Below are positions 1 through 64,000 of a stretch of 64,000 nt of DNA, in pieces. Position numbers and translations under genes: made by a program. Numbering within the stretch: position 1 is the first letter of the stretch; the number at the start of each line of letters is the position of its first letter. The notes below the pieces were generated by a model, which was given only the letters and a program-made list of their open reading frames with translations, ran no database searches and was not told the origin of the DNA. Source of the stretch: Sulfitobacter sp. (GTDB taxonomy: Bacteria; Pseudomonadota; Alphaproteobacteria; Rhodobacterales; Rhodobacteraceae). The stretch spans positions 10,020 to 74,019 of the forward strand of contig JBDVSG010000159.1 in the NCBI GenBank assembly GCA_039967155.1, written 5' to 3'.

Positions 1-528
1 GGCCGTCAGGGCCAACACATCCGACCCGATCGGCAAAATCGGTCCATGGGCTGAATAATTATACGCCGTTGATCCCGCAGGCGTGGCAACCAACGCCCCA
101 TCGCAGACCAGCTCTTCCATCCGCAGCCGGTCATCCACAGTGACCTGCAACTTTGCCGCCTGAGGACCCTGCCGCAGCAACGCCACCTCATTCAACGCCA
201 ACCCCTGCGAGACACTGCCATCCACATGGGTGGCCTTCATCGACAACGGATTGATGACCGCGACCTCTGCGGCCTTTAGCCGTGCGCGCAGATCTGATTC
301 GGCATAGGCATTCATCAAAAATCCGATGGTCCCGCGATTCATACCATAGACCGGCGCCGTCAATGCCTGCGTCCCATGCAGCGTTTGCAGCATAAATCCG
401 TCGCCGCCCAGCGCCACGATCACATCCGCCTGTTCGGCAGGTACATTCCCATACCGCCCGATCAATGCCGCCCGCGCGGTCTGCGCAACGGGGGTGCGGC
501 TGGCCAAAAAGGCTATTTTCTGTGGCAT
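1..528 (-). CDS. nadK: NAD kinase, 5' part of gene (C-terminus lies beyond window start)
   Basis: Reverse translation from ATG (rc of 526-528) gives [16 protein letters not shown]...[16 protein letters not shown]...[11 protein letters not shown]...[19 protein letters not shown] and NRGxxGFL motifs match NAD kinases. The ORF runs off the window edge, so it is absent from the ORF track. Confidence 0.85.
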
Positions 529-740
529 GTTGTTTCCGATCCGCGCCGCTTTCTACTCACACAATCACAAAAGTCTTATGCGCACCAGCACCCCTTCGCA
601 AATGCGACTTTTGCCTCAAAAAGAAGGGTGCACCTGTCGATTGGCGCATCTAACTCATGGCCAGTCGTTTTCGTGTCTTCAACTTCCATAGCGTTTCCGA
701 TACGAAACGCGCAACTGTAATGCACGCCCAAGGAGCCACC

Positions 741-2018
741 ATGTCAGATTTCTTCACCCGCACGCTTGCTGCATCCGACCCAGCCATCGCCGAGGCCATC
801 GGCCTAGAACTGGGCCGCCAGCGCGATGAGATCGAACTGATCGCATCCGAAAACATCGTCTCCACCGCCGTCATGGAAGCCCAAGGCAGCGTGATGACCA
901 ACAAATACGCCGAAGGCTACCCGGGCCGTCGTTACTATGGCGGTTGCCAATTCGTCGACATCGCCGAGAACCTCGCGATTGAACGGGCCTGCGAACTGTT
1001 CGATTGCGGCTTTGCCAACGTTCAGCCGAACTCGGGTTCGCAAGCGAACCAAGGTGTGTTCCAAGCCCTGCTTCAGCCGGGTGATACGATCTTGGGCATG
1101 TCGCTAGACGCAGGCGGCCACCTGACACATGGCGCCAAGCCAAACCAGTCGGGCAAATGGTTCAACGCCATCCAATACGGTGTGCGCAAGCAAGACAACC
1201 TGCTGGACTATGACCAAGTCCAAGAGCTGGCCAATGAACATAAGCCGAAGATGATCATCGCAGGCGGCTCCGCCATCCCTCGCCAGATCGACTTTGCCAA
1301 AATGCGCGAAATCGCCGACAGCGTTGGCGCCTATCTGCACGTGGACATGGCCCACTTTGCTGGTCTGGTTGCGGCAGGCGAACACCCATCGCCCTTCCCG
1401 CACGCACATGTTGCCACCACCACCACGCATAAAACCCTGCGCGGTCCGCGCGGCGGCATGATCCTGACGAACGACGAAGCGCTGGCGAAAAAATTCAACT
1501 CTGCCATCTTCCCTGGCATCCAAGGCGGCCCACTGATGCATGTCATCGCAGGCAAAGCCGTGGCCTTCGGTGAAGCGCTGCAGCCAGAATTCAAAACCTA
1601 CATCAAACAGGTGATCCTCAACGCCCAAGCACTGTCCGATCAACTGATCAAAGGTGGCTTGGACACAGTGACACACGGCACAGACACCCATGTCGTGCTG
1701 GTGGATCTGCGCCCCAAAGGCGTGACAGGCAACATCGTGGACAAGGCCCTCGGCCGCGCCCACATCACCTGCAACAAGAACGGCGTGCCGTTTGACCCTG
1801 AAAAGCCGACCGTGACCTCCGGCATCCGCCTCGGCTCCCCTGCGGGCACCACGCGCGGCTTCGGCGAGGTCGAGTTCCGCCAGATCGCCGATTGGATCAT
1901 CGAAGTGGTCGACGGCATCGCGGCCAACGGCGCGGATGGGAACGCAGAAGTAGAAGCCAAGGTAAAGGCAGAAGTAGAAGCACTCTGCGCGCGCTTCCCG
2001 CTTTACCCGAACCTGTAA
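741..2018 (+). CDS. glyA: serine hydroxymethyltransferase
   Basis: ORF 657..2018, start trimmed to ATG 741 (AGGAG at 731-735). SHMT-like throughout, including the PLP-lysine motif [14 protein letters not shown]. Confidence 0.97.
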
Positions 2019-2055
2019 CGTCTCACCGTCAGGCGAATACCTGATTGAAAAACAT

Positions 2056-2088
2056 AAGGCCTCGCGCAACATGCGCGGGGCCTTTTTT
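2056..2088 (+). terminator. rho-independent terminator after glyA
   Basis: aaggcctcgcgc / aacat / gcgcggggcctt forms a 12-bp GC-rich stem (one G-U pair) followed by a T-run. Confidence 0.8.
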
Positions 2089-2184
2089 GTGGCCCCCCGG
2101 CTCCATCGCTTTCTAGGTCACATTCGCTTTCATTTTGCCCCCGACAATGCCAATCTTGAAGACAGCAGCAACGGCGGGAAAGTC

Positions 2185-2544
2185 ATGTTAAGTGCAATTC
2201 ACCACGTACAATTGGCCATGCCACAAGGCCAAGAAGCCCAAGCGCGCGATTTCTATTCTGGCGTGCTTGGCCTCTGCGAAGTTGCAAAGCCAGAACGCCT
2301 AACCAAACGGGGCGGCTGCTGGTTCGAAAGCGGCCCCGTGAAGGTTCACCTCGGGGTCATGCCTGATTTTCGTCCCGCCACCAAAGCCCATCCAGCCTTC
2401 CTTGTGGAGGATCTGAACGCCCTTCGCGCGCGTTGCGAGGCTGCGCAGCTGCGTTGCATAGACGACCAAAACCTTGCAGGCATTGCGCGATTTTATGTGT
2501 TTGATCCCTTTGGCAACAGGATCGAACTCATGCAGCCCCTCTAA
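2185..2544 (+). CDS. VOC (glyoxalase/bleomycin-resistance) family protein
   Basis: ORF 2071..2544 trimmed to ATG 2185 (MLSAIHHVQLAMPQG...). Typical VOC N-terminus and FDPFGNRIEL C-terminal strand. Confidence 0.75.
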   Translation: MLSAIHHVQLAMPQGQEAQARDFYSGVLGLCEVAKPERLTKRGGCWFESGPVKVHLGVMPDFRPATKAHPAFLVEDLNALRARCEAAQLRCIDDQNLAGIARFYVFDPFGNRIELMQPL

Positions 2545-2732
2545 AGCACCGCCAAAAGGACCGAGGCATCTATGCCGTCTGGCAACACCAGATCCGGCAT
2601 CCGCAAGCCTCCCCTTCCCAGCGCCCAACACAGGAAACCTGTGATCTTACGCAACGCCGCTCTAGACAACCTTTCCCAAGCAAGACACAAAAGACAAACT
2701 GTCTATCTACAAGCCATATTTTGGGAACCTCC

Positions 2733-3110
2733 ATGAAAAAATCCGCATTAATTCTCATCGGGCTGCTCGCCGCGCTGCACTTCTATATCGCGTGGTTCGA
2801 GATATTCGCATGGACGTCCCGTGGGCCTGCGATTTTTGACACATTGCCCGCAGATCTTTTTGCGCAAACCACCCAATTGGCCGCCAACCAAGGCATCTAT
2901 AACGTGTTCCTTGCGGTCGGGCTGGTCTGGTCGTTGTTGATCAAGGACATCAAATGGCAATTCAACATCGCGGCGTGCTTTTTGGGCTTTGTCGCCGTTG
3001 CAGGGATCGTCGCTGCGCTGACGATTGCGCTGAAATCCGGCCTGCCGCAATTCGCCCCTGCCAGCATCGCGCTGGCCCTGCTGTTCGCCTCAAAAGAGAA
3101 AACCAGCTAA
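2733..3110 (+). CDS. DUF1304-like small membrane protein
   Basis: MKKSALILIGLLAALHFYIAWFEIFAWT...LAANQGIYNVFLAVGLVWSLL. Four hydrophobic helices. Family assignment is from memory of the DUF1304 pattern. Confidence 0.7.
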   Translation: MKKSALILIGLLAALHFYIAWFEIFAWTSRGPAIFDTLPADLFAQTTQLAANQGIYNVFLAVGLVWSLLIKDIKWQFNIAACFLGFVAVAGIVAALTIALKSGLPQFAPASIALALLFASKEKTS

Positions 3111-3140
3111 ATCCAAATTCTGTATAATAGCGAGCATGCC

Positions 3141-3539
3141 ATGATCATTCACCCCGCTGGTTCCCGCCCCTCTGGCACAGGGTCCGCTGCCTATTTCACC
3201 GGCACGGTGCGCATGGATCCCCTGATCAGCACGCCAGCGCCCGCACGCCTGCGCGGGGTGACCGTAACGTTTGAAGCGGCCGCACGCACCGCGTGGCATA
3301 CCCATCCGTTGGGCCAGACAATCATCGTCACCGCAGGCGTTGGTTTGGCCCAGCGCGCGGGCGGCCCGATCGAAGTCATTCGCCCCGGCGATACCGTTTA
3401 CTTTGAACCGGATGAAAAACATTGGCACGGCGCCGCCCCAGAAGTCGCCATGACCCATATCGCCCTTCAAGAAGAACTGGATGGCGTTTCTGTCACATGG
3501 ATGGAGCACGTCACCGACGCGCAATATTCTCAGACGTAG
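3141..3539 (+). CDS. cupin domain protein
   Basis: Cupin motifs WHTHPLGQ...PGDTVYFEPDEKHWHGA in a 132-aa ORF. Confidence 0.8.
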   Translation: MIIHPAGSRPSGTGSAAYFTGTVRMDPLISTPAPARLRGVTVTFEAAARTAWHTHPLGQTIIVTAGVGLAQRAGGPIEVIRPGDTVYFEPDEKHWHGAAPEVAMTHIALQEELDGVSVTWMEHVTDAQYSQT

Positions 3540-3904
3540 CCGCGCCACCACAGCCAGACGATAAACAGCACCACCACCAACAGCAGATTGGCCACAATCG
3601 CGCCGGTCACACTGAGGATGCGACCCTTGCGCATCTCAACGACATCCAATTGCTCCAGATAGGCGCGCATGTGTTCAAAAGCCGCCGTGACCTGCCCCGC
3701 ATCCACCTGCCGCGCGGTTTTGGGATTATGCGCCAACATCTCGGCGCGCATCAACGCCGCGCCGCTTTTGCGCACCCCGCGCGGCAACCGCCGCCCTGCA
3801 CGGCGCAACGACTGCCGCAGATCGCGCCCCCGCACATCCAGCTTTTGTTGCAACAACCCACGCAACTTGCGCGACTTTGCCGCCATATCCTTGTCGGTAA
3901 TCAT
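3530..3904 (-). CDS. hypothetical protein with C-terminal membrane anchor
   Basis: ORF 3530..4117 trimmed to ATG 3904 (MITDKDMAAKSRKL...) so it no longer overlaps the hydrolase gene. Arg-rich with a C-terminal TM helix (IVANLLLVVVLFIVWLWW). No recognised domain. Confidence 0.45.
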   Translation of the reverse strand: MITDKDMAAKSRKLRGLLQQKLDVRGRDLRQSLRRAGRRLPRGVRKSGAALMRAEMLAHNPKTARQVDAGQVTAAFEHMRAYLEQLDVVEMRKGRILSVTGAIVANLLLVVVLFIVWLWWRGYV

Positions 3905-3958
3905 ACCCGCCTGTCTAAGGTGCTGGCGCTGCGCCCGCAATGGCGCTAGGCCTATGTC

Positions 3959-4720
3959 ATGCTTAGCTTTACCGAATTCGGGGATGCCTCCCCTGACATG
4001 CCGCCCCTTATCATCGCCCACGGCCTCTATGGGTCGGGACGCAACTGGGGCGTGATCGCCAAACGCCTGTCCGATACGCGCCGCGTCATTACCCCTGACA
4101 TGCGTAACCACGGCCACAGCCCGCGCGAAGCCTCAAACAACTATGACGATATGGCCGCCGATCTGGCCGAACTCATCGAACACATCGGGGCACCCGTCGA
4201 TCTATGCGGCCACTCTATGGGGGGAAAAGCTGCCATGGTCATGGCGTTGAAACACCCGCAGCTGCTGCGCAGGCTGGTCGTGGCCGATATCGCCCCTGTG
4301 GCCTATTCCCATTCTCAATCCCACCAAATTGCGGCCATGCGCGCTGTGGATCTGGCAAACCTCACCCGCCGCTCGGAGGCCGCCGAGCAGCTGGGCGCCC
4401 AAGGGGTTGAGCCCGCCTTACAAAGTTTCTTCACCCAATCGCTGGATGTCGCAGCCAAACGCTGGCGTCTGAATTTGGACGTGCTTGAGGCGGAAATGGA
4501 CAAAATCATCGGCTTTCCGGACGTTTCAGGCCAATTTGACAAGCCCGCCCTCTTCCTGACAGGCGCCGACAGCGATTACGTCACCCCGCAGGACCGCCCG
4601 CGCATCAAATCGCTGTTTCCTGCCGCGAAATTCGCCAAAATCCCGCAAACCGGCCACTGGCTGCACGCAGATCGGCCCCGCGCCTTCGAAGCTGCCCTGC
4701 GCACCTATCTTGACAGCTGA
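3959..4720 (+). CDS. alpha/beta hydrolase (YbfF-like esterase)
   Basis: 253-aa ORF with nucleophile elbow GHSMGG, PPLIIAHGLYGSGRNW N-terminus and C-terminal GHWLH. Confidence 0.88.
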   Translation: MLSFTEFGDASPDMPPLIIAHGLYGSGRNWGVIAKRLSDTRRVITPDMRNHGHSPREASNNYDDMAADLAELIEHIGAPVDLCGHSMGGKAAMVMALKHPQLLRRLVVADIAPVAYSHSQSHQIAAMRAVDLANLTRRSEAAEQLGAQGVEPALQSFFTQSLDVAAKRWRLNLDVLEAEMDKIIGFPDVSGQFDKPALFLTGADSDYVTPQDRPRIKSLFPAAKFAKIPQTGHWLHADRPRAFEAALRTYLDS

Positions 4721-5194
4721 CTAGCCGCCCAACTGCGGCCGCATCGCCTGATACACAACTGCCGCCGCCACATTCGCCAGATTGAGCGAACGCACCCGCT
4801 TGTCCAACATCGGCAGATTAAAGACGCGGTCCTCCATGCCCTCCAGCACCTCAGCCGGCAGGCCCGCAGATTCGCAGCCAAACACCAAATAGGCATCGCG
4901 CGGATAATCGGGTTCGTAAAACGTCTGCGCACCGTCTTCCTCATAGAAATGAAGCTGCCCCCGCTCGGGCTGGCGCGCGGCCAGAAAATGCGCCCAACTG
5001 TCATACTCCGACAGGTTTACATGTTTCCAATAGTCCGTCCCCGCACGGCGCACTGATTTCTCATCCAGCGAAAACCCGTAAGGTTTGATCAAGATCAGCT
5101 CGAGGTTCAGCGCCACACAAGTCCGCCCAATCGCCCCCGTATTATAAGGAATCTCAGGCGTCACGAGCACCATTTTCATCTTCGGTTCAGACAT
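4721..5194 (-). CDS. trmL: tRNA (cytidine/uridine-2'-O-)-methyltransferase, SpoU/TrmL type
   Basis: MKMVLVTPEIPYNTGAIGRTC...YLVFGCESAGLP...RSLNLANVAAAVVYQA are SPOUT motifs. Start choice (5194 vs 5179) is uncertain. Confidence 0.82.
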   Translation of the reverse strand: MSEPKMKMVLVTPEIPYNTGAIGRTCVALNLELILIKPYGFSLDEKSVRRAGTDYWKHVNLSEYDSWAHFLAARQPERGQLHFYEEDGAQTFYEPDYPRDAYLVFGCESAGLPAEVLEGMEDRVFNLPMLDKRVRSLNLANVAAAVVYQAMRPQLGG

Positions 5195-5340
5195 AACAAC
5201 AACCCGCTTTCTCAGAGGCAAAGGCAAAACCACCTACCCATTCCCGCCCTCCTACCCCGTCACGGGGGGCACAAACAACGCAAACCTGCTGGTTCATTCA
5301 ACTGACGCAGTGGGCGAAACTGATGGACGCAGTACTTTAG

Positions 5341-5493
5341 TCTTTAAGAAAAGATGAATGTTTGAATGAGCACCTGTTCGACAGCCTACGCCTTGCCCAC
5401 AATTTAATGGCGGCATGGTGGAAAGGCTTCAAACACTACCGTCCACATTTTAGCCGCGCTGTAGGACACCAGCGGAACATGTTAGCCGGTTAA
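5341..5493 (+). pseudogene. C-terminal remnant of an IS3/IS481-type DDE transposase (rve_3 region)
   Basis: Frame reads SLKKDECLNEHLFDSLRLAHNLMAAWWKGFKHYRPHFSRAVGHQ*, matching the DECLNxxxFxSLxxAxxxIxxWxxxYNxxRPHSSLG transposase tail. No upstream catalytic region. Confidence 0.7.
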
Positions 5494-5861
5494 AACGTGG
5501 ACCAACACCTGAACAGAACCAATCCAAACTGGCGGGATAAATGGGGAGCAGGTCCCCTCGCGCTCACTATCGTATTCGCCACAGAGGGCTCGTTTAGGAC
5601 CTTCGCTGCATTTGCAGCTTCTATATGATATAATGCGAAATCAGCGTCTGGATTTCGCCTCAGTCTGTTCACGTCTGATCACAGGTCGGTGTGGCTGATT
5701 GATTTTTACCTGTGGGAATGTTCGAAGCAAACACGACCGAAGGAAAATCTTACACTGATCGACCGCTAGCAGGCCTACATCCCCAAACTGGCGCTAACCG
5801 TCGGTAAGCCCGACGAAAATGTAGACAAAAAGGAACTGTGGATGATGAAAGAACGTGCCCA

Positions 5862-6506
5862 ATGAGACATCACCGTTTGATAATGATCACAGGCCAGGTC
5901 GGGCTTGTGGCAGCAATTCTCGTCGGGATCGGCGAGTTCCTTTTGCACTTTGATAAACAGGCCCGCTACACTGACACGTTTGCATTCTTTGAAGGTGTCA
6001 CGCGGGAACGCGCAACAATCGGCCATTTCTTTGGGGTCTTTGGTGCACCGCTTTATGTTGTTGGTGCGGCTCATATCTATCTGATGCTTCGCCCCGCTCA
6101 TGAGGTCGCAGCACGGATCGCGGGGCTTACGATGGCTTTCGCGTGCGTTGTGGGGGCCGTTTGGATTGGGTCACGTGCAACCGCCGTGGAACTTGTCGCT
6201 GCGGGAGGCATAGAAGAACAACTTGCCTTGTACGAACTGCGATATGAAAGCTTGCTCCAAGTTGTGCGTGTTGGTGTTCTCGCGCTCTCTGTAATCTTTA
6301 TTTGGCTGTGCCTAACGGGGCGATCTTTTTATCCGCGCGCAATGGCCATTCTGAACCCGATCTTTTTGATCATCGTATCGTTCATCATCTTCTTCACCGT
6401 GCCTGCGATTGGCAAATACATGATGCCAATCGCATTGAACGTGGCCTACTTCGTCATGTTTTCTGTGTCGCTTCGTGTCGCTTCAAAATTAAAACTGGAG
6501 GTCTAA
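5862..6506 (+). CDS. integral membrane protein, unknown function
   Basis: ORF 5838..6506 with about 6 predicted TM helices. Start uncertain (GTG 5838 / ATG 5862 / ATG 5883). Abuts the next gene (stop 6506, next ATG 6508). Confidence 0.6.
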   Translation: MRHHRLIMITGQVGLVAAILVGIGEFLLHFDKQARYTDTFAFFEGVTRERATIGHFFGVFGAPLYVVGAAHIYLMLRPAHEVAARIAGLTMAFACVVGAVWIGSRATAVELVAAGGIEEQLALYELRYESLLQVVRVGVLALSVIFIWLCLTGRSFYPRAMAILNPIFLIIVSFIIFFTVPAIGKYMMPIALNVAYFVMFSVSLRVASKLKLEV

Positions 6507-6507
6507 A

Positions 6508-8133
6508 ATGCTCAAAAAATTGAAATACGTCCCCATGGTTATGCTGCCAATTGCAGGTACAATGGCTATCACGATGACAGCCTATACGCTCAACGATAGA
6601 CGCATCGACTATGACGTCGACCTTGGCGATACGATCATTCCTGAATTTGACCATGTCGAGGTGCCGTTCGCTCAATCTCATGATGATGCGACATCATTAC
6701 CGATCACCGGCAGCGCCGCGATTGATATTGATGGCGATGGCACCGAAGAGCTTTTTATCGGTGGTAGCTTTCAGCAAGAAAACGGTCTTTTCAAATTCGA
6801 AGATGGTGCGTTCGTCCCCGTTGCAGGGCAAGCGGGCCTGACCAAACCTGCCGATGGCACGGCCTTCGGTGCCTTGGTTCTTGATCACAACAAAGACGGT
6901 CAAGTCGATATGCTTGTCACGCACCCTGAGGGTATTTGGCTTTATACAAACAACGGTGGAACGTTCACGAGCGAAAAGATGAACACCCAGATGAACGAAG
7001 ACACCACCGGTCTTTCAATCGCTGTGGCCGACGTTAACAACGACGGGCATTTCGACATGTATGTGTCGGGGTATATTCAGAACGAAAAGATTGAAGGGCT
7101 GAACATCTTTAATAGGCCGGAATATGGCGGGACTTCAGAATTATTCGTCAACAACGGCGACAACACATTCACAAATGAAACCGAGGCACGCGGGTTAACC
7201 TTTTTGCACAACACGTTCCAAGCAACATTTGGTGATTTTGAAGGCGACGGTGATCTGGACATCATAACGGCCCAAGACACAGGCAATGTGCAGACATACG
7301 TCAATGATGGCACCGGTCACTTCACCAACACTGCGAACCCAAACACGGATATTCCATCCTATCCTATGGGCATCGGTATCGCCGATCTCAACAACGATGG
7401 GTTAGCTGATTATACCTTCTCCAATATCGGATCCACGCCACCAACATTCATGGTGCGGGGCGATTTGCGTGACGATCAGCCTTTGAACCGTAAATGGATG
7501 GCGTTTGTATCTGACGGCAGCGGCGGCTTCACAGACGAAGGCGAAGCGATCCGCATTGCCGACTATGAATTCGGTTGGGGCCTAAGCCACGAAGACTTGA
7601 ACCTTGATGGTCGCGAGGATCTGATTGTGTCGCAGAACTTTGTTACGGCACCGTTCCATAAAATTGGCATGTTGCGTCTGCCAGGCCGTCTGTTGGTTCA
7701 GACTGAAACTGGCGAGATGGCTGAGGTTGGTGCCCAGAGTGGCGTTGTGAACCGTCAGTATTCAATCGCACCGTTGACCGCCGATTTTAACGGTGATGGT
7801 CGGTCTGATATTGTGCACATCAATATCGCGGGCAAGTCGCAAGCCTTTCTAAGTTCAGGCGACACTCCAAATGGGTTTTTGAAAATCCAACTGCCTGAAA
7901 GCCTCGACAGCATTGGCGCCATGGTCGAAATCACATTGGAAGATGGCACAAGCCTGTTCAAACCATATACATCCGGTGAGGGTTTGGCGTCTGACAGCAG
8001 CCGCATGATCATCGCAGGTTTGGGTTTGCAAAGCGCGACTTCGGTCACTGTGAACTTCATCGATGGGACCTCTGCTACGCAAGAGGGCACATTCCGCGAT
8101 GAAACCCTGACCTTCGAAGCTTCCGGTCAGTGA
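6508..8133 (+). CDS. FG-GAP/VCBS repeat protein with UnbV/ASPIC-like C-terminus (CRTAC1 family)
   Basis: GGAGG RBS at 6497-6501. Seven Ca-binding-like repeats (DIDGDGTEELF, DHNKDGQVDML, DVNNDGHFDMY, DFEGDGDLDII, DLNNDGLADYT, DLNLDGREDLI, DFNGDGRSDIV). N-terminal signal/anchor. Confidence 0.85.
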   Translation: MLKKLKYVPMVMLPIAGTMAITMTAYTLNDRRIDYDVDLGDTIIPEFDHVEVPFAQSHDDATSLPITGSAAIDIDGDGTEELFIGGSFQQENGLFKFEDGAFVPVAGQAGLTKPADGTAFGALVLDHNKDGQVDMLVTHPEGIWLYTNNGGTFTSEKMNTQMNEDTTGLSIAVADVNNDGHFDMYVSGYIQNEKIEGLNIFNRPEYGGTSELFVNNGDNTFTNETEARGLTFLHNTFQATFGDFEGDGDLDIITAQDTGNVQTYVNDGTGHFTNTANPNTDIPSYPMGIGIADLNNDGLADYTFSNIGSTPPTFMVRGDLRDDQPLNRKWMAFVSDGSGGFTDEGEAIRIADYEFGWGLSHEDLNLDGREDLIVSQNFVTAPFHKIGMLRLPGRLLVQTETGEMAEVGAQSGVVNRQYSIAPLTADFNGDGRSDIVHINIAGKSQAFLSSGDTPNGFLKIQLPESLDSIGAMVEITLEDGTSLFKPYTSGEGLASDSSRMIIAGLGLQSATSVTVNFIDGTSATQEGTFRDETLTFEASGQ

Positions 8134-8138
8134 TCTGG

Positions 8139-8528
8139 ATGAGCCACCTTTTGCGCGTGGGCATTGTGCTCATGTGCTTAGTGGTTTTGAGCGGGATCGT
8201 CCCGATCTCGCTCGCCCATTTCCAGACAGGCAATGCATGCCCAAACCTTGGGCCAATCCCCGCGTGCTACGTCGTTTCCGTGTGCTATGCGGCCATAGGG
8301 CTGGCGGCATTGGTGTGGTGGCGCAATCTGGCATGGTTGTTTTTCGCAGGTATTACGCCGGTCATCGTATTGGCCGCTATTGGCACGTCGCTAGAACTGG
8401 CTGGCCGACCGACCTGTCCGCTGTCTGATGAGGGCCTGCCCTTATGCTATGTGTCCCTCGCAATGGGATGCAGCTTGCTTCTTGCATTTTTAGGGATCCA
8501 ATTCTTTGAGAAAAAGAAATCTAAGTGA
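8139..8528 (+). CDS. small Cys-rich 4-TM membrane protein
   Basis: ORF 8130..8528 overlaps the upstream stop. Two loops each carry a Cys pair (NACPNLGPIPACY, RPTCPLSDEGLPLCY). A DsbB/VKOR-like thiol-oxidoreductase role is only a guess. Confidence 0.55.
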   Translation: MSHLLRVGIVLMCLVVLSGIVPISLAHFQTGNACPNLGPIPACYVVSVCYAAIGLAALVWWRNLAWLFFAGITPVIVLAAIGTSLELAGRPTCPLSDEGLPLCYVSLAMGCSLLLAFLGIQFFEKKKSK

Positions 8529-8711
8529 AACTATAAGCGTGGCAATATCGTTCCGTTCCGCCACAGCGGTCTTGAACAACCTAGGATAAAGTCGGTAATT
8601 CAAGGTCCTAGCTGGCCCTCACTGCATTTATACATCGAAAAGCTAGGATGCGGCCCAGAACGTCCGCTTTCTTCTCTGTGTCCAATCTGGTTTGCATCTG
8701 CATCCTAAGAG

Positions 8712-8806
8712 ATGGTCAGTTTGGTTGAGGAATTTTCCTCACTCGTATCGCCGAACACAAGATCAACAGGATCGATGAACTGTTGCCATGGAACTATGAA
8801 GGCTGA
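8712..8806 (+). pseudogene. IS66-family transposase C-terminal remnant
   Basis: Frame reads ...LTRIAEHKINRIDELLPWNYEG*, the characteristic IS66 TnpC tail (RIDELLPWNW). An upstream frame shift gives SVWLRNF. Confidence 0.65.
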
Positions 8807-8913
8807 AAGCGATGCTTACGTCTAAGCTGCGCTTTAGTTTGTTGATGGGCTTTGTTACGCAAATCATGTGATGGACATCTCTCCCCTGCTCCGGACGGAT
8901 TAAGCCTACTGGT

Positions 8914-9232
8914 TCAGTGACAGCTAAGCCAAGCATTGGACACAGCGATGCGGATTTGGATTTCCGCGGCTTGTCTGCCCAAGTCCCGCGCCATCAACGA
9001 TTGACCTATCAAGTTCAAACAATGCATCCACTGACCGGCAGGGCTATGCGAAGCAGGGTCCCGAGAGGTTTTGTTTCCACGCGGCTTCGTTGGACGGGAT
9101 TTGGCTGGGGAGATCGGGCAACACGGGCGCATCACCGATGTTAATGCCTGTGACCTCGACAGCCCGCACCTCTAGCGTCTCTTCGACAATACCTACGTGT
9201 ATCTTACGCCAAAAACAGTGCGGCGCGATGCC
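8914..9232 (-). pseudogene. IS5-family (DDE_Tnp_1) transposase remnant with internal deletion/frameshift
   Basis: Reverse frames read WRKIHVGIVEETLEVRAVEVTGINIGDAPVLPDLPSQIP... and, after a shift, MHCLNLIGQSLMARDLGRQAAEIQIRIAVSNAW. Both are typical IS5-group transposase segments. The central DDE part is missing. Confidence 0.75.
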
Positions 9233-9234
9233 CC

Positions 9235-10380
9235 TCAGGCGACGAGCGTCTTCAGCATTTTCTCCAAGAATATATCAACCTCGGCCATTTGGTCTTTCTC
9301 AATGAATTCATTTGGCTTGTGCGCCTGATGAATGCTCCCTGGACCCAAAATAATTGTCGAAAACCCCGCTTGTTGGAAATGCCCCGCTTCGGTTCCAAAG
9401 CTAACGGCACCCAGTTCTCTTGGACTGCCTAATGCAGCGCAAAAGGCAGCCGCTTGACCATGCGGTTCAGGACGTAGTGCGGGGATGGCATGCTCCACAA
9501 TAACTTCACCGGTGCAGTCCTCAGCATGGGCTTGCATTCTACCAGTGACGTTGGCGACAATTTCGCGCAACTTTTGCAAGTGCATCTCAACGGTATGTTC
9601 CGGCATGAAACGAACGGCTAATGTCAGATCGCAATTCTGCGCAATAATGTTGGGTGCTGTGCCGCCGTGGATCAAGCCAGTGTTCATTGTCGTATAATTG
9701 GGCACAAGTGCGCTGGACGCGTCAGGGTTCGCTTTCATAACGTCAGCATATTCTGAAAGCCCCTGTAGGACCTTCCCAGCATAATGGATCGCACTAACCC
9801 CCAGATCAGGGCGGCTTGAGTGCGCCCCCTTCCCTGTCAGGCTAATTTTGGCACGAAATGATCCCTTGTGTTGACCTACTGGAGACATCTCTGTGGGTTC
9901 GCCGACGATCACAACATCCACCGGCGCGATATGACCCCGCATGTCTTCAATCAAACGAGGCACGCCAAGACAGCCGACTTCTTCATCATATGACAAGGCC
10001 AGATGGATCGGCTTGGCCAAATTGGCGGCCTTTGCCTGTAGAAGTATCGCCAGAGCCGCAGCCACAAAACCTTTCATATCGCAGGTGCCGCGCCCGTATA
10101 GTCGGTTATCGCGTTCAGTAAGCTTGAAAGGGTCGCTGTTCCATTTTTGACCTTCAACAGGAACAACATCAGAGTGCCCGCTGAGTATGACACCACCGGG
10201 CGCAGCGGGGCCGACACTGGCGAACAGGTTTTGTTTTTGTGCGTCATCACTGCTGGTTATCCGATAGGGAATGCCATGCTGATCCAGCAGGGTTTTCACC
10301 CATGCAATGAGGTTCAGGTTTGATTTACTGCTAACCGTATCGAAACCAACCAGCCGAGCCAAAATTTCAGTGCTGTTCAT
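9235..10380 (-). CDS. M20 family deacylase (acetylornithine deacetylase ArgE-like)
   Basis: 381 aa with LSGHSDVVPVEG and GRGTCDMKGF metal/catalytic motifs. Confidence 0.85.
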   Translation of the reverse strand: MNSTEILARLVGFDTVSSKSNLNLIAWVKTLLDQHGIPYRITSSDDAQKQNLFASVGPAAPGGVILSGHSDVVPVEGQKWNSDPFKLTERDNRLYGRGTCDMKGFVAAALAILLQAKAANLAKPIHLALSYDEEVGCLGVPRLIEDMRGHIAPVDVVIVGEPTEMSPVGQHKGSFRAKISLTGKGAHSSRPDLGVSAIHYAGKVLQGLSEYADVMKANPDASSALVPNYTTMNTGLIHGGTAPNIIAQNCDLTLAVRFMPEHTVEMHLQKLREIVANVTGRMQAHAEDCTGEVIVEHAIPALRPEPHGQAAAFCAALGSPRELGAVSFGTEAGHFQQAGFSTIILGPGSIHQAHKPNEFIEKDQMAEVDIFLEKMLKTLVA

Positions 10381-10389
10381 GATTTTGTT

Positions 10390-11886
10390 CTAAGACGTTT
10401 TTCTTTTCCGAAAGCCCAGCCAATAGATCGTAAACAGCGACATCGCAAAAAGTACAAGTGCAACAGGATGGTTCACCAAACGAAGCGGGTCTCCTCGTAA
10501 AATAGCTGCCGACTGACCCAGCGAAAGTTCAAATCTCGGGGCAAGGAAGAACGCAATAATGAAGATAACCACGGGGTATTCTAGTGCAGTCATGACAAGC
10601 CCGAGCACCGCAAACAAAAACATCACGTAGATACCGAATGTACCGCCTGTGGCCAGATAGACACCAACAATACACAAGACAAGAGCCGCGGAAAACACCA
10701 AGGATTCTGGTGCTGTAATTAGCTTGGCCCAGAGGCGCAAACCAAACAACCCGATCGCAAGGTTGCAAATATTGGCCATGATCATTGCGCCGAACAACCC
10801 ATAAATCAGCTGACCTTGGGATTCGAACAAAAGCGGACCAGGTTGGATCCCCTGGATTAAAAACGCGCTAATCAACATGGCTGACGAAGCAGATCCCGGA
10901 AGGCCAAGCGTTAGCAGCGGGATCATATCCGCGCCAGCGACAGAGCTGTTTGCGCTTTCGGTTGCAGCGATACCTTCGATTTCACCAGTCCCAAATTTCT
11001 CTGGTGTCTTTGAAGACTGTTTCGTTGCGGCATAGCTCATAAAGGCTGCGGCCGTGGATCCCATTCCAGGAACTGCGCCAATCCCTGTTCCGATCAACGC
11101 GCCGCGAAACAAAACAAACTTACAGCTCCAGTATTCTTTGAAGCTAATGTTCTTATCTTCCTTTGGCTGGCCTTTTGGGAATTCGACAGCAGGGCGTACT
11201 TCGCCAGTCATAGAAGCCAAACGCCGGATAATTTCCGCCACAGCAAGTGAACCAATCGCAACTGATGCGATGGGAAAGCCATCATATAGATCGAAGAAGC
11301 CAAAAAGAAATCGTGGTGTTGAGTGCTCTGGATCCAGTCCGACAGTGGCAATCAGCAGACCTAACGCCGTCGCGATGATACCGCGCGTAACGGATGAACC
11401 AATCAGCCCTGAAATTAGCGAGAAGGCAAAAACCATAAGCGCGAAAACTTCTACAGGTCCCATCTTTAGGGCGACGATCGCCAAAGGCGCTGCAATGGTG
11501 ATCAAGACAAGATCGCTGAAACTGTCACCCGTGACGGACGAATACAGGGCCATTTTCAGCGCTTTGAGCGGCTTGCCCTTTTTCGTCAACGGGTATCCGT
11601 CAATCGCGGTTGCCGCGGCATCTGGTGTGCCGGGTGTGTTGATTAAGATCGCGGGTATCGCCCCGCCGACCAGCCCGCCCTTGTTGATCCCAATCAAAAA
11701 ACCAATTGCGGGCAGTGGGTTCAGAACAAAAGTAAAAGGAACAGCAATGGCCATTGTCATGACTGGCCCAATGCCCGGCATGGCCCCGACAAATTGGCCA
11801 ACAACCACGCCAAAAACCACGTAGAAAAGGTTTGTCAGTGTGAAAGCATCTGCAAAACCAGCGAGGATAATTGATAGATCAACCAC
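10390..11886 (-). CDS. tctA: tripartite tricarboxylate transporter large permease
   Basis: 498-aa polytopic protein (GVVVGQFVGAMPGIGP..., GLPGSASSAMLISAF) located with TctB and TctC genes. Confidence 0.9.
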   Translation of the reverse strand: MVDLSIILAGFADAFTLTNLFYVVFGVVVGQFVGAMPGIGPVMTMAIAVPFTFVLNPLPAIGFLIGINKGGLVGGAIPAILINTPGTPDAAATAIDGYPLTKKGKPLKALKMALYSSVTGDSFSDLVLITIAAPLAIVALKMGPVEVFALMVFAFSLISGLIGSSVTRGIIATALGLLIATVGLDPEHSTPRFLFGFFDLYDGFPIASVAIGSLAVAEIIRRLASMTGEVRPAVEFPKGQPKEDKNISFKEYWSCKFVLFRGALIGTGIGAVPGMGSTAAAFMSYAATKQSSKTPEKFGTGEIEGIAATESANSSVAGADMIPLLTLGLPGSASSAMLISAFLIQGIQPGPLLFESQGQLIYGLFGAMIMANICNLAIGLFGLRLWAKLITAPESLVFSAALVLCIVGVYLATGGTFGIYVMFLFAVLGLVMTALEYPVVIFIIAFFLAPRFELSLGQSAAILRGDPLRLVNHPVALVLFAMSLFTIYWLGFRKRKTS

Positions 11887-11895
11887 GATTTTCTC

Positions 11896-12315
11896 CTATG
11901 CTAGAATGCGATCAAGCACACGTTCAACAAGTAGCCAAACACCGATGGGTATGACAAAAACGCCGATGAACAACCAATGCGGCCTGCGTTCCCCGATGCC
12001 CAGCATCACGCCAAGCGCAAGGATCGGTGCGACATACTCGAAACCGAAGCGCTCCATCCCTGCCACACAGGCGATAACAAAGGCCGTACATATTGCCGCC
12101 CTTACACAGAGCAGCACGTCGATATCAATCACTGCCTTGCTGGTAAGAAACTGCACAACCCCAGCGAGGGCAATAATCCCGATCGCAATTGAGGGAACCG
12201 TTCGGGGGACAATGCGGGCATCCTCAACCAGATCGACCTGTCCAGGCATGACAAAAAAGTAGACGATGAGCATGCCCAGCACGAGCAGCGCAGATTGCAA
12301 CCGTTCTAGTGACAT
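11896..12315 (-). CDS. tctB: tripartite tricarboxylate transporter small subunit
   Basis: 139-aa 4-TM protein between tctC and tctA. Confidence 0.8.
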   Translation of the reverse strand: MSLERLQSALLVLGMLIVYFFVMPGQVDLVEDARIVPRTVPSIAIGIIALAGVVQFLTSKAVIDIDVLLCVRAAICTAFVIACVAGMERFGFEYVAPILALGVMLGIGERRPHWLFIGVFVIPIGVWLLVERVLDRILA

Positions 12316-12372
12316 TGGGCCACCCTTTCCAGAAATGGTGCCGCTGCGCTTTGGAACGCAGCGGCGTTACAA

Positions 12373-13323
12373 TCACTTGTTTCCAGAAACAAGTTTTGAG
12401 ATCAGATCAAGGCTGCTTTCCAGCTTGTCCTGTGTACCTTGCGGACCAAGGTTGCTTGGCTCTGTTTTCATGACGTTCTTGATCAATTTAGCCAATTCAT
12501 CTGAATTGATCGCGTCATCCAGTGCAGCAGCCAGTGCTTCATTTACGTCGGCAGGAAGATCCTTTGGGGCCGCAATGTAGAAATACGGGTCAAGCGAATA
12601 GTCAAACCCTTGCTCAATCAGCGTTGTTGTATCTGGAGAATACCCGTGACGTGTGTCTGTCACAGCGGCCAGCATTTTGATGTCACCAGCTTCAAGGTAT
12701 TCGATATGTGCACCTGCGCCGAAACCGGCCTGAAGTTGACCCCCAAGGAGACCTTGCATCTGCTCGGCGCCGCTTTTGTGGCTCACCAATTCAAAACCAG
12801 CATCATTGGCTTTGTTAATCGCTTCGATGATCATTTTCTGTGGACCGGCATCAAAGCCAATCAGATCCCCGCCATTGGCCTTTGAATGTTCAACCAGTTC
12901 GGCAAAAGTGTTGTAAGGAGAGTCTGCAGGCGCAATAACCGCAAGCGGCGCCACTACAACCGTTGCTAGGTAATCAAAGCTGTCGATCTTGAACGGCAGT
13001 TTGTCGCCACGCGTCGCAAGGTTCATCAGCGTGGCCATGGTGACACCCATTCCAAGCGTCAAACCATCAGGATCGTCGCGCACAAGCCCCGAGAACATAG
13101 CGACACCACCACCGCCTGGCTTGTTTTCGACGATAACGTCCCAGCCTGTGTTCGCTTCCATGGCGGATGCAATGGCACGGCCGATTGTGTCAGTTGCGCC
13201 ACCCGCACCAAAGCCGATCTGTAGAGTAACCGGTCCTTCTGGCTTCCATTCAGCAAATGCGGTGCCGGGGATAAGCAGAGCTGCGGCGGTTAGTGCCGCC
13301 TTGAGTGTTCTTGAGGTAAACAT
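12373..13323 (-). CDS. tctC: tripartite tricarboxylate transporter substrate-binding protein (Bug family)
   Basis: 316 aa with a signal peptide and GFGAGGATDTIGRA / NKPGGGG motifs of TctC/Bug receptors. Confidence 0.9.
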   Translation of the reverse strand: MFTSRTLKAALTAAALLIPGTAFAEWKPEGPVTLQIGFGAGGATDTIGRAIASAMEANTGWDVIVENKPGGGGVAMFSGLVRDDPDGLTLGMGVTMATLMNLATRGDKLPFKIDSFDYLATVVVAPLAVIAPADSPYNTFAELVEHSKANGGDLIGFDAGPQKMIIEAINKANDAGFELVSHKSGAEQMQGLLGGQLQAGFGAGAHIEYLEAGDIKMLAAVTDTRHGYSPDTTTLIEQGFDYSLDPYFYIAAPKDLPADVNEALAAALDDAINSDELAKLIKNVMKTEPSNLGPQGTQDKLESSLDLISKLVSGNK

Positions 13324-13346
13324 TGGTCTTCTCCTGATCTGTGGAC

Positions 13347-14174
13347 TTAATGTGATAAAAACAGCGGAATGTTTGTGTTTGAGATGACGGATGACGTGAC
13401 CCCCCCAAACAAATCTTCTGAGATTTTCGAATGCTCGTAGGCCCCCATAACAAGAAGTCCCGCTTCAACATCTGTGCAGTAGCCCAAGAGTGTTTCTGCA
13501 ACCGAACCCTGAAATGGTATGTATTTATGGTCTGCCAAGATACCGTGGCGGGCTAGGATCGTAGGCATATCAATTTCGCTTGAAGTTGGTATGCTTCCCT
13601 CTTTGCCAACCGTCACGATGGAAACCTTTTTCTTTGTTTCCAGCAATTGCATTGCGTCGAAAAAAGCACGCGATGCAGTGCGACGACCATCCCACGCAAC
13701 AACGGCGTGTTCGCTTATTCCCGTTGCAAAGTGAGCCTTTGGAGCCACGAGGATTGGGCGCCCGCTTTCGGATGCGATCCGGTCCGGGTGTAGCACTAAT
13801 TCATCTGCCGCAATCAGGTTCTCATATTGACCCAAAATCGTAATATCGAACAGGCGCGAATAGAAGGTGACAGCTTTGTCTGGATCAGATTTCACATCAA
13901 TCCAGTGCAACCTGTTTGCATCTATTTTCCCGTCCGCAAACGCATAGAATTTTTCGGCGAGTTCGTTGGTCCGACGCTCTGTAATCTCACTGATGGACGC
14001 GCGCATTGCTGCGCTCAACCAATTGGGGATGTTCCTGGTCACACTAGAGGCACCATGGGCCACAATGCCGGTCAAATGCGCATCGTATTTTTTGGCCATA
14101 TGAAGTGCCAAACGCAAAGCGCTATTTGAAGCATCGCCCCCGTTATATGCAACAAGCAAGTTTTTAACTGCCAT
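13347..14174 (-). CDS. tandem-domain universal stress protein
   Basis: 275 aa in two Usp halves (NLLVAYNGGDASNSAL..., LLVMGAYEHSKISEDLFGGVTSSV). Confidence 0.85.
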   Translation of the reverse strand: MAVKNLLVAYNGGDASNSALRLALHMAKKYDAHLTGIVAHGASSVTRNIPNWLSAAMRASISEITERRTNELAEKFYAFADGKIDANRLHWIDVKSDPDKAVTFYSRLFDITILGQYENLIAADELVLHPDRIASESGRPILVAPKAHFATGISEHAVVAWDGRRTASRAFFDAMQLLETKKKVSIVTVGKEGSIPTSSEIDMPTILARHGILADHKYIPFQGSVAETLLGYCTDVEAGLLVMGAYEHSKISEDLFGGVTSSVISNTNIPLFLSH

Positions 14175-14348
14175 CTGACCTCCGGTCCGTCGTTTAGAAG
14201 ATCATACGATGTTTTTTATACAAAACAATATATAATATATAAAACACAATCTCAGATCATCCTTTCACTCCAAGGCGTTGAGATCTTTGAAAGGTTTCGA
14301 ATTCGCAGCCCTTTGTTTTTACGCCAATATCCCGTCCGCCTGCTGTTT

Positions 14349-15134
14349 TTAGAACCGACCGCAATCAACTTTCATTTTGTCTCCGGTAATCGCAGAGGAC
14401 AGGTCCGAAGCATAATAGAGCGCGGCACGGCCGACTTCTTCGGGGGCGACCCAACGCTTCAATGCAGCCACATCGGTGTAGTTTTCACGCTCGATTTCGT
14501 CGACGGGGCGGCCCTCAGCCTCTGATCTTTTCTTCAGAATACGATCCATATTTTCGCCTGACACAGCCCCCGGCATCAAGGCGTTCACCCGCACATTCAC
14601 CTGCCCCAATTCGCGCGCCATAACCTCGGTGATGCCGATAAGGGCGAATTTGGAAGCAGTATAAGCCGACCGCATCGGATAGCCTTGGATGCCCATCAAT
14701 GAAGACATGTTAATGATCGAACCGGATTTCTGTGCTGTCATGATTTTCGCGGCTTCTTGCAAACAATACATTGCCCCGACGAGGTTGATGTTCATGCAAC
14801 CGATCCATGCCTCCATATCCACCTCAGCCACAGGCGCAATTGGCCCCGGGCCACCAGCGTTGTTGAGCAAGACATCCACTTTGCCAGTGATTTTCAGCGC
14901 CTTTTCAAACATCGCCTTAACGTCGGCCTGATCGGATACATCGCAGGTTATCGCGTGGCCGTTGATCTCGGAGGCGACCCGTTCCAAGGGCTCTAAACGG
15001 CGCCCAGTAACAACGACAGTTGCCCCAGCATCCGCAAAAACCCGCGCTGTTGCTTCGCCAATGCCGCTGCCGCCTCCGGTGATGATGGCTAGTTTTCCGT
15101 CGAGGCGGCAGGTGTCAGTTGAGATCAGGCTCAT
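14349..15134 (-). CDS. SDR family oxidoreductase
   Basis: ITGGGSGIGEA (TGxxxGxG), NNAG and YTASK (YxxxK). Stop overlaps the next start (15131-15134). Confidence 0.9.
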   Translation of the reverse strand: MSLISTDTCRLDGKLAIITGGGSGIGEATARVFADAGATVVVTGRRLEPLERVASEINGHAITCDVSDQADVKAMFEKALKITGKVDVLLNNAGGPGPIAPVAEVDMEAWIGCMNINLVGAMYCLQEAAKIMTAQKSGSIINMSSLMGIQGYPMRSAYTASKFALIGITEVMARELGQVNVRVNALMPGAVSGENMDRILKKRSEAEGRPVDEIERENYTDVAALKRWVAPEEVGRAALYYASDLSSAITGDKMKVDCGRF

Positions 15135-16231
15135 ATCGTTTCCTTATTAAAATCACGCCCCGGATCGAACAGAGGCAGTTCGGGCTCGCGCCCCAGAATG
15201 GCGTCCCCCATCAGTTTCCCGATGTAGGGTCCAATTGTGTATCCGCCGCGCACGCAGCCCAGAACAAAGGCGCCCTCCACCCCAGGCAAAGCCCCCGCAA
15301 GCGGATAGAAATCGGGGACGTTGGCCTCAAAACCGGTCCAGCTGCGCAGCACGCGGGCCTTCGCCAAATTTGGCAGTGCAAATTGCGCTAATGCGAGGTT
15401 TGGAATTACGGTTTCGGCTGTCACTTCTCCGCGCCCCTGTTGCGGTGTGCCGCGTCCCTGCCAACCACCGCCAACAAGTACCGTGCCGTTGGCTTTTTGC
15501 TTCATCGTTAACAACCCTGTGGCATGGCCAATGACATGGGTTGTCAACGGTGGCATCCGTTCGGTCACAGATACGGTGTTGATGCGGGCTTGAACGGGCA
15601 AATCAACGTCAAGCAGCGCTGCGACAGGTTTCAACCATGCGCCAGCGGCTAACAAAATGCGGGTGGCGCGGACACTGCCCTGCGGCGTTTGCAACAAAAA
15701 GCCGCTCTTATCTTGCGTGATCGCTTGGACCGCAGCATTTTCACGGTATTCAACCCCAACATCGCGCAAGCGCCCGCGATAGTACTGACCAGTCAGAGAT
15801 GAGTTCGCATACCCATCTTCAGAGCAATAGCTTGCGGCTTTGACCTTGTGGGTCAAATTTGGTTCCGCAGCGCGCAGTGCGTTGTTTGACACAAATGAAA
15901 TCGGCGCACCCGCATCCGCTTTCAACGTTTGGCGCGCGTGCAAAAGAGCCTCTTCGCGGTCATTGAAGGCAAGCGTGTAGCCCCCCGTCTTGCGGAACCC
16001 CACCGCGTCACCCATTGCTTCCCATTCATGGTGCCCACGCAAGGCATAAGGCATCAGCTTCACGCGCTTGATTTGAAGCGACAGAGTGCCCGCATTAACG
16101 CCGGACGCCCCCTGCCCTAAATCACCTTGATCTAACACAATGGGCCGCATGCCAGCTTCGGCCACGCGCAATGCAGCGCTGCACCCCATGATACCTCCAC
16201 CAATGACAGCAATGTCGTATGGGGCGATCAT
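15131..16231 (-). CDS. FAD-dependent oxidoreductase, DAO family (HcnC / OoxB / LhpB-like subunit)
   Basis: IAVIGGGIMGCSAA dinucleotide fold, 366 aa. Third gene of a 2Fe-2S / pyridine-nucleotide-disulfide / DAO triad. Confidence 0.85.
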   Translation of the reverse strand: MIAPYDIAVIGGGIMGCSAALRVAEAGMRPIVLDQGDLGQGASGVNAGTLSLQIKRVKLMPYALRGHHEWEAMGDAVGFRKTGGYTLAFNDREEALLHARQTLKADAGAPISFVSNNALRAAEPNLTHKVKAASYCSEDGYANSSLTGQYYRGRLRDVGVEYRENAAVQAITQDKSGFLLQTPQGSVRATRILLAAGAWLKPVAALLDVDLPVQARINTVSVTERMPPLTTHVIGHATGLLTMKQKANGTVLVGGGWQGRGTPQQGRGEVTAETVIPNLALAQFALPNLAKARVLRSWTGFEANVPDFYPLAGALPGVEGAFVLGCVRGGYTIGPYIGKLMGDAILGREPELPLFDPGRDFNKETI

Positions 16232-17649
16232 AGGGGCGCTGGCTTTGGAATAGGTAGATCGTCATATTCAAAGTCGCCAGCCAAGGCGGAAGTCGGTACA
16301 GGCCGCAAAGGGGGCCGCGGTGTTGGCGGGCGGATGCGAGCCTGATCACTGCTGTGCATTTGCGCCAACAAAGACGCAATGGCGGTCTGGCAATACTTGC
16401 CACCACAAGGGCCCATGCCCGCTCGCATACCTGACTTCACGGCATTGGTGCTTTGTGCACCAGACGTTATTTCGGCCTTCACCGCCTTTTGTGTCAGACT
16501 TTCACAGCGGCAAATGATGGTGTCAGGTGTAGTCAGGCGTTGATAACCGACTTTGGCAATGCTGAGTTTGGTCATGGCAACACCAAACCGCGCTGCCCTA
16601 TGGTATGCACTGTACCGTTTTGGGTGTGGCGGTTGCACCGCTTTGCCGATGTAAGTTGCTGCCGTGTTGCCAGCAAGGACCCCGTGTATTTCCGCAGCAG
16701 CGGCACCACGTATCCCTGCCCCGTCCCCACAAATGAACAGGCCTTTGACATCTGTTGAACCGTCTGCGCCGACTTGGGCGACCCAACCGCCCAACTCTGG
16801 TCGATGTGCGATGGATGCTCCCGCAAGTTGTGCAGCTTCAATGGCGGGGGTAAGGCCGTTCCCCAAGCAACAACTGTCTGCCGGGATGTCATGTGCCTTA
16901 CCAACAGGCGAACCAACACGATCAAGCTTTCGGATGGACACAGCGCTGGTTTTGGTATCGCCTTCTATGGCACTTGCGGCATGCCCCCAATAAATTGGTA
17001 CACGTGCCAACAAGAGATCCGCCATCCAGACTGCCCCGCGCCACATGAGGCTGGGACGTGCCAACATTCCAGGCAATGCCCGCAGCCAATCTCTTTTTGT
17101 ATTCGGCGTAACAATCGCCGCCACAGTGCCACCCAACCGGCGAATTTCACTGGCTACAAAAAACACCAACGGTCCTGTTCCAGAGACAACCGTGCTAAGG
17201 CCCGGCACGGTCAGGTCTTGCTTAAACAAAGCTGTCGCGCCAGCAAGGCCAATAACGCCAGGTGTCGTCCAACCGGGAATGGGCTGCACGAACTCTCGCG
17301 CACCTGTGGCGATGATCAACGCTTTCGCCACAATCCTAACTGTTGCGCCGCCTTTCAAGACATTGAGGACCCAATCATCGCCTTCGCGCTCAATCTGCCA
17401 GACGCGGGCATTTGCAAGATGGGTTGCGGCGCTTGCCGCAAGGGCGTTCCGCAGGTCATCCCCTGAAACAGTTTCTGGCGTAATTGGAGCCGTGACAATT
17501 GCGGCAGATTTGGCACGCCAAACTTGCCCCCCTGCACGGGGTTTTTCATCAAGAATGATAACTTTTGCCGCATGGCCTGACGCTTCGATCGCCGCGTTTG
17601 CGCCCGCAGGCCCCGCACCGATTACAGCGATATCGTAATGCTCAGACAT
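16228..17649 (-). CDS. FAD/NAD(P)-binding oxidoreductase (HcnB / OoxA / LhpE-like subunit)
   Basis: ORF 16228..17892 trimmed to ATG 17649 (MSEHYDIAVIGAGPAGANAA...). C-terminal BFD-like Cys cluster (ICRCE...GPCGGKYC). Overlaps both neighbours. Confidence 0.85.
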   Translation of the reverse strand: MSEHYDIAVIGAGPAGANAAIEASGHAAKVIILDEKPRAGGQVWRAKSAAIVTAPITPETVSGDDLRNALAASAATHLANARVWQIEREGDDWVLNVLKGGATVRIVAKALIIATGAREFVQPIPGWTTPGVIGLAGATALFKQDLTVPGLSTVVSGTGPLVFFVASEIRRLGGTVAAIVTPNTKRDWLRALPGMLARPSLMWRGAVWMADLLLARVPIYWGHAASAIEGDTKTSAVSIRKLDRVGSPVGKAHDIPADSCCLGNGLTPAIEAAQLAGASIAHRPELGGWVAQVGADGSTDVKGLFICGDGAGIRGAAAAEIHGVLAGNTAATYIGKAVQPPHPKRYSAYHRAARFGVAMTKLSIAKVGYQRLTTPDTIICRCESLTQKAVKAEITSGAQSTNAVKSGMRAGMGPCGGKYCQTAIASLLAQMHSSDQARIRPPTPRPPLRPVPTSALAGDFEYDDLPIPKPAPL

Positions 17650-17944
17650 GTTTTTCCCGCTTAAGAGAACGCACGACCAAACCAGATGAAACACGCAGTC
17701 GGCAACTTTCGACAAGGAGCCCGTCAATTTCCACGACACATTCCTGACAAAGACCCATGCAGCAAAAAGCGCCACGTGGCGCGCCGTCTTCTGGTGCATC
17801 CCGTAGGTAGGCGTGGTCGCTGCGCAGCAATGCTGCCAGAACAGTCTCGCCATCATGTCCCAACACCGACCGCCCATCAAAGCTAAACTCAACGGGGGCC
17901 GTGCGGGTAATCAAGGCGGACTGGTCAGGCAGCAGACGGATCAT
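17642..17944 (-). CDS. (2Fe-2S)-binding small subunit (HcnA / LhpF-like)
   Basis: 100 aa with GAFCCMGLCQECVVEIDG Cys pattern (Fer2_4 type). Confidence 0.8.
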   Translation of the reverse strand: MIRLLPDQSALITRTAPVEFSFDGRSVLGHDGETVLAALLRSDHAYLRDAPEDGAPRGAFCCMGLCQECVVEIDGLLVESCRLRVSSGLVVRSLKREKHV

Positions 17945-18840
17945 TTATAGCTGATCCCTAATTGGTCAAACGTCCGCTTGATTTTATCGATGTCCGCCTG
18001 AGTGGCTGGCAAGACCGGATCACGAGGGATGCCCGCAGGCAACCCGATCAGGTTAAGCGCCGCCTTGAACGATGCAGGCCATGTCGCCGTCCCCATCAGC
18101 AGCTCATATAGCACAGTGAGTTGCATATGCGCCTTGCGGTAATCCGCATCTGGCGCCGCTGTACCTGCCGCGGCCATATCGGCGGGCAGCATATCCGTAA
18201 ATTCTGGCCCCGTTGCAATGAACCCTTTGGCACCCAGTGCAAAGGCGGGCATGATGTAGTGGCAAGGGCCGGTCATGATGGACATTTTATCGCCAAGCCG
18301 GTCCAAAAGATGCGTATGATAGAAGAAGTCGCGTTGGCTTTCTTTGATCCCGATAACGTTATGGGTGTTCAGAAGGGTTTCTGTTTGATCAATCGTTAGG
18401 GAAAATCCCATCCGGCGCGGCGAGTTATATAGCACCAACGGTTTGTCCGTCGCAGCCGAAACCTGATCAAAACGGGCCATCAGCTCCGCTTCAGACGCCT
18501 TTAGGACATAAGTTTGAGGCATGGAAAGCAACACATCAGCGCCATTTTCCTCCGCCGCGCGAATATAGGCTTTAGAGGCATCAATGGTCGGCGCTGAAAT
18601 GCCCATCATAATGGGCACGCGGCCCTTTGATGTATCCTTGGCCAGCCGCACCAAGCGGCCGCGTTCTTGGGCGTTGAGCGCCCAGCTTTCGCCGTTGTCA
18701 CCTGCGATGCAAACACAGGTGGCACCCTTGCTGATCAGGAACTCAAACAACTCGACAAAGGCGTCTTCCATGATCTCGCCGGTGTCACTGAAAGGGGTCG
18801 CAATTGCTGGCACATAGCCGTGTAGGTCGTCTTTGTTCAT
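17941..18840 (-). CDS. dihydrodipicolinate synthase family protein (class I aldolase/deaminase)
   Basis: ORF trimmed to ATG 18840 (MNKDDLHGYVPAIATPF...). DapA-family layout. ATGA overlap with the downstream gene. Confidence 0.82.
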   Translation of the reverse strand: MNKDDLHGYVPAIATPFSDTGEIMEDAFVELFEFLISKGATCVCIAGDNGESWALNAQERGRLVRLAKDTSKGRVPIMMGISAPTIDASKAYIRAAEENGADVLLSMPQTYVLKASEAELMARFDQVSAATDKPLVLYNSPRRMGFSLTIDQTETLLNTHNVIGIKESQRDFFYHTHLLDRLGDKMSIMTGPCHYIMPAFALGAKGFIATGPEFTDMLPADMAAAGTAAPDADYRKAHMQLTVLYELLMGTATWPASFKAALNLIGLPAGIPRDPVLPATQADIDKIKRTFDQLGISYK

Positions 18841-18847
18841 GTCGTCC

Positions 18848-19738
18848 TCATTGGGAAGGGATATCGCAGGTGAACACCGTGCCGAACTGGGCATCGATGA
18901 TATAAATTTGGTTTGGATGATCTGGATGGAAGGTCACGGAGGTGGTCCAAAGGCCTTCAGGCAACAAGACCTCTGCTATCAATGCGCCAAGCACATCAAA
19001 CACATATGCACGGCCCGCTTGCGCCTGCGCCACCGCCAGCCACCCCATTTCATTGGTTGCCAAACCGTCTGGGCCAAGGCCGCCAGATAGATTAAGGAAT
19101 GTCCCGATCATTGGGAAACCGACCTCGGGCAGGTTTGCCGAAAATCGCCAAACCTGATTGGACCGCGTTGCTGCCACATAGACCCATGCGCCGTCTGGCG
19201 ACACGCAGATGCCGTTAGAATAGGGCACGCAATCGCAAACCAGACGCAGATCACCGCCTGCGGGCAAGCAATACACTCGCCCCGTCGGATTGCTGAGTGA
19301 AGTTCGGCCGCTATCGGTGAACCACAAGGACCCATCAGGACCATAAACCATGTCTGACAGGCCTAAAAAAGGTTGGTTTGGCAATCCGGTACTCAGGACC
19401 TCAAAATCGGAGCTGTCCGTGAGTTCGATCAAACCATGGCTGTAATCCACCGCAATGCGGCGCCCGTCTGGCGCGATGCGCATGGCGTGCGGCTCGCCCT
19501 CAATCTGGTGCATGACTTCCCATGCTCCTTCCGCAGATACGCGAAAAACGCGGCCATATGGCACGTCCGAAAGCCATAAGTTACGATCCTCATCAAAGAA
19601 CGCGGCTTCTAGAAACGAATGCATTTGTTGACCAGGGCGCGTTAACTTTGCCCATGCAGAGGGCTCCCCCTTATGGCGATGGCGCTCGGGGAGGGTTGCA
19701 AAAGGGACTGCGGTTAAGCTTTGAGCATGGCCGATCAT
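18848..19738 (-). CDS. SMP-30/gluconolactonase/LRE family protein
   Basis: 296 aa with beta-propeller repeats (LWLSDVP, PDGSLWFTDSG, PDGAWVYVA, GPDGLA). Confidence 0.85.
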   Translation of the reverse strand: MIGHAQSLTAVPFATLPERHRHKGEPSAWAKLTRPGQQMHSFLEAAFFDEDRNLWLSDVPYGRVFRVSAEGAWEVMHQIEGEPHAMRIAPDGRRIAVDYSHGLIELTDSSDFEVLSTGLPNQPFLGLSDMVYGPDGSLWFTDSGRTSLSNPTGRVYCLPAGGDLRLVCDCVPYSNGICVSPDGAWVYVAATRSNQVWRFSANLPEVGFPMIGTFLNLSGGLGPDGLATNEMGWLAVAQAQAGRAYVFDVLGALIAEVLLPEGLWTTSVTFHPDHPNQIYIIDAQFGTVFTCDIPSQ

Positions 19739-20898
19739 TTGATCACACCTTTCGCCAGCAAAGCATTAATCTGGTCCTCACTCAGCCCAACATCTCGTAG
19801 GACATCTATCGAATGTTCCCCGTGTTTGGGGGGCGCGGTTGACAGAACAGGGCCTCCTTCGCTCATGCGGAAGGCGGCAACCGGCAAAGTCTCAGACGTG
19901 CCAGCGGGGTTGGGTTGAAAATAGCCGCGCGTTTGCAGCTGGGGGTTCTCGACAGCGTCCGCCAATGTATTCACAGGCTCTGCGGGCAAATCTGCAGTAC
20001 GAAAATCCCGCAACCAGTCTGCTTTGGATCGGGTCTGGAAAATGCCTGCTACTTTGGCGATGACCTCACTCTTTAGCGCCCAAACGTCTTCCCAAGATCT
20101 AATGTCTGCTAGCTCAGGGACAGGTTGCCCAAGTGCTGCCAGAACCTCTGCCAGCTTGCGGTATTGACGAGGTCGAAAGATGCCCAACATCAATGGACCG
20201 TCGGACGTTTCATAAGATTGGATGCCCAGCTCTTTCTCACGCTTTACCTTAAGGGGATGTTGTGCGGCGGCGGCTTCGGGGGACATCATTTGCAACGCAA
20301 CCTCCAACATCGAAACCGAAATGTGACAGCCTTTTCCAGTACGCGAACGTTGCACCACTGCAGAAGACACGGCAAATGCAGCGGCATAGCCAGTGCTATA
20401 GTCAATAAAGGACACGCCAGGTTTGGTGCCGCCACATTGTGCGATCGTTCCGCTCGTGGCTTGAATGACATTGTCATATGCACCCGTTTCAGCCTCGGGG
20501 CCGGTATCGCCGTAGCCAGTCAAAGAGCAATAGATCAAGGCGGGGTTGATCTTGGAGAGCACATCAAAACCCAAACCGCGACGCGCCAAACCGCCTGCCG
20601 CATAGTTCTCGACCAGAACATCAGCATCACGGACAAGACTACGAAAAATATCGCGCCCCTCTTCATCATCCAGATCAAGCGCCAACGCGCGCTTGTTCCC
20701 ACCTTGCGTCAGGTAATTCAGCCCAAGTCCTGCTGCGTTTGCTGCAGGATCTGGGCCACGTCCCCGCGCGCAATCAGGCGCCTGTGGTGCCTCAATCTTA
20801 AGAACATCCGCCCCAAGCAGACCCAGTTGATAAGTGCAAAACGGCCCTGCCAGCACGTGGGTCACATCAAGTACAGTGATATCATCCAGTGCGCCCAA
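19735..20898 (-). CDS. CaiB/BaiF family (class III) CoA-transferase
   Basis: LDDITVLDVTHVLAGPFCTYQLGLLGADVLKIE N-terminus, 387 aa. Confidence 0.9.
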   Translation of the reverse strand: MGALDDITVLDVTHVLAGPFCTYQLGLLGADVLKIEAPQAPDCARGRGPDPAANAAGLGLNYLTQGGNKRALALDLDDEEGRDIFRSLVRDADVLVENYAAGGLARRGLGFDVLSKINPALIYCSLTGYGDTGPEAETGAYDNVIQATSGTIAQCGGTKPGVSFIDYSTGYAAAFAVSSAVVQRSRTGKGCHISVSMLEVALQMMSPEAAAAQHPLKVKREKELGIQSYETSDGPLMLGIFRPRQYRKLAEVLAALGQPVPELADIRSWEDVWALKSEVIAKVAGIFQTRSKADWLRDFRTADLPAEPVNTLADAVENPQLQTRGYFQPNPAGTSETLPVAAFRMSEGGPVLSTAPPKHGEHSIDVLRDVGLSEDQINALLAKGVIK

Positions 20899-20998
20899 CA
20901 GCTTTTTCCTTCTTGAGATTCCGAAACAAATGACTGTTGCGTTTCGTTAATCTGTCTAATATACAAAACATTGTTCCACATGCAATACGGAAAATCAA

Positions 20999-22339
20999 AT
21001 GTCGTATGTCCTCCACCGCACTTTGGATTCTACCCTCCCGACCGTTGTTGCGGGGGATGGTAACCACCTTATAGATTCAAACGGCAAACGGTATCTCGAC
21101 GCCTGCGGCGGTGCGGCCGTTTCTTGCCTTGGGCATGATAATGCACGCGTCCGCGATGCGGTCAAAGCGCAGATGGACAAAGTTGCGTTTGCGCACACCA
21201 GCTTCTTTACAAACGAACCCGCAGAAGAGCTTGCTAAACATTTGATCGAACGCGCCCCAAAAGGGACTGGAGAGGGCCGTGTCATGTATTTGGGCAGCGG
21301 TTCCGAGGCGATGGAAGCGGCGCTCAAGCTTGCGCGTCAATACCATCTGGAGCGTGGCGATACAGCGCGCACCAAAATCATCGCTCGCAGACCCAGTTAT
21401 CACGGCAACACCCTTGGCGCGCTAGCAACGGGTGGCCATGAGGGTCGCCGCGCGCCGTTTCAACCGTTATTGATGGAGGTCCAACATATTGATGCGGCCT
21501 ATGCGTACCGAATGCGCAAAGGCAGCGAAAGCCAGGAAGACTTCGGCCTTCGCATGGCCAACCTATTGGAAGAAAAGATTCAATCGATTGGCCCTGAAAG
21601 CATCATGGCGTTTGTCGCAGAACCGGTGGTCGGCGCATCCCTTGGGACGGAACCCGCACCAGAAGGGTATTTCAAACGCATCCGCGAAATTTGCGATCAG
21701 TACGGTGTGCTCTACATCGCTGACGAAGTGATGTGTGGCATGGGCCGGACCGGAACCACCTTTGCCCTAGAGCAAGAGGGCATCCACGCTGATATTACGA
21801 CCATGGCCAAAGGGTTGGGCGCGGGCTACCAACCAATTGCTGCGGTGATGGCAAGCGAAAAAGTTATATCGACGATTGAGGCAGGCAGTGGTCAGCTTTG
21901 GAACGGTCACACGTATATGTCGCATGCTGTTGCCGCTGCTGGCGCGCTGGCCGTACAAAAAGTGATTGATGAAGAAAACCTGCTGAGCAACATCAATGAG
22001 CGTGGTGCGCAACTCGAAGCGGCGCTGAACACACGCTTTGGACAGCATCCAAACGTCGGTGACATCCGTGGCCGTGGGCTGTTCTGGAGTGTCGAATTGG
22101 TGAGTGACAAAACCACCAAGGCCCCCTTCCCTTCGGCAAGCAAGCTTGCACCAAAAATCCAGCACGCGGCACTGGATCAGGGCCTAATGTGCTATCCTGC
22201 CCAAGGCTGCGCAGATGGGACCAACGGCGATCACATTCTATTAGCACCGTCCTATACGTCAACAGCCGCAGAAATTGACGAAATTGTTGTGGCCATTGCC
22301 GCCGCAATTGATGAAGGGCTGGAGCAAATAACATCATGA
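20999..22339 (+). CDS. class III (omega) aminotransferase
   Basis: 446 aa with GSGSEAMEAALKLA and ADEVMCGMGRTGT motifs. Confidence 0.9.
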   Translation: MSYVLHRTLDSTLPTVVAGDGNHLIDSNGKRYLDACGGAAVSCLGHDNARVRDAVKAQMDKVAFAHTSFFTNEPAEELAKHLIERAPKGTGEGRVMYLGSGSEAMEAALKLARQYHLERGDTARTKIIARRPSYHGNTLGALATGGHEGRRAPFQPLLMEVQHIDAAYAYRMRKGSESQEDFGLRMANLLEEKIQSIGPESIMAFVAEPVVGASLGTEPAPEGYFKRIREICDQYGVLYIADEVMCGMGRTGTTFALEQEGIHADITTMAKGLGAGYQPIAAVMASEKVISTIEAGSGQLWNGHTYMSHAVAAAGALAVQKVIDEENLLSNINERGAQLEAALNTRFGQHPNVGDIRGRGLFWSVELVSDKTTKAPFPSASKLAPKIQHAALDQGLMCYPAQGCADGTNGDHILLAPSYTSTAAEIDEIVVAIAAAIDEGLEQITS

Positions 22340-23217
22340 GCCGTAAAACGATCCTGACCTGTGCGGTAACCGGAAACTTGATGACACCGGACATCAACCC
22401 CAACCTGCCTGTCACACCTGCGCAAATCGCACAACAAGCACTGGATGCTGCCCAGGCGGGTGCTGCGATTGTGCATCTTCATGTGCGTGATCTCGAGACG
22501 GCAAAAGGGTCAATGGACATTGCGCTTTATTCTGAGTTGGTCGAACGCATCCGCGAGAAAAACGAGGACGTCATCCTGAACCTGACCACAGGTGAAGGGG
22601 GGCGGTTTGTTCCGTCAAAAGATGATCCTAAGGTTGCAGATGCTGGGTCAACTCTCTGCGCGCCTGAAAAACGGGTGTTGCATGTTGAAAAATTGAAACC
22701 CGAAATATGCACATTGGATTTCAACACAATGTGGTCAGGCCAAGCGAGCGTCATCAACGCGCCGTGGAACCTCGAAGCCATGGCCGAACGCATCTATGCC
22801 GCTGGCGTAAAGCCCGAGATCGAGATTTTCGATAGTGGTGATTTGCACATGGTCAAAGACTTCATCGCGCGGGGCATCATCAAAACACCCCTGATGGTGC
22901 AGATGGTTTTGGGCGTGCGGTTTGGCGCAGTGGCAAACCCAGCGACAATGGCTTATCTGGTCAGCCAGTTGCCCCAAGGCACCGAATGGGCGGCGTTCGG
23001 AATAGGCCGGATGGCGTTTCCAATGCTTGCTCAGGCGTTCTTACTGGGGGGCCACGTGCGCATCGGCATGGAAGACACCGCCTATATATCCAAAGGCGAA
23101 CACTGTAACTCGAATGCGCAATTGGTTGAGAAAGGTGTCACAATCATCGACAGCCTTGGCGGATCAATTGCCAGCCCCGATGAAGCGCGCAGCATTCTTG
23201 GCATTGTAAAAAGCTAA
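22336..23217 (+). CDS. 3-keto-5-aminohexanoate cleavage enzyme family (BKACE/DUF849)
   Basis: ILTCAVTGNLMTPDINPNLPVTPAQIA...AIVHLHVRD is the typical BKACE N-terminus. ATGA overlap with the aminotransferase gene. Confidence 0.9.
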   Translation: MSRKTILTCAVTGNLMTPDINPNLPVTPAQIAQQALDAAQAGAAIVHLHVRDLETAKGSMDIALYSELVERIREKNEDVILNLTTGEGGRFVPSKDDPKVADAGSTLCAPEKRVLHVEKLKPEICTLDFNTMWSGQASVINAPWNLEAMAERIYAAGVKPEIEIFDSGDLHMVKDFIARGIIKTPLMVQMVLGVRFGAVANPATMAYLVSQLPQGTEWAAFGIGRMAFPMLAQAFLLGGHVRIGMEDTAYISKGEHCNSNAQLVEKGVTIIDSLGGSIASPDEARSILGIVKS

Positions 23218-23224
23218 CGCCATG

Positions 23225-24052
23225 TCACTCTGCACCCGCATATCCCAATTCCCGCGAAATGCGCATCGCTGTGGCTTTCGTCTCAGGAACATAAAAGCTC
23301 TCAACGCGGTCAAAGTCAAAGCCACTGTCAGGGCCAGACACATTAACACAAGCAACAACTTGTCCGCTGTTGTCACGCACCGGAACTGCGATGCTCGACC
23401 CTCCGGGTTCGCGAAATCCTTGCGAAAATACGTAACCCTCTTTGCGCGCAGCTTCCACGCGCGCGCGCAGGCTATCGAAATTGGTTGGTGTCTTATCGGT
23501 CAACGGAACCATGTCCACGTTGTCGCAGAACACTTTCAGCTCTTCTTCAGACATCGCGCCCAACAAACACCAGCCAATTGCAGAAGCGTAGGCCTGTGTC
23601 CGCGTCCCCGTCACCATGTTGGAAACAAAGCCGGTGCGCGCTTGGTGGCTTCCGAGGTACAAAACATCGTAGCCTTCCAAAACGCTCAGATGTGCACTAA
23701 CGCCCGTAACGTCGCGCAAATCAGACAAGAACGGACGGGCAATACTCGTGATGGGCTGCTGGTTCAAATAAGCAAAGCCAAGGTTCAAGACCCGTGCGCC
23801 CAACGTGTAGGTGTTCTTTTGCTCACCATCTTTCAAAAAACCCATCTGGTTCAACGTATAAATCAGTCGAAACGTAGAAGAGCGGCTCAGCTCCATAGCA
23901 CGGCCGATATCGCTCAGCGACATTGGCTCATCTGCAACGCTCAAAATCTCAAGGACACGCAGGCCGCGATGAAGTCCCGGCACAAAGTAAACTTTGTGGT
24001 TGGAAGATTCTTGCATGGAAGTCTCAATTTCTTGGGAATAATCGAACAACAT
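23225..24052 (-). CDS. IclR family transcriptional regulator
   Basis: Trimmed to ATG 24052. HTH GLRVLEILS...MSLSDIGRAMELSRSSTFRLIYTL plus a C-terminal IclR effector domain. Confidence 0.85.
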   Translation of the reverse strand: MLFDYSQEIETSMQESSNHKVYFVPGLHRGLRVLEILSVADEPMSLSDIGRAMELSRSSTFRLIYTLNQMGFLKDGEQKNTYTLGARVLNLGFAYLNQQPITSIARPFLSDLRDVTGVSAHLSVLEGYDVLYLGSHQARTGFVSNMVTGTRTQAYASAIGWCLLGAMSEEELKVFCDNVDMVPLTDKTPTNFDSLRARVEAARKEGYVFSQGFREPGGSSIAVPVRDNSGQVVACVNVSGPDSGFDFDRVESFYVPETKATAMRISRELGYAGAE

Positions 24053-24092
24053 TTTACCTACAAAACACCCAACACACAATGGAGGACGTAGT

Positions 24093-24698
24093 ATGAAACA
24101 AGAGTCTGGACGCAATTTGTTACCATCGACAAATGAGGATACTTGCGGCCCTTACTTCCCCATTTATTTTCGCGACGAGAGCCTTGAAGATCTCACGCAG
24201 ATTGATCCCGGGGTTGTTGCCAGCGCATCCGGTGAGCACATTATCCTTCGGGGGCGCGTGATTGATCGGCACGGCAACCTTGCGAATGGTGCTATTTTGG
24301 AGCTTTGGCAAGCGAACGCAAAAGGTGTCTACCGAACTCCTGCAAATGCTGCTGATCCTGATATTGATCCATGGTTCAACGGCTATGGGCGGCAGCGCTC
24401 TAACACGGGTGAATATTCATTCCGGACGATCAAACCTGGTGCCGCTGGAAATCGCGCGCCAAATATCACGGTTACGATCTTTTCTGATGGTATCAGCCGC
24501 ATTGTGACGCAGCTCTTTTTTGAAGGTGAAGCATCAAACGAAAGCGACCCTCTTTTGACAGCATTGGATGAGGCAGATCAAAGCCGCCTCATCGCACGTC
24601 ACGACGGCCGAACAGCTGATGGCGCTGAAGTCTATCTTTTTGACATCGTGATGGCAGGCCCAAATGAGACACCCTTTTTCGACGATCTTGAGAGCTGA
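24093..24698 (+). CDS. pcaG: protocatechuate 3,4-dioxygenase alpha-subunit-like protein
   Basis: 201 aa with TCGPYFPIYF... and ILELWQANAKGVYR... Intradiol dioxygenase fold without the His-x-His iron ligands, as in alpha subunits. Confidence 0.75.
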   Translation: MKQESGRNLLPSTNEDTCGPYFPIYFRDESLEDLTQIDPGVVASASGEHIILRGRVIDRHGNLANGAILELWQANAKGVYRTPANAADPDIDPWFNGYGRQRSNTGEYSFRTIKPGAAGNRAPNITVTIFSDGISRIVTQLFFEGEASNESDPLLTALDEADQSRLIARHDGRTADGAEVYLFDIVMAGPNETPFFDDLES

Positions 24699-24707
24699 GG
24701 AAAACCC

Positions 24708-25376
24708 ATGACAAAACTAGGCAGACAGCTCGGCATTGGTCCGACAGACAATACATCAGACCAACGAACACCCCGCAATCGCCTACACCTGATCCCAGAG
24801 GACGCACGCGGCAGTTTTGTGCCCGTGGTCCCCGCGCGCTTTGCCACGCGCGCAAATGAATGGGACATGACAAGGACGGCGCCTGACCGCCCACGCGCGA
24901 CAGGTGAACCTATCGAGGTCACTGGTAGCGTTCGAACAGAAAGCGGTGCCCCTGTGCGCGGCGGTCTGTTGGAAATCTGGAGCGCCAATCACTTTGGACG
25001 GTACCGCCATGTCGAAGATCATTCCGATTTGGAGCTGGACGAAAACCACCTAGGCATTGGCCGTGTCCTGACCGACGAAGAAGGCAATTACCGTTTTTGG
25101 GCCATCAGCCCTGGCGCGTATCTGGCACGCCCTGATATCGGGCGCTGGCGGCCCAAACATATCCATATTTCTGTAAGCGGCGGGTCATCGCGGTTGATCA
25201 CACAGATGTATTTCCCAGACGAGCCAAACAACGCAGCAGACCCGATGGCCATTTTGATGGGCGACAGCTTTGAGCGCAATGTGGGAAACCGATACGACAC
25301 GCCTGACACAGATGTCGATCAAGGCTTTCGTTTTGATATTGTGGTCGGTGGTCGCAATGCGACGTTTTTTGAATGA
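24708..25376 (+). CDS. pcaH: protocatechuate 3,4-dioxygenase beta-subunit-like protein
   Basis: 222 aa. Iron-ligand context is conserved (HFGRYRH, GNYRFWAISPGAY, RPKHIHISV). Confidence 0.78.
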   Translation: MTKLGRQLGIGPTDNTSDQRTPRNRLHLIPEDARGSFVPVVPARFATRANEWDMTRTAPDRPRATGEPIEVTGSVRTESGAPVRGGLLEIWSANHFGRYRHVEDHSDLELDENHLGIGRVLTDEEGNYRFWAISPGAYLARPDIGRWRPKHIHISVSGGSSRLITQMYFPDEPNNAADPMAILMGDSFERNVGNRYDTPDTDVDQGFRFDIVVGGRNATFFE

Positions 25377-25467
25377 TCGTGTTATTTAACCATTAGATCC
25401 AGACGAACACCGACCCGTTCAAGACAGCCCTTGTGCCTCTTGTCGACGCAATGGAAAGTGACTGAGG

Positions 25468-27078
25468 ATGCCGAAAAAAATTCTGTTCATCATGTGCGAT
25501 CAATTGCGGTTTGATTACTTGGGCTGCACAGGTCACGCGACCCTAAAGACACCCAATATTGATGCGCTCGCGGCACGCGGTGTGCGTTTTGATCGAACCT
25601 ATGTGCAATCGCCCATCTGTGGTCCCTCAAGAATGAGCTTTTATACTGGACGTTATGCGCGCAGCCATGGGGCTTTGTGGAACGAACACCCTTTGCGCGT
25701 TGGGGAAATGACCATCGGCGACCATCTTCGCCCGCTTGGCACGCGCACCGTCTTATGCGGCAAGACCCATATGACAGCAGACATTGAAGGCATGGAACGG
25801 CTGGGAATTGATGCCTCGACAGGGATCGGTGCCTTGGTCGCGGAATGCGGGTTCGAGATTTGGGATCGCAACGACGGGGTCGTGCCGGACGGGGCGAAGA
25901 AACAACCCTCCCACTATAACAAACACCTCAATGCACTTGGTTACAACGGCCCCAACCCATGGCACCAGTGGGCAAATTCTGGACGCGGAGATGACGGAGA
26001 AATTCTGTCAGGCTGGCTTCTTAGCCATGCCACAAAACCCGCAGCCGTGGCCGAGGAAGAGTCAGAGACCCCCTATACGACCACCCGTGCGATTGAATTC
26101 ATGGAGCAAGCCAAGGATGAAAGCTGGTGTCTGCATCTAAGCTATATCAAACCGCATTGGCCCTATATCGTGCCCGCGCCCTACCACAACATGTACAGCA
26201 CAGGCGACATACAGCCCGTCAAACGGGATGCCTGTGAAAAAGAGGACGCCCATCCCCTTATGGAAGGGTATTTTGGGCACCGCTACAGTGACGCATTCAG
26301 CCGCGATGATGTCCGCGAGGCCGTCATTCCCGCCTACATGGGGCTCATCACACAGATTGACGACCAGATCGGCCGATTGATGCGCTACTTGGATGACAGT
26401 GGGCAAATGGACGACACGTTGATCGTGTTCACATCCGATCATGGCGATTATCTGGGCGATCACTGGTTAGGTGAAAAAGAGCTGTTCCACGACCAATCCT
26501 CACGCATTCCTCTTATCGTGATTGATCCCAGCCGCGATGCAGACCCAACCCGCGGGACCGTTGTGCACGACCTGACAGAGGCCATTGATCTGGCCCCGAC
26601 CTTTGTCGATTTCTTGGGGGGCAATGTGCCGGATCACATTCTCGAAGGCCATTCCCTACTGCCCGCGACCCGCGGCACCCCCAAAAAGGCACGGGACTAT
26701 GTCATTTCCGAATACGACTTTTCGGCCCGCCCCCACTTACGTCACCTTAGCCCAGATGCAAAATCTTGCGCGCTAACGATGATCTTTGACGGTCGCTACA
26801 AAATGATCTGGGTCGAGGGGCACCGCCAGATGCTATACGATCTGGAAACGGACCCGAATGAATTTCACGACCTTGGAAATTCTCCCGCCTATAAAGACGA
26901 GATCAAACGGCTGAGTGCAGAGCTTTTCAAATGGGCCCGCAAACAACATTCCCGTGTGACGATCTCGGACGATAAAATCGACACGGTTCTGTCAAAAGAC
27001 GATGCCGCATATGGTGTCTATTTAGGATTTTGGGATGAAGAAGAGCTTGGGCACTGGAAAGGGACCCACAAAACGTGA
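25468..27078 (+). CDS. sulfatase family hydrolase
   Basis: 536 aa. MCDQLRFDYLG metal site and formylglycine signature CGPSRMSFYTGR (C-x-P-S-R). Confidence 0.85.
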   Translation: MPKKILFIMCDQLRFDYLGCTGHATLKTPNIDALAARGVRFDRTYVQSPICGPSRMSFYTGRYARSHGALWNEHPLRVGEMTIGDHLRPLGTRTVLCGKTHMTADIEGMERLGIDASTGIGALVAECGFEIWDRNDGVVPDGAKKQPSHYNKHLNALGYNGPNPWHQWANSGRGDDGEILSGWLLSHATKPAAVAEEESETPYTTTRAIEFMEQAKDESWCLHLSYIKPHWPYIVPAPYHNMYSTGDIQPVKRDACEKEDAHPLMEGYFGHRYSDAFSRDDVREAVIPAYMGLITQIDDQIGRLMRYLDDSGQMDDTLIVFTSDHGDYLGDHWLGEKELFHDQSSRIPLIVIDPSRDADPTRGTVVHDLTEAIDLAPTFVDFLGGNVPDHILEGHSLLPATRGTPKKARDYVISEYDFSARPHLRHLSPDAKSCALTMIFDGRYKMIWVEGHRQMLYDLETDPNEFHDLGNSPAYKDEIKRLSAELFKWARKQHSRVTISDDKIDTVLSKDDAAYGVYLGFWDEEELGHWKGTHKT

Positions 27079-27248
27079 AGCAACACGCATCTCACCCTCT
27101 GACAAACCTCGCGGAGTTGGTTTCGCCCATCCGCCCTTGATCTTCCAAACTAAGCCCAACAGTAGTGCGTGGCGATTTGATGGCAGGATTTACCAACGCT
27201 GCAATCGTACTGGACCTGTCGCGATTTAGTGGCGCTCCAATTGCTCGT

Positions 27249-27745
27249 TCAAGCCACCTTTCGTTCAAAAGAGATGGCGCTTTTCCTACCCAATGCTGAG
27301 TGACGGTGGCTTGGTTTATAACCCATCGATGTATTAGAAGATTGCCCTCTCAGCCTTCCGACATGCCGCCGCAGGATTTTCTTAGGATCACGAGAACAGT
27401 ATTGCCTGCGACGATCTGTGTGATGGACGCAACCTTTCGGCGATGACCGGAATGTTATGGCCATCTTCAATGCCCGGATCGCTAAGTCCCGTTTCATTCG
27501 CTGGCTCACGGCCCAGCCGATCACGCGTCTCGAGAGCAGATCCAGCATCACCGCACAATACAACCAGCCCTCGCGTGTCCAGACATGGCTAATGTCGCCC
27601 ACCCATGGCGTCCAAGGGGAAGACAGGACTGATCTTTGATGTGCGCCAAGGTAACCAAATCAGATCGCTTGCGACTGGCAGGACGGCTGCGGAAAGGACG
27701 CGTAAAATGGGCCTCTTCGAGACTGCCAGCATCCTAAGGCACAAA
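27249..27745 (-). pseudogene. IS3-family transposase (OrfB) pseudogene with internal deletion
   Basis: Reverse frames read FRSRPASRKRSDLVTLAHIKDQ..., WVGDISHVWTREGWLYCAVMLDLLSRRVIGWAVS... and the tail HRHSALGRKSAISFERK. The catalytic core between them is collapsed. Confidence 0.8.
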
Positions 27746-27762
27746 GTTCGAAAGCACCGCGA

Positions 27763-28776
27763 TCAAGGTTGAATTTGAATGACTGAATCTTCCCACTCAA
27801 CAAGAAACCTACGCCTTTTTAACCTATCGAGAAATGTCATCAACGCAGGTTCCAATTTGATCGTTGCACGTTCAACGTCGTTCAGCTTTGAATTTAGGGG
27901 CGGCAGCGGAAGGACATTTGTATCCGGACCTGACTGGAGAGCAATTAAGTGCCGGATGAATGTCGACGCTTGCTCGGGGTGCGGTGCGGCGATTGAAACC
28001 ATAGCTGTCCGCATCATTGTCGTCGGAAAATCCGAAGGGAGGATGATTTCGATGGTGTCTTGCATTTCGACACGTGCGGTCGCGTAGCTTGCCAAGACAT
28101 TATATGCGACGGCGAGGGTCCCATCCGCCAAATCGTCGATCATAACACCCGAACAACAATAAAGTCGCACGTCCAAAGCGCCCATGACTTCCATCAAGCG
28201 CCAATAGGTTTCAGAGGCCCGCGCGTCTTGGGTCGCGAACAGGTATCCAAGGCCGGAGTCCCTCACATCATAGGTACCAACCCGACCGTTGAATGTTTCG
28301 GGCCGTGCCCGCAGGGCTTCGATGAGTTCCTGTCGGGTCTTGGGGATCACATGCCCTTCAAAGGCATCGCGGTTGATCACGATGGCCGCAGGTTCGGATG
28401 TAAATGCAAACAAACTATGACGCCATTGCGCCCAAGGGGGATGGATCAAATCAGGAATGGGGCGTGCTAACCCGTCATTGGCGGCTTTCAATTGCAGATC
28501 CATTGCGCTGGAAATGACCAAATCAAACGCTTCCGGGTTTGCGCGGAATATCTCGTTGAGATCTGTTGTCCCCATCACCAGATACTCGATGCCGATCTGG
28601 GGGTATTGCGACACGAAACTCTCGATGACCGGCGCAAACAGGGATGTATCAGTGGAGGAAAGGATCCGCATCCTGAGCGCTGCCCCCTGCGCGTTGAACA
28701 GGCGACGGTCCTCCCAGTCTTGCGCGACAAGAGCCACCGGCATGACCCAGAGAATTATAGCGATAATAATGCGCAT
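27763..28776 (-). CDS. periplasmic solute-binding protein (PBP2, iron/thiamine-type ABC receptor fold)
   Basis: 337 aa with a signal peptide. Overlaps the end of the sensor kinase gene by 22 nt. No cognate ABC permease or ATPase nearby. Confidence 0.7.
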   Translation of the reverse strand: MRIIIAIILWVMPVALVAQDWEDRRLFNAQGAALRMRILSSTDTSLFAPVIESFVSQYPQIGIEYLVMGTTDLNEIFRANPEAFDLVISSAMDLQLKAANDGLARPIPDLIHPPWAQWRHSLFAFTSEPAAIVINRDAFEGHVIPKTRQELIEALRARPETFNGRVGTYDVRDSGLGYLFATQDARASETYWRLMEVMGALDVRLYCCSGVMIDDLADGTLAVAYNVLASYATARVEMQDTIEIILPSDFPTTMMRTAMVSIAAPHPEQASTFIRHLIALQSGPDTNVLPLPPLNSKLNDVERATIKLEPALMTFLDRLKRRRFLVEWEDSVIQIQP

Positions 28777-30137
28777 GCGCCGCCTTTCGGTTGGTTTGAC
28801 AGATATAAATCGCCGCCATGGGCGCGTGCCACGTCTATTGCGATCGTCAAGCCAAGGCCTGAGCCGATTGTGCCTTGGGCGTTTTTCCCGCGTTTAAATC
28901 GTGCTGCGAGTGTGTTGAGTTCTTCATCGGGAAAGCCCTTTCCACTGTCACAGACGCGGATTTGCACATTCGGCTTGGCCGATACGCTGATATCGATCCT
29001 GCCGTCATTGGGTGCGTATTTCATAGCATTATCGATCAGATTTCGAACGGCATTCTGTATCAGGACCGGATCCCCTGAATACAAAACGTGACCCTCACTT
29101 TGAAGGCACAAATCCAAGTCTTTCATTTCCGCAATTGGCGTCAGGCGAACCACTAGTTCGTGGACCAATTCAACCAGATCAACGTCCTGTCGTTCAAGGT
29201 GGTCTGCGCGAAAGGTAATCATTGCATGATCCAAAAGCTGACCCGCCGCACGGGAGCTTTCGTCGATGGCGCGTATCATAGAACGTACTGCTTGCCGGTT
29301 TTCTTCCTTGTCGACACGTTGCAATGTCGCTTCTGCATAGGACCGGACGGTGGCAAGGGGTGTGCGCACGCGGTGGGCTGCTTCGGCAATAAAATCCTCT
29401 GACTGGCTCAGCGAAAAGTCCAATCGCCCCATCAATGAATTCAGTGACGTGACGAGCGGTACCATCTCGGACGGAACCGGTTTTTCGAACGGGCGCAGGT
29501 CTTGCGGCCCGCGTCTGGTGATCGAAACAGCCAGCCCCTTCAACTGACCAATCGTCGTGGATGTCGCCCAAAACGACAGAATGGCCGCAAGCGCAAAGAA
29601 GCACGCACCGAACAGGGCTGCAGTACGTGAAATTTGATCCAGCAGGCCCGAAAGAGCATCTTGGGTCTGCGCCAACGCAACTCGAATTTGGGTACGCTTA
29701 TCACTACCAATCAGCGTGCGGTTCGCGGTGACCACGCGCATAATTTCACCTTGATGCGAAACAGAGCGGAAATCTCTCTCGCTGCCAGAGATCGTTGCTA
29801 ATGACAGCTCAGGATAGCCCGACAAAAACTGATCATCTTGATAAATTGCATAAAAGACTCGATCATCAAACGGGGTGCTTAACATCGAAAAAGAAGCGTA
29901 AGGGATATCGATCTCGACGTCACCATTCCGGATTGATGCCGCATCCAAAATCGACGTGACTGACGCACCCAGAATGTTGTCTTGCCCCTTTAGCGCAACT
30001 TGTGTCGCGTAATTGCGGATCGCAAAAAACAGCAGCAACGCAAAGATCGCTGCACCACCGATGAGCGTTAACGCCAATCGGTTTCTAAGGGACCCAGAAG
30101 TTTGCAAGCTAGGCGTCATTGTCGAGCCGATAGCCAA
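28755..30137 (-). CDS. tctE: sensor histidine kinase (TctE-like)
   Basis: Two TM segments, H-box EAAHRVRTPLA, N-box RNLIDNAMKYAP, G-boxes DSGKGFP and GSGLGLTIA. The start could instead be 30119. Confidence 0.88.
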   Translation of the reverse strand: MAIGSTMTPSLQTSGSLRNRLALTLIGGAAIFALLLFFAIRNYATQVALKGQDNILGASVTSILDAASIRNGDVEIDIPYASFSMLSTPFDDRVFYAIYQDDQFLSGYPELSLATISGSERDFRSVSHQGEIMRVVTANRTLIGSDKRTQIRVALAQTQDALSGLLDQISRTAALFGACFFALAAILSFWATSTTIGQLKGLAVSITRRGPQDLRPFEKPVPSEMVPLVTSLNSLMGRLDFSLSQSEDFIAEAAHRVRTPLATVRSYAEATLQRVDKEENRQAVRSMIRAIDESSRAAGQLLDHAMITFRADHLERQDVDLVELVHELVVRLTPIAEMKDLDLCLQSEGHVLYSGDPVLIQNAVRNLIDNAMKYAPNDGRIDISVSAKPNVQIRVCDSGKGFPDEELNTLAARFKRGKNAQGTIGSGLGLTIAIDVARAHGGDLYLSNQPKGGACALLSL

Positions 30138-30777
30138 GACCGCGCAGCGTGGTGATCTTCAGATCGGAGGGCTCCAGATGCTTGCGCAAGCGGGCGATAT
30201 AGACTTCGATCGCATTCTCCGAAGCGTCAGCGTCGTATGAAAACAACCGATCAGACAATTTTTGCTTTGAGAAGACTTGCCCAGGCGCGTTGATCAACAA
30301 TTCCAGCAGACGCAACTCGCGGTTGCGCAGCATCACTGATTGGCCCAATACGGCCATACTTCCTGCAACGGGATCAAACTCAACCCCGCCTGATTTGATG
30401 ATCGTTTGGGATTTACCCGCCTTACGCCGCAAGACGGCTCTGCACCGCGCCTCAAGTTCGGCGTGATCAAACGGTTTCGTGACGTAATCATCTGCACCAA
30501 GATCAAGCGAGCCGATTCGATCCGAGATCTGGCTCCGTGCAGTCAAAACGATGACAGGCGTGTCCAAATCGCTGGCCCTGTGGGCCTTTAAGAAGCTGCG
30601 CCCGTCACCATCAGGCAGCATGATATCGAGGAGTATCAGATCGTATTCAACAGTTTCGACAAAAGCCGCCGCATCCGCCAAAGTTGCAGCATGTTCAACA
30701 ACATGCCCGTCCAACTGCATACGTGAGGAAATGGCATTTGCGAGTTCGGGGTTATCTTCAACAAGGAGAAATTTCAT
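30109..30777 (-). CDS. tctD: OmpR-family response regulator (TctD-like)
   Basis: LLVEDNPELA...LILLDIMLPDGDG receiver plus winged-helix LRGLGYRL. Divergent from the tctCBA operon. Confidence 0.9.
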   Translation of the reverse strand: MKFLLVEDNPELANAISSRMQLDGHVVEHAATLADAAAFVETVEYDLILLDIMLPDGDGRSFLKAHRASDLDTPVIVLTARSQISDRIGSLDLGADDYVTKPFDHAELEARCRAVLRRKAGKSQTIIKSGGVEFDPVAGSMAVLGQSVMLRNRELRLLELLINAPGQVFSKQKLSDRLFSYDADASENAIEVYIARLRKHLEPSDLKITTLRGLGYRLDNDA

Positions 30778-30884
30778 GGTCTTTGATAGCCAATTATTAA
30801 CGGTGTCAGGTCTGTGTCAGGTTTCCGTGTTTTAGTTAACTCAACTGAGCCGCAAAGCGGTCAGTTGTCAAATGGGAGGATAAT

Positions 30885-31871
30885 ATGACGACTTTTAGGA
30901 TGGGCCGCAGGGCCTTGATCGCAGCGGCTGTTGCCGCGCTAAGTTTTGGGTCTACCGCTCAGGCGGATGGCCATCAGGTTCTGAACAGCATTCACTTTCT
31001 GATTCCAGGCGGCGCCGGCGGTGGCTGGGACGGCACGGCACGTGGCACGGGCGAGGCGCTGACAAAAGCGGGTCTCGTTGGCAACGCGTCTTATGAAAAC
31101 ATGTCAGGCGGCGGCGGCGGGAAGGCCATCGGTTTCCTGATCGAAAACGCAGCCAGCAACGAAGGCACGTTGATGGTCAACTCAACACCCATCGTGATCC
31201 GGTCGCTTACAGGTGTGTTTCCGCAAAGCTTTCGTGACCTGACATTGGTTGCAGGTACGATCGGCGATTATGCCGCAATTGTTGTGGGCAAAGACAGCCC
31301 CGTTAACAACATGTCAGACCTGCTGGCAGCCTTTGATGCAGACCCGTCAGCAACCGCCATCGGCGGCGGATCGGTGCCAGGCGGCATGGATCACCTAGTT
31401 GCAGCAATGGCCATGGAAGCTGCAGGCAAAGATGCGCTCGATGTGAAGTACATTCCATACGATGCAGGCGGTAAAGCCATGGCAGCGGTGCTTTCGGGTG
31501 AAATTGCAGCCTTGTCCACGGGTCTGTCCGAGGCCATCGATTTGGCAAATGCCGGTGAAGTAAAGATCATCGGTGTAACATCAGACGAGCGGGTGCCAGC
31601 GGCAGCTGACGCGATGACTATGAAAGAACAAGGCATCGACATGAGCTTTGTGAACTGGCGCGGCTTCTTCGGTGCTCCGGGTCTGTCTGCTGAGAAAACC
31701 GCAGCCTATCAAGATGCAATTGCCAAGATGTACGACACGCCTGAGTGGGAAACAGTTCGTGCGCGCAATGGTTGGGTCAACATCCACAATCCCGGCGACG
31801 ACTTCAAAGCGTTTCTTGAGAACCAAGAGCAAGTCATCGGTGATTTGATGAAGAAACTGGGCTTCTTGTAA
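30885..31871 (+). CDS. tctC: tripartite tricarboxylate transporter substrate-binding protein
   Basis: 328 aa with a signal peptide and PGGAGGGWDGTARG Bug-family motif. Confidence 0.9.
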   Translation: MTTFRMGRRALIAAAVAALSFGSTAQADGHQVLNSIHFLIPGGAGGGWDGTARGTGEALTKAGLVGNASYENMSGGGGGKAIGFLIENAASNEGTLMVNSTPIVIRSLTGVFPQSFRDLTLVAGTIGDYAAIVVGKDSPVNNMSDLLAAFDADPSATAIGGGSVPGGMDHLVAAMAMEAAGKDALDVKYIPYDAGGKAMAAVLSGEIAALSTGLSEAIDLANAGEVKIIGVTSDERVPAAADAMTMKEQGIDMSFVNWRGFFGAPGLSAEKTAAYQDAIAKMYDTPEWETVRARNGWVNIHNPGDDFKAFLENQEQVIGDLMKKLGFL

Positions 31872-31885
31872 GCGCAAACCGATCA

Positions 31886-31916
31886 GGCAGAGCGGTCCGC
31901 CGCTCTGCCATTTTTA
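31886..31916 (+). terminator. intra-operon hairpin/attenuating terminator between tctC and tctB
   Basis: ggcagagcgg tccg ccgctctgcc is a perfect 10-bp stem followed by attttt. Confidence 0.7.
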
Positions 31917-31934
31917 CTTTGGGGGGAGAAGAAC

Positions 31935-32420
31935 ATGGCATTGGATCGTTGGATCGCACTGATACTCTTGGGCATATGTCTGGTATACGGCTATACGGCA
32001 TGGTTCACGATGGACGCGGGCCTTGCCCCCTTTATGAAGCGAAACCCGATTTGGCCAAGCACGTTTCCCAAAGTGTTGTCCATTCTCGGCATCATTGCCT
32101 GTCTGGCCATTCTTTCAGGTGTTGAAAAAACCCCGACCAAAGAGCCCGAGATCGATTATCGCCGCCTTCACGAATACAAACTCGGTCAAGCGATCCTGCT
32201 GCTGGCTTTGATGGTCACATATGCTCTGTGCCTGCGCCCCGTCGGTTTTATCTTTTCAACTACGGCATTCCTGTTCATTGGCGCATTTGTTCTGGGGGAA
32301 CGTAAGTGGGTCCTGATGATCAGTGTTGCTGTGATTGCAACGATGATCGTCTGGTATCTGGTTCAGGAAGTTTTGGGCATCTATATGCGCCCACTGCCTG
32401 GCTTTTTGGTCGGTAATTAG
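31935..32420 (+). CDS. tctB: tripartite tricarboxylate transporter small subunit
   Basis: 161-aa 4-TM protein between tctC and tctA. Confidence 0.8.
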   Translation: MALDRWIALILLGICLVYGYTAWFTMDAGLAPFMKRNPIWPSTFPKVLSILGIIACLAILSGVEKTPTKEPEIDYRRLHEYKLGQAILLLALMVTYALCLRPVGFIFSTTAFLFIGAFVLGERKWVLMISVAVIATMIVWYLVQEVLGIYMRPLPGFLVGN

Positions 32421-32431
32421 GAGCAAATGGT

Positions 32432-33943
32432 ATGCTAGAAGGACTTCTCATCGGCCTGCAAACGGCAATGTCATTCCAAAACCTCGCGATGGTCATTGCG
32501 GGTTGTTTGATCGGCACATTCATCGGCATGTTGCCGGGACTTGGCCCTATGTCAATTATCGCGATCATGATCCCCATCGCGATCTCAATGGGCGATCCAT
32601 CAGCCGCCTTAATCCTCCTTGCAGGAGTATATTACGGGGCGATCTTCGGTGGCTCTACCTCGTCAATCCTACTCAATGCCCCCGGCGTGGCGGGGACTGT
32701 CGCATCCAGTTTTGATGGCTACCCAATGGCTCAACAGGGCAAGGCAGGCAAAGCGCTGACCATCGCCGCAGTGAGCAGCTTTGCGGGTGGCACAATTGGC
32801 GCAATTTTATTGATGATCTTCGCACCGATGTTGTCGTCTGTGGCCCTGCTGTTCCATTCAGCGGAATACTTCGCACTGATGGTTGTGGGCCTGTCGGCCA
32901 TCGCGGCATTCGCAGGCACTGGCCAAGTCGCCAAGGCGATGATCATGACGGTCTTTGGCCTGATCATGGCAACGGTTGGTGAAGGCGCATTATTCAATCT
33001 ACCGCGATTTACTGGCGGGGTCATGGACCTGCAGTCAGGTTTTGGCTTTATCACTCTGGCCATGGCAATGTTCGCCTTGCCCGAAGCTTTGTTCCTTGTC
33101 CTCAAACCCAAAGAAGCAGGCACCGCAGACGGCGAAATCAAAGATCTTCGCATTACGCGGACAGAAGCGCGATCCATTGCGCCGATCATCGGACGCCAGT
33201 CCATTCAGGGTTTTTTCATTGGCGTATTGCCTGGCGCAGGGGCAACAATCGCCAGCTTCTTAGGCTATGCAGTTGAACGCAACCTTGCCACCAAAGAAGA
33301 GCAGGCCCAGTTTGGTAAAGGGGCGATCAAAGGCCTCGCCGCGCCCGAGACGGCAAATAACGCCGCTTGCACTGGCTCTTTCGTACCGCTGTTGACGTTG
33401 GGCATCCCCGGCTCTGGCACCACAGCGATCCTTCTCGGTGCGCTCATCGCCCTGAACGTCTCACCCGGGCCGCGACTGATGATCGATGAGCCGCAAATTT
33501 TCTGGGCGGTGATCATGTCGATGTTTATCGGCAATCTGGTTCTGCTAATTTTGAACCTCCCTCTAATCCCTTACATCGCCAAAGTCCTGTCGATCCCACG
33601 CAATTTCCTGATCCCATTCATTTTGTTCTTTACCTTGATGGGCGCATACATCGGTCAAAACAACGCAACGGAGTTACTCATCCTAGTGGGCTTTGGCGTC
33701 TGTGCGACGGCATTGAAATTCGCAGATTATCCTTTGGCACCTCTGTTGATTGGCTTCATCTTGGGTGGCATGTTGGAAAACAACTTTGCGCGTTCGATGC
33801 AACTTTACGACGGCGTATCCTTCATTTGGGAGCGTCCTATGACGCTCGGTTTGCTGATTATCGCAGCGATCCTAATCGTCTTGCCCAGCTACAGGGCAAG
33901 ACGAGCGCGGGCCCGTGCTGATGGTGTTGCAGATGGAGACTAA
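32432..33943 (+). CDS. tctA: tripartite tricarboxylate transporter large permease
   Basis: 503 aa, paralogous to 10390..11886 (GMLPGLGP, LGIPGSGTTAILLGA). Confidence 0.9.
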   Translation: MLEGLLIGLQTAMSFQNLAMVIAGCLIGTFIGMLPGLGPMSIIAIMIPIAISMGDPSAALILLAGVYYGAIFGGSTSSILLNAPGVAGTVASSFDGYPMAQQGKAGKALTIAAVSSFAGGTIGAILLMIFAPMLSSVALLFHSAEYFALMVVGLSAIAAFAGTGQVAKAMIMTVFGLIMATVGEGALFNLPRFTGGVMDLQSGFGFITLAMAMFALPEALFLVLKPKEAGTADGEIKDLRITRTEARSIAPIIGRQSIQGFFIGVLPGAGATIASFLGYAVERNLATKEEQAQFGKGAIKGLAAPETANNAACTGSFVPLLTLGIPGSGTTAILLGALIALNVSPGPRLMIDEPQIFWAVIMSMFIGNLVLLILNLPLIPYIAKVLSIPRNFLIPFILFFTLMGAYIGQNNATELLILVGFGVCATALKFADYPLAPLLIGFILGGMLENNFARSMQLYDGVSFIWERPMTLGLLIIAAILIVLPSYRARRARARADGVADGD

Positions 33944-33973
33944 CGTTCTGTCTAGCGTCTGCACTGCCTAAGC

Positions 33974-34325
33974 TCTGCCACGGTGATGCCCCCACCAAAA
34001 CAAGAGGCCAGCAAAACTACCTGGCAGCTGACGACGCCGACGCATTTCATTCCAAGTTCAAGACCCCGCAGACGATGGCCTATCTATATGGACTCAGCTG
34101 GCAAAGTCTTGGCGCAGAGTTAAGGCCAAAGGGTGAAAATCCGTTTTCCCCAAATGGGGAAGTTAATGGCAGCCTATTTCTGCGGAGCGATGCTGCCAGA
34201 GCGATCAAGTAACAGACTGAGATTATGAAAAAAGGACGGTACTCATTGCACCGTCCTTTTTTGTTGTTCCCAGAACAAGTCCTAAAACGGCTTTTCAGAT
34301 AACCTATGGTGTGATTCACGGAAAA
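33974..34325 (+). repeat. copy 0 of tniQ-3'-end / terminator / element-end module (tniQ fragment pseudogene; outermost ~18 bp missing)
   Basis: Aligns with 61886-62240. Translates ...DADAFHSKFKTPQTMAYLYGLSWQSLGAELRPKGENPFSPNGEVNGSLFLRSDAARAIK*, compared with the TniQ C-terminus ...DADAFHSKFMTPRTMAKEYGRSWQSLGAELRSKGVNPFSPNGEVYGSLFLRSDVAKEIQ*. Followed by a hairpin (34234-34256) and cctatggtgtgattcacggaaaa. Confidence 0.85.
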
Positions 34326-34356
34326 ATGGGCATTGATTTCATTAGGTAATTAACAC

Positions 34357-34400
34357 TGTGTCACAGCATATCTTTTCTTTTGAACACGATACCTTTTCCG
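34357..34400. repeat. imperfect terminal inverted repeat (left-end-like) matching the reverse complement of the tniQ-proximal ends
   Basis: tgtgtcacagcatatcttttcttttgaacacgataccttttccgg compared with rc(62209-62258) tgtcagtcacagcataccttttccgtgaatcacaccataggttttccg. The TGT terminus, gtcacagcata and cttttc blocks, and a second ttttccg block are shared. Confidence 0.65.
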
Positions 34401-34681
34401 GAGCAATTGTCCAATTCGGTGGTCTTTCACTTCCCGCAATTCATGGGGAAATCTGGAACCCACTCCAAGTAGGGCTGCAAAGTCAAACTTGTCCTCATAC
34501 GAAAGCAAAAGCGCGGCTGTACCAGTTACAGTCCCACTCTCCATTGATCAAAGGCCCCTACCCACTCCCCTTTCCGGATTTTCACTGCGCTTAACATTAA
34601 GGTCCCCCATGCGTGACTTTTCAGATCGTCATCGCAACTGTTCGAATGATTGGTATCAGGGATTTAAGAAACGTACTAATT

Positions 34682-35416
34682 TTAGAGGCTGCGTCCAAGC
34701 AGTGCCAATGCCGACAAGGTTGCCAGTCCAAGTGCCCATGGCCGAATTGCACCCCGCTCGAAGCGAGTGGCCAGTGGGCGAGACGCCCAAAGAGCAACTG
34801 GAACCAAGGGTGCGAGTGACGCCGCAAACGTAAGCTGTGGCAGCGTGAGAACGCCTGCCATGGATAACGCAACAATAGCTACCAGCGTTCCAAAACCGTA
34901 AAAGGCATTTTGAGTAGCAGCAGCCCTTCGTGTCTCGACATTGGCGTATAAAATGGCCATTGGAAGTGCCCCGATACCGGTAAGCGTTCCCATCACTCCA
35001 CTGACACCACCAGCAGTAAAGAGAGACCTGTTGGAAATAGGGAATGACCGCCCTAGTACGGTCAAGCCAACGGCAAAAAGCACGACTGAGCCAACAATGA
35101 TCGTTAGCGCATCCGTACCGACAACAGCCGTAGCGATGTATGCGGCAATTCCAGCACCGAAGATGCGGCCCGTAAATCCGGCTGGTAAGTCCCGCCACTG
35201 AACAGCATCGCGGCTACTCAAAAGCGACCCCGAGCCGATCAGGAACCCGACGAGGACAACTGTTCCAGGCAACCATTCGGGTGCGACCATCGCCATAACT
35301 GGCGCTGCAAACATTCCGTAGCCTGCCCCAGATAGCCGCTGAACAAGGGTCCCGACGAAGACTGTTATGGCACAAACAAGCCAAGGTGCGATTTCTGGCA
35401 GTAATGTAAGTGGCAT
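34682..35416 (-). CDS. TauE/SafE (TSUP) family anion exporter
   Basis: ORF trimmed to ATG 35416. Polytopic, with the VQRLSGAGYGMFAAPVM motif typical of TSUP proteins. Confidence 0.78.
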   Translation of the reverse strand: MPLTLLPEIAPWLVCAITVFVGTLVQRLSGAGYGMFAAPVMAMVAPEWLPGTVVLVGFLIGSGSLLSSRDAVQWRDLPAGFTGRIFGAGIAAYIATAVVGTDALTIIVGSVVLFAVGLTVLGRSFPISNRSLFTAGGVSGVMGTLTGIGALPMAILYANVETRRAAATQNAFYGFGTLVAIVALSMAGVLTLPQLTFAASLAPLVPVALWASRPLATRFERGAIRPWALGLATLSALALLGRSL

Positions 35417-35628
35417 TCTAAAACGTCTCTCTATCTGCAACACTTGATAATCATCCATGGAAATAGAGGTCATTTATCCATAGCGCAGCATCGGTCAGAA
35501 TGGGCTCGAAGCCGGTTCTGTGCGACTGAATGGTTGTTTTACGAACCTAATCAATTCTGGGGCACTTGACATGATACCGTTTGGCTTTATAAAAAGTGAT
35601 ACCATAAGGTATTACTTTAGGAATCGTA

Positions 35629-36054
35629 ATGAAAAACCTATTCAAGACCGCAGCAGTCGCGGTGATATCTACAACTGCATCCGTAACAGCAGAACCGATC
35701 ACACTTTTGGGCCCTAGTGACTTCGCATGGAAGACAACGCCCGAGGGGGTTGCATTTGCGTCCTTGCAGGGGGACAGGTTCGCGGAAGCCTACCAAGCAC
35801 TGGTGAAGCTTCCCGCAGGAACTGTTAGTCCGCCGCATGTTAAGACCGCCAATATGTATGGGGTCATGCTGCAAGGCGAAATGATCCACTACCTAAGTGA
35901 CGAAGATCCAGCGGCCGCGCGCAAAATGGGTCCTGGCTCGTTCTACAGCATCAACAGTGGCGCAGCACATGTTTCCGCCTGCGTCTCTGAAACACCCTGC
36001 ATTGCATATCTGTATCAGGATGGTGCCTTCGATTTTCTGCCGGTGTCACAATGA
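35629..36054 (+). CDS. secreted cupin-like protein (DUF4437-like)
   Basis: 141 aa with a signal peptide. KLPAGTVSPPHVKTANMYGVMLQGEM is cupin-like. Confidence 0.6.
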   Translation: MKNLFKTAAVAVISTTASVTAEPITLLGPSDFAWKTTPEGVAFASLQGDRFAEAYQALVKLPAGTVSPPHVKTANMYGVMLQGEMIHYLSDEDPAAARKMGPGSFYSINSGAAHVSACVSETPCIAYLYQDGAFDFLPVSQ

Positions 36055-36371
36055 CCGAGCAAGAGCAGTTAGGGTTCCGCGCGCTTGCTGACCCGACCCG
36101 GCGACATATCCTTCAGTTGCTTGCGACGAATAATATGACGATTGCGGAAGTCGCGGAGAACTTTGACATGACCCGAGCCGCGGTCAAAAAACACCTGACC
36201 ATCTTGAACGAAGGCAACCTTATTTCGGTTCAGGTGGACGGAAGAACGCGCATGAACGCGCTTAACCCAGATGGGCTGAGGCATCTGTTTGACTGGTTCA
36301 GTTACTTCGACGGGTTCTGGGATGGCCACCTCGAAAAACTCAAATTTGAAATTGAAAAGGACATGCAATGA
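36051..36371 (+). CDS. ArsR/SmtB family transcriptional regulator
   Basis: FRALADPTRRHILQLL...MTIAEVAENFDMTRAAVKKHLTIL is the classic ArsR HTH. ATGA overlaps on both sides. Confidence 0.9.
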   Translation: MTEQEQLGFRALADPTRRHILQLLATNNMTIAEVAENFDMTRAAVKKHLTILNEGNLISVQVDGRTRMNALNPDGLRHLFDWFSYFDGFWDGHLEKLKFEIEKDMQ

Positions 36372-36781
36372 CCGACACGGTTCTACAAAAATCCATCTAC
36401 CTCAAGGCGACGCCTGCGCAGGTGTGGGCGTATCTGACGGAACCTGCGAAACTTGCTATCTGGTTCCACAAACCCAAAACCGCTTTGGTCGAAGGTGAAT
36501 ACGAAATGTTCGGTGCCGAAAGCGGTGACAAACTTATGTGGGGCGAAGTGCTCCTCGCCGAACCATTCTCGCGGCTGGAATATACGTTTTCTATTGCTCC
36601 AATGGGGGACACGGTCAGTACGGTAAGATGGCACTTGGAAGAAGTGGCAGGCGGGACAAGACTTTCGCTAAGACACGAAGGCCTTCCACAGGGCGAAGAA
36701 GCATTCGGCCTGACATTAGCGCTGGATAAAGGTTGGGACGATCACTTGGCCCGCATGCGGGCTTCTGCCCACGACGATTGA
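36368..36781 (+). CDS. SRPBCC/AHSA1-domain protein
   Basis: 137 aa (VWAYLTEPAKLAIWF...). Usual partner of ArsR-type regulators. Confidence 0.8.
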   Translation: MTDTVLQKSIYLKATPAQVWAYLTEPAKLAIWFHKPKTALVEGEYEMFGAESGDKLMWGEVLLAEPFSRLEYTFSIAPMGDTVSTVRWHLEEVAGGTRLSLRHEGLPQGEEAFGLTLALDKGWDDHLARMRASAHDD

Positions 36782-36918
36782 GGCTCTCTGTTGCCGACTT
36801 TGATAGCACTTTAGCTCGGGTCGGCAACAAACCCACCAACAAGCAAATACCAGAGCGGGATTTGGCTGGATTGCTTAACCTTGGGCCCGCCCCTGCCTTC
36901 CGCAAAACCTGCTATCTC

Positions 36919-36952
36919 ATCGATCAGTTCAATATATCGATCAGTTCAATAT
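36919..36952 (+). repeat. perfect 17-bp x2 tandem duplication
   Basis: atcgatcagttcaatat occurs at 36919-36935 and again at 36936-36952, in a non-coding stretch. Confidence 0.95.
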
Positions 36953-37209
36953 TCTGTCCTTCTTAGGGGGCTTGACCCTTCAGTCGGGCCCACCAGCAAA
37001 ACGCGTCTACTGGTGCTGCATACGCCCCGATTTTGCGGTGATTGGCCGCATCTGGTAAAAAATTTGGTCGTTGTGACATCTTGCATGCGTTGACTTCCTG
37101 GGTGGGAACGCCCCCTCTTCCAAATACCGTCGTTCGGCCCCAACGGTACTGGTGAGCGGAGTGTCCCCGCAAAGTTGGCAAGACCAACCTTTTTGAAAGC
37201 CTCAGGACA

Positions 37210-38190
37210 TTAGAGCTCAGGAGCGCGCTGCATTTCGGTTTCATCCTCGCGGGAAAAATCCGGCATTGGTGCGCGGTTTACCGAAAATTCGAACAAGTCA
37301 CTGCGGTTATAATGCCCGCCGACATCCGAGGCTACTTTTGCTCCACGTATTGTTTTGGGGTCTACCTCGTGCACCAAAATCTCTTCGCCCGTTGCGGGTC
37401 CGGCAATCACTTCACCGCGGGCATCGATGATATAGCTGTCGCCGGTATGCTCAAATGACAAAAGGCTCTGAAACTCTTCAGGAACTGCCGCGGCGGATCG
37501 CAACCCGCCAACGCAAACAACATAGGCTGCAGCCTGAGACGCAAACGCCCGACTGAGCAACAGCTGCCTAGAGGACAAAGAGGCAGGAGCCGCAGGCGCT
37601 TGGGCAACTTCCATACCAGGCCACAAAGAGAAATGGACCTGCGTGCCTTGTTGCATCAACGCGTATCCTGGCAAAACGGTATTATGCTCCCAACAACACA
37701 ACGCGCTAAGGCGCCCGTAGGGGCGTTCATACACAACAAGCCCAGAGGCATCCCCATCAGACCAGACAACGCGCTCCTGCATCGTTGGCCGCGTTTTGCG
37801 ATGACGGCCTAAAATCTCACCCTGATTGGATATCATCAAGATTGTGCAATAGACCGATCCATGGGTGCGGGGTTCTCGCTCTACAACCCCAATGACCACA
37901 TCAATATTGGCAGCCTTGGCCGCGTCGCACAGCCGATCTGTTTCGGGCCCTGGAATGACAATCGATTGTTCCAGATACCGCGCGGCTGCTTCCCACCACA
38001 AAGGGGATAGTCCCTCCATGGCGAAAAAGCAGTGTCCGGGCAGCCAAGTCTCTGAAAAACCGGCAACGACCGCCCCCGTTTTCCCTGCCTCGGAGATCAA
38101 CCCGCAAGCTTTTTCCAAAGACTTCTGAACATCCATAAAAACAGGCGCAGATTGGATCGCTGCAACCTTGAACGGAGTTTGGGAAATCAT
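37210..38190 (-). CDS. nitrilase (carbon-nitrogen hydrolase superfamily)
   Basis: 326 aa with Glu-Lys-Cys triad contexts FSETW, HRKTRPT and LCCWEH. Confidence 0.9.
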   Translation of the reverse strand: MISQTPFKVAAIQSAPVFMDVQKSLEKACGLISEAGKTGAVVAGFSETWLPGHCFFAMEGLSPLWWEAAARYLEQSIVIPGPETDRLCDAAKAANIDVVIGVVEREPRTHGSVYCTILMISNQGEILGRHRKTRPTMQERVVWSDGDASGLVVYERPYGRLSALCCWEHNTVLPGYALMQQGTQVHFSLWPGMEVAQAPAAPASLSSRQLLLSRAFASQAAAYVVCVGGLRSAAAVPEEFQSLLSFEHTGDSYIIDARGEVIAGPATGEEILVHEVDPKTIRGAKVASDVGGHYNRSDLFEFSVNRAPMPDFSREDETEMQRAPEL

Positions 38191-38205
38191 GTTTTATCCT
38201 TTAGA

Positions 38206-39501
38206 TTAGCCCATCAAATTCGGCAGACCGGTTGCAATGATGGGAAAGAGACACACAAGCAACGCTGTGATCAGCATTGCTACGACAAACGGTGAGACAC
38301 CTCGAAAGATATCCCTTAATTTCAGGCTGGGGGCGGCTGCCTCGACGGTGAAGACGTTGATCCCGATTGGCGGCGTGATGAGGCCCAGTTCGATCAATAT
38401 GATCGTCAAAATGCCAAACCAAATCAGGTCCACATCGCGCGCTTCAAGCGTTGGCAAAAATACAGGAATGATCAGGACAAGGATCGAAAGCGGGTCAAAA
38501 ACCATCCCCATCAACACACATATGACCGCGATAAAGGCGATGATCGTCACCGTGCTGACATCTTTTGCTTCGATGAAGACAACAAGATCATTTGGCAGAC
38601 CCGCAAGGTTCACAAATTGTGCAAAGATCATTGCACCAATCCCGATCATAAAAATTGCGGCTGAAACACCGATGGCGCTAGAAAACGTATCGCGCCAATC
38701 CGCCCAACTGCGCATCCTGCCGCGCGAAACCGCAAATACAAGCGCCCCAAGCCCCCCAACACTGGCGGCTTCGGTCGGTGTCAGGATGCCAAAGTAAATC
38801 CCGCCCAAAACGACACCAAACAATACCAAAAACGCCCAAGTGCGCCGCATTGCAGCAAGCCGATCGATCATCGACATCTCATTTGGTTGTCCGCCATGTT
38901 CGGATTTCAGGCGGACCCATATCATGATCGCGACAATGAAAAGCCCCATCATCAACAAGCCTGGCACGACACCCGCCATGAACATTTTGCCAATATCCTG
39001 ACGGGCAAAAATGCAATAGATGACCATTGGCACGCTGGGCGGAATAAGGATGCCCAATGTCCCGCCAGCCGCGACTGTGCCCGCCGACATGCTGTCATGA
39101 TACCCAAATCGGCGCATTGGGGGCAAAGCCACCTTTGTCATTGCCGCAGCCGTCGCAACAGAGCTGCCACAGATCGATGAAAATGCGCCACAAGCGATGA
39201 CTGTCGACATCGCCAGCCCGCCTTTCAGGCGACCGACCAGAGCGTTGCCAAAATCATAAAGCTCTTCGGCAATGCCGCCACGGCGAATAAGCTCTCCCAT
39301 CAACATGAAAATTGGGATGATAACCAGATTTGAATTGGTCAACAGCTCGCCTGCTTGCTGTCCTGCCATCGACAGCGCAGGGTCAACGCCGCGAAGATAG
39401 GCAAATCCCGCCACCCCCACGGCTAAAGCCGCGAAACCAAGATGAACGCCAGAAAAAACGAGCAAAAGCAATGCCGCGATCCCGATCAATGACAGGGTCA
39501 T
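38206..39501 (-). CDS. TRAP transporter large permease (DctM type)
   Basis: 431-aa polytopic protein. Overlaps the small-permease gene (39498-39501). Confidence 0.9.
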   Translation of the reverse strand: MTLSLIGIAALLLLVFSGVHLGFAALAVGVAGFAYLRGVDPALSMAGQQAGELLTNSNLVIIPIFMLMGELIRRGGIAEELYDFGNALVGRLKGGLAMSTVIACGAFSSICGSSVATAAAMTKVALPPMRRFGYHDSMSAGTVAAGGTLGILIPPSVPMVIYCIFARQDIGKMFMAGVVPGLLMMGLFIVAIMIWVRLKSEHGGQPNEMSMIDRLAAMRRTWAFLVLFGVVLGGIYFGILTPTEAASVGGLGALVFAVSRGRMRSWADWRDTFSSAIGVSAAIFMIGIGAMIFAQFVNLAGLPNDLVVFIEAKDVSTVTIIAFIAVICVLMGMVFDPLSILVLIIPVFLPTLEARDVDLIWFGILTIILIELGLITPPIGINVFTVEAAAPSLKLRDIFRGVSPFVVAMLITALLVCLFPIIATGLPNLMG

Positions 39502-39986
39502 GATGCATCCTTTTGCGCAGGCAGGGCGAGCCGCAGAACCAAAACCACAGCCGCGAGCGTCAAAAGTGTCGCGACCACAACGAAAACCGCTCCGATCGAA
39601 ATATCGAGCACGGGAGAGTATTCATAATTTTCCAGCAAATGTTGCGCGTGGCGCCATATCAGGGCAGCAAACACGCTGGTGGCAATGACTTCCCACCCCG
39701 TTATCCATCCCCGATACGCCCAATCCGGCACTCTGCGTTGAATGGCATTTTCCAGCAACGTCACCCGAATATGATCCCGTTGAAACCCGCAAATAACAAA
39801 TCCAAAGCCCAAAAGGACAGCCAAAACGGATTGGTTCATTTCGCTGACGCCTAGAATTGGCTGTTGAAAGAAGTTCCGCATCACCACGTCCATTGCAGTC
39901 AGGACGGCAATGAACGCGCTACTCAAAATAGCTGCAAGCTGTGCCAAGAAGACAATCGCTTTCATGGCAAAACGCAGCAGGATCAT
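39498..39986 (-). CDS. TRAP transporter small permease (DctQ type)
   Basis: 162-aa 4-TM protein between the DctP and DctM genes. Confidence 0.85.
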   Translation of the reverse strand: MILLRFAMKAIVFLAQLAAILSSAFIAVLTAMDVVMRNFFQQPILGVSEMNQSVLAVLLGFGFVICGFQRDHIRVTLLENAIQRRVPDWAYRGWITGWEVIATSVFAALIWRHAQHLLENYEYSPVLDISIGAVFVVVATLLTLAAVVLVLRLALPAQKDAS

Positions 39987-41005
39987 CGCTTTGATACTTC
40001 GTCTAGCTTGGCTTGAAAGCTCTGGATCAAGGCTGCCCCATCCGCATCACGCTTTTTCGCAACTGTTCCAAAATCCTCAAAGAGCGCAGCACTGGCCTCT
40101 TGAAGCTCAGAGTAGAACTGATCATCCGCTTGCAAAAAGGTCACGCCTGCCTCGACGAACTCTGCGCGCGCCTCATTATAGGCCAAATCCGCAGCGACCC
40201 CGACCTGCTGGGCGAACACACCTCCTGAAATGGCCGAGATCGCTTTTTGGTCAGTTTCGGATATTTGATCCCATTTGTCCGAATTCATAACCATCGAAAA
40301 GCTGATCGATGACACCCACGATGGGAACTCTGTTATTGTTTTGACATAGGTGCCAATGCGAAAGTCGCGGGCACTCTCAATCGACAATCCGAAAACCCCG
40401 CTCACGACTCCGCTGGAGACCGGTTCACTGATCTGAACGGCGGGTGTCGTGACTGGGCTTATGCCTGTTTCGACAAGCAATTTGGTCGAAGCACCAGGCA
40501 ATGCCCACATTTTTCTGCCACGCATGTCATCCAGTGAATTAATCGGCGTGGCATCAGTTGTATACGCCTGTCCACCGGCGAAATGGAACAATGACAGCAG
40601 TTCAACGTCTTCATACAGCCCCTTGTCGGACAGATCTTCCTCATAGGTTTCCCAAAGCGCGATTGAGGCATCTTCAGCATTTGAAATCAGCCACGGCAGC
40701 ATCGTGAACGTTACCAAGGGCTCCTTTCGTTGAATGAAGATATTAGCGGCAACCGCAATGTCCGCGACCCCGGATGTCACCGCTCCATATTGCTGGTTGG
40801 GCGGTGCCAGACTGCCTGCGGGTGTCGTAATAGCAACGCGCCCCTGTGTGACTTCGTTCACTTTTTCAGCCCAACCGGTAAGCTCACCATACAAAAAATG
40901 TTGTTCCGGCAAGAAGATGTTCATCACGAGGTCGGTATCGGCTGCATGTGCAGCGGCCGAAGACAACAGCGCGCAGGCAAAGGGAAGTGCGTATTTGACT
41001 GACAT
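39983..41005 (-). CDS. TRAP transporter substrate-binding protein (DctP type)
   Basis: 340 aa with a signal peptide. First gene of the TRAP-nitrilase operon. Confidence 0.88.
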   Translation of the reverse strand: MSVKYALPFACALLSSAAAHAADTDLVMNIFLPEQHFLYGELTGWAEKVNEVTQGRVAITTPAGSLAPPNQQYGAVTSGVADIAVAANIFIQRKEPLVTFTMLPWLISNAEDASIALWETYEEDLSDKGLYEDVELLSLFHFAGGQAYTTDATPINSLDDMRGRKMWALPGASTKLLVETGISPVTTPAVQISEPVSSGVVSGVFGLSIESARDFRIGTYVKTITEFPSWVSSISFSMVMNSDKWDQISETDQKAISAISGGVFAQQVGVAADLAYNEARAEFVEAGVTFLQADDQFYSELQEASAALFEDFGTVAKKRDADGAALIQSFQAKLDEVSKR

Positions 41006-41129
41006 TTCAATTTCTTTCGGTTGATTATTTTTTTTGAGCTTACAGGATGAAATTCACTTAGGTATATCTTTTGCGGTCACCTTCTATACCGATTGGTTAT
41101 ATAGGTATGCCCCAACTGGGAGAGTTTGC

Positions 41130-42050
41130 ATGGATTTTAGAAAGTTAACGGGGTTCATCGCAATTGCCGAGATTGGAAGCATCAATGCGGCTGCCAAATA
41201 TTTGGGCATATCCCAACCAGCCCTGTCGAAATCGCTGCGCGCATTGGAGGACCATTACGGTGTCCCGCTGCTGGTCCGTGATAGATCTGGTGTTGTGCCA
41301 ACCGAGTTTGGAAAGACCTTACTGGGTCACGCACGCGTCATAAGGTCCGAGTTTCGCAAAGCCGAGCAGAACATCTCTGAAATGCAAGCACACATCGATA
41401 AGAAACTGAGTATCGCCATCGCGCCTGCCCCATCCATCAAGCTATTACCCAAAGCGTTGAAGGCGTTTCAAAAGGAACTACCCGGAGTCATACTTAATAT
41501 CAGAGAAAGCGTGTTCCCTCGCGCGGGCGAGATGCTGAGTGATGGAACAATCGATATAGCCATCGGGCCCATGGTGCCCTCATTGAATGCTGCAGCCTTC
41601 AACCAAACGGCGCTTATGAATTTCCCGCTGGCCGTCGTTGTCAACGAAAACCATCCATTGCGCTACAGCGATACATTGCTGGATCTGCTGGGTGCAAATT
41701 GGCTGCAGATCGGCGGCAATAGCAGCGCGAGCACTCTCATTCGTAAAACCTTTGAAAGCGCTGGCTACCCTGCGCCTAAATCCATCGTAGAAAGCCATTC
41801 CATCCTTGCGTCACTCAGGCTGGTTCGGGACATGGATCTTGTTAGCATCATGCCTCTTGAGCTTTTAGAAGATCGCGCGGCGGCAGGGCTGAAAATCATT
41901 AACGTCAAAGAAGACATTGCACGTAATACCTGTTGTATGATCGTCGACCAAAGACGCCCCCAATCGCGCTATGCCCAAGCAATGGTGAAACATCTACAAC
42001 GCGCAAGCCTGCACCTATCGGAAAACTATCCGGACCAAGGGTTGTCCTAA
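41130..42050 (+). CDS. LysR family transcriptional regulator
   Basis: Trimmed to ATG 41130. FIAIAEIGSINAAAKYLGISQPALSKSLRALE. Divergent from the TRAP operon. Confidence 0.9.
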   Translation: MDFRKLTGFIAIAEIGSINAAAKYLGISQPALSKSLRALEDHYGVPLLVRDRSGVVPTEFGKTLLGHARVIRSEFRKAEQNISEMQAHIDKKLSIAIAPAPSIKLLPKALKAFQKELPGVILNIRESVFPRAGEMLSDGTIDIAIGPMVPSLNAAAFNQTALMNFPLAVVVNENHPLRYSDTLLDLLGANWLQIGGNSSASTLIRKTFESAGYPAPKSIVESHSILASLRLVRDMDLVSIMPLELLEDRAAAGLKIINVKEDIARNTCCMIVDQRRPQSRYAQAMVKHLQRASLHLSENYPDQGLS

Positions 42051-42195
42051 ATTGCCGCCGCGTCTTACGCTTGATCTCTTTAACGTGTTTGTCAGCCGAT
42101 CCATTCGGCCCTGTCTTCGTTCTCATCTCGTATCCCTTCAAGGACCACGATGAACCGAAAACTCTCGTTAAGCAAAACTGCCGCTCTGTCTCAAA
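42051..42195 (-). pseudogene. left end plus first ~25 codons of an IS3-family orfA (remnant)
   Basis: Reverse frame from ATG 42126 reads MRTKTGPNGSADKHVKEIKRKTRRQF. Both the nucleotide and protein sequence parallel the fragment at 50648-50815. Confidence 0.55.
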
Positions 42196-42212
42196 GGCCG
42201 TGACGGGATACA

Positions 42213-42500
42213 CATGACGCCGCGGACGATGAGCAATGTGTATGGACGCAGCTGGCAAAGTCTTGGAGCAGAGCTGAGGTCGAAGGGTATAAAACCGTTT
42301 TCTCCAAATGGAGAAGTTTATGGCAGCCTATTTCTGCGAAGCGATATTGCCAGAGCGATCCAGTAGCAGACTGACATCATTAATGAAAAAGGACGGCGCT
42401 CATTGCGCCGTCCTTTTTTGTTGTCCCCAGAACAAACCCTAAAACGGCTTTGCGGAAAACCTATGGTGTGATTCACGGAAAAGGTATGCTGTGACTGACA
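42213..42500 (+). repeat. copy 1 of tniQ-3'-end / terminator / element-end module (complete outer end)
   Basis: Translates MTPRTMSNVYGRSWQSLGAELRSKGIKPFSPNGEVYGSLFLRSDIARAIQ*. Hairpin ggacggcgc/gcgccgtcc at 42391-42413. The last 50 nt (42451-42500) are identical to 62209-62258. Confidence 0.9.
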
Positions 42501-42798
42501 CTCACATAGCCAGAAAAACTAATAGCATGCGCACTGGTTGATTTTCACTTCTGATACAGACAACAAAAAATGAAGGAAAACAGGGCCTTCTTGCTGCGCA
42601 CTCATAAGTTGAAAAAGAAGAAGCGTACGCAGGAAACGTAAAGCGTGCGCAAAAACCCATATCATGTAGCCGGTCCCGATATCTGTCGACAATGCGCGCC
42701 ATCGAAGATGTGCTGACATCTCGTGCGCTAAGACCTTAGTTCGGCTGCGCCTGGCCAACGGTCAGGCGCATTTACACGCATTCGAGGAAGCGGACAAA

Positions 42799-44001
42799 AT
42801 GAGTGAAGAAGCGGCAAGAGACGATGGTGAGACGATAGGCCTATTCGAGCCTTTGATGGTTAGTGAAGGCTCTCCAAAGCGCCGCGAATTGAGTGATTTA
42901 GCACTCGACTTAGCGACTACTTCTGCGCGCTTTTCCAGTGGCTTACCTGAATCCATCGCGGACGCGCTGGCTGGTCTGATACGTTCGACGAACTGCCATT
43001 ACAGCAACCTGATCGAAGGACACAACACACACCCCATCGATATTGAGAGGGCGTTGAATGACGACTACAGCGTTGATCCAAAAATGCGTGATTTACAACT
43101 CGAAGCCAAAGCGCACATCACTGTTCAAAAATGGATTGATGGCGACGGGCTGGGAGGGCGCCCGACTGAGCCAGGCATGATCAGAGAAATGCACCGCCGT
43201 TTCTGTGAGTTGCTGCCATCCGATCTACTCTTTGTGGAAATGCCATCGACTGGCGAGAAGATTCCAGTGGTGCCGGGTAAACTGAGGACGAGAGATGTTG
43301 AAGTTGGACGCCATGTGCCGATCAGTCCAGGTTCAGTTCCACGATTTCTTGACCGTATGCATGGCGCTTACCAACATGCTGGATGCATTGAGGCCATTCT
43401 CGCTGCAGGGTGCGCGCACCATCGTCTGTTATGGGTCCACCCATTTCTCGATGGGAATGGGCGTGTGGCGCGTTTGATGTCTGATGCCATGCTCAAGAAC
43501 GCGCTCGACACTAAAGGGCTTTGGTCTGTTGCGCGTGGCCTCGCGCGCAACGAAGCAGAATACAAACGCCATCTTTCCGCTTGTGATCAGCCTCGCCGGG
43601 GTGATCGAGATGGGCGCGGCACGTTAAGCGAAGCCGCGCTTGCTGATTTTACAGCATTTTTCCTTACACTCTGCATAGATCAGATCAAATTCATGGAAGG
43701 TTTGATGAAGCCTGATCGCCTTCGGGATCGCATTTTGATTTGGGCAGAAGAAGAAATACGTGCGGGAACTTTGCCAGCAAGATCAGACGTAGTCTTACGC
43801 GCTGTGTTATTGCAAGGCTCAATAACCCGTGCAGACGTTGTTGCTCTTCTAGGAGTAACTGAAAGAACGGCGCGCCGCGTGACCTCAGCTTTGCTTGAGA
43901 ATGGCGCGCTTCAATCAGAAAGCACACGCGCACCTCTACAACTCGCCTTTCCAGCAAAGCTCGCAGGACGGTGGATGCCAGGTCTCTTCCCTGACGAATA
44001 G
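42799..44001 (+). CDS. Fic family protein (AMPylase-type, with N-terminal inhibitory helix and C-terminal winged helix)
   Basis: Fic motif HPFLDGNGRVAR at 43438-43473. N-terminal S-N-L-I-E-G fits the [ST]xxxE[GN] auto-inhibition motif. Confidence 0.88.
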   Translation: MSEEAARDDGETIGLFEPLMVSEGSPKRRELSDLALDLATTSARFSSGLPESIADALAGLIRSTNCHYSNLIEGHNTHPIDIERALNDDYSVDPKMRDLQLEAKAHITVQKWIDGDGLGGRPTEPGMIREMHRRFCELLPSDLLFVEMPSTGEKIPVVPGKLRTRDVEVGRHVPISPGSVPRFLDRMHGAYQHAGCIEAILAAGCAHHRLLWVHPFLDGNGRVARLMSDAMLKNALDTKGLWSVARGLARNEAEYKRHLSACDQPRRGDRDGRGTLSEAALADFTAFFLTLCIDQIKFMEGLMKPDRLRDRILIWAEEEIRAGTLPARSDVVLRAVLLQGSITRADVVALLGVTERTARRVTSALLENGALQSESTRAPLQLAFPAKLAGRWMPGLFPDE

Positions 44002-44087
44002 GAGCTTGATGTCGCAATTCTCGATGTAAATTTAGGAAGCGGAAAAACATCAGAGCCCATCGCGGATATTCTCAAACAAAGGAAGCC
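44002..44087 (+). pseudogene. fragment of a response-regulator receiver domain
   Basis: Reads ELDVAILDVNLGSGKTSEPIADILKQRKP, a central receiver segment with no start and no remainder. Confidence 0.55.
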
Positions 44088-44291
44088 GTGGCCATCGCTC
44101 TTGCCAAGGGTAAGCTCAAGAGCAAAAAGCCAAAGTTGTGGGATCATCGCCAAACAGAACTGCGCCGCATGTACGACACCCATGACTACTCCATCAGCGA
44201 TCTCGTAGAGCTGTGCGACGTCTATCGACCTACTGTTTATCGCGTCCTGCAGCGGATACCGGGCGCGGATTCACCTTCAACTGCGGTGTAG
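44088..44291 (+). pseudogene. C-terminal HTH fragment of a serine recombinase/resolvase
   Basis: AKGKLKSKKPKLWDHRQTELRRMYDTHDYSISDLVELCDVYRPTVYRVLQR matches the resolvase GRxxKLxxxQxxEL...STVYRYL tail. The catalytic domain is absent. Confidence 0.7.
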
Positions 44292-44639
44292 CCGCCATTC
44301 GCTGCGCAGCGCATGAACTGACACAACGCGGGACAAAGTGGGCTTTCGCTGCGGCTGCACCAACGACTGCCTTCAGTGCTTCGCGCATTCCATACGGTGT
44401 CGTCACTTACGGAATATATCACCCTGCTCCAGTCAAATTTGGTCGAGCGCGCAGAGAAAAACCTAAGCTTCAATAAAGGCTGACCCAGTTAGGCTTGCCG
44501 TCAAAAAGGGTATTACGCATCGATCATGGTCTGCAATTGCCGTTTGGAGATACCCGCAGGTGAAATCTACCCTACGCGAAATACATCGTCATGGAAGGAA
44601 ACCCATCAAAAGTCGCGGTCCCGTTGAGGTAAATCTTGA

Positions 44640-45476
44640 TTATGCGGCGACAGTTCTGAGCCCGAGAATTTCTCGGGCCATCTGCCATGTGGCAACCGGC
44701 CGGTCATACTTTTCACACAAACCGACTGCACGTTGCACTAGTGCCGCGTTCGATGGGGCCAGTGTGTTACGGTCAAGGCGAACGTTGTCTTCAAGACCGG
44801 TGCGTGTGTGCCCACCCTTGGCAATGGACCATTCGTTGATGATTTTCTGCGCCGGACCGATCCCAGCCGCAGTCCATTGCGCATCAGGGGCAAAGCGCTT
44901 GAGGGTCTCAATGTAGAAATCAAAGATTGGTTCGTCAGCGGGCATGGAGTTCTTCACCCCCATTACAAACTGAACGAAAAGCGGCCCTTTCAGGCGGCCA
45001 TCCGCGGCCATCCGGGTAGCCTGCACAATATGGCCCAAATCGAACGCCTCAATCTCGGGTTTTATATCATGTTTGATCATTTCAGACGCCAGCCAGTCCA
45101 CGAGATCGGGGCTGTTTTCGTAAACCCGCGTGGGAAAATTATTTGATCCCACTGAGAGAGATGCCATATCCGGTGACAGGGGCAGCATACCGCCGCGATC
45201 GCGGCCCGCGCCAGAACGCCCACCAGTGGAAAGCTGAACAATCATGCCGCGACAGTGTTTTTCCAACCCTTGTTTGAGTTGCGAAAAGCGTTCCGGGTCT
45301 GACGTCGGTTTGCCGTCATCATCGCGAACATGGCAGTGAGCGATGGTTGCTCCAGCCTCAAACGCTTCATGCGTGCTTTCGATTTGTTCTGCGATGGTGA
45401 TCGGAACCGCCGGATTGTTGTCTTTGGTTGGTAACGATCCGGTGATCGCAACGGAAATGATGCAAGGGTTGGTCAT
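44640..45476 (-). CDS. BKACE/DUF849 family protein (second, divergent paralogue)
   Basis: Trimmed to ATG 45476. CIISVAITGSLPTKDNNPAVPITIAEQIE...IAHCHVRDDDG. Confidence 0.88.
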   Translation of the reverse strand: MTNPCIISVAITGSLPTKDNNPAVPITIAEQIESTHEAFEAGATIAHCHVRDDDGKPTSDPERFSQLKQGLEKHCRGMIVQLSTGGRSGAGRDRGGMLPLSPDMASLSVGSNNFPTRVYENSPDLVDWLASEMIKHDIKPEIEAFDLGHIVQATRMAADGRLKGPLFVQFVMGVKNSMPADEPIFDFYIETLKRFAPDAQWTAAGIGPAQKIINEWSIAKGGHTRTGLEDNVRLDRNTLAPSNAALVQRAVGLCEKYDRPVATWQMAREILGLRTVAA

Positions 45477-45771
45477 GAAGGCGTCCTGAAATTGCATAAA
45501 TTAGATGGAAATTTAGGGTCAAAGGCAGAAAGCCATGAGACATCGTCAGGTATTAAGGGAATCGGCTTGGTTTTGGCTTTGCGGTGGCAAGTCGAAACGA
45601 AGTCTGGCGACGGCATTTGTTGGGCCCCAAGTCTGCTGGTTTTGATACCAATCGGATTGGTCGTGGTAGATGGCACGAGCTGTCACCAAACCTTTTCAGG
45701 AATTCAGAGTCGAGCCTCAGAAAATGGGCACTCTCCTGATTGGGAAGTGCCCTAATTTCTGAGTACGCTTG

Positions 45772-46656
45772 TTATGCGCTTATGCGCTCACGGTGCGAGC
45801 GTTCAGCGTCACCTTTGGCGCTAGATACAAGAACCAAGTCGAATTTAATTCTCGCAACGCCATCTTCTCGCGTGATGTCAGGTGCAAGTCCGTCGCGTGT
45901 GCCAAACGCAAAATCATCATTCACCAACGGGTCGTCAGCGATGTTGATCTGTGTGGTCAGATGGCGATAACCGTCTGCATCCGCAAAGAAGTGAACGTGC
46001 GCGGGACGGGCGCCGTGGCGCCCAAGAGCTGCCATCAACCGGTCCGTGGAACCGTCTGGAGGGCATGCATAACCTGAGGGCATGATCGTTGTGACTTCGT
46101 AGCGACCATCTGCACCAACGCGAATTTTGCGGCGGTTGTTGTAGGGTGCATTTTGTTCGGTTGGGTCGAAATGGGAGTAAAAGCCACGCGTATCTGCGTG
46201 CCAGATATCAACAAGGGCCCCACTCAGAGGTGTGCCATCTTCGTTGCTGACAACACCCGTGATGATCAGGCGTTCGCCTTCGTCTTCGTTGTCACTCATC
46301 GCCGCTGAACCCTCGCTCAACGGAGCGCCTTCAACATATAGTGGGCCTTCGATTGTACGCGGTGTGCCTCCATCGATGCCGATTTCGGCGTCGCGTGCGT
46401 CCAAGACGAGGTCCATGAAGTGCTCGATCCCGACGCCTGGCATGATAAGGCCGTATTCCTCAGCACCTTTGCCCAAAAAGGACACAGCACCCCAAACCTC
46501 GTCTTCGGTCAGGTCGTGACGCTCGATTAGCGCAAAAATCTGTTCCAAAAGATCGCGTGTTACAGCCTTTAGGCGCTCATCGCCTTTGCTCTGTGTTATG
46601 CCACTTGCACTGTCCAGCAAGGCTTGTATCGGTTTTGTAGGTGTAATGTTCGTCAT
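45772..46656 (-). CDS. catA: intradiol ring-cleavage dioxygenase (catechol/hydroxyquinol 1,2-dioxygenase)
   Basis: 294 aa with IWHADTRGFYSH and GARPAHVHFF iron-ligand motifs. Confidence 0.82.
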   Translation of the reverse strand: MTNITPTKPIQALLDSASGITQSKGDERLKAVTRDLLEQIFALIERHDLTEDEVWGAVSFLGKGAEEYGLIMPGVGIEHFMDLVLDARDAEIGIDGGTPRTIEGPLYVEGAPLSEGSAAMSDNEDEGERLIITGVVSNEDGTPLSGALVDIWHADTRGFYSHFDPTEQNAPYNNRRKIRVGADGRYEVTTIMPSGYACPPDGSTDRLMAALGRHGARPAHVHFFADADGYRHLTTQINIADDPLVNDDFAFGTRDGLAPDITREDGVARIKFDLVLVSSAKGDAERSHRERISA

Positions 46657-46720
46657 GGGCTTTCCTCCTATCCCGTGGGGTGACTGCGGAACGGTCTCCC
46701 TTGTTTGCCAAACGATCGGA

Positions 46721-47566
46721 TCATGTGCTCGTCGGCATTTTTTCCAATGCTTCCATAAAGAACGGACGAAACCCGTCTGGGTGCTCGCTCATCGGGAAGT
46801 GACCTAATTTATCCATAACCGCGATGGTCGACCCTTTGATCGCATCTGCTGTGCGCTTTGCATCGTCAGGCGTGCAGGTCAGGTCATACGCTCCGACGAT
46901 GATATGCACGGGGGTCTTCGCGGTATCGATGTTTCCCAAACGCGCAATAAGGCTATCATCGCGGGTGTAAAAACTCAAATCGCCCCGAAAAACGCCCGGG
47001 CCTGATTGCTTGAACATCCATAACGTATTTTCGCGTTCAGCGGTTGGCGCATGGGGCGAAATATTGGCGGAAACCAAAGCGGCCCCCATCTCGCCGCCAT
47101 GTGCGTCTGGGCGGTCAAACCAATCGATGTCGTACCAAGCGGGTTGAAAATCCGAGGCTTCGATCGCGATGAAACCGCTGAACTTGTCTGGGTGAAGGGC
47201 CGCCAGTTGAAGCGCAATGCGCCCGCCCATGGAACAGCCAGAAAGCACGGGGCGATCAAGTCCGAGCGCTTCGATCAGTTCTAGGATGGTTTCAATATAT
47301 GCCTCGGTCGTCAGCAGATATTCCTGCGTTTCGAAACCTTCCGGCGGCAAGGACTTACCGTGCCACGGTAGATCAAACGCGATCAATCGGTTTGATTTAG
47401 TCACCTCTGCATCGTTCATAAGGTGGCGCCATTGGCGCGTGTCAGCGCCCGCCGTATGCAAGCACAAGACAGGGCGGCCTTCTCCGGCTTCCTCGAAATA
47501 GATACGGCGCGGAGTACCCTCTACGGTGATGGTCACATAGCGTCCGGTGATCGGTTCGATGCTCAT
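46721..47566 (-). CDS. alpha/beta hydrolase (enol-lactonase-like)
   Basis: Trimmed to ATG 47566. GCSMGG nucleophile elbow and C-terminal GHFPMSEHP. Confidence 0.82.
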   Translation of the reverse strand: MSIEPITGRYVTITVEGTPRRIYFEEAGEGRPVLCLHTAGADTRQWRHLMNDAEVTKSNRLIAFDLPWHGKSLPPEGFETQEYLLTTEAYIETILELIEALGLDRPVLSGCSMGGRIALQLAALHPDKFSGFIAIEASDFQPAWYDIDWFDRPDAHGGEMGAALVSANISPHAPTAERENTLWMFKQSGPGVFRGDLSFYTRDDSLIARLGNIDTAKTPVHIIVGAYDLTCTPDDAKRTADAIKGSTIAVMDKLGHFPMSEHPDGFRPFFMEALEKMPTST

Positions 47567-47949
47567 GCTGAGGCCTTTTTGGGAGGGCGCGGTAGCGCCA
47601 TGACAGATTTGAAGAACCGCAAGTTCTTGACCAGACATAGAATGTCGCCATCGATCTTACCGCGTCCAATAGTTACAAGGCCAAAAATGTCGTGAAACTT
47701 AGGCTCAGGAACTGGCTGCCAGAACCTTTGCAGGGCATCCCGGTCCGTGCGAAAGGCAAAGCGCCAAGGCGTTTTTCGGCTTGGTCCAGGCGTCACATCA
47801 ACGAGATGGCCTTTTTCAAACGTGAGATAGATTTCGCCGCCGTCGATCTCGATCAAGACGGTCTCTGAAAACAGACTACCCACACGCAAGAGATGTGGGG
47901 TAGCATTCAACTGTTTCTGAATCTCTTGAAATACCTCAATCACGTGCAT
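47563..47949 (-). CDS. SCP2-like small protein
   Basis: Trimmed to ATG 47949. ATGA-type overlap with the hydrolase gene. Weak SCP2 sterol-carrier-like pattern only. Confidence 0.5.
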   Translation of the reverse strand: MHVIEVFQEIQKQLNATPHLLRVGSLFSETVLIEIDGGEIYLTFEKGHLVDVTPGPSRKTPWRFAFRTDRDALQRFWQPVPEPKFHDIFGLVTIGRGKIDGDILCLVKNLRFFKSVMALPRPPKKASA

Positions 47950-48172
47950 CTCCCAATAATGCGAGCTTGCGTATTGGTGCCATGTGGGGCGGCGTCTTAG
48001 CCATGCCGCGTGTGGTATCGACTGATACTTTAGTTGCTGCAAACACAGATGGAGTGATAAATTGAAGGTGAATCGAGTGCGAGAAAACGGCGTTCAATGT
48101 GTCCGGTGTTTTGAATTCTCTGCGCGTTGTTATAGTCTTCTTAAAAAGCTTGATCGAGGCATTTGACTAAAG

Positions 48173-49063
48173 ATGAATTTCAAACAAATGACCTATTTTG
48201 TTGCGGTCGCCGAAGAGCTTCACTTTGGCCGTGCTGCGGAGCGGCTTGAGATGGCGCAACCGCCGCTTAGCCGCCAAATCAAGCAGATTGAGGAAGAGCT
48301 GGAAGCAAGCCTTTTTAACAGGGGGCGGAGCGCGATCACACTCACGCAAGCAGGTGAAAAATTGCTTGAACGAAGCAAGTCCATTCTGGCCCAACTGGAC
48401 GATACCAAACTTGAAATCAGGCGGTTGGGGCAAGGTGCCGAGGGTCGCCTTCGCATCGGGTTTGTCGGGTCCGCCACCTATGGGATCGTGCCCAGCATCA
48501 TCAAATCGTTCCGCGCAACCTACCCGTTGGTCAACATGAACCTGATTCCTCTCAACAACGCCCAGCTTCAACGACAGCTCGTTGCGCGCATGATTGATGT
48601 GGCCTTTGCCCGCCCAGCGTTGCGTGACTCCGAGTTTGCGATGAAACAGCTCGTGGATGAGGATTTGATCATTGCAGTGCCAGATACGCTGGATACGGGC
48701 ACCGGACAGACCACTGATTTGGGAATGCTCGCTGCGCATAACCTGATTTTGTATCCCGAATACCCGCGCCCCAGCTATGCCGACACGGTGCTAAGGGCAT
48801 GCATGGATGCTGGATATGAAGTCCCAAACCGTGTGTTCACAATGGACCTTCAAACGGCGCTTAGCCTTGTGGCAATCGGCGAAGGCGCTTGTATCGTGCC
48901 TGCATCTGTGGGCTCGGCTACGCGGAATGGAATAAAGTTTCTTAGGATTGAGCCTCAAATTGGGCGTACCGCAATTTCGATCAATTACCGATTGGATGAG
49001 CAAGGCGTTCATGTTCACAACTTCGTAAAGGTTGCTCAAAGTGTCGCCAGAAAACTGACTTGA
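48173..49063 (+). CDS. LysR family transcriptional regulator (CatR-like)
   Basis: MTYFVAVAEELHFGRAAERLEMAQPPLSRQIKQIE. Sits among cat genes. Confidence 0.88.
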   Translation: MNFKQMTYFVAVAEELHFGRAAERLEMAQPPLSRQIKQIEEELEASLFNRGRSAITLTQAGEKLLERSKSILAQLDDTKLEIRRLGQGAEGRLRIGFVGSATYGIVPSIIKSFRATYPLVNMNLIPLNNAQLQRQLVARMIDVAFARPALRDSEFAMKQLVDEDLIIAVPDTLDTGTGQTTDLGMLAAHNLILYPEYPRPSYADTVLRACMDAGYEVPNRVFTMDLQTALSLVAIGEGACIVPASVGSATRNGIKFLRIEPQIGRTAISINYRLDEQGVHVHNFVKVAQSVARKLT

Positions 49064-49094
49064 GACTTAGATACTCGCGCCTCAATCCTTTTAG

Positions 49095-50231
49095 CTATGC
49101 GCTACAGTCGCGGCGAAAATGTGCAATTTTGTCGGCATCCAAGGTAACACCGATGCCATTGCCCTTGGGGACTTCAACGTGAAAATCCCTAAAGATAATG
49201 GGGTCGGCCAAAATATCGTTGGTCAACAAGAGAGGGCCAAAAAGCTCGGTGCCCCAATGCAGTGCCTCAACCGTCGAAAAGAGCTGAAGCGCCCCAGCTG
49301 TACTTAGGCCAGTTTCAAGCATTGTGCCCGCATAAAGACCCAAGCCCGCAGCTTGCGCAGTTGCAATCACTTCTGAGGCTCGCTTCAGTCCGCCAGACTG
49401 ACCAATCTTTACGGCAAACACGTCAGCAGCACCCCGTGCTGCGACAGCCAAGGCATCCTCTGGGCCATTTAGAGACTCGTCAGCCATGACCGCAATTTCA
49501 TAAGACCTTGTGAGTTCTGCCATAGCGTCAAGATTGCGGGCTGCTACAGGCTGCTCAACCAACTCGCATCCTGCGTCTTGCAAACCCTTCAGCCCCCAAC
49601 GCGCATCTTGTAGTGACCATGCGGTATTAACATCAACACGAACGCTCGCGTCATCGCCAAGTGCTGTTTTTATCCGGGCAACATGCGCGATGTCATCACG
49701 TACAGAACGTTTGCCGATCTTGAGCTTGAAAATATTGTGACGGCGAGACTCGATCATTTCGTGCGCTTCGGTGATGTCGGTGTCACAGCAACCCGATGCA
49801 AGTGTCCAAGCGACAGGTAATTTATCCGACACAGCCCCGCCGAATAGTTGAGATACGGGCACGCCAAGACGTTTTCCCAACCCATCCCAGAGAGCGATTT
49901 CGACAGCTGCTTTCGCAATGCGATTGCCGCGGACCAACGTGTCTATGAGTTGCAGCGCACCGTTCACATTGTCGCCGCTGCGGCCGACGAGAGCAGGGGT
50001 AATATATGAAGTGATCGCGGATTGAATGCTTTCAGGACTTTCAGGGCCGTAAGCGAGGCCACCTATCGTCGTCCCCTCACCAAGTCCTTCAGATCCATCC
50101 GAGAACAAGATCCGCACTAAGACTACGGACTGAGACCGCATAGTCGCCATCGAAAGCACGTGACCTCGGATTGTTGGGAGATCGAGGATAATCGTTTCGA
50201 TCCGGTCGATTTTTGTCACAAGCATCACCAT
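49095..50231 (-). CDS. catB: muconate cycloisomerase (MR/MLE enolase superfamily)
   Basis: 378 aa with KLKIGKRSVRDDIAHV, VRVDVNTAW, MADESL metal/acid-base motifs and MLETGL. Confidence 0.88.
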   Translation of the reverse strand: MVMLVTKIDRIETIILDLPTIRGHVLSMATMRSQSVVLVRILFSDGSEGLGEGTTIGGLAYGPESPESIQSAITSYITPALVGRSGDNVNGALQLIDTLVRGNRIAKAAVEIALWDGLGKRLGVPVSQLFGGAVSDKLPVAWTLASGCCDTDITEAHEMIESRRHNIFKLKIGKRSVRDDIAHVARIKTALGDDASVRVDVNTAWSLQDARWGLKGLQDAGCELVEQPVAARNLDAMAELTRSYEIAVMADESLNGPEDALAVAARGAADVFAVKIGQSGGLKRASEVIATAQAAGLGLYAGTMLETGLSTAGALQLFSTVEALHWGTELFGPLLLTNDILADPIIFRDFHVEVPKGNGIGVTLDADKIAHFRRDCSA

Positions 50232-50365
50232 GCAATTGAGTTTTGATCTTTATCAGAATGCAGTTTGGCACATTCTTCTGTCTATGATTTCCTAGGTCTT
50301 GGTTGATACCCTAAATGCCAACAGCGTCGTTCGCGTATCAAGATCAATTCCAAATATGAGAGGAG

Positions 50366-50647
50366 CTAGGGGGAGTGGCCAATTTGTCTAGTTGTTGGGA
50401 ATAGTGTCAGGTTCCGATTTCGGGTGAGCATACTCCAAAGACCCCGTGGCTTCAAAAGCATGATGGCAACAGAAATTAGCCCCAGAATGATCATGTACCA
50501 ACTGCCAAGATCCGCCAGAAACTCCCTCAACACGAAGAACAATATGCAGCCAATGATTGGACCCTCAAGCGTGCCAATACCGCCGATCCCGACAATAAAA
50601 ATGACCAAAATAGACCAATCATTGACGCTAAAGGCAGCCTCCGGTGT
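50366..50647 (-). pseudogene. C-terminal fragment of a branched-chain amino-acid ABC permease (LivM/LivH-like)
   Basis: ...ILVIFIVGIGGIGTLEGPIIGCILFFVLREFLADLG...LLKPRGLW is a typical Liv permease tail. It is fused in-frame to an IS orfA stub inside track ORF 50366..50830. Confidence 0.6.
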
Positions 50648-50815
50648 GATCCTGATCTTTTCTTCGGATGAATATTGCTTGCGCGTTGCACGCTTGATGT
50701 CTTTGACGATCTTCTCGCCGGGGCTCTGCGTTGTCTTTCTCATCGTCCACTCCTCAGTGGCTATGATGAGCAACAAACACTCTCTTAGCAAACACAGCCA
50801 TTTGGACCCATAGGC
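50648..50815 (-). pseudogene. left end plus first 32 codons of an IS3-family orfA (remnant)
   Basis: From ATG 50743: MRKTTQSPGEKIVKDIKRATRKQYSSEEKIRI. The upstream about 70 nt parallels 42127-42195. Confidence 0.6.
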
Positions 50816-50861
50816 GCTGACGTCAGACAAGGTCTGCTTTTTGTGGGCGCAACAGTTTCGT

Positions 50862-50985
50862 GCTGTAGAGCAGCGAATGTCCGGTTTCCGCCCTTATGCC
50901 GATCGACACGAACGGCCCAAAGCGGACTTTGACCATGCGATCCGGTGCTGCGCCGCATATTCTCAAAAGCGGACATTGAGGAATT
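50862..50985 (-). repeat. dispersed ~80-120-nt repeat (inverted copy)
   Basis: The rc reads ...gcagcaccggatcgcatggtcaaagtccgctttgggccgttcgtgtcgatcgg, aligning with 58950-59005. Confidence 0.55.
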
Positions 50986-51200
50986 GTGACCATCCATCAT
51001 TGGTCTAGGCAAACGGAAGTTGCCACAACGCCACCTCACTGGTCACTCTCAGGAGAAACTGGTCTGACGAACTTTGGTTCTTTCTAATGATTTGACTGAC
51101 AATGGTTTTGTAGTGTTCTGGTACAGGTACACGAGATCATCCGGACAGCTATATTGCGTAGATGTATAATACTTCAAAGAAGCTTGGGCTGAGGTAATTT

Positions 51201-51872
51201 TTGATGGGCGAGAACGTATTGGGTGTCTTAGTCGGCGTGTTCGCTTTTTTGCTCATTGCCCCAGTTCTTTTAGCACTCGGTGATGTGTTGCCTTGGCTTC
51301 TGAACGCACCGTGGCTTGTACTTTCGTTCGGCGATTGGCTTGTTTTGCTGGTTATCCTAACACTTACCTTCTTGGCGCAATGGATATTCCTCATGTACGT
51401 CAACGAACGCAAAGAGATAGCTATTATGCGACTGATGACGTTGCTTCCCCTTTGGGCAGTATACAGTTTAGCAAAATTCGCATTTTCAGCTTTTGGTTTT
51501 GATTGGGTGGACGGGTTGCCTTGGATTTCGTTTGGTGAACTGACCGGAATGCTGCTCGCTATCCTTGCTTTACCCTTGGACTTCGGAATTGGAGTGGTCG
51601 TTGGTTACATTGATGGTCATTCCATTTCAAACGCGACTTGGTGTAGAACTGCTCAGGATTTCGCTCTTCAATCTGGGTATGATTTGACAGACGTTGGAAT
51701 TAGGAGAGGCCTAAGCATAGGCTGGAGCCTTGTTTTTAGTGAAGCTGCCGGCGAGTACATGTATTACGAACGCCTCCAACGAGAATTTTTCGACTTTGAC
51801 CTACGTAGCTCGTTCAGCGGTGCCTACCAGCTTGTGAAATTGGGTTATACATTTGGTTGTTTTTCGGCGTGA
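51201..51872 (+). CDS. hypothetical polytopic membrane protein
   Basis: 223-aa ORF with about 5 TM helices and a soluble C-terminal about 80 aa. No recognised motif. Convergent with the 52327-57060 operon. Confidence 0.5.
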   Translation: MMGENVLGVLVGVFAFLLIAPVLLALGDVLPWLLNAPWLVLSFGDWLVLLVILTLTFLAQWIFLMYVNERKEIAIMRLMTLLPLWAVYSLAKFAFSAFGFDWVDGLPWISFGELTGMLLAILALPLDFGIGVVVGYIDGHSISNATWCRTAQDFALQSGYDLTDVGIRRGLSIGWSLVFSEAAGEYMYYERLQREFFDFDLRSSFSGAYQLVKLGYTFGCFSA

Positions 51873-52326
51873 ACGGTTGTTTTCGCACGTACGCAACGCC
51901 TTAGTTGCTAAGAGAGAAAAGAAGCCAGATGATTGGCACATTCTTGCTGCTGCGCTTACGGCCCTTTGCTGCCGTTGACTACGACATCTAAATGCTGCTG
52001 TCGCAGCCCGCATTGCCGCTATTCGCTGCGCGTGCAAATTTGGAGCTGATCGAACTCACAGATCGCGGGATAAAGCAGCCTTTCCCGAGCTGTAGATGAC
52101 GGCTTGCTTTTCGAATCTGCTTTCGGGATTCGACTGTTTAGCAACTATGGAGCAGTGGATTTTCAATGCGCGTAATGCTTGTGTTAAGTGATTGATTTTA
52201 TTAGAATTGCGCCGAACGGTGCTAGTGGTTTTCTAAATTGAGTATGGACACGCGGATTGCACAATTCAAGCCCGCCTTTCACATTGCACCTGCTTGGCCA
52301 TAAGCAGCGTCGCAGATGCTAAAGCA

Positions 52327-53328
52327 TCAGTAGTTCATTTCTTCCTGAAACCGAAAGTCGCTTTGCAAACAGTACTTAATCGACAGAGCGGCGTTCAAAG
52401 CAGCCACATGCTGCCATTCATCGCTCTTATCGCTGTCGGCATAGTCACAACCAGCCCGAAACACGAGCCACTCTACATTTGCCAAAACACAAGACGTCGC
52501 GAAGCCCGAGGCTTCCATTTCAACCATTGTAATAAGTCTGTCAATCTCATCCGATTGCTCCTTAAAGCCTCCGTCCTTTCTTAACGTTTCTCCGGAAAGT
52601 AATTTCTTTACACTGAATTTAGGATCAAAAGTTTCGAGTTGTTCCTTCGACGGTACAAGCCCATCAATCTGCGGTATCAATGAAAAAATCTCGTCTTTGA
52701 AAGAAGACTGCTCGGAATAACGATTTCGTCGATCTGCGTGTGTGGAAATCAAGTTGTTCATTTCCTCAGAGATATTATCCACCTTGTTTTCAGGCAGCTT
52801 CCCGTCAACAGTTTCGACGCCGCCAGCAACATAGGTAACTGATGAAAACGCATTGCAAGTGCCTAAAGCTTGGTCATTACGAGTTCCTGCAATGCCACTT
52901 AGTATTACTAATCTCGGTTTGTGTCTTTCTATGAGTTGGCTTGTTCGAGGACCGGAGTTAAGATTCATTTGGCTATTGATTGTAGTAAGGACAACGCTGA
53001 GTGGCGCTAGCCCGCCACGTCTGGATAAGTCAAACTCAAATACACTCAACGATTTCACTCGGGAGGTCGGATTTTCAATATCTTGCCCGAAAGCTAACGC
53101 CGCCGAGCGCAATTCAAGTGGTATCGGGGTTACGACTAAGACATCGCAGCCAAAATCGGTATCACTTTTGACCTCAAAGTTCTCCTCTTCGTGCATGCGT
53201 GCGACCAGATCTTCGTTCAATAGGTTGTGCATCCCAAAAACGTCGGTATCCATATCCGCAAGTATTGCTCGCCCTGGCGGGCTCCGCATTAGAGAGCTCA
53301 AAGCTTTCAAGAATAACTGTTCAGACAA
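52327..53328 (-). CDS. PNP_UDP_1 (nucleoside phosphorylase / nucleosidase) family protein
   Basis: 333 aa. Fold-typical strands DVLVVTPIPLELRSAALAF, RLVILSGIAG, MVEMEASGFA, LVFRAGCDYAD. TTG start 2 nt after the upstream stop, with an AGGTGG SD 7 nt upstream. Confidence 0.72.
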   Translation of the reverse strand: MSEQLFLKALSSLMRSPPGRAILADMDTDVFGMHNLLNEDLVARMHEEENFEVKSDTDFGCDVLVVTPIPLELRSAALAFGQDIENPTSRVKSLSVFEFDLSRRGGLAPLSVVLTTINSQMNLNSGPRTSQLIERHKPRLVILSGIAGTRNDQALGTCNAFSSVTYVAGGVETVDGKLPENKVDNISEEMNNLISTHADRRNRYSEQSSFKDEIFSLIPQIDGLVPSKEQLETFDPKFSVKKLLSGETLRKDGGFKEQSDEIDRLITMVEMEASGFATSCVLANVEWLVFRAGCDYADSDKSDEWQHVAALNAALSIKYCLQSDFRFQEEMNY

Positions 53329-53330
53329 TT

Positions 53331-55121
53331 TTAGGCCACCTGGATTTCATGCGAAGGGGTGGGAATTGTATAGAGCGGACGAATTGGATATCGTACCCGT
53401 AGCTCTCTGTCGGTCACCTTAAGAAGGGCTACTCCCAGCACTATGTCTAGGCCGATTTCGTCCGATAGAAGGTCCAAGCACTCAAAAGTAGCTCCTGATA
53501 CAATTAGCTCATCGACTACTATCGCCTGCATTCTTCGATCGCCCTTCAAGCCGGAAACCTCTCTCGCATACTTGACTTGCTCAACTAGGCGATCGATTTC
53601 GTCCAAGTGTTGTGCCAGCACCCCGGAAAGAGTAAATTTGCCCCTTTTGACATCGGTGAGATCATTCAGAAGGCATCGCGATACTGCGATCGATCTTTCG
53701 TTAGAAGTGCCTACGATGTGTTTAGATATTCGGCGCGCGGCGTCTTCGTTGACACACAATATTAAGTCGTTTTCTGATAGATTTCTTGAAATACAGGCCC
53801 GTAACTGGCTCCTGATGGCTAGAGTGAAGAACGCCAGGTTCCACTTTGTCATATTCCTAAAGTTTGGTACCGCGGGCAAAAATTCTCTATCTGGTCCGTA
53901 TTCTTCTGGTACAAATCCTGCTTCGATCATCATCGCCCAAATCTCTGCAGCTGAAAGCTTGTACTTCTTATGCGGATAACGGAGCACATCAATGTCAATA
54001 GGTAACGCCTTCCACATATCTTGGACCAAGGATGTATTCGTAACAACTGCAGCTTCATAGTGCAGATCAATCTGCATCACAGCATCTCCCTGCAGCCGTA
54101 ATACTAGTTTGCGAACGTTCTCGTCCACATATTTGCTATTACCCTCGTCAATTGTGCCGAGGCACCATGCAAATTCCGGCGGAGATGCGATGCCGCCTAG
54201 TATTGAGACAAACTGACCACCGGACCTAACTACAGAACAAAATACCGCATATTTTTTGTCGCTAACATCATGCAGCGAAACCTGATCGTGCCGTTGTATC
54301 GGCACAAACTCAATTCTCGAGTCGGCTAGCTTACTGGCATCATTAATAATTGTCGAGAACCACTCACGATCAGACAGATAAAATATCACGCTTATGTCGT
54401 TGGCTGCACAATGCTCGATCTTTTTCTGACAGAGCTGCAAGGCGTATTCACCACCCCTTGAAAAATCGTATGTAAAGGCAAATTTCTCCCCCACCGTCTG
54501 GCCGGTAAACAGACCTGGAACTCTAACGATAGTTGCCTCGTATTTTTTTTGAACGTTTGCAGTTTGCTCAAGGTAACTCTCAACGAAATCCTTCTTAACA
54601 TCTTCGCCAACTATATGAGCGGTCGATTTGTCTGTCGTTATGTTACCGGATGTAGCGTCTCCAGTAAATATAACGAAACCTTTCCCAGACCTCTTTATTT
54701 GGTCTAGTGCGGCAGCTTCAGGTGCTCCCTCAAGTAAAGAGCCGGGGCAAACAACAATAATTGCGCCGAGGCCACTTGCCAGCTTACTTTCGCAAAAATC
54801 AGCAATCCCAAAAAATATTTCTGGGTCAATTGGGTCAAATTGATTTGGCCCGCCTAAATCAAGAATTACATTTTCATTTGAACCTAGATCAGCCAGTGAC
54901 GCTTCCAACAGCTGCTTTACAGCACTACTAGCCATCCTAAAATTTGTTGAAATCCACTCAATCGGCAATATAGTTTGTAGGTTTGAAAGCGGGAATATCC
55001 GACTTGCTGCGTGCAATATCGATGCTTGTGCGCGGTCACCTAATTCGCGTCGAGTAGACTGCCCGAATCGTATAGGAAGAATATAATGTGTGCCACTTTG
55101 GTCAAATTCGAATGTTTTCAT
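53331..55121 (-). CDS. large protein with C-terminal type-I phosphoribosyltransferase (PRTase) domain
   Basis: 596 aa. PRPP-binding loop MQAIVVDELIVSGATFECL near the C-terminus. A possible second degenerate PRT-like segment (YAVFCSVVRSGGQF). The start ATG overlaps the upstream stop (ATGA at 55118-55121). Confidence 0.68.
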   Translation of the reverse strand: MKTFEFDQSGTHYILPIRFGQSTRRELGDRAQASILHAASRIFPLSNLQTILPIEWISTNFRMASSAVKQLLEASLADLGSNENVILDLGGPNQFDPIDPEIFFGIADFCESKLASGLGAIIVVCPGSLLEGAPEAAALDQIKRSGKGFVIFTGDATSGNITTDKSTAHIVGEDVKKDFVESYLEQTANVQKKYEATIVRVPGLFTGQTVGEKFAFTYDFSRGGEYALQLCQKKIEHCAANDISVIFYLSDREWFSTIINDASKLADSRIEFVPIQRHDQVSLHDVSDKKYAVFCSVVRSGGQFVSILGGIASPPEFAWCLGTIDEGNSKYVDENVRKLVLRLQGDAVMQIDLHYEAAVVTNTSLVQDMWKALPIDIDVLRYPHKKYKLSAAEIWAMMIEAGFVPEEYGPDREFLPAVPNFRNMTKWNLAFFTLAIRSQLRACISRNLSENDLILCVNEDAARRISKHIVGTSNERSIAVSRCLLNDLTDVKRGKFTLSGVLAQHLDEIDRLVEQVKYAREVSGLKGDRRMQAIVVDELIVSGATFECLDLLSDEIGLDIVLGVALLKVTDRELRVRYPIRPLYTIPTPSHEIQVA

Positions 55122-56473
55122 TGTTTTTCTTGCTCGGGGATACTTATGCTAATCAAGTTTCCCAAGAATTTTGGTAAATTATTTGGCAACTCTTGGATAT
55201 CCACAACATAGTCATGTCTCTTAATTTTAGAGCCATTGAGTTTCTTGCTTTTTTTACCCTTCGTTACTCTTATGATTACGTTGGAAGTGCGGATGATTAC
55301 CTTTCCTCCAAAGTTTGCCACCGCAGTATCCAGCAGCAAGTACAAACCCATCCCAACTGATGCCAACCTCGGGTCGTCCTCAGTTGTTTCCTCGGTACTT
55401 GCATGGCCAAACAGCGTTGGTGACATGCTTACAAAAGGCTGTAATACAAATAGTAGCTTTTCACTAATATGACTTGACGGTTCGGCATCGAGATCAGAAC
55501 CGACAACTCTATCAATCGATTGACTTTTACTTTCCGAGTTCTTCCACTTTAAACGATAGCTCCGAAAGTACTTTCCGGGGCTACTTGTTCGGAATGTCTT
55601 TTTTGTCGCTAGATTTTCTTCAATTAGATCTAACAGTGAGCGGCCGTTGTCCCAGTAATGAACTACTGCGCTTTTACTTGCTTGCTTTTTGTTTCTTTGC
55701 GTCTTGTTGAATGGCAACGTGAGTTGTTGGCTTCTGTCGTATATGTATCTGGTGTGAGTAGCTGTTTGTACTATCTCCGCGGAGGGATGACGCAAGGCAT
55801 TGAAAACCGCCTCAAAGATCACACGTGCTGAAAAGTAGCGTACATCAATTCCAAGATCGCGCTCTAATAGTGTCTTAACGTTATGGTTTTGCCAGAAGCG
55901 TTTCTCATCGTTGGCGAGCTCTGGTTTCTCATGGACATTTGACGGGACCTTTATGGTTCGGAAACCGAAAAAATTGGGTCGGATCGATTCGTCATCGTCA
56001 CCATCGTCGTTCGTCGGAATTTTGTAGTGAGTTGGAAATTCGTCTAGGTCAAAAGTTGACTGCGAATCGTTCGGAAAAAAATACTTTTGTCTCGTCTCGT
56101 CATCACTAAATCGATACATTCGTCTACCGGTTGCAGCTTTGAGAGCGTCGTCAAAATTCCAAACTCTCATAATGTCCCGAACAGATTTTTTCTCAGGTAG
56201 CGAAATCGTTGTGGAGATGCCATTGCGATCCCATGCAGTAAGGTAAGAAATTAGAACTTGTGCGCTATAGCAATCCATGAACGTCACGTGAGTCAGATCG
56301 ACATGGATGCTTTGCACAGCACCACGGTTCTTCCGGAGCGTTTTAGCCAACTGCAGCTCAAACTGGCTGCCTACCATCGCTTCCTGAATGCTTAAAAGCA
56401 TGTAGGACCTGTTGGGTTTGGAGAATCTTCGGCTGATAACTTTGTCATAATGCAAAGGTAAGTAGGCGAACAT
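55118..56473 (-). CDS. STAS-domain / GHKL (SpoIIAB-RsbW-like) ATPase-kinase fusion protein
   Basis: 451 aa. STAS-like SIHVDLTHVTFMDCYSAQVLISYL...VRDIMRVWNFDDAL. GHKL N-box FEAVFNALRH, DNG, GMGLYLL. No HisKA H-box. Start (56473 vs the internal Met, codon 25 at 56401) is uncertain. Confidence 0.62.
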   Translation of the reverse strand: MFAYLPLHYDKVISRRFSKPNRSYMLLSIQEAMVGSQFELQLAKTLRKNRGAVQSIHVDLTHVTFMDCYSAQVLISYLTAWDRNGISTTISLPEKKSVRDIMRVWNFDDALKAATGRRMYRFSDDETRQKYFFPNDSQSTFDLDEFPTHYKIPTNDDGDDDESIRPNFFGFRTIKVPSNVHEKPELANDEKRFWQNHNVKTLLERDLGIDVRYFSARVIFEAVFNALRHPSAEIVQTATHTRYIYDRSQQLTLPFNKTQRNKKQASKSAVVHYWDNGRSLLDLIEENLATKKTFRTSSPGKYFRSYRLKWKNSESKSQSIDRVVGSDLDAEPSSHISEKLLFVLQPFVSMSPTLFGHASTEETTEDDPRLASVGMGLYLLLDTAVANFGGKVIIRTSNVIIRVTKGKKSKKLNGSKIKRHDYVVDIQELPNNLPKFLGNLISISIPEQEKQ

Positions 56474-56535
56474 GAGATAAACTCAACGAAATTCGCCCAA
56501 TGGTTCAACGATCCTGTTAAATTTAGACTGATCTG

Positions 56536-57060
56536 TTACGTTCGCGCCACTTCGTATCGCATGATGTGTCGCTCCACAGTACGGAAAATCACATATACAC
56601 CTAGCACGCAAACAATCCAGCTGGCTATGTTGGGTAAAATCTGCAGGCCACTGCTCCATGCGATTTGAGTGCAAAAAACTGATACGCCGCCAAACGCGAT
56701 TACATCAATGATTGCTTGAATTCGCTTGCGCAGCCTTCGCCAGGCCTCCTTTTCAATCTGCGCTTCCCAAACAAGCTCATTGGGATATTGTGCTTTGAGA
56801 AAGTCGCGGATGCCTGATATTTTTACTTCATTTTCTAAATATAAGTGGCCGAGTAGGCTCGCGACGAACGCCAGTATTATCCAAGCATCGACTGGCGATG
56901 CTGGAAGCAATGCGTATCCGCCTAAACCACCGTAAGCTGCAAATGCCGCGTAAAACAGACCATCTCGAAATTTGATCCGATCCCTTTGTTCCGCTTTCAC
57001 TTCCGCAAATTCTGCTAGTTTCCATTCTGTGTTTGCCACCGTAGTTTTATCTCCCGTCAT
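56536..57060 (-). CDS. 4-TM membrane protein, unknown function (first gene of the operon)
   Basis: ORF 56536..57138 trimmed to ATG 57060 (MTGDKTTVANTEW...). Two helix pairs separated by a charged about 45-aa loop. 62 nt upstream of the next gene. Confidence 0.5.
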   Translation of the reverse strand: MTGDKTTVANTEWKLAEFAEVKAEQRDRIKFRDGLFYAAFAAYGGLGGYALLPASPVDAWIILAFVASLLGHLYLENEVKISGIRDFLKAQYPNELVWEAQIEKEAWRRLRKRIQAIIDVIAFGGVSVFCTQIAWSSGLQILPNIASWIVCVLGVYVIFRTVERHIMRYEVART

Positions 57061-58175
57061 GTAACTCTTCCAAACTTTGGCCAAATATCCATAGCATCTT
57101 AACAACCGCGAGATATATTGAATGCATCGCGTCGGCAAAACTGCCTAGCGGACGTTGTTTTAGAGGCCCAAATTGTCATTTTCTGTAGATGGATCAAATA
57201 TCATCCAACGCCATCAATCTATAGTTCATTCAGCCTCTCGGACATAACAAAATGAAAATTTTCCGCGTCTGTCCTCTACCAACCTTATTTCCTTGGCAAT
57301 CAAAAAACGGTCGCTTTGCCCGTCAGGTCACAACATTACGTTTGCGGCTGTTGTTTGGGAAAGCGCTCTGTTCAGCCATTTGAAGGAGAACCGATGGGGC
57401 AGGCAAGTTTGTTGTATTCTGAGGGGCTTGATGGTCTCGATTTCTGTTGAAAAACAAACTACTATGACGTGCTCTGCGTTCACCGGTACATATCAAAAAA
57501 TCAGCCCTCGGGCTCCATCAATAGTTCAACTTCCTCATATTTTGGAGTTCGTTGGTCTCATAGTTTGGTCAATTCCTGAACAAAACCGGATGGATTATCG
57601 GCGAGGCCTCCCCTGGCTCCGAGCATTCGATCTTGGTGCAAATCTTGGTACGTCTTTGAGCGGTGCTAAGTTTCATTTTTCTAGCATTTTACTGCTAAGG
57701 CGTTGAAGCTAAATTGCTTCTGATCTAATTAGAGCTAATGAAAGGGTGAATCTCGCAATCCCTTCGTCTCCGCCCTTTTCAGACAGCCCCTTCACTGCAG
57801 ATCTGCTTTCAAGTTTCCGCCAGCGGTCGTTCGTCTTCTTTGCAACTTCAAACATTGCGGTCTCTTTGCCGCAATCGGAGCAAACACAGAATTCTTGGGT
57901 TCGGCCTCTCGTCGAATGGCGGCTTTTGATGGATCACTTTTGAGGCCGCGCACCCGCAGCGAAGGTCCGGAATCCGCCGTGTTCCGCTGTCCCAGCGAAT
58001 GTCTCCTTCGACAGGCTGTACTGCGGCAATACAAGCGGTAGGCCAATGGACGCAATGGGCCGTCCTCGAAACAGTGGTCCACTAAGCTCACACCTAAACT
58101 GCTCCGTCTCCGCAGCCAATTATCGGCCCAAACGACTGACGCCCCAACTAAGTAACCGCCCTGTTCAAGCTTGTA

Positions 58176-58838
58176 TCAACGCTGAAAACTCACTGGTTTA
58201 GGGTACAAGAGTTCGATTTCTTGCTGTGTTGTTGGAATACCTTCAATCGGCCACCAAAGATGATCCGCATTAGGGATAATCGTCAGAAAGAAGGGCTCAA
58301 CCTGAGTGCTTCTGTCGAAGTAGTTTAGTGCGCCAAAACAGATAACCTGTTCCAATTCGGGATCAAAGAGGAGAACTTGAGGTTTGAATTCAATTTGTAG
58401 AGCAGCGCTTGGAGCAACAATGCTCTCCTTGGTTGACCAGAACTCGACTTCTAAACCGTCATTTTCTTTTGAATGCCCCATGGCATTGTCCAGTCCAAAG
58501 GTGCACCTTAAATTCGAGCCAAAATTTGCTGACTTGTTGCCAAAATTGTAGGCGCTTAGATTGATTATCTTGCGTTCACTATCGAAGTACCCCGAAAGAT
58601 TAACTTCTAAGTCCGGGTAAAACTCATCATAGAAGTCCAATAGTGTTCGACTTCCAAGTGATGCGACGGACAGTAATGCGACTAACAGGGCAAGCGACGT
58701 ATTTGAAATACCAACGTGCCTTCGCCAGTTCTGCCAAGAACCGCATTCCAAGCAGACTTTCTGATCCGTTTTTAGGGAAGAACCACACGCCCAGCAAACT
58801 TTTTCCTTCAACGCTCTTCTCCGAAAATATTGGTTCAT
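58176..58838 (-). CDS. zinc-ribbon / single-TM / beta-rich ectodomain protein, unknown function
   Basis: 220 aa. CWACG...CLECG zinc ribbon, TM helix SLALLVALLSVASLG, then an about 150-aa non-repetitive domain. Confidence 0.55.
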   Translation of the reverse strand: MNQYFRRRALKEKVCWACGSSLKTDQKVCLECGSWQNWRRHVGISNTSLALLVALLSVASLGSRTLLDFYDEFYPDLEVNLSGYFDSERKIINLSAYNFGNKSANFGSNLRCTFGLDNAMGHSKENDGLEVEFWSTKESIVAPSAALQIEFKPQVLLFDPELEQVICFGALNYFDRSTQVEPFFLTIIPNADHLWWPIEGIPTTQQEIELLYPKPVSFQR

Positions 58839-58931
58839 AAGCTATTTGAAATAAAGTCTCATGTGTTGCTGAATAACTGATCACGGACAAAATCACTACT
58901 TCCTTTTGGCCCCAAATCCCGCAGAATAGTC

Positions 58932-59010
58932 CAAAGTCTGCTTTGGTGAGCTGCACCACAGCACCAACCATCTAGGTCAAGGTCAGCTTCGGGCCGTTCA
59001 TTCGATCGTG
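58932..59010 (+). repeat. dispersed repeat copy A
   Basis: caaagtctgctttggtgagctgcaccacagcaccaaccatctaggtcaaggtcagcttcgggccgttcattcgatcg. Confidence 0.55.
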
Positions 59011-59057
59011 AGCGGCAGCGACCCGCAGGAAGCGGCCCTCACGAGGAGTCCAAGTTT

Positions 59058-59903
59058 TCAGCTTCCCTGACTGGCAGCCGCAACCTTCGCTTTCTTGTGT
59101 TCTTGCGCTTCTTTGTTCCGCAAGCGGCTAGCGTTCTTCGCCAACTCCACAGCTGTTTGAAGAAAGATTTCAACCAGCTGAAGCCGGTCTTCTTTGTTTT
59201 CCCAAAGATCAATGGTGGCCCAAAGCACCCCGAGCGTTGTCTTGGACAGCTCGCGTAAATTATACTTCATGTCATCGGGACCGGCCATGTAGCTATTATC
59301 GGTCGCATACATAAGTACATTCCGCCCGTTTGCCATATCGTGAAGATACCTTAGAGCGGCGGCTTCTTCAGAATACATTGCATAGATTTCTTGCGCGAAT
59401 GAATAAACCAGTTCGCCATCAGCACCGCTCATATTAAGAATTTTCAAGGAAGCAGGTGCATAACTGGCTTTGTCTTCATCGTTAAATCGGACAATGATCC
59501 GGTCTTTGTCTTTAGAATATGCCAGTGCGAGCTTGTAGTCCTTACTAACTCTATTAGTCACCTCCGTTAAGACCCAGCTTAGCGCCGACTTGTAACTGTG
59601 ATTACCGATGTTGAATTGATCTGTAAGGTCTGCGTATTGGCCGACGGATGCGCAGCCGACGAATGCCACCACCGCCTCTTCGAGAGCATGTGTCAGGCAG
59701 AACGTGGCCGGAACGCTGAATCTGTATCGTCTATCCAACGATGAGTGGAGCGTCGAAATGCCGCCCGCCCAATACAACGCACTCAAAGCATTGTTTGCAC
59801 GGAACTTAGCTTCATCTGGCAAATCGCCAATTCTGGCCCGCACCCACAATGCCATCTCGCTCTCCACCATGCGGAGCAATTCGGGGTGAATTTTCGTGGA
59901 CAT
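59058..59903 (-). CDS. hypothetical protein (281 aa), no recognised domain
   Basis: Clean ORF with moderate AT bias. Lys/Ala-rich C-terminal tail. Flanked by direct copies of the dispersed repeat. Confidence 0.55.
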   Translation of the reverse strand: MSTKIHPELLRMVESEMALWVRARIGDLPDEAKFRANNALSALYWAGGISTLHSSLDRRYRFSVPATFCLTHALEEAVVAFVGCASVGQYADLTDQFNIGNHSYKSALSWVLTEVTNRVSKDYKLALAYSKDKDRIIVRFNDEDKASYAPASLKILNMSGADGELVYSFAQEIYAMYSEEAAALRYLHDMANGRNVLMYATDNSYMAGPDDMKYNLRELSKTTLGVLWATIDLWENKEDRLQLVEIFLQTAVELAKNASRLRNKEAQEHKKAKVAAASQGS

Positions 59904-60072
59904 TTTTTAGGCCTTTTGAATTTAGAACGCCATTATCATCGCCCGAGAATATTGAAACATCAATGTCATGCGTCGGGCAGCCTCAATTTTTGTCCCAAAG
60001 ACCATGCTACCTAAGGTGCAGCTTCGTCCACACCACAGACCTCGACTTGCCAGTCAATACTGTGAGTTGCGA

Positions 60073-60140
60073 CAAAAGTCTGCTTCGGTGAACTGCGGTG
60101 CGGCATCTGTCGGTGTACCAAACGTCCGGTTTGGGCCGAG
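60073..60140 (+). repeat. dispersed repeat copy B
   Basis: caaaagtctgcttcggtgaactgcggtgcggcatctgtcggtgtaccaaacgtccggtttgggccgag. Same orientation as copy A. Confidence 0.5.
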
Positions 60141-60268
60141 AGTGTAGCTACAGTCCGTATCCCGTAAATTTGCAACCAAACGTAGGTTTCGATGCCGGCT
60201 CAATTATTTGGCTACCGAAATTTGGCCTGATGCTAATTAAAAGTTGTTCTTTTCAAACGGGCGCATAA

Positions 60269-62125
60269 GTGGACTCTATGAAATCAGATCACCGCAAGCG
60301 CCCCTTAAAGTTGCAGCCTTCACACAAGTCTGGAGAAACAGCCATGTCCCTGGTTTCTCGGATCGCAGCAAGTTTTGGCACTGACGCAAAAACCTTTTGC
60401 CTCCACAAGGGCACGTCCTTCCTTCGAGTGATTAGTGGTGACCAGGCCGCGTTCAACAAGTTGAAACGCTTCGGTGTTTCAATTCCGGACGGGGTTCTCT
60501 TCTGGAGCCCTGTTCGAAAGCCGTCGAGTATACGTGAGTTTATAGGCCACCGCTTCCCCAGCAAGGTAATTTTAGGTTCTGAGGTAAGAGGATGCCCGGT
60601 ATGCCTTCGTCAGGATGCTAAGACTTCAGACGCCCCAGCCCATGTAGCAATGACCATGCAGGGGAACTGGTTAGTACCGCATGTCACCCTGTGCCTCAAA
60701 CATCAGCATCCGCTTGTACCGCTCTGGCATGACACGGTCCCTGCTTCACGCTACGATTCCGCACCCCACCTCGAAATCCTCACACATGACGTTTTATCCG
60801 GTTTACTGGATCAGAAATCTCGAGATGCAACAGATTTCGATATTTGGATAGAAGCTCGGCTTTGCGGTGAGCAAGGTAGCGGATGGTTGGATCAAATGCC
60901 CCTCCACCCTGCGGCAAATTTCTGCTTCATGCTGGGGAGCGCGCTTCTGCGTCATGAAATGGAGACCCCGACTTACGCAGCCAAGGAGGATCGTTGGGCA
61001 GTGTATCAGATGGGGTATGCGGTTGCCCGTCATGGACAATCAAATGTGGCGACTGCTTTTAGAAACCTTCAAACACTTCCTGGCGGTCCTCATGACGGTC
61101 CGAAGAAAATTTTTCCGGTTCTCTACGAGAGACTGGCCCACTATTACGCTGATAATGCGGATTACGAGCCGTTCCGGGACCTTCTACGTCAGCATATGTT
61201 AGAAACTTGGCCTTTGGGCGTTGGCGATGAGCTACTTGGTCAGCCGGTCACAGAACGCAAAACTCACTCCGTTCTGACAGCCTCCCGAACCACAGGCATT
61301 GATCAGCGCCGCCTGCGGAAGTTGCTGGCTGCAGTGAACATTGTAAGGGACGCTGAATCAGGTCTATCCGATGCTTGGGAAGTCTTTGATGCTGAGCTTG
61401 CCAAGCCAATTCTGAACGAGCTTTCTACTCTGGTTGATGCAAAGGCCTTTGCTTCCCTAATTGGGGCAACTCGCTCACAGTTTGATAGGCTGGTAAAGGA
61501 TGGTGTCATAAGGCCGGAATTAAGTGGAACGGACCTTAAAACCACCTGGAGTCCTTCTGAGGGGGCCAAATTTTTAGATAGCCTTCGTATGGGTGCTGTT
61601 CAGCTAAGGCATGCAAAACAAAATTGGGTGCATCTCTCGAAATCAGCCCAACGGCTCAAAATTGGCCCAGGCTCAATAGTGAGAGCAATTCAGGATGGCC
61701 AGATCAAAAGAGTTGGCAATCATGTTTGTTTTGTTGGGTACGCCGCAATTTTCGTTGATCACGATGAGGTGGTAAATGTGCTCAGTACCGACGCTCCCGA
61801 TGCGCAAAGTATTGAAATCTTTGCTAAGACCGTTGGCATCAACCAACCAAGCAGAATGCGTCGTCTTATAGCCAACGGACATACGTCTGCCACGGTGATA
61901 CAAAACCCCAAAACAAGAGCTCAGCAAAACTATCTGACAGTAGAGGACGCCGACGCATTTCATTCCAAGTTCATGACACCGCGGACGATGGCCAAGGAAT
62001 ATGGACGCAGCTGGCAAAGTCTTGGCGCAGAGTTAAGGTCGAAGGGTGTAAATCCGTTTTCCCCAAATGGAGAAGTTTATGGCAGCCTATTTTTGCGGAG
62101 CGATGTAGCCAAAGAAATCCAGTAA
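60269..62125 (+). CDS. tniQ: TniQ family protein (Tn7 TnsD/TniQ-type target selector)
   Basis: 618 aa. N-terminal TniQ pattern LQPSHKSGETAMSLVSRIAASFG and zinc-finger-like RGCPVCL...LCLKHQHPL. Long helical C-terminal region. Start could be 60278. Confidence 0.82.
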   Translation: MDSMKSDHRKRPLKLQPSHKSGETAMSLVSRIAASFGTDAKTFCLHKGTSFLRVISGDQAAFNKLKRFGVSIPDGVLFWSPVRKPSSIREFIGHRFPSKVILGSEVRGCPVCLRQDAKTSDAPAHVAMTMQGNWLVPHVTLCLKHQHPLVPLWHDTVPASRYDSAPHLEILTHDVLSGLLDQKSRDATDFDIWIEARLCGEQGSGWLDQMPLHPAANFCFMLGSALLRHEMETPTYAAKEDRWAVYQMGYAVARHGQSNVATAFRNLQTLPGGPHDGPKKIFPVLYERLAHYYADNADYEPFRDLLRQHMLETWPLGVGDELLGQPVTERKTHSVLTASRTTGIDQRRLRKLLAAVNIVRDAESGLSDAWEVFDAELAKPILNELSTLVDAKAFASLIGATRSQFDRLVKDGVIRPELSGTDLKTTWSPSEGAKFLDSLRMGAVQLRHAKQNWVHLSKSAQRLKIGPGSIVRAIQDGQIKRVGNHVCFVGYAAIFVDHDEVVNVLSTDAPDAQSIEIFAKTVGINQPSRMRRLIANGHTSATVIQNPKTRAQQNYLTVEDADAFHSKFMTPRTMAKEYGRSWQSLGAELRSKGVNPFSPNGEVYGSLFLRSDVAKEIQ

Positions 62126-62147
62126 CAGGCTGATATAATAAATAAAA

Positions 62148-62184
62148 GGAACGGAGCTCGCTGCTCCGTTCTTTCTGTTTTTTG
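62148..62184 (+). terminator. rho-independent terminator after tniQ
   Basis: ggaacggagc tcgct gctccgttc(t) stem followed by ttctgtttttt. Confidence 0.8.
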
Positions 62185-62208
62185 CAAACTCAAGCTTTAA
62201 AACAGCTC

Positions 62209-62258
62209 TGCGGAAAACCTATGGTGTGATTCACGGAAAAGGTATGCTGTGACTGACA
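62209..62258. repeat. element terminal sequence (right/tniQ-proximal end), ends ...ACA
   Basis: tgcggaaaacctatggtgtgattcacggaaaaggtatgctgtgactgaca is 50/50 identical to 42451-42500. It contains two cggaaaa sub-repeats, and similarity to the other copy stops exactly here. Confidence 0.8.
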
Positions 62259-62277
62259 GCTACATCAAACCTACCTA

Positions 62278-64000
62278 TCAGCCGCACTTACTATGACCGC
62301 AGCTCCCACACGTCATACAGCCTTCTACCATGCGCAGGTCATATTGACCGCAACTGGGGCACGCTTTGCCGCGGGGTTGTTCCATGCCAACGATCTTGGC
62401 TTGCGGGTCAGTCTTGAGCCCCATGCCTTCACCAGCGATGAAGCCTGTTGCGATCATGTGTTGTTCGATCACGCTACCAATTGCCGCAAGGATCGATGGG
62501 ATGTATTTGCCGCCCATCCACGCACCGCCGCGCGGGTCAAAGACGGCCTTCAGCTCTTCCACAACGAATGACACATCGCCCCCGCGACGGAACACAGCCG
62601 AGACCATGCGCGTAAGGGCAACGGTCCATGCGAAATGCTCCATGTTTTTGGAGTTGATGAACACTTCAAACGGGCGACGGTGTCCGCCTACAACCAGATC
62701 GTTGATTGTGATGTAGAGCGCGTGCTCACTGTCTGGCCATTTGATTTTATAGGTAGACCCTTCCAGCTCTTCCGGACGGTCGAGCGGCTCGGTCATATAG
62801 ACGACGTCACCATGCGGAGCCTGAGGCTCTTGACCATCGTGGCTGACGACTTCGGGCGCTTCTTTTTTATCTTCGGAAACGCTTAGAACAGATCCAGTAA
62901 CATCGTTGGGACGGTAGGTCGTGCAGCCCTTACAGCCCGTGTCCCATGCTTCCATGTAGACTTCTTTGAATGTGTCAAAGGCGATGTCTTCTGGGCAGTT
63001 GATGGTTTTCGAAATGCTGCTGTCGACCCATTTCTGCGCGGCAGCCTGCATTTTCACGTGATCCAGCGGTGCCAGCGTCTGCGCGTTAACAAAGTAATCA
63101 GGCAGCTCACGGTCGCCAAATTTATCGCGCCACATTTGCACGGCGTAATCCACGACTTCCTCTTCCGTGCGGCTGCCGTCTTTTTGCAGGACTTTACGGG
63201 TGTAAGCATAGGCGAAGACCGGCTCGATGCCCGAGCTGACGTTGCCAGCATAAAGGCTGATCGTGCCTGTGGGGGCGATAGAGGTCAGCAGCGCGTTGCG
63301 GATACCATAGGTGCGGATCGCTTCGCGCACGTCTTCATCCATTGCGCGCATGGTGCCAGAGGCCAGATACTCTTCTGCGTCGAACAGCGGGAATGCGCCT
63401 TTTTCCTTCGCCAATTCCACCGAAGCCAGATACGCGGCGCGGGCAATCGCGTGCAGCCATTCTTCCGTCTGACGCGCCGCCTCGTCCGAGCCATAGCGCA
63501 GCCCCATCATCAGCAGCGCATCCGCAAGGCCAGTCACACCCAAACCGATGCGGCGCTTGTTTTTAGCTTCCAATGCTTGCGCATCCAGTGGGAATTTGGA
63601 CACATCAACCACGTTGTCCATCATCCGCACGGATGTAGCGACCAGTTTATTCAATGCCTCAAGGTCCAGCGCGGAAGCGTCCTCAAACGGGGCACTCACC
63701 AAACGGGCGAGGTTGATCGAGCCAAGCAAGCACGCGCCATAGGGTGGCAAAGGTTGCTCTCCACAGGGGTTCGTTGCTGCGATGGTTTCGCAATAGCTCA
63801 GGTTGTTTGCTTTGTTGATGCGGTCGATGAAAATCACACCTGGTTCAGCAAAGTCATAGGTGGCTTGCATGATCGCATTCCACAGATCCAAGGCCTGAAC
63901 CGTCTTGTAGGTTTTGCCGTCGAATTTCAGATCCCATGGGCCGTTGGCCTTTACCGCTTCCATAAACGGGTCAGTGATCAGGACGCTCATGTTAAACATC
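62278..64000 (-). CDS. nrdJ: class II (adenosylcobalamin-dependent) ribonucleotide reductase, C-terminal ~570 aa (gene continues beyond window end)
   Basis: [23 protein letters not shown] active-site motif and C-terminal Cys cluster CPSCG...[13 protein letters not shown]. The track start at 63999 is only the first in-window Met. Confidence 0.93.

Follow-up and report, generated by a model that had tools for sequence, protein, structure and literature searches.

A probable stack of decayed Tn7-like insertions at the nrdJ site of a Sulfitobacter genome

Results

Genes and features between tctA and nrdJ

The window, a stretch of 64,000 nucleotides from a Sulfitobacter sp. contig, contains an island of about 28 kb in the interval between tctA and nrdJ (Table 1). 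At the related locus L025, tctCBA likewise adjoins a tniQ. The cargo of the middle unit encodes a TauE-like exporter, a cupin, ArsR, an AHSA1/SRPBCC protein, a nitrilase-family hydrolase, the TRAP transporter DctPQM, and LysR, as identified by Pfam. The cargo closer to nrdJ encodes a Fic protein (SoFic-like), BKACE, a catechol dioxygenase, an alpha/beta hydrolase, LysR, an MR/MLE enzyme, a Zn-ribbon protein of 220 aa, and a 281-aa protein, together with a minus-strand gene run (52327-57138) comprising a PNP-like nucleosidase and proteins of 596 aa, 451 aa (STAS), and 200 aa. The tniQ gene next to nrdJ matched its Pfam family with E = 1.2e-11 (45.8 bits against a cut-off of 27). No transposition genes were found in the middle cargo region by Pfam or by tblastn with TnsA, TnsB, and TniB, and the nrdJ-proximal cargo yielded neither tnsA, tnsB, or tnsC nor any additional end remnant. 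The same searches over the whole window recovered no tnsA, tnsB, or tnsC. Nothing in it is self-mobile, and mobility is deduced from the relatives described below.

Table 1. Positions of the island features and of the nrdJ flank in the window.
Feature	Position	Strand	Basis or remark
Copy 0, class-1 right-end remnant	33974..34325	+	repeats, alignment, pN/pS, folding
Copy 0, stop of tniQ stub	34210-34212		
Copy 0, terminator hairpin	34228-34261		
Copy 0, inner 23-nt repeat	ends 34325		outer repeat and terminus (18 nt) absent
Truncated class-1 left end	34326..34402	+	minus-strand motif matches; alignment to L152/L153 left end
Class-1 left end, spacer ATGGGCATTGATTTCATTAGGTAATTAAC... and two inverted inner repeats	repeats 34361-34379, 34382-34400		terminal repeat absent
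Cargo of middle unit	34403..42212	.	Pfam; tblastn
Copy 1, complete class-1 right end	42213..42500	+	repeats, alignment, motif, folding
Copy 1, stop of tniQ stub	42364-42366		
Copy 1, terminator	42386-42419		
Copy 1, repeats	42453-42471, 42476-42494		ACA terminus 42498-42500
Junction CTCACAT (7 bp), class-1 right end / next left end	42501..42507	.	sequence reading
Complete class-3 (second class) left end	42508..42655	+	motif; same architecture in L038
Class-3 left end, terminus AGCCAGAAAAA	repeat 42519-42533		
Class-3 left end, spaced inner repeats of TTGCGCACGCTT type	42621-42632, 42641-42652		inverted
Cargo of nrdJ-proximal composite	42656..60120	.	Pfam; tblastn
Class-1 tniQ/right-end module including copy 2	60121..62258	+	Pfam, alignment to L001/L152, motif
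tniQ (618 aa)	60269-62125	+	Pfam TniQ PF06527
Copy 2, terminator	~62146-62175		
Copy 2, repeats	62211-62229, 62234-62252		ACA terminus 62256-62258
Spacer (19 nt), transposon terminus to nrdJ stop codon	62259..62277	.	
nrdJ 3' part (B12-dependent ribonucleotide reductase)	62278..63999	-	Pfam Ribonuc_red_lgC, TSCPD

Three copies of a tniQ 3' end

The initial annotation reported three same-orientation copies of the tniQ 3' end, and a repeat search and pairwise alignment both recovered them (copy 0, 33974-34325; copy 1, 42213-42500; copy 2, 61886-62258), the search as two three-copy direct families (D1 and D2) spanning all three. In pairwise local alignments, copy 2 was 84.0% identical to copy 0 (295/351; 61886-62240 against 33974-34325) and 85.0% identical to copy 1 (243/286; 61972-62258 against 42213-42500); identity between copies 0 and 1 was 86.1% over 267 nt. 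The motif said to be shared by the copies is the 23-mer CCTATGGTGTGATTCACGGAAAA, which occurs exactly three times in the window (0 expected, 100 shuffles), and the terminal 18-mer GGTATGCTGTGACTGACA occurs exactly twice (42483-42500 and 62241-62258). The 50/50 identity noted for copies 1 and 2 extends exactly 50 nt inward from the ACA. Beyond it only 5-8 of 10 positions match per 10-nt bin, as expected from the strong inward divergence already remarked upon, and on the outer side 8/40 positions match, so that similarity does end at the ACA. Copy 0 lacks the outer 18 nt, its match ending after ...CACGGAAAA at 34325.

The description of each copy as a TniQ C-terminal stub followed by a terminator was likewise borne out. 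Each stub keeps the reading frame and ends at a stop codon of its own (~80 codons in copy 0 and ~50 in copy 1), the full-length tniQ is joined to copy 2 only, and in every copy the stop is followed by a hairpin and T-run (-23.4, -30.0, and -25.5 kcal/mol). Differences between the copies in the terminator stems are compensatory changes. Based on 40-62 codons per comparison, pN/pS was 0.30 for copy 1 vs. copy 2, reflecting mostly synonymous divergence, 0.12 for copy 1 vs. the related locus L001, and 0.5-0.77 for copy 0 vs. the other copies, copy 0 being the most relaxed of the three.

Transposon ends of at least two classes

The terminal 50 nt of the right end consist of two abutting tandem 23-nt repeats, CGGAAAA-NN-TATG-N-TGTGA, followed by ACA. 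The 23-nt motif recurs inverted as a left end, at 34361-34400 of the window and likewise in L152 and L153, two autonomous relatives; the class-1 left end of L152 carries one terminal and two spaced inner repeats, all inverted. In other genomes the right-end sequence is conserved beside nrdJ and similarity ends at the ACA. These observations agree with the earlier proposal that the conserved terminus is a protein-binding transposon end, presumably bound by TnsB at the repeats. On the TGT side, no intact class-1 left terminus was recovered, and class-3 termini end differently.

At least two end classes are present in the window, and left ends of two different classes directly follow copies 0 and 1. 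The initial annotation had recorded neither of these left ends, nor the lack of transposase genes. The second-class left end starts 7 bp past copy 1. Its layout, one terminal and two inner repeats as in the class-1 left end of L152, is shared by the L038 left end, which lies beside TniB, and in many genomes its end motif makes up the end on the nrdJ side. The 18 nt missing from copy 0 and the missing terminus of the adjoining left end read as a single deletion over a right-end/left-end junction, possibly across GAAAA microhomology at 34325/34326. The 7-bp junction after copy 1 contains ACAT, matching the copy 2 flank GCTACAT. No 5-bp target-site duplication was recognized: the class-1 left terminus is deleted, and the flanks of 42508 (CACAT) and 62258 (GCTAC) mismatch. 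The spacers at junctions measured 5, 6, and 7 bp in L046, L038, and the window, respectively, and no unit in the window or the loci had two intact termini together with native flanks.

Related elements and their transposition genes

The window TniQ has 126 relatives at E <= 0.001, called "TniQ family proteins" by those sources that name them; all those with a source name are from Rhodobacterales. With a TniQ profile, 67 genome loci were collected. In the relatives L001 and L152, a TniQ 92-94% identical to that of the window is accompanied by TnsB and TniB genes and a putative TnsA-like gene. The TnsB of L001 (779 aa) matched the solved TnsB of Tn6677 (2.5e-12) and the PseCAST TnsB (5.5e-11), and its Pfam matches to rve and Mu-transpos_C lie under the cut-off. 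The L001 TniB matched PF05621 (47.6 bits against a cut-off of 22.4), and TniB is also present in L152, L153, and L038. A 272-aa protein encoded upstream of tnsB in L001 gave a weak NCBIfam TnsA_like match (E = 2.3e-6, 27 bits against a cut-off of 110) and no match in Pfam or PDB sequences.

As seen in L152 and L001, an autonomous element of the family consists of left end, cargo, a block of tniB, tnsB, a tnsA-like gene, and a Zn-ribbon gene whose transcription runs toward the left end, then a slot for variable cargo, tniQ reading outward, terminator, and right end. Homology of the window module to both loci starts at 60121, which is the edge of the variable cargo slot.

The claim that related elements landed repeatedly at this locus gains support from the nearest relatives. 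Copy 1 shares 94.5% identity with the L001 element and 85% with copy 2 (85-86% with copies 0 and 2), and for the copy-2 module the identity to L152 is 95.5%. It is further backed by the pN/pS of 0.30 and by the two classes of left ends. Three direct copies in one orientation, 84-86% alike and inside 28 kb, could also result if the segment with the tniQ 3' end had been duplicated locally, by replication slippage or by unequal recombination, without any independent insertion. We regard this as very improbable. Copy 1 is closer to an element elsewhere than to its neighbors, the mainly synonymous divergence of copies 1 and 2 and the compensatory stems imply divergence while the genes were functional, and every copy ends at, or is truncated beside, a transposon terminus with an element left end next to it. 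Because of these substitution patterns and nearest relatives, the data indicate three separate donor lineages and not local duplication. Stub and end remnants arise independently in L082, L087, and L119, and tandem or remnant structures were seen in L001, L012, L017, L018, L036, L038, L050, and L152.

Direct repeats containing a gene 3' end are also typical of integrase-driven islands, in which case the copies would be att sites of tandem islands whose tyrosine or serine recombinase targets the tniQ 3' end and brings a replacement 3' end. This is the least probable explanation that we weighed: the ORFs of the interval that were scanned include no integrase, the displaced copies lie upstream and not downstream of the intact gene, and no integrase-bearing relative joining two repeats by excision was present among 150 related loci. 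Moreover, the termini at which the repeats end are inverted repeats containing several 23-nt sites, and the relatives carry TnsB and TniB.

The 3' end of nrdJ as target site

The tniQ gene is convergent with nrdJ at ~38/67 of the related genome loci. The transposon end lies ~15-24 nt from the nrdJ stop, with at least four end classes found at the same site; in the window the terminus is ~19 nt past the stop, and the same 19-nt distance was found in L001. This spacer is not conserved among genomes, the insertion point being at its left edge, at the terminus. Across 115 loci, majority-base conservation reached 0.77-0.92 over the final 60 nt of nrdJ but 0.33-0.43 downstream of its stop, and the conserved last ~60 nt are presumed to be the region recognized by TniQ.

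Presence/absence polymorphism, which the initial annotation had named as a test of its reading, was found among environmental (metagenomic) sequences: ~69 of 75 informative nrdJ loci were empty, having neither tniQ nor a recognizable end. Homology of the empty loci to the window ends at 62274-62284, that is, around the nrdJ stop codon.

By analogy with TnsD and glmS, TniQ would recognize the conserved 3' coding end of nrdJ and direct insertion to a point ~19 nt beyond the stop, always in the orientation that turns the right end toward nrdJ. Transcription of tniQ would be halted by the terminator before entering nrdJ antisense. Right-end stubs may persist at the site since nrdJ, the neighbor of each end when it landed, is presumed essential, which would allow deletions only inward from the island side.

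Order of arrival

Read from tctA toward nrdJ, the interval comprises a right-end remnant (copy 0); an 8.1-kb unit from the truncated class-1 left end (34326) to the intact right end (42500), from which tnsA, tnsB, tnsC, and most of tniQ have been lost; and a 19.7-kb composite from the class-3 left end (42508) to the class-1 tniQ and right end (62258). The two ends of this nrdJ-proximal unit belong to different classes, and the composite is probably two elements fused via an internal deletion. The suggestion that older elements lost most of their content by deletion is supported, with the refinement that the unit nearest nrdJ is also without tnsA, tnsB, and tnsC.

The initial annotation further placed the newest element nearest nrdJ. 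For the window we infer that this order is plausible: the only intact tniQ lies closest to nrdJ, copy 0, at the greatest distance, shows the strongest decay (loss of its terminus, pN/pS 0.5-0.77), and the ACAT shared between the copy 1/class-3 junction and the present nrdJ flank is what serial insertion at one site predicts. As a general rule it does not hold, since in L001, L017, and L018 a complete end is followed, toward nrdJ, by short end remnants. The same kind of element could have had another history, by insertion of newer elements into resident ones close to their right ends or by arrival of a pre-assembled composite at once, and chromosomal order would then not be age order and "newest nearest nrdJ" would be wrong. 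Consistent with this, the end remnants that separate a complete right end from nrdJ (29 nt in L001, ~150 nt in L017, 105 nt in L018, and a further one in L012) each have their left edge within ~5 nt of the intact terminus; in the window, one class includes both the left end at 34326 and the right end at 62258, and the intervening 27.9 kb could therefore once have moved together. Against the three observations favoring serial insertion, we consider such a history unlikely.

Discussion

Our preferred reading, to which we assign a probability of roughly 0.85, is that the three repeats are right-end modules of Tn7-like transposons of Rhodobacterales and that the interval is a stack of decayed insertions at the nrdJ site. 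Islands of stacked Tn7-like insertions are a known kind of structure; nrdJ as their target appears to be undescribed, and a literature search for Tn7-like elements or TniQ in combination with nrdJ found no paper.

We further propose, as a doubtful conjecture, that right-end/left-end junctions are fragile sites and that stubs or orphan tniQ genes may be kept as immunity. If the transposase cuts such junctions, repair would leave deletions anchored there. This would explain why both termini are missing at 34325/34326 and also in L152, why the remnants of L001, L012, L017, and L018 begin on their left exactly at a neighbor's intact terminus, and the abundance of tniQ-stub and right-end fossils. 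Target immunity has been described for Tn7-like elements (PMC11014353), and if stubs or an orphan intact tniQ conferred it, the nrdJ site would be guarded against new insertions.

Tn5053 and Tn402 (TniA, TniB, TniQ, TniR) have TniB and TniQ proteins of the same Pfam families as the nrdJ elements and, like them, a TnsB/MuA-like transposase. They are without TnsA, have a resolvase and a res site, and target plasmid res sites, whereas the nrdJ family has a putative TnsA-like gene before tnsB and a chromosomal gene-end target in the 3' flank of nrdJ, and no resolvase was found in L001, L152, or L038. Membership in the Tn5053/Tn402 group was rejected on these grounds.

A ribonucleotide reductase gene also serves as the safe-harbor site of the Tn7-like elements at nrdB in Acinetobacter and at nrdD in archaea and some Firmicutes, which differ from the present ones in reductase class (nrdJ here), host clade (Rhodobacterales here), and TniQ lineage. 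The elements at the nrdB site of A. baumannii have been described as what is left of an ancestral insertion, their ends being degraded (PMC11014353; bioRxiv 10.1101/2025.07.27.667033). Tn6022 and the AbaR-type islands in comM resemble the nrdJ island in that repeated or internal insertions and deletions gave composite islands despite target immunity (PMC11014353). They differ in that Tn6022 inserts within comM via TniQ and TnsF and has a collinear gene order; no TnsF-like protein was seen here.

The closest comparison is with Tn7 and attTn7 (TnsABC and TnsD, glmS). Here the target is nrdJ instead of glmS, and tniQ lies apart from tnsABC, at the right end, reading outward through its own terminator, while the tnsA-like gene, tnsB, and tnsC of the nrdJ family read toward the left end. 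Two recognizable right-end repeats are found vs. four in Tn7, no tnsE-like second pathway was seen, and the window copies are without transposase genes. Like Tn7, the relatives carry a heteromeric transposase set, here of TnsB, TnsC/TniB, and a putative TnsA-like protein, and a target selector of the TniQ/TnsD family. Further likenesses are insertion in a fixed orientation ~20 nt downstream of a conserved gene, toward whose stop codon the right end points, and asymmetric ends with several ~22-nt repeats, the right end finishing in ACA. A last shared trait, and one that has reportedly been described for Tn7-like elements, is that elements and vestigial ends accumulate at a single site.

Results

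The three direct copies

Our analysis confirmed the observation of three repeated modules and identified their locus as a Tn7-like island at the 3' end of a conserved gene; the interpretation first placed on the repeats, accretion of related elements, was supported with refinements. The three same-orientation copies of a tniQ 3' end, terminator and right end were recovered, and two three-copy direct repeat families cover their positions. Local alignments gave identities of 84.0% for copy 2 vs. copy 0 (61886-62240 / 33974-34325), 85.0% for copy 2 vs. copy 1 (61972-62258 / 42213-42500), and 86.1% for copy 0 vs. copy 1 (267 nt aligned). The shared 23-mer CCTATGGTGTGATTCACGGAAAA occurs three times in the window and the terminal 18-mer twice, each with 0 matches in shuffles. 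Identity between copies 1 and 2 is complete over exactly 50 nt, counted inward from the terminal ACA, and far lower at 60-120 nt in; outside the ACA only 8 of 40 positions match, i.e. the sequences are unrelated. The match of copy 0 breaks off 18 nt before the terminus. Every tniQ stub reads in frame to a stop codon of its own, each stop being followed by a hairpin and T-run (-23 to -30 kcal/mol) whose stems carry compensatory changes between copies, and copy 2 alone is joined to a complete tniQ (618 aa; above the Pfam TniQ cut-off). All of this agrees with the initial annotation, which had missed that the terminal 50 nt of this right end (class 1) are two abutting 23-nt repeats.

Stub length varies, from ~80 codons in copy 0 and ~50 in copy 1 to 41 in the metagenome locus L082 (L-numbered loci are those fetched for comparison), where the amino-acid sequence is the same as in copy 2. 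A common stub start near codon 540 (L018, L050, copy 0) was considered as a defined module boundary and rejected, because L050 retains additional fragments upstream, and the stubs of copy 1 and L082 begin at about codons 570 and 578.

Relatives of tniQ and the element family

The tniQ product had 126 homologues at E ≤ 0.001, and all those with a named source were from Rhodobacterales. L001, a MAG locus with a 92% identical TniQ, shares the convergent tniQ-nrdJ arrangement of the window; 4.5-8.6 kb upstream, on the opposite strand, are genes for a TnsA-like protein (272 aa), TnsB (779 aa) and TniB (319 aa). Metagenome contigs L152 and L153 (TniQ 94% identical) carry the same gene set. The L001 TnsB matched solved TnsB structures (Tn6677, 2.5e-12; PseCAST, 5.5e-11), its TniB was above the Pfam cut-off, and its 272-aa protein gave a weak TnsA-like match. 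From these tniQ contexts and the TnsB and TniB matches we conclude that the element family is Tn7-like. It shows TniQ (in the window), TnsB and TniB (in relatives only), the end architecture and the site specificity of such elements, and does not qualify as Tn5053-type. No TnsA, TnsB or TniB was found in the 64 kb by tblastn with three divergent query sets, nor any transposase gene among the interval ORFs by Pfam, an absence that had escaped notice. A plasmid collection searched with TniQ (tblastn) held only relatives of ≤31% identity and no useful complete element.

The gene layout is unusual in that tniQ reads outward at the right end. The left half consists of the left end, cargo, and tniB, tnsB, the tnsA-like gene and a Zn-ribbon gene, these four read leftward; the right half consists of a variable cargo slot, tniQ, the terminator and the right end. 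This slot, which follows the Zn-ribbon gene, is the sole difference between L001 and L152, and its right boundary is fixed 148 bp upstream of tniQ, where homology with the window also starts. Its contents are wholly different (OmdA, hydrolase, WYL and DUF2322 in L001; an ApeA-like protein of 577 aa in L152). Another arrangement, not at nrdJ, was seen in L003 and L004 (Cereibacter azotoformans), where the gene for a 610-aa TniQ (55% identity to that of the window) converges on one for another TniQ (25% identical), which closes a collinear operon (287-aa gene, tnsB, tniB, tniQ).

nrdJ as attachment site

Scanning a genome collection with the TniQ profile yielded 67 loci, nearly all titled Rhodobacterales, with two MAG exceptions (Puniceicoccaceae bacterium and Candidatus Limiplasma sp.). 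In about 38 of the 67, tniQ is convergent with nrdJ and the element ends ~15-24 nt away from the stop codon of nrdJ. This one site is used by at least four classes of end, told apart by repeat motif. TniQ loci among L005-L071 often lay at contig ends of drafts, which fits multi-copy or repeated ends breaking assemblies.

For the reverse test, metagenomes were scanned with the nrdJ C-terminus, giving 80 loci (75 informative). Only L082 and L110 had tniQ material 3' of nrdJ, and only L073, L082, L083, L087, L110 and L119 had a recognisable end there; in the remainder, DNA similarity to the window breaks off at 62274-62284, the nrdJ stop. Some 69 of the 75 informative loci are thus empty, which is the presence/absence polymorphism by which the initial annotation had proposed to judge its own reading. 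Conservation is strong over the final 60 nt of nrdJ (majority base 0.77-0.92) and is lacking in the post-stop spacer (0.33-0.43). In Tn7, TnsD reads the 3' end of glmS; the conservation pattern at nrdJ is what would be expected if TniQ read the 3' end of nrdJ in like manner.

Left ends and structure of the island

Two left ends had previously been overlooked. An inverted class-1 repeat motif occurs twice after copy 0, and alignment to the L152/L153 left end identifies this stretch as the spacer and two inner repeats of a class-1 left end. Its terminal repeat is absent, as are copy 0's outermost 18 nt; since both facing termini are missing at 34325/34326, one small deletion probably took both plus anything between. 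A comparable junction deletion is present in L152 (class-3 right end without 17 nt, class-1 left end without ~6 nt). Past the ACA of copy 1, a complete class-3 left end begins with AGCCAGAAAAA; L038 carries a left end of identical architecture next to TniB. These left ends were located only via the degenerate repeat motif and comparison with L152 and L038, the inverted terminal 18-mer having 0 matches in the window at ≤3 mismatches. A further candidate at 57322-57346 (3-mismatch motif match, 1 found vs. 0.57 expected by chance) was treated as chance, because it lacked a second repeat and found no counterpart in relatives. The class-2 end motif was not found in the window. No target-site duplication was established for any unit, and the composite's flanks differ (CACAT vs. 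GCTAC).

Positions of features in the window and related loci, and motifs of the end classes
Feature	Locus	Position (strand)	Description
Second TctA paralogue	window	10390-11886 (-)	498 aa
IS transposase fragment	window	27249-27700	rve, 117-aa ORF
tct regulator + tctCBA	window	27763-33943	
Copy 0	window	33974-34325	right-end remnant; first module from the tctA side
Class-1 left end	window	34326-34402	spacer, two inner repeats
Inverted class-1 motif	window	34361-34379; 34382-34400	
Middle unit	window	34326-42500	truncated class-1 left end to intact copy-1 right end; transport/metabolic cargo
Copy 1	window	42213-42500	
Junction	window		7 bp between copy-1 right end and class-3 left end
nrdJ-side composite	window	42508-62258	class-3 left end to class-1 tniQ and right end
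Class-3 left-end repeats	window	42519-42533; within 42621-42652	the latter holds two inner repeats
Fic-domain gene	window	42799-44001 (+)	
Four-gene run	window	52327-57138 (-)	
Copy 2	window	61886-62258	
Cargo-slot right boundary	window; L001; L152	60121; 9779; 1522	homology start
Syntenic tct cluster	L025	3365-11773	
Paired TniQ locus	L003	10001-18187	
Right-end remnant	L001	11918-11951	
Right-end remnant	L017	2205-2354	
Right-end remnant	L018	2376-2839	
Right-end remnant	L012	5830-6216	
Facing right ends	L046	12020-12074	
End class 1			window's; tandem CGGAAAA-NN-TATG-N-TGTGA repeats, terminus ...GTGACTGACA
End class 1b			class-1 related; terminus ...TCACA or ...CGACA
End class 2			...GATGTCGGACGTCA
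End class 3			TTGCGCACGCTT...TTTTTCTGGCT

The composite would most simply be two elements fused via an internal deletion that cost them a right end, a left end and the tns genes. Directly inside its class-3 left end lies a gene for a Fic-domain protein (PADLOC SoFic, 4.4e-27). A run of four genes further in encodes a 200-aa protein, a 451-aa STAS protein, a 596-aa protein without family match and a 333-aa PNP/nucleosidase-like protein, the last matching PADLOC 'Effector PN-superfamily' (8.4e-24) and PDC-M60C. This run may be a defence system riding as transposon cargo.

Tracing the left limit, we found tctA adjoining nrdJ in none of the fetched genomes. In L025 (Litoreibacter sp.) a tct regulator and tctCBA are syntenic with the window's (61-90% amino-acid identity), and tctCBA is directly followed by a full 603-aa TniQ, 48% identical to the window's, where tctCBA likewise adjoins tniQ material. 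The tct genes may be long-resident cargo instead of chromosomal flank. The window's second TctA paralogue lies 20 kb left of the tctCBA that borders the island, and an IS transposase fragment sits just left of the tct two-component/tctCBA cluster. Synteny of L075 with window 27466-27700 was considered as an empty-site flank and rejected as a shared IS (rve) fragment, which in L075 lies downstream of nrdJ beside IS3-like ORFs.

Probable serial insertion and decay

The three right-end modules stem from different donor lineages: copy 1 is closer to L001 (94.5% identity) than to copy 2 (85%), and the module of copy 2 matches L152 at 95.5%. Copies 1 and 2 differ mainly at synonymous sites (pS 0.27, pN 0.08). 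For copy 1 vs. L001, pN/pS was 0.12; copy 0 is more relaxed (0.5-0.77), consistent with its having been a pseudogene longest, all these values resting on few codons. Taken together, the donor-lineage identities, the synonymous divergence and the relaxation of copy 0 argue for serial insertion followed by decay, and against in-situ duplication. The proposal that related elements landed repeatedly at one locus is sustained, with three donor lineages and two left-end classes. That the newest lies nearest nrdJ fits the window but, as a general rule, is contradicted by L001, L012, L017 and L018. Stripping of older elements by deletion holds for the middle unit, which lacks transposition genes; the refinement is that tns genes are gone everywhere in the window.

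Under serial insertion, a new element would insert on the nrdJ side of the resident right end. As nrdJ is presumed essential, a right end adjoining it would be open to deletion from the left side only, which would leave right-end fossils of variable length. In L017 and L018 terminator and end are all that remains. Remnants of 29-360 nt were observed between a complete tniQ/right end and nrdJ in L001, L017, L018 and L012, and in all four the remnant's left edge adjoins the distal element's intact terminus. This suggests either that deletions ran to one side from the junction as a fixed point or that new elements inserted within the proximal portion of residents. The junction-deletion pattern is the one aspect that may merit more work. 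In L046, at a site not beside nrdJ, two class-3 right ends, each after its own full-length tniQ, stand tail to tail with 5 bp (CTCCG) between.

Discussion

The use of ribonucleotide reductase genes as attachment sites has precedents: nrdB in Acinetobacter, where the remnants are degraded, and nrdD, which serves in archaea and certain Firmicutes (PMC11014353; bioRxiv 10.1101/2025.07.27.667033). We found no literature linking Tn7-like elements or TniQ to nrdJ, and the site is unmentioned in a cargo survey and a target-selector survey (PMC8649781, PMC10293859). The nrdJ attachment site appears undescribed.

These data define a widespread Tn7-like family in marine Rhodobacterales (Roseobacter-group bacteria), whose cargo includes candidate defence genes. 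Cargo islands in these genomes can be delimited by practical landmarks: the ACA terminus, ~19 nt beyond the stop codon of nrdJ; the 23-nt repeats; and the layout of the left end. With at least four end classes, the site is a natural system for transposon competition, target immunity and decay, and the TniQ/nrdJ pair could in principle be turned into a tool for site-specific insertion in alphaproteobacteria. That Tn7-like elements accrete at their attachment site and form islands is established, and the family described here appears to work at nrdJ much as Tn7 does at attTn7.

Follow-up and report, generated by a model that had tools for sequence, protein, structure and literature searches.

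What is encoded by the AT-rich run of minus-strand genes in the window, a 64,000-nt stretch of Sulfitobacter sp. DNA, and is it an immune system? An initial annotation had read the run as a four-gene operon (4-TM membrane protein, STAS-GHKL kinase fusion, PRTase-domain protein and PNP-family nucleosidase) and had proposed it as an unnamed candidate defence system. We examined which of these genes belong together, what their products resemble and how they might act. The conserved unit is a trio, here called genes A, B and C, and we estimate at about 0.75-0.8 the probability that it serves in defence or in some other form of conflict.

The ORF list has the four minus-strand ORFs exactly where the initial annotation had placed them, and they are AT-rich relative to their surroundings as it had said. 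By composition count, G+C in the trio is 45.2%, lower than in the window as a whole (52.4%) or in its cat and tct genes (53-54%), and a direct count over 55141-55200 gives 18 G+C in 60. The window copy of the trio lies within a low-GC island. The described junctions can all be read in the sequence, and the quoted peptide motifs were all found in the translations. Genes A and B overlap by ATGA, in the window and in seven other loci (listed as L001-L005, L007, L008 and L009); this 4-nt overlap implies that the two are translationally coupled. At the B/C junction, AGGTGG (53336-53341) precedes the TAA stop of B (53331-53333), and the TTG start of C (53326-53328) follows 2 nt later. The wider setting fared less well. 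The TniQ-domain gene thought to bound a cargo segment does exist (60269-62125), but it stands alone in the set of ORFs scanned at 30-64 kb, which leaves a Tn7-like cargo setting for the trio unsupported; likewise, the Fic gene named as a neighbour is present (42799-44001) but lies 8 kb from the trio, past the higher-GC cat genes.

Table 1. Positions in the window of the trio, its domains and junctions, and the upstream membrane gene.
Feature	Position	Strand	Basis
Membrane gene	56536-57060	-	ORF
Gene A, STAS-GHKL fusion (CapK/VapK type, moderate confidence), 427 aa from M25	55118..56401	-	ORF and homologue starts
STAS domain of A, residues about 1-95 (M25 numbering)	56117..56401	-	Pfam, Foldseek
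GHKL (Bergerat-fold) ATPase/kinase-like domain of A	55121..55894	-	Motifs, insert-excised Pfam, hhalign
A/B junction, ATGA stop/start overlap	55118..55121	-	Read from sequence
Gene B, 596 aa, putative core partner of A	53331..55121	-	ORF, family search
Probable first, degenerate PRTase-like domain of B, loop VFCSVVRSGGQF	54117..54539	-	Weak profile matches
C-terminal PRTase-like domain of B, PRPP loop AIVVDELIVSGAT (residues 533-545)	53334..53786	-	Profile vs PDB, Foldseek, Pfam
B/C junction: AGGTGG, TAA stop of B, 2 nt, TTG start of C	53326..53341	-	Read from sequence
Gene C, 333-aa PNP/MTAN-fold nucleosidase, predicted effector	52327..53328	-	PADLOC, Pfam, NCBIfam

The conserved unit is the three genes A, B and C; the membrane gene is not part of it. 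Neither tblastn (E<=1) nor an HMM tally found a homologue of the membrane gene beside any of the 13 related trios. Its product has a best Pfam E-value of 0.34 and nothing in PADLOC or NCBIfam, and its sole match is a weak plasmid one in Streptomyces. A possible objection is that in this genome all four genes nevertheless form the functional unit, with the membrane protein as a lineage-specific accessory effector or sensor: the membrane gene is on the same strand, has a similarly low G+C (0.474), and no terminator-like site lies on the minus strand between it and A. The proximity that had been emphasized depends on the start codon chosen. The gap is indeed 62 nt from the upstream start of A, whose ORF is open to 56473 (451 aa), but all gene A homologues begin at M25 of the window protein, so that the gap becomes about 134 nt, large enough for a separate promoter. 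With no counterpart in the related loci and no significant family match, a four-gene unit is very unlikely.

The trio itself is held together by its relatives. A survey of co-occurrence, which the initial annotation had suggested, found the order A-B-C unchanged wherever a related locus could be read at those positions (13 loci), and A leads in all related loci. Order and adjacency persist even where identity of B has fallen to about 16-23%, and the tight packing and co-occurrence of the trio are far beyond chance. We also found fusions. Two independent assemblies (L018 and L019) carry B::PNP, and in L020 a TIR domain fused to B (TIR::B) takes the place of C, with the layout of B unchanged; an A-family gene lies upstream of each fusion. 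Several loci have neighbours with defence functions: in L001 the trio has a short pAgo and TIR-APAZ at a distance of 4.5 kb, in L012 it directly adjoins a type I R-M and Septu PtuA/PtuB, which a Gp49/HTH pair follows, and toxin-antitoxin genes occur among the neighbours beside pAgo, Septu and R-M. A serine recombinase adjoins in L021. Recognizable defence neighbours are absent at some loci, such as L010, which lies by rplM/rpsI, and the window, where the trio is flanked by orphans. The defence role rests on this genomic evidence (co-inheritance, fusions, effector swap and defence-island context) and is well supported by it.

The PNP fold proposed for C is confirmed. C matches Pfam PNP_UDP_1 at 4.4e-6, above cut-off, the PADLOC model 'Effector PN-superfamily' of CBASS at 8.4e-24, and PADLOC PDC-M60C at 3.6e-12. 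Similarity to MtnN and futalosine hydrolase is weak and fails the NCBIfam cut-offs, the housekeeping MtnN model giving 8e-6, far under its cut-off. Across nine divergent homologues the catalytic residues E72, M271-E272, R291 and D295 are invariant, so that the MTAN-type catalytic Glu/Glu/Asp set (E72, E272, D295) is present. C covers just the PNP part of the CBASS effector model (profile positions 224-492 of 506): it is a stand-alone PNP domain with an N-terminal extension of about 60 aa, and Pfam, PADLOC and NCBIfam gave no Response_reg match in it. The model scores favour the immune clade over housekeeping DeoD/Udp/MtnN. The immune PNP clade cleaves ATP (Rousset et al. 2023; 10.1101/2023.01.24.525353); by analogy, C is a predicted effector nucleosidase with ATP/dATP as its expected substrate.

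The same domains might instead suggest a non-immune, island-borne operon for purine salvage or nucleoside recycling under a kinase-type regulator, PNP_UDP_1 and PRTase domains being classic salvage enzymes. The weak MtnN and futalosine-hydrolase similarity of C and the position of L010 among housekeeping genes would fit, but C fits the immune effector model better than it fits MtnN by 18 orders of magnitude, and the TIR swap, the fusions and the pAgo, Septu, R-M and toxin-antitoxin neighbours all point elsewhere. No further salvage genes adjoin the trio. The family is moreover very rare and patchy: 5.8 billion proteins yield 4-11 close clusters, and 185,579 species genomes a single locus. We regard a salvage operon as already disfavoured and highly improbable.

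Gene A belongs to a family of 11 clusters (protein cluster search). Its STAS assignment stands, with a Pfam match at 3.5e-5, slightly above cut-off, matches in 9/13 A-family members, and RsbS, SpoIIAA and SLC26 STAS domains as the top Foldseek matches (probability about 1). The position equivalent to SpoIIAA-S58 is Cys, Met or Pro in the A family, leaving no conserved phospho-acceptor there. The GHKL assignment is upheld in part. Foldseek and PDB sequence search gave no GHKL match to A, and Pfam support depends on manual removal of two lineage-specific inserts, one (about 20 aa) separating the N-box from G1 and the other (about 75 aa) separating G1 from G2; once these were excised, HATPase_c or HATPase_c_2 was the top Pfam match in 10/10 members (E 3e-5 to 7e-3, all below cut-off). 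Residues E197/N201/H205, D251/G253 and G350-M-G-L are invariant in 13 divergent members. Alignment to a CapK/VapK profile by hhalign gave E 5e-4 to 2e-3, with scores of 33.4 and 33.6 against a shuffle-control maximum of 30.6, in a single alignment of 270 columns that runs collinearly from STAS through N-box and G1 to G2. Pfam found no HisKA match in A. We conclude with moderate confidence that A is a STAS-GHKL fusion of CapK/VapK type, the similarity being remote.

The view that no related partner logic was known is outdated, as VapKSC and CapK/CapS are STAS-GHKL kinase modules that head immune operons (PMC13373217). VapKSC is an experimentally validated anti-phage operon of kinase, substrate-antitoxin and toxin (Chambers et al., EMBO J 2026, PMC13373217). 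Both CapK and VapK show Ser kinase activity, with single-stranded DNA as the cue, and in VapKSC phosphorylation releases the toxin; about 36% of vapKSC operons lie <=10 kb from other defence genes, and capKS is often directly downstream of R-M (PMC13373217). VapKSC has three genes, the kinase first, then a middle protein and last the toxin, and the trio follows a similar logic of gene order; the first gene encodes a STAS-GHKL fusion (VapK) or, for CapK, an HTH-STAS-GHKL protein. The trio differs in the remoteness of its similarity to VapK/CapK (E about 1e-3), in the two large inserts in the GHKL domain of A, in its middle protein (about 590 aa with tandem PRTase-like domains, versus a STAS antitoxin of about 120 aa with a conserved Ser) and in its effector (PNP nucleosidase or TIR, versus the PIN RNase VapC). 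In CapKS an immune operon lies downstream under the CapS wHTH repressor; the trio contains no HTH/wHTH protein.

Gene B founds a family of proteins of about 560-600 aa; four clusters are close, and searching exhaustively at E<=1e-3 gave 105 representatives. Neither the window B nor its family has a significant Pfam, NCBIfam or PADLOC match, and Pribosyltran is the sole recurrent Pfam family among its relatives (11/40 members). Its C-terminal domain is PRTase-like with a canonical PRPP loop: the family profile matches APRT in the PDB at 3.8e-5, Foldseek finds APRT at probability 1.0 and TM about 0.5, and residues 533-545 read AIVV-DE-LI-VSGAT, which fits four hydrophobic residues, an acidic pair, two hydrophobic residues and S/T-G-x-T. 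D537, E538, S/T542 and T545 are kept in 90-97% of 40 sequences. The initial annotation recognized this domain and overlooked what is probably a second one, degenerate and tentatively assigned, upstream of it. The first loop has lost the acidic pair while S/T300-G301 is nearly invariant; the family profile matches the HGPRT PRPP-loop region at E 0.007-0.1, three relatives (P0075, P0021 and P0060) have weak Pribosyltran/UPRTase matches in the region, and the two loop regions of B align with each other at E 0.01. The N-terminal domain reaches only E 0.043 against STAS, with Pro at the phospho-site position, and B gave a poor structure model (pTM 0.31). No conserved Ser/Thr was found outside the two phosphate-binding loops in 40 sequences.

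What does B do? The initial annotation envisaged a switch gating two nucleotide-processing enzymes. This idea is weakened: B stays when TIR replaces PNP, and in two lineages it forms one fusion protein with the effector, so B looks like part of an A+B control core rather than a second effector. A somewhat unlikely alternative is that B is an enzyme and not a scaffold, either an A-activated PRTase that would make a phosphoribosyl-derived signal for C, or a co-effector that would drain PRPP or block purine salvage; in the latter version adenine from C would not be recyclable, giving a ShosT-like disruption of purine metabolism. The canonical, strongly conserved C-terminal PRPP loop is at least as much what one would expect of an active enzyme as of a passive scaffold, the APRT matches by profile and Foldseek agree with this, and effector roles of PRTase domains have been proven or proposed for ShosTA, type III retrons, PsyrTA and Ophion (PMC11961720; 10.1101/2025.09.30.679545). 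When PADLOC was run on 40 B-family members, 3/40 gave marginal ShosT or PRTase_III-A matches, but 37/40 gave no PRTase-effector match, and the acidic pair is gone from the first PRTase-like domain. The unchanged layout of B in L020 moreover suggests that its role is not bound to purine N-glycoside chemistry, and with the partners covalently joined in B::C and TIR::B, no diffusible signal between them would be needed.

Comparison with other systems leaves the trio without a name. B resembles ShosT, the type III retron PRTase, PsyrT and Ophion OpnC in its type I PRTase fold, PRPP loop and defence operons, but it is three times larger, carries N-terminal and middle domains besides its two PRTase-like ones, lacks a DprA-like, RT, rSAM or PHP partner, and behaves genomically as a core or adaptor where those proteins are terminal toxins. 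Carriers of the Detocs/Cap17 clade share with the trio a defence-type PNP-fold effector and an upstream HATPase-type ATP-binding protein, and Detocs would share its logic of abortive infection by nucleotide depletion; the trio differs in having no DHp domain, no receiver on the effector and no DtcB, B not being a receiver, and PADLOC gave no Detocs match in it. Unlike other carriers of immune PNPs, it has no SAVED, CD-NTase, pAgo, NLR or RT partner (no PADLOC match to CD-NTase or SAVED in A, B or C). PDC-M60 shares the effector domain alone, its components having no PADLOC match in A, B or the 40 B-family members. In line with the initial annotation, the defining partners of Detocs, CBASS and ShosTA/retron systems are missing, with no HisKA, receiver, CD-NTase, DprA-like or RT partner. 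The earlier proposal of an unnamed candidate defence system holds, for the trio: co-conserved and found in defence islands, it is named neither by PADLOC 2.0 nor in the literature searched.

For the specific mechanism we favour, at somewhat less than even odds and by analogy, a VapKSC-like, kinase-gated abortive-infection system in which an A+B core would control an exchangeable effector. As in CapK/VapK, A would bind ATP and be switched on by an infection cue. B, which translational coupling would keep in fixed ratio with A, would tether the effector or keep it inactive until A acts on B, by phosphorylation or an ATP-driven conformational change, and C is released or activated. C would then split the N-glycosidic bond of ATP/dATP, depleting nucleotides and halting phage replication; in one related lineage a TIR domain substitutes for C. 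The trigger, the kinase activity, the A-to-B-to-C order and ATP as substrate are the parts that we infer.

Phosphorylation of the VapK-to-VapS type would have no obvious acceptor, given that the STAS domain of A lacks a phospho-serine and B has no conserved Ser/Thr outside its loops. A could accordingly be imagined as an anti-sigma-like GHKL ATPase clamp or partner-switch that works with no phosphotransfer, a phage cue at the STAS/GHKL interface releasing B-C. The few candidate acceptors in B or C would suit such a clamp, as would the invariant Glu of the N-box (E197), which hydrolysing GHL ATPases and SpoIIAB/RsbW typically have. The anti-sigma GHKL proteins SpoIIAB and RsbW both sequester and phosphorylate, which we count in favour of the clamp. 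We nevertheless consider it unlikely: the closest characterized relatives of A are the active Ser kinases CapK and VapK described above, and S/T300 of B (nearly invariant) and T129 of C (invariant) are possible acceptors. Under the kinase-gated reading or otherwise, the B family appears to be previously undescribed, and the trio looks like an unnamed candidate anti-phage system.

The conserved unit is a trio of minus-strand genes encoding a STAS-GHKL fusion (A), a PRTase-like protein (B) and a PNP nucleosidase (C). The initial annotation had proposed a four-gene operon, starting with a membrane gene (g1). All four ORFs are real when read in the window, and the peptide motifs quoted for them were all found. 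A counterpart of g1 is absent from every related locus (tblastn at E<=1 and an HMM tally), and we rejected this gene as part of the operon. The tight spacing claimed for it (a 62-nt gap to A) depends on the choice of start codon: because all A homologues begin at M25, from which we count A residues, the true start of A is probably at 56401, leaving a gap of ~134 nt. The product of g1 (174 aa) is predicted to be a membrane protein, with 3-4 hydrophobic segments; its sole match is a weak one (28% identity, 7e-5) to a hypothetical protein of a Streptomyces plasmid. The other junctions are as first described: A and B share an ATGA overlap, and the TAA stop of B is followed after 2 nt by the TTG start of C, preceded by AGGTGG. 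The AT-richness also holds, with 18/60 G+C at 55141-55200 and 45.2% G+C for the trio vs 52.4% for the window; a low-GC stretch of ~10 kb (46.6% G+C) surrounds the trio. Promoter and terminator scans gave nothing exceeding chance.

Features of the window and of related loci, with coordinates in the respective sequence
Sequence	Feature	Coordinates	Strand	Remark
Window	g1	56536-57060/57138	-	ORF confirmed; 174-aa product at 56536-57060
Window	A (gene 2 of the initial annotation)	55118-56473	-	ORF confirmed
Window	B (gene 3)	53331-55121	-	ORF confirmed
Window	C (gene 4)	52327-53328	-	ORF confirmed
Window	A/B ATGA overlap	55118-55121	-	Read in sequence
Window	Segment of A weakly matching PDB 8fz9	56120-56190	-	Residues ~75-125 (M25 numbering)
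Window	Low-GC stretch	50.2-60.3 kb		46.6% G+C
Window	ORF resembling insertion debris	50366-50830	-	Left edge of low-GC stretch
Window	Orphan pair	58176-59903	-	220-aa and 281-aa proteins
Window	TniQ-domain gene	60269-62125	+	618-aa protein
L001 (Mesorhizobium)	Short pAgo and TIR-APAZ	2581-5501
L013 (Deinococcus gobiensis plasmid P5)	ATP-binding, STAS-like, PIN-domain operon	2833-4679
L018	RVT_1 protein and HTH gene	5345-6575		Also in L019

C scores above the cut-off for Pfam PNP_UDP_1, and matches the PADLOC model for the CBASS 'PN-superfamily effector' at 8.4e-24, over its PNP part only. A match to PDC-M60C was also obtained (3.6e-12); membership of the trio in PDC-M60 was rejected, as the effector domain alone matches. 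The housekeeping MtnN and futalosine-hydrolase models gave ~1e-5, far under their cut-offs. Nine divergent homologues of C all keep E72, M271-E272, R291 and D295, which we take to correspond to E. coli MTAN E12, M173-E174, R193 and D197. The PNP clade associated with defence cleaves ATP/dATP, and its listed hosts are CBASS, Avs, pAgo, DRT8 and Detocs, with the trio not among them (10.1101/2023.01.24.525353).

The B of the window has no match among Pfam, NCBIfam or PADLOC models. The B profile matched APRTs in the PDB at the C-terminal PRPP loop (3.8e-5), Foldseek returned APRTs at probability 1.0 despite a poor model, and Pribosyltran is the sole recurrent Pfam family among B relatives (11/40 members). 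The loop, AIVV-DE-LI-VSGAT, is canonical and 90-97% conserved in 40 sequences; given such strong conservation of the PRPP site, B may act as an enzyme rather than as a scaffold. A further PRTase-like region lies at residues ~195-335, where the B profile matched the HGPRT PRPP-loop region (E 0.007-0.1) and three divergent members gave weak Pfam PRTase matches; the acidic pair is gone there and S/T300-G301 is retained. Aligned with one another, the two loop regions reach E 0.01, a weak and sole sign of internal duplication. B is thus a probable tandem PRTase. Its N-terminal domain, compared as a STAS-like kinase substrate, reached E 0.043, with the control itself reaching only 0.009.

The STAS domain of A is recognized by Pfam (3.5e-5; 9/13 family members match), and the top Foldseek matches of its moderate AF2 model (pTM 0.68) are RsbS, SpoIIAA and SLC26 STAS domains, with probability ~1. 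Where SpoIIAA has its phospho-serine, members of the A family have Cys, Met or Pro, so that the STAS of A itself offers no conserved phospho-acceptor. Separately, the close-family A profile matched PDB 8fz9 'TIR' weakly (E 0.02) across the STAS end and linker; the match dropped to E 0.37 with a more diverse A profile, and is therefore probably due to chance.

The GHKL half was harder to recognize. While the model supported the STAS assignment, the GHKL domain was not seen by Foldseek (the top 50 matches were solely STAS), nor by PDB profile searches with the A family. Full-length Pfam searches found HATPase_c_2 in 1/13 members only (E 0.23), hhalign against SpoIIAB/RsbW gave short N-box and G2 matches only, and hhalign against single CapK and single VapK sequences was weak. 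The residues invariant in 13 divergent A members are those of the N-box (E197, N201, H205), G1 (D251, G253) and G2 (G350-M-G-L), and the predicted secondary-structure order is compatible with the Bergerat fold. Two family inserts, of ~20 aa between N-box and G1 and ~75 aa between G1 and G2, interrupt this pattern. With the larger excised, HATPase_c or HATPase_c_2 was matched in 3/7 members; with both excised, one or the other was the top match in 10/10 (E 3e-5 to 7e-3), spanning profile positions 8-97 of 111, all under the Pfam cut-off.

Usable GHKL signal came only from insert excision and from a CapK/VapK family profile. CapK is an HTH-STAS-GHKL protein paired with CapS (2026, PMC13373217). 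VapKSC is a three-gene anti-phage operon in which ssDNA activates VapK, a STAS-GHKL fusion; VapK then phosphorylates VapS, an antitoxin with a STAS domain, and the PIN toxin VapC is released (PMC13373217). The profile has seven members: CapK and VapK (from that paper's supplements) and five plasmid homologues, one of them from the Deinococcus operon L013, annotated as ATP-binding, STAS-like and PIN-domain genes, with an HTH regulator ahead of them; this operon represents the VapKSC type outside Proteobacteria. The A family aligned to the profile in one collinear STAS-to-GHKL alignment of 270 columns (score 33.6, E 0.0018), and by its GHKL domain alone at 33.4 (E 5e-4). Controls scored 14-16 +/- 2.5 (max 23) for column shuffles, 20 +/- 3 (max 30.6) for order-scrambling block shuffles, 12.1 and 14.5 on reversal, and 11.7 for an unrelated profile. 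On these alignments, A appears to be remotely related to the CapK/VapK kinases, or failing that to be their collinear analogue.

The trio is rare and is inherited as a unit. Among 5.8 billion proteins we found 11 clusters of A homologues and four of B; among 185,579 species genomes, A gave one match, a truncated locus. Viral and metagenome collections scanned with A, and plasmids searched by tblastn with A and B, gave no match. An exhaustive profile search with B recovered 105 representative proteins, mostly of 560-600 aa, and a word-indexed search with a 40-sequence B alignment found no new members. The order A, B, C is kept in all related loci with enough DNA; in the sampled B contexts a 395-480-aa A homologue precedes B and a 345-376-aa PNP homologue follows, down to ~16-23% B identity. 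The third gene of L021, tried as a new effector type, was rejected as such: its product has a PNP fold, though a highly divergent one, and keeps the GG/EME/D motifs.

Two natural fusions bear on the relation of B to the effector. P0075 (956 aa) joins B (1-560) to a C-family PNP (647-952; E 5e-54; Pfam 6.8e-14), and was seen in two independent assemblies, both of which have a member of the A family upstream of it (1.6e-55). In P0112 (759 aa) a TIR_2 domain (1.7e-16) stands at the N-terminus, fused to a region resembling B (7e-73); here too the gene upstream belongs to the A family (1.2e-41), and the 370 bp that remain contain no PNP gene. A and B therefore make up the core that is conserved; the effector can be exchanged and is joined physically to B.

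Several relatives of the trio lie among defence or mobility genes. A short pAgo (PADLOC 1e-202) and TIR-APAZ (1e-136) lie 4.5 kb from the trio in L001. In L012 a type I R-M system with embedded Septu PtuA/PtuB (2e-107, 4e-68) abuts it directly, with a Gp49/HTH pair after, and in L021 a large serine recombinase adjoins it. In L010 the trio stands beside rplM/rpsI and defence neighbours are absent. The RT/HTH pair adjoining the trio relatives in L018, also present in L019, consists of a 314-aa RVT_1 protein and an HTH gene, convergent with the A and B::PNP locus; the RVT_1 protein may be a retron or defence-associated reverse transcriptase.

In the window, the neighbours are orphans, as first described, and a solitary TniQ-domain gene; the Fic gene named as a neighbour is 8 kb off, past the cat genes, and no tRNA was found. 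The TniQ-domain protein (Pfam 1.2e-11) is encoded in the interval separating the island from a ribonucleotide reductase gene; the ORFs scanned from 30 to 64 kb included no TnsA/B/C-like partner. On the left border of the low-GC island, an ORF whose N-terminus by eye resembles an IS3-family OrfA start (MRKTTQSPGEKIVKDIKRATRKQYSSEEKIRI), joined to an ABC-transporter-permease-like tail, looks like insertion debris. The same island holds an orphan pair: one protein of 220 aa carries a zinc ribbon at its N-terminus, and the other, of 281 aa, has no Pfam or PADLOC match. The pair could be a further accessory or defence candidate.

We put at roughly 0.75-0.8 the probability that the trio, for which we observe the domain identities, co-inheritance, fusions, an effector swap and a defence context, is a defence or conflict system of some kind. 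More tentative, at somewhat under even odds, is a VapKSC-like kinase-gated abortive-infection mechanism, whose trigger, kinase activity, order of action and substrate we infer. A would sense an infection cue and use ATP; B would hold or tether the effector, at an A:B ratio fixed via the conserved ATGA overlap; and activation would free the nucleosidase (TIR in one lineage), leading to nucleotide depletion. Weak points of this model are that GHKL support is sub-threshold, that the phospho-acceptor is not obvious and that the strong conservation of the PRPP loop would also suit B as an enzyme. An unlikely but more far-reaching reading makes A and B a new infection sensor: the tandem PRTase-like module of B would read phosphoribosyl-metabolite state (PRPP or a phage-altered nucleotide) and the CapK/VapK-like A would convert this reading into activation of the attached PNP or TIR.

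PADLOC 2.0 placed the effector domain alone, and our literature search found no paper describing the A-B-C combination, in line with the initial view that this is no named system. The kind of system, a kinase-gated toxin module equipped with an immune PNP effector, is already known; the B protein family and the particular A-B-C combination are new. If the cassette protects against phage, bacterial immunity by ATP depletion would gain an unnamed system, the CapK/VapK kinase-gating principle would extend to new effectors, and B would be a new family without a significant match to any model of Pfam, NCBIfam or PADLOC. For the question of who regulates whom, the naturally occurring B::PNP and TIR::B fusions are ready constructs, and the conserved PRPP site of B is a handle on how metabolic enzyme folds get recruited for immune control. 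If the sensor reading were true, a metabolic enzyme fold would be the sensing element of a modular immunity, and a new defence family, numbering ~100 clusters, would be centred on proteins without a current database model.

Follow-up and report, generated by a model that had tools for sequence, protein, structure and literature searches.

A probable Tn7-like transposon end, with an adjacent TnsD-type selector, downstream of the class II ribonucleotide reductase gene nrdJ in Sulfitobacter

Introduction

Tn7 inserts at a fixed short distance downstream of glmS, where TnsD, a protein of the TniQ family, binds the 3' coding end of the gene. Its genes, tnsABCDE, point into the element from its right, att-proximal end.

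The targeting of ribonucleotide reductase genes by elements of the Tn7 family is already known. nrdB is a Tn7-like att site in Acinetobacter and Guyparkeria (PMC11014353) and nrdD is one in bacteria and archaea, and ribonucleotide reductase targeting has evolved independently several times (bioRxiv 10.1101/2025.07.27.667033). These elements resemble the one described here in inserting downstream of a ribonucleotide reductase gene, which they use as att site; they differ in that the genes are those of the class Ia beta subunit and the class III enzyme, whereas the present locus involves the class II gene nrdJ and hosts from the Rhodobacterales. nrdJ is not mentioned in the nrdB paper (PMC11014353) or in the nrdD preprint (bioRxiv 10.1101/2025.07.27.667033), and ribonucleotide reductase is not mentioned in Faure 2023 or Benler 2021. 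No description of Tn7-like elements together with nrdJ, or of nrdJ as the landing site of the TniQ clade treated below, was found in the literature searched, in which few subscription journals were covered, and an earlier report is possible. This agrees with a preliminary description of the locus, in which nrdJ was taken as not known to be among the described Tn7-like att sites.

A further point of comparison is provided by the I-F3 CRISPR-associated transposons (Tn6677 type), which include the best structural matches of the TniQ protein studied here and in which the selector module is also separated from tnsABC by cargo. In contrast to those elements, the present locus showed neither cas genes nor a CRISPR array, and its TniQ is ~200 aa longer, with a C-terminal array of its own, so targeting would be protein-guided.

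The DNA analysed (the window) is a stretch of 64,000 nucleotides from a Sulfitobacter sp. draft assembly (GCA_039967155.1, contig JBDVSG010000159.1, positions 10,020 to 74,019 of the forward strand). Near its right edge, a Tn7-like transposon has very probably inserted, in a specific orientation, shortly downstream of nrdJ; the feature there would be its att-proximal (Tn7R-like) end, and the adjacent 618-aa TniQ its TnsD-type selector. The likeness to Tn7 comprises a TniQ-family selector of more than 400 aa; insertion in one orientation and at a short, constant distance beyond the stop codon of a conserved housekeeping gene, which is left intact; TGT...ACA ends with internal repeat arrays; a 5-bp duplication; and tnsA-like, tnsB and tnsC genes in complete members. 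The differences are that the target is nrdJ, that the selector is remotely similar to the solved TnsD (a single marginal match, 8v32, E 0.066, in a search of the PDB with the TniQ profile), and that tniQ stands alone at the att-proximal side with tnsABC at the distal side, both reading outward.

Results

Anatomy of the nrdJ-proximal end

The following features were assigned between tniQ and nrdJ (window coordinates).

60269..62125, plus strand: tniQ, encoding the putative 618-aa TnsD-type target selector; Pfam TniQ at residues 16-149, 45.8 bits (cut-off 27); frame intact
62146..62174, no strand: GC-rich hairpin; T-runs on either strand; classed as terminator-like in both directions by a consensus scan
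62191..62258, plus strand: att-proximal (right-type) end of a family I element; two adjacent ~22-bp repeats (..ATGGTGTGATTCACGGAAAA / GGTATGCTGTGACTGACA), tip ...ACA; conserved in three window copies
62259..62277, no strand: host spacer from the element end to the nrdJ stop codon; 19 nt by direct sequence reading
62278..63999, minus strand: 3' part of nrdJ, class II (B12-dependent) ribonucleotide reductase; Pfam Ribonuc_red_lgC (306 bits) and TSCPD

The transposon-type right end closes with GGTATGCTGTGACTGACA (62241-62258), its final bases ...ACA falling at 62258, and is separated by exactly 19 nt (62259-62277) from the nrdJ stop codon, which occupies 62278-62280 on the minus strand and reads TCA on the plus strand. 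The 18-nt tip was found twice in the window (42483-42500 and 62241-62258) and a 23-nt subterminal block, CCTATGGTGTGATTCACGGAAAA, three times, with a shuffle expectation of 0 in each case. The last ~240 nt of tniQ, together with the non-coding block, are present as three direct copies, at ~33995-34350 (A), 42149-42507 (B) and 61908-62265 (C). When the three were aligned, B and C were identical through ...CTGACA and unrelated beyond it, and the limit of conservation therefore lies exactly at 62258.

The closest relative, a Sulfitobacter MAG (L078) with a TniQ 79% identical to that of the window, carries the same end beside its own nrdJ, where it stops at TGT/ACA; the spacer there is 21 nt and differs in sequence from the 19-nt spacer of the window. 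Besides L078, the family I end is also present in L094/G464, L087, G005 and G022:C2, with differing flanks. The hairpin at 62146-62174 could be a bidirectional terminator, possibly serving both tniQ and the displaced nrdJ transcript.

The nrdJ portion in the window encodes the C-terminal 573 residues, and the protein ends in a Cys cluster. The final 28 codons (about 62281-62364), which encode this cluster, vary hardly at all in encoded protein sequence across 47 genomes and thus offer a conserved DNA target, at a distance comparable with that at which TnsD of Tn7 binds the coding end of glmS. By analogy, these last ~28 codons are presumed to be the region that TniQ recognises; in the 47-genome profile, third codon positions in this presumed binding region show no unusual conservation. 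The preliminary description had placed the limit of the conserved end at 62258, 19 bp from the nrdJ stop codon, with tniQ at the nrdJ-proximal end and a conserved Cys cluster encoded by the 3' coding end of nrdJ. The first is borne out by the sequence and the copy alignment, the second by tniQ itself, which reads toward the end, and the third by the 47-genome profile.

Recurrence downstream of nrdJ

A genome collection was searched with an alignment of nine members of the TniQ clade, yielding 52 loci, of which two were dropped because they lay outside the clade or were fragments. The 3' end of nrdJ was found within the 4-kb flank downstream of tniQ in 31 of the remaining 50 loci and was convergent with tniQ in all 31. 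The gap between the two genes was 149-375 nt in 25 of these and 1.8-2.6 kb in six, where one additional gene lies between. Six further loci (Yoonia, Salipiger pallidus, Litoreibacter, Sulfitobacter AS92, Parasedimentitalea huanghaiensis and the second Tabrizicola soli copy) have a convergent nrdJ on the same contig, 4.3-59 kb off, with other Tn7-like elements between. The remaining clade loci mostly reach contig breaks and hence could not be judged; about one or two are apparently elsewhere (L116 and an IS3-cut remnant on G022:C2), and nrdJ was not found in three genomes of the survey that carry a clade TniQ.

Across relatives the element end starts 14-26 nt past the nrdJ stop codon, by boundaries set by eye and accurate to ~2 nt. 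Three families of ends were distinguished.

Family I (that of the window): TGTSRRTYAC.CCAT...; spacer to the nrdJ stop codon 15-21 nt
Family II: TGTCGTCCGACAT...TTTGCGACAAAAG; spacer 18-26 nt
Family III: AGCCAGAAAAAG or ACCGAGAAAAACC, with GCGTGCGCA repeats; spacer 14-24 nt

Family III ends open with AGCC/ACCG rather than TGT, and in 17 other genomes it is an end of this type that adjoins nrdJ. The spacers between end and stop codon are not conserved among relatives. In other genomes of the genus, the stretch of DNA similar to the window starts at the nrdJ stop codon, and what follows downstream is mostly other sequence, which contradicts an ancestral origin of spacer and terminus. Insertions thus recur at a similar offset from nrdJ, the nrdJ-proximal junction shifting only within the 14-26 nt given above. 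The proposal of a TniQ/TnsD-type att site at the nrdJ 3' end, made in the preliminary description, is accordingly supported by the 31 convergent loci among 50, by this offset and by the duplications in three relatives given below; homologues lying at unrelated sites, which would speak against it, are not the pattern seen, as 31 loci adjoin nrdJ and six more belong to the same locus.

Complete elements in relatives

Three complete relatives are each delimited by inverted repeats and by a target duplication of 5 bp without mismatch, the hallmark for which a check had been proposed.

G464 (uncultured Rhodobacteraceae 452-3Z): family I ends, as in the window, TGTCAGTTACACC... to ...GTAATCGACA; duplication TTAAA; 16-nt spacer
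G468: family II; 19/19 inverted repeat TGACGTCCGACATCGAAAG; duplication CCAGA; restriction-modification cargo
Tabrizicola soli: family III; tnsC/tnsB/tnsA at the far end; 28-bp inverted repeat; GACCG duplicated, with 15 nt left to the nrdJ stop codon

The layout is the same in all three: the distal end; tnsC, tnsB and tnsA facing the distal end; cargo; tniQ facing the proximal end; and nrdJ. The outward reading of tniQ toward the att-proximal end, noted early on as a departure from Tn7, is therefore a conserved feature of the family. In G464 the left end is TGTCAGTTACACCATAGG and the right end ...GGTGTAATCGACA, and the flanks read ...ac TTAAA / element / TTAAA accaatggcac, followed by the nrdJ stop codon. 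Between its ends lie tnsC (319 aa), tnsB (780 aa) and a tnsA-like gene (297 aa), then ~23 kb of cargo, in which there is a phosphonate operon, and lastly tniQ. At 2 nt outside the left flank stands an older right end of family I, accompanied by a tniQ remnant.

tnsB and tnsC are present in G464, G468, G465, G022 and T. soli. The TnsC proteins match Pfam TniB with 47-67 bits, and the TnsB proteins match rve and Mu-transpos_C. A small gene that overlaps the start of tnsB is tentatively assigned as tnsA from its profile matches: NF033179 (TnsA-like) gave E 9e-7 in G464 and 3e-7 in G432, under the curated cut-off, and Pfam Tn7_TnsA-like_N gave E 0.002-0.008, also under the curated cut-off. Matches to TnsA models span E 1e-6 to 1e-2, and two of four candidates have no match. 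The distal inverted repeat of the G022 element was not found. Given the inverted repeats, 5-bp duplications and tns genes of these relatives, the family behaves as a Tn7-like transposon.

The TniQ protein and its clade

The window TniQ consists of an N-terminal TniQ core and a C-terminal array of strand-helix-helix units, of which five or six small ones occupy residues ~330-618 in the AlphaFold model (pLDDT 88.9). The top Foldseek matches were TniQ proteins of I-F3 CRISPR-associated transposons (E ~3e-5, probability 1.00), and the C-terminal units showed no more than weak similarity (E > 1) to small DNA-binding proteins, among them Xis, BldC and MerR-family regulators. dN/dS values for tniQ were 0.12-0.14, with 0.14 for the window copy against its nearest relative; judged by these ratios, tniQ evolves under purifying selection, the window copy included.

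In the TniQ tree, association with nrdJ is clade-specific. The nrdJ-linked proteins form one clade (support 93/86), and a sister clade (support 100/98) adjoins a LacI-family or GNAT gene instead of nrdJ; the flanking gene thus follows the TniQ lineage. The tree is incongruent with host taxonomy, and the hosts of the clade span more than 15 genera. Near-identical tniQ genes are found with family I ends in L087 and with family III ends in L086.

Stacked insertions and the state of the window copy

Older element ends lie to the left of the nrdJ-proximal one.

33995..34355, plus strand: copy A, the oldest; tniQ 3' remnant and variant family I right end, tip ...GGTAATTAACA at 34355
34357..34422, plus strand: inverted family I left end, TGTGTCACAGCATATCTTTTC..., 1 nt beyond the older right end; 17/18 inverted match to the right end
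42149..42500, plus strand: copy B; last ~60-70 tniQ codons, terminator and family I right end; right edge of the 34357-42500 unit
42508..42660, plus strand: family III end facing right, AGCCAGAAAAAC..., with four GCGTGCGCA-like repeats; 7 nt past right end B

Copy A departs from the other copies 18 nt earlier and has a tip variant as in Celeribacter relatives, matching the ...GGGTAATTCACA ends of L081/L117 at 10 of 11 positions. The left end at 34357 and the right end at 42500 define an 8.1-kb cargo-only unit. A candidate 5-bp duplication around this unit (AACAC versus CTCAC) was unconvincing; later insertions have overwritten the flanks of the window layers.

In the newest layer, 42508-62258, the left end belongs to family III and the right end to family I; this makes the layer a chimera, which probably arose when a deletion joined two stacked elements. 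A simple pattern search of the window for family III ends gave chance-level matches except at 42508. The cargo of this layer includes a SoFic-like gene and a nucleosidase-effector cassette; for the small ORFs at 59058-59903, 58176-58838 and 56536-57138, PADLOC and Pfam were uninformative. Synteny with five same-genus genomes, used to look for the left border of the island, gave one shared gene only (a homologue of 20999-22339 by nrdJ, in G010 only).

No homologues of tnsA, tnsB or tnsC were found by tblastn with three divergent query sets in the draft genome, which is 98.7% complete in 256 contigs, and the only other TniQ-like sequence in it is a fragment on contig C251. The most plausible view of the window copy is that it is a non-autonomous remnant whose selector gene is intact, and it is presumably immobile at present; as the layer lacks tnsABC, it would be mobile only with a transposase supplied in trans.

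Discussion

The anatomy of the locus and the specificity of its site across genomes lead us to regard the feature, with high though not complete confidence, as a Tn7-like element end placed by the neighbouring TniQ. From the parallel with TnsD and glmS we infer that TniQ binds nrdJ DNA; the bases read would be those of the conserved last ~25-30 codons, in the DNA coding for the Cys cluster. TniQ would then recruit the AAA+ regulator TnsC, which would steer the TnsA/TnsB transposase to insert ~15-25 bp past the nrdJ stop codon, with a 5-bp duplication and the gene left intact. Repeated use of the site would stack elements, each newcomer entering between nrdJ and the previous right end, and the window holds at least three such layers, with right ends at 34355, 42500 and 62258.

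Insertion could also be directed by homing to the ends of resident elements or to a non-coding feature downstream of nrdJ, such as a terminator, or the site could be chosen by a protein other than TniQ. New elements do land 0-7 nt from an older right end, as at 34355/34357 and 42500/42508 in the window and likewise in G464, G432, AS92 and T. soli; beyond the distal end of G468, however, no older element end could be recognised. A non-coding signal is opposed by the downstream spacers and flanks, which are not conserved across genera, the nrdJ coding end being the only conserved sequence at a fixed distance. As to another chooser, elements of the G001 type, which have only a distant TniQ (~24% identical), occupy the same nrdJ site, and the site may therefore draw insertions for more than one reason; nrdJ may be targeted by more than one type of selector. 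G005 probably belongs with this lineage, the end being common to both; no inverted copy of the G001 end was found. Against a chooser other than TniQ, the clade TniQ is the sole TniQ-family match in the G022 island and in the G464 and G468 regions examined, and sister TniQ clades track other genes. We consider this group of explanations improbable.

Still less probable, and in our view very doubtful, is an integrase-type genomic island that uses the 3' end of nrdJ as attB and carries tniQ as a mere passenger. The short remnants of the nrdJ tail that adjoin displaced ends in G005 and S. aestuarii do resemble traces of 3'-end replacement by integrases, but their offset is the one expected on the preferred reading, for which they count as well. 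The insertion itself, however, falls outside nrdJ; relatives have Tn7-type inverted repeats with internal arrays, 5-bp duplications and tnsA-like, tnsB and tnsC genes; and no Pfam recombinase match was obtained for nine window ORFs in a scan that covered 42.8-44 and 51-62.1 kb. That the tniQ-nrdJ neighbourhood is old vertical synteny without any insertion is scarcely credible, for although it recurs across many Rhodobacterales genera, it is patchy in Sulfitobacter (this TniQ lies within 1.5 kb in 4 of the 19 nrdJ loci of the first genus set), involves three unrelated end families and perfect target duplications, has a TniQ tree at odds with host taxonomy, and has end copies that also occur elsewhere.

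On the preferred reading, a Tn7-like element directed to nrdJ by TniQ, a further and rather unlikely suggestion may be added: that one TniQ clade has passed among at least three unrelated transposase and end lineages, and that an orphan tniQ kept under purifying selection beside the site it recognises acts as a standing landing pad that captures incoming tnsABC-bearing relatives, or as a regulator or blocker of further insertion. If true, such a role would drive tandem build-up and module shuffling behind nrdJ. The split, outward-facing layout and the occurrence of one selector clade across three end families bear in any case on the recombination of modules among Tn7-like elements.

nrdJ would join the safe-harbour genes of Tn7-family elements, as a third, independent case involving ribonucleotide reductase. 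If a complete element such as G464 or G468 is active, it is a candidate for a mini-Tn7-style tool for single-copy integration in marine Rhodobacterales. For the biology of the roseobacters and their relatives, targeting of this site would explain the hypervariable island behind nrdJ, with its defence genes, phosphonate and transporter operons and restriction-modification systems.

Elements and selectors at nrdJ

The tniQ genes of two relatives' loci, L086 and L087, are close kin (branch lengths about 0.09), yet the elements carry different Tn7-like ends, of family III in L086 and family I in L087. This pairing suggests that transposon lineages stacked at one site have exchanged the selector module.

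A fourth end type, starting TGTGACTGAAAGCAATTCC, adjoins nrdJ in two relatives:
G001, contig C6, 190001-222000 (L070/L071)
G005, contig C1 (L073)

In G001 a tnsA-tnsB-tnsC-tniQ operon lies about 14 kb from this end, and its TniQ (641 aa) is only about 24% identical to that of the window. The nrdJ site thus appears to serve another, distant lineage of TniQ as well, making two. Downstream of nrdJ, at about 25 nt, L022 (G014) and L024 (G020) have a conserved block in common (...ggggttttggcataactatgcccg). It matched none of end families I, II and III or the fourth type, and may represent a further element type at the nrdJ hotspot.

TniQ genes away from nrdJ

Short coding remnants resembling the nrdJ tail were located immediately past TniQ-element ends at two loci, remote from the true nrdJ of each genome (191 kb away in G005):
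L025 (G005, contig C1), about 10036-10112, LHVVDGCMTCSSCGY
L083, 2216-2266, VRVVEGCRKCTSCGYSK

Both have the appearance of att sites that were displaced or duplicated. The nrdJ-type TniQ clade also has members at L080 (Celeribacter halophilus), L096 (G372) and L118, in whose genomes nrdJ of this type was not found. The sole reductase present in G372 has 1222 aa and is about 31% identical, and the tniQ of this genome contains a TAG stop.

Features within the window

The following features were recorded in the window:
27249-27602, 117-aa fragment
32432-33943, 503-aa ORF
33467-33594, minus strand, Ruegeria cis8 sRNA match (Rfam, 79.7 bits)
42799-44001, Fic-domain protein (PADLOC SoFic model, E 4e-27)
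52327-56473, cassette whose products are a STAS-domain protein, a protein of 596 aa and a nucleosidase of the PNP family

The Fic-domain gene is the first gene within the family III end. The cassette forms part of the nrdJ island cargo; its nucleosidase matched the PADLOC 'PN-superfamily effector' model (E 8e-24), and its 596-aa protein had no Pfam match here. The sRNA match is antisense to, and within, the 503-aa ORF, whose product resembles a subunit of a TctA-type transporter. The 117-aa fragment looks like a piece of a transposase of the IS3 family and may mark an older boundary, or a rearrangement, in the island.

Candidate att sites of the sister clade

Sister-clade TniQ proteins are 27-32% identical, and their genes are consistently followed by a LacI-family regulator gene (the same one) or a GNAT gene (L040, L041, L046, L047, L048; L038, L039, L043). 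The LacI-family and GNAT genes are candidates for additional att sites in Rhodobacterales.
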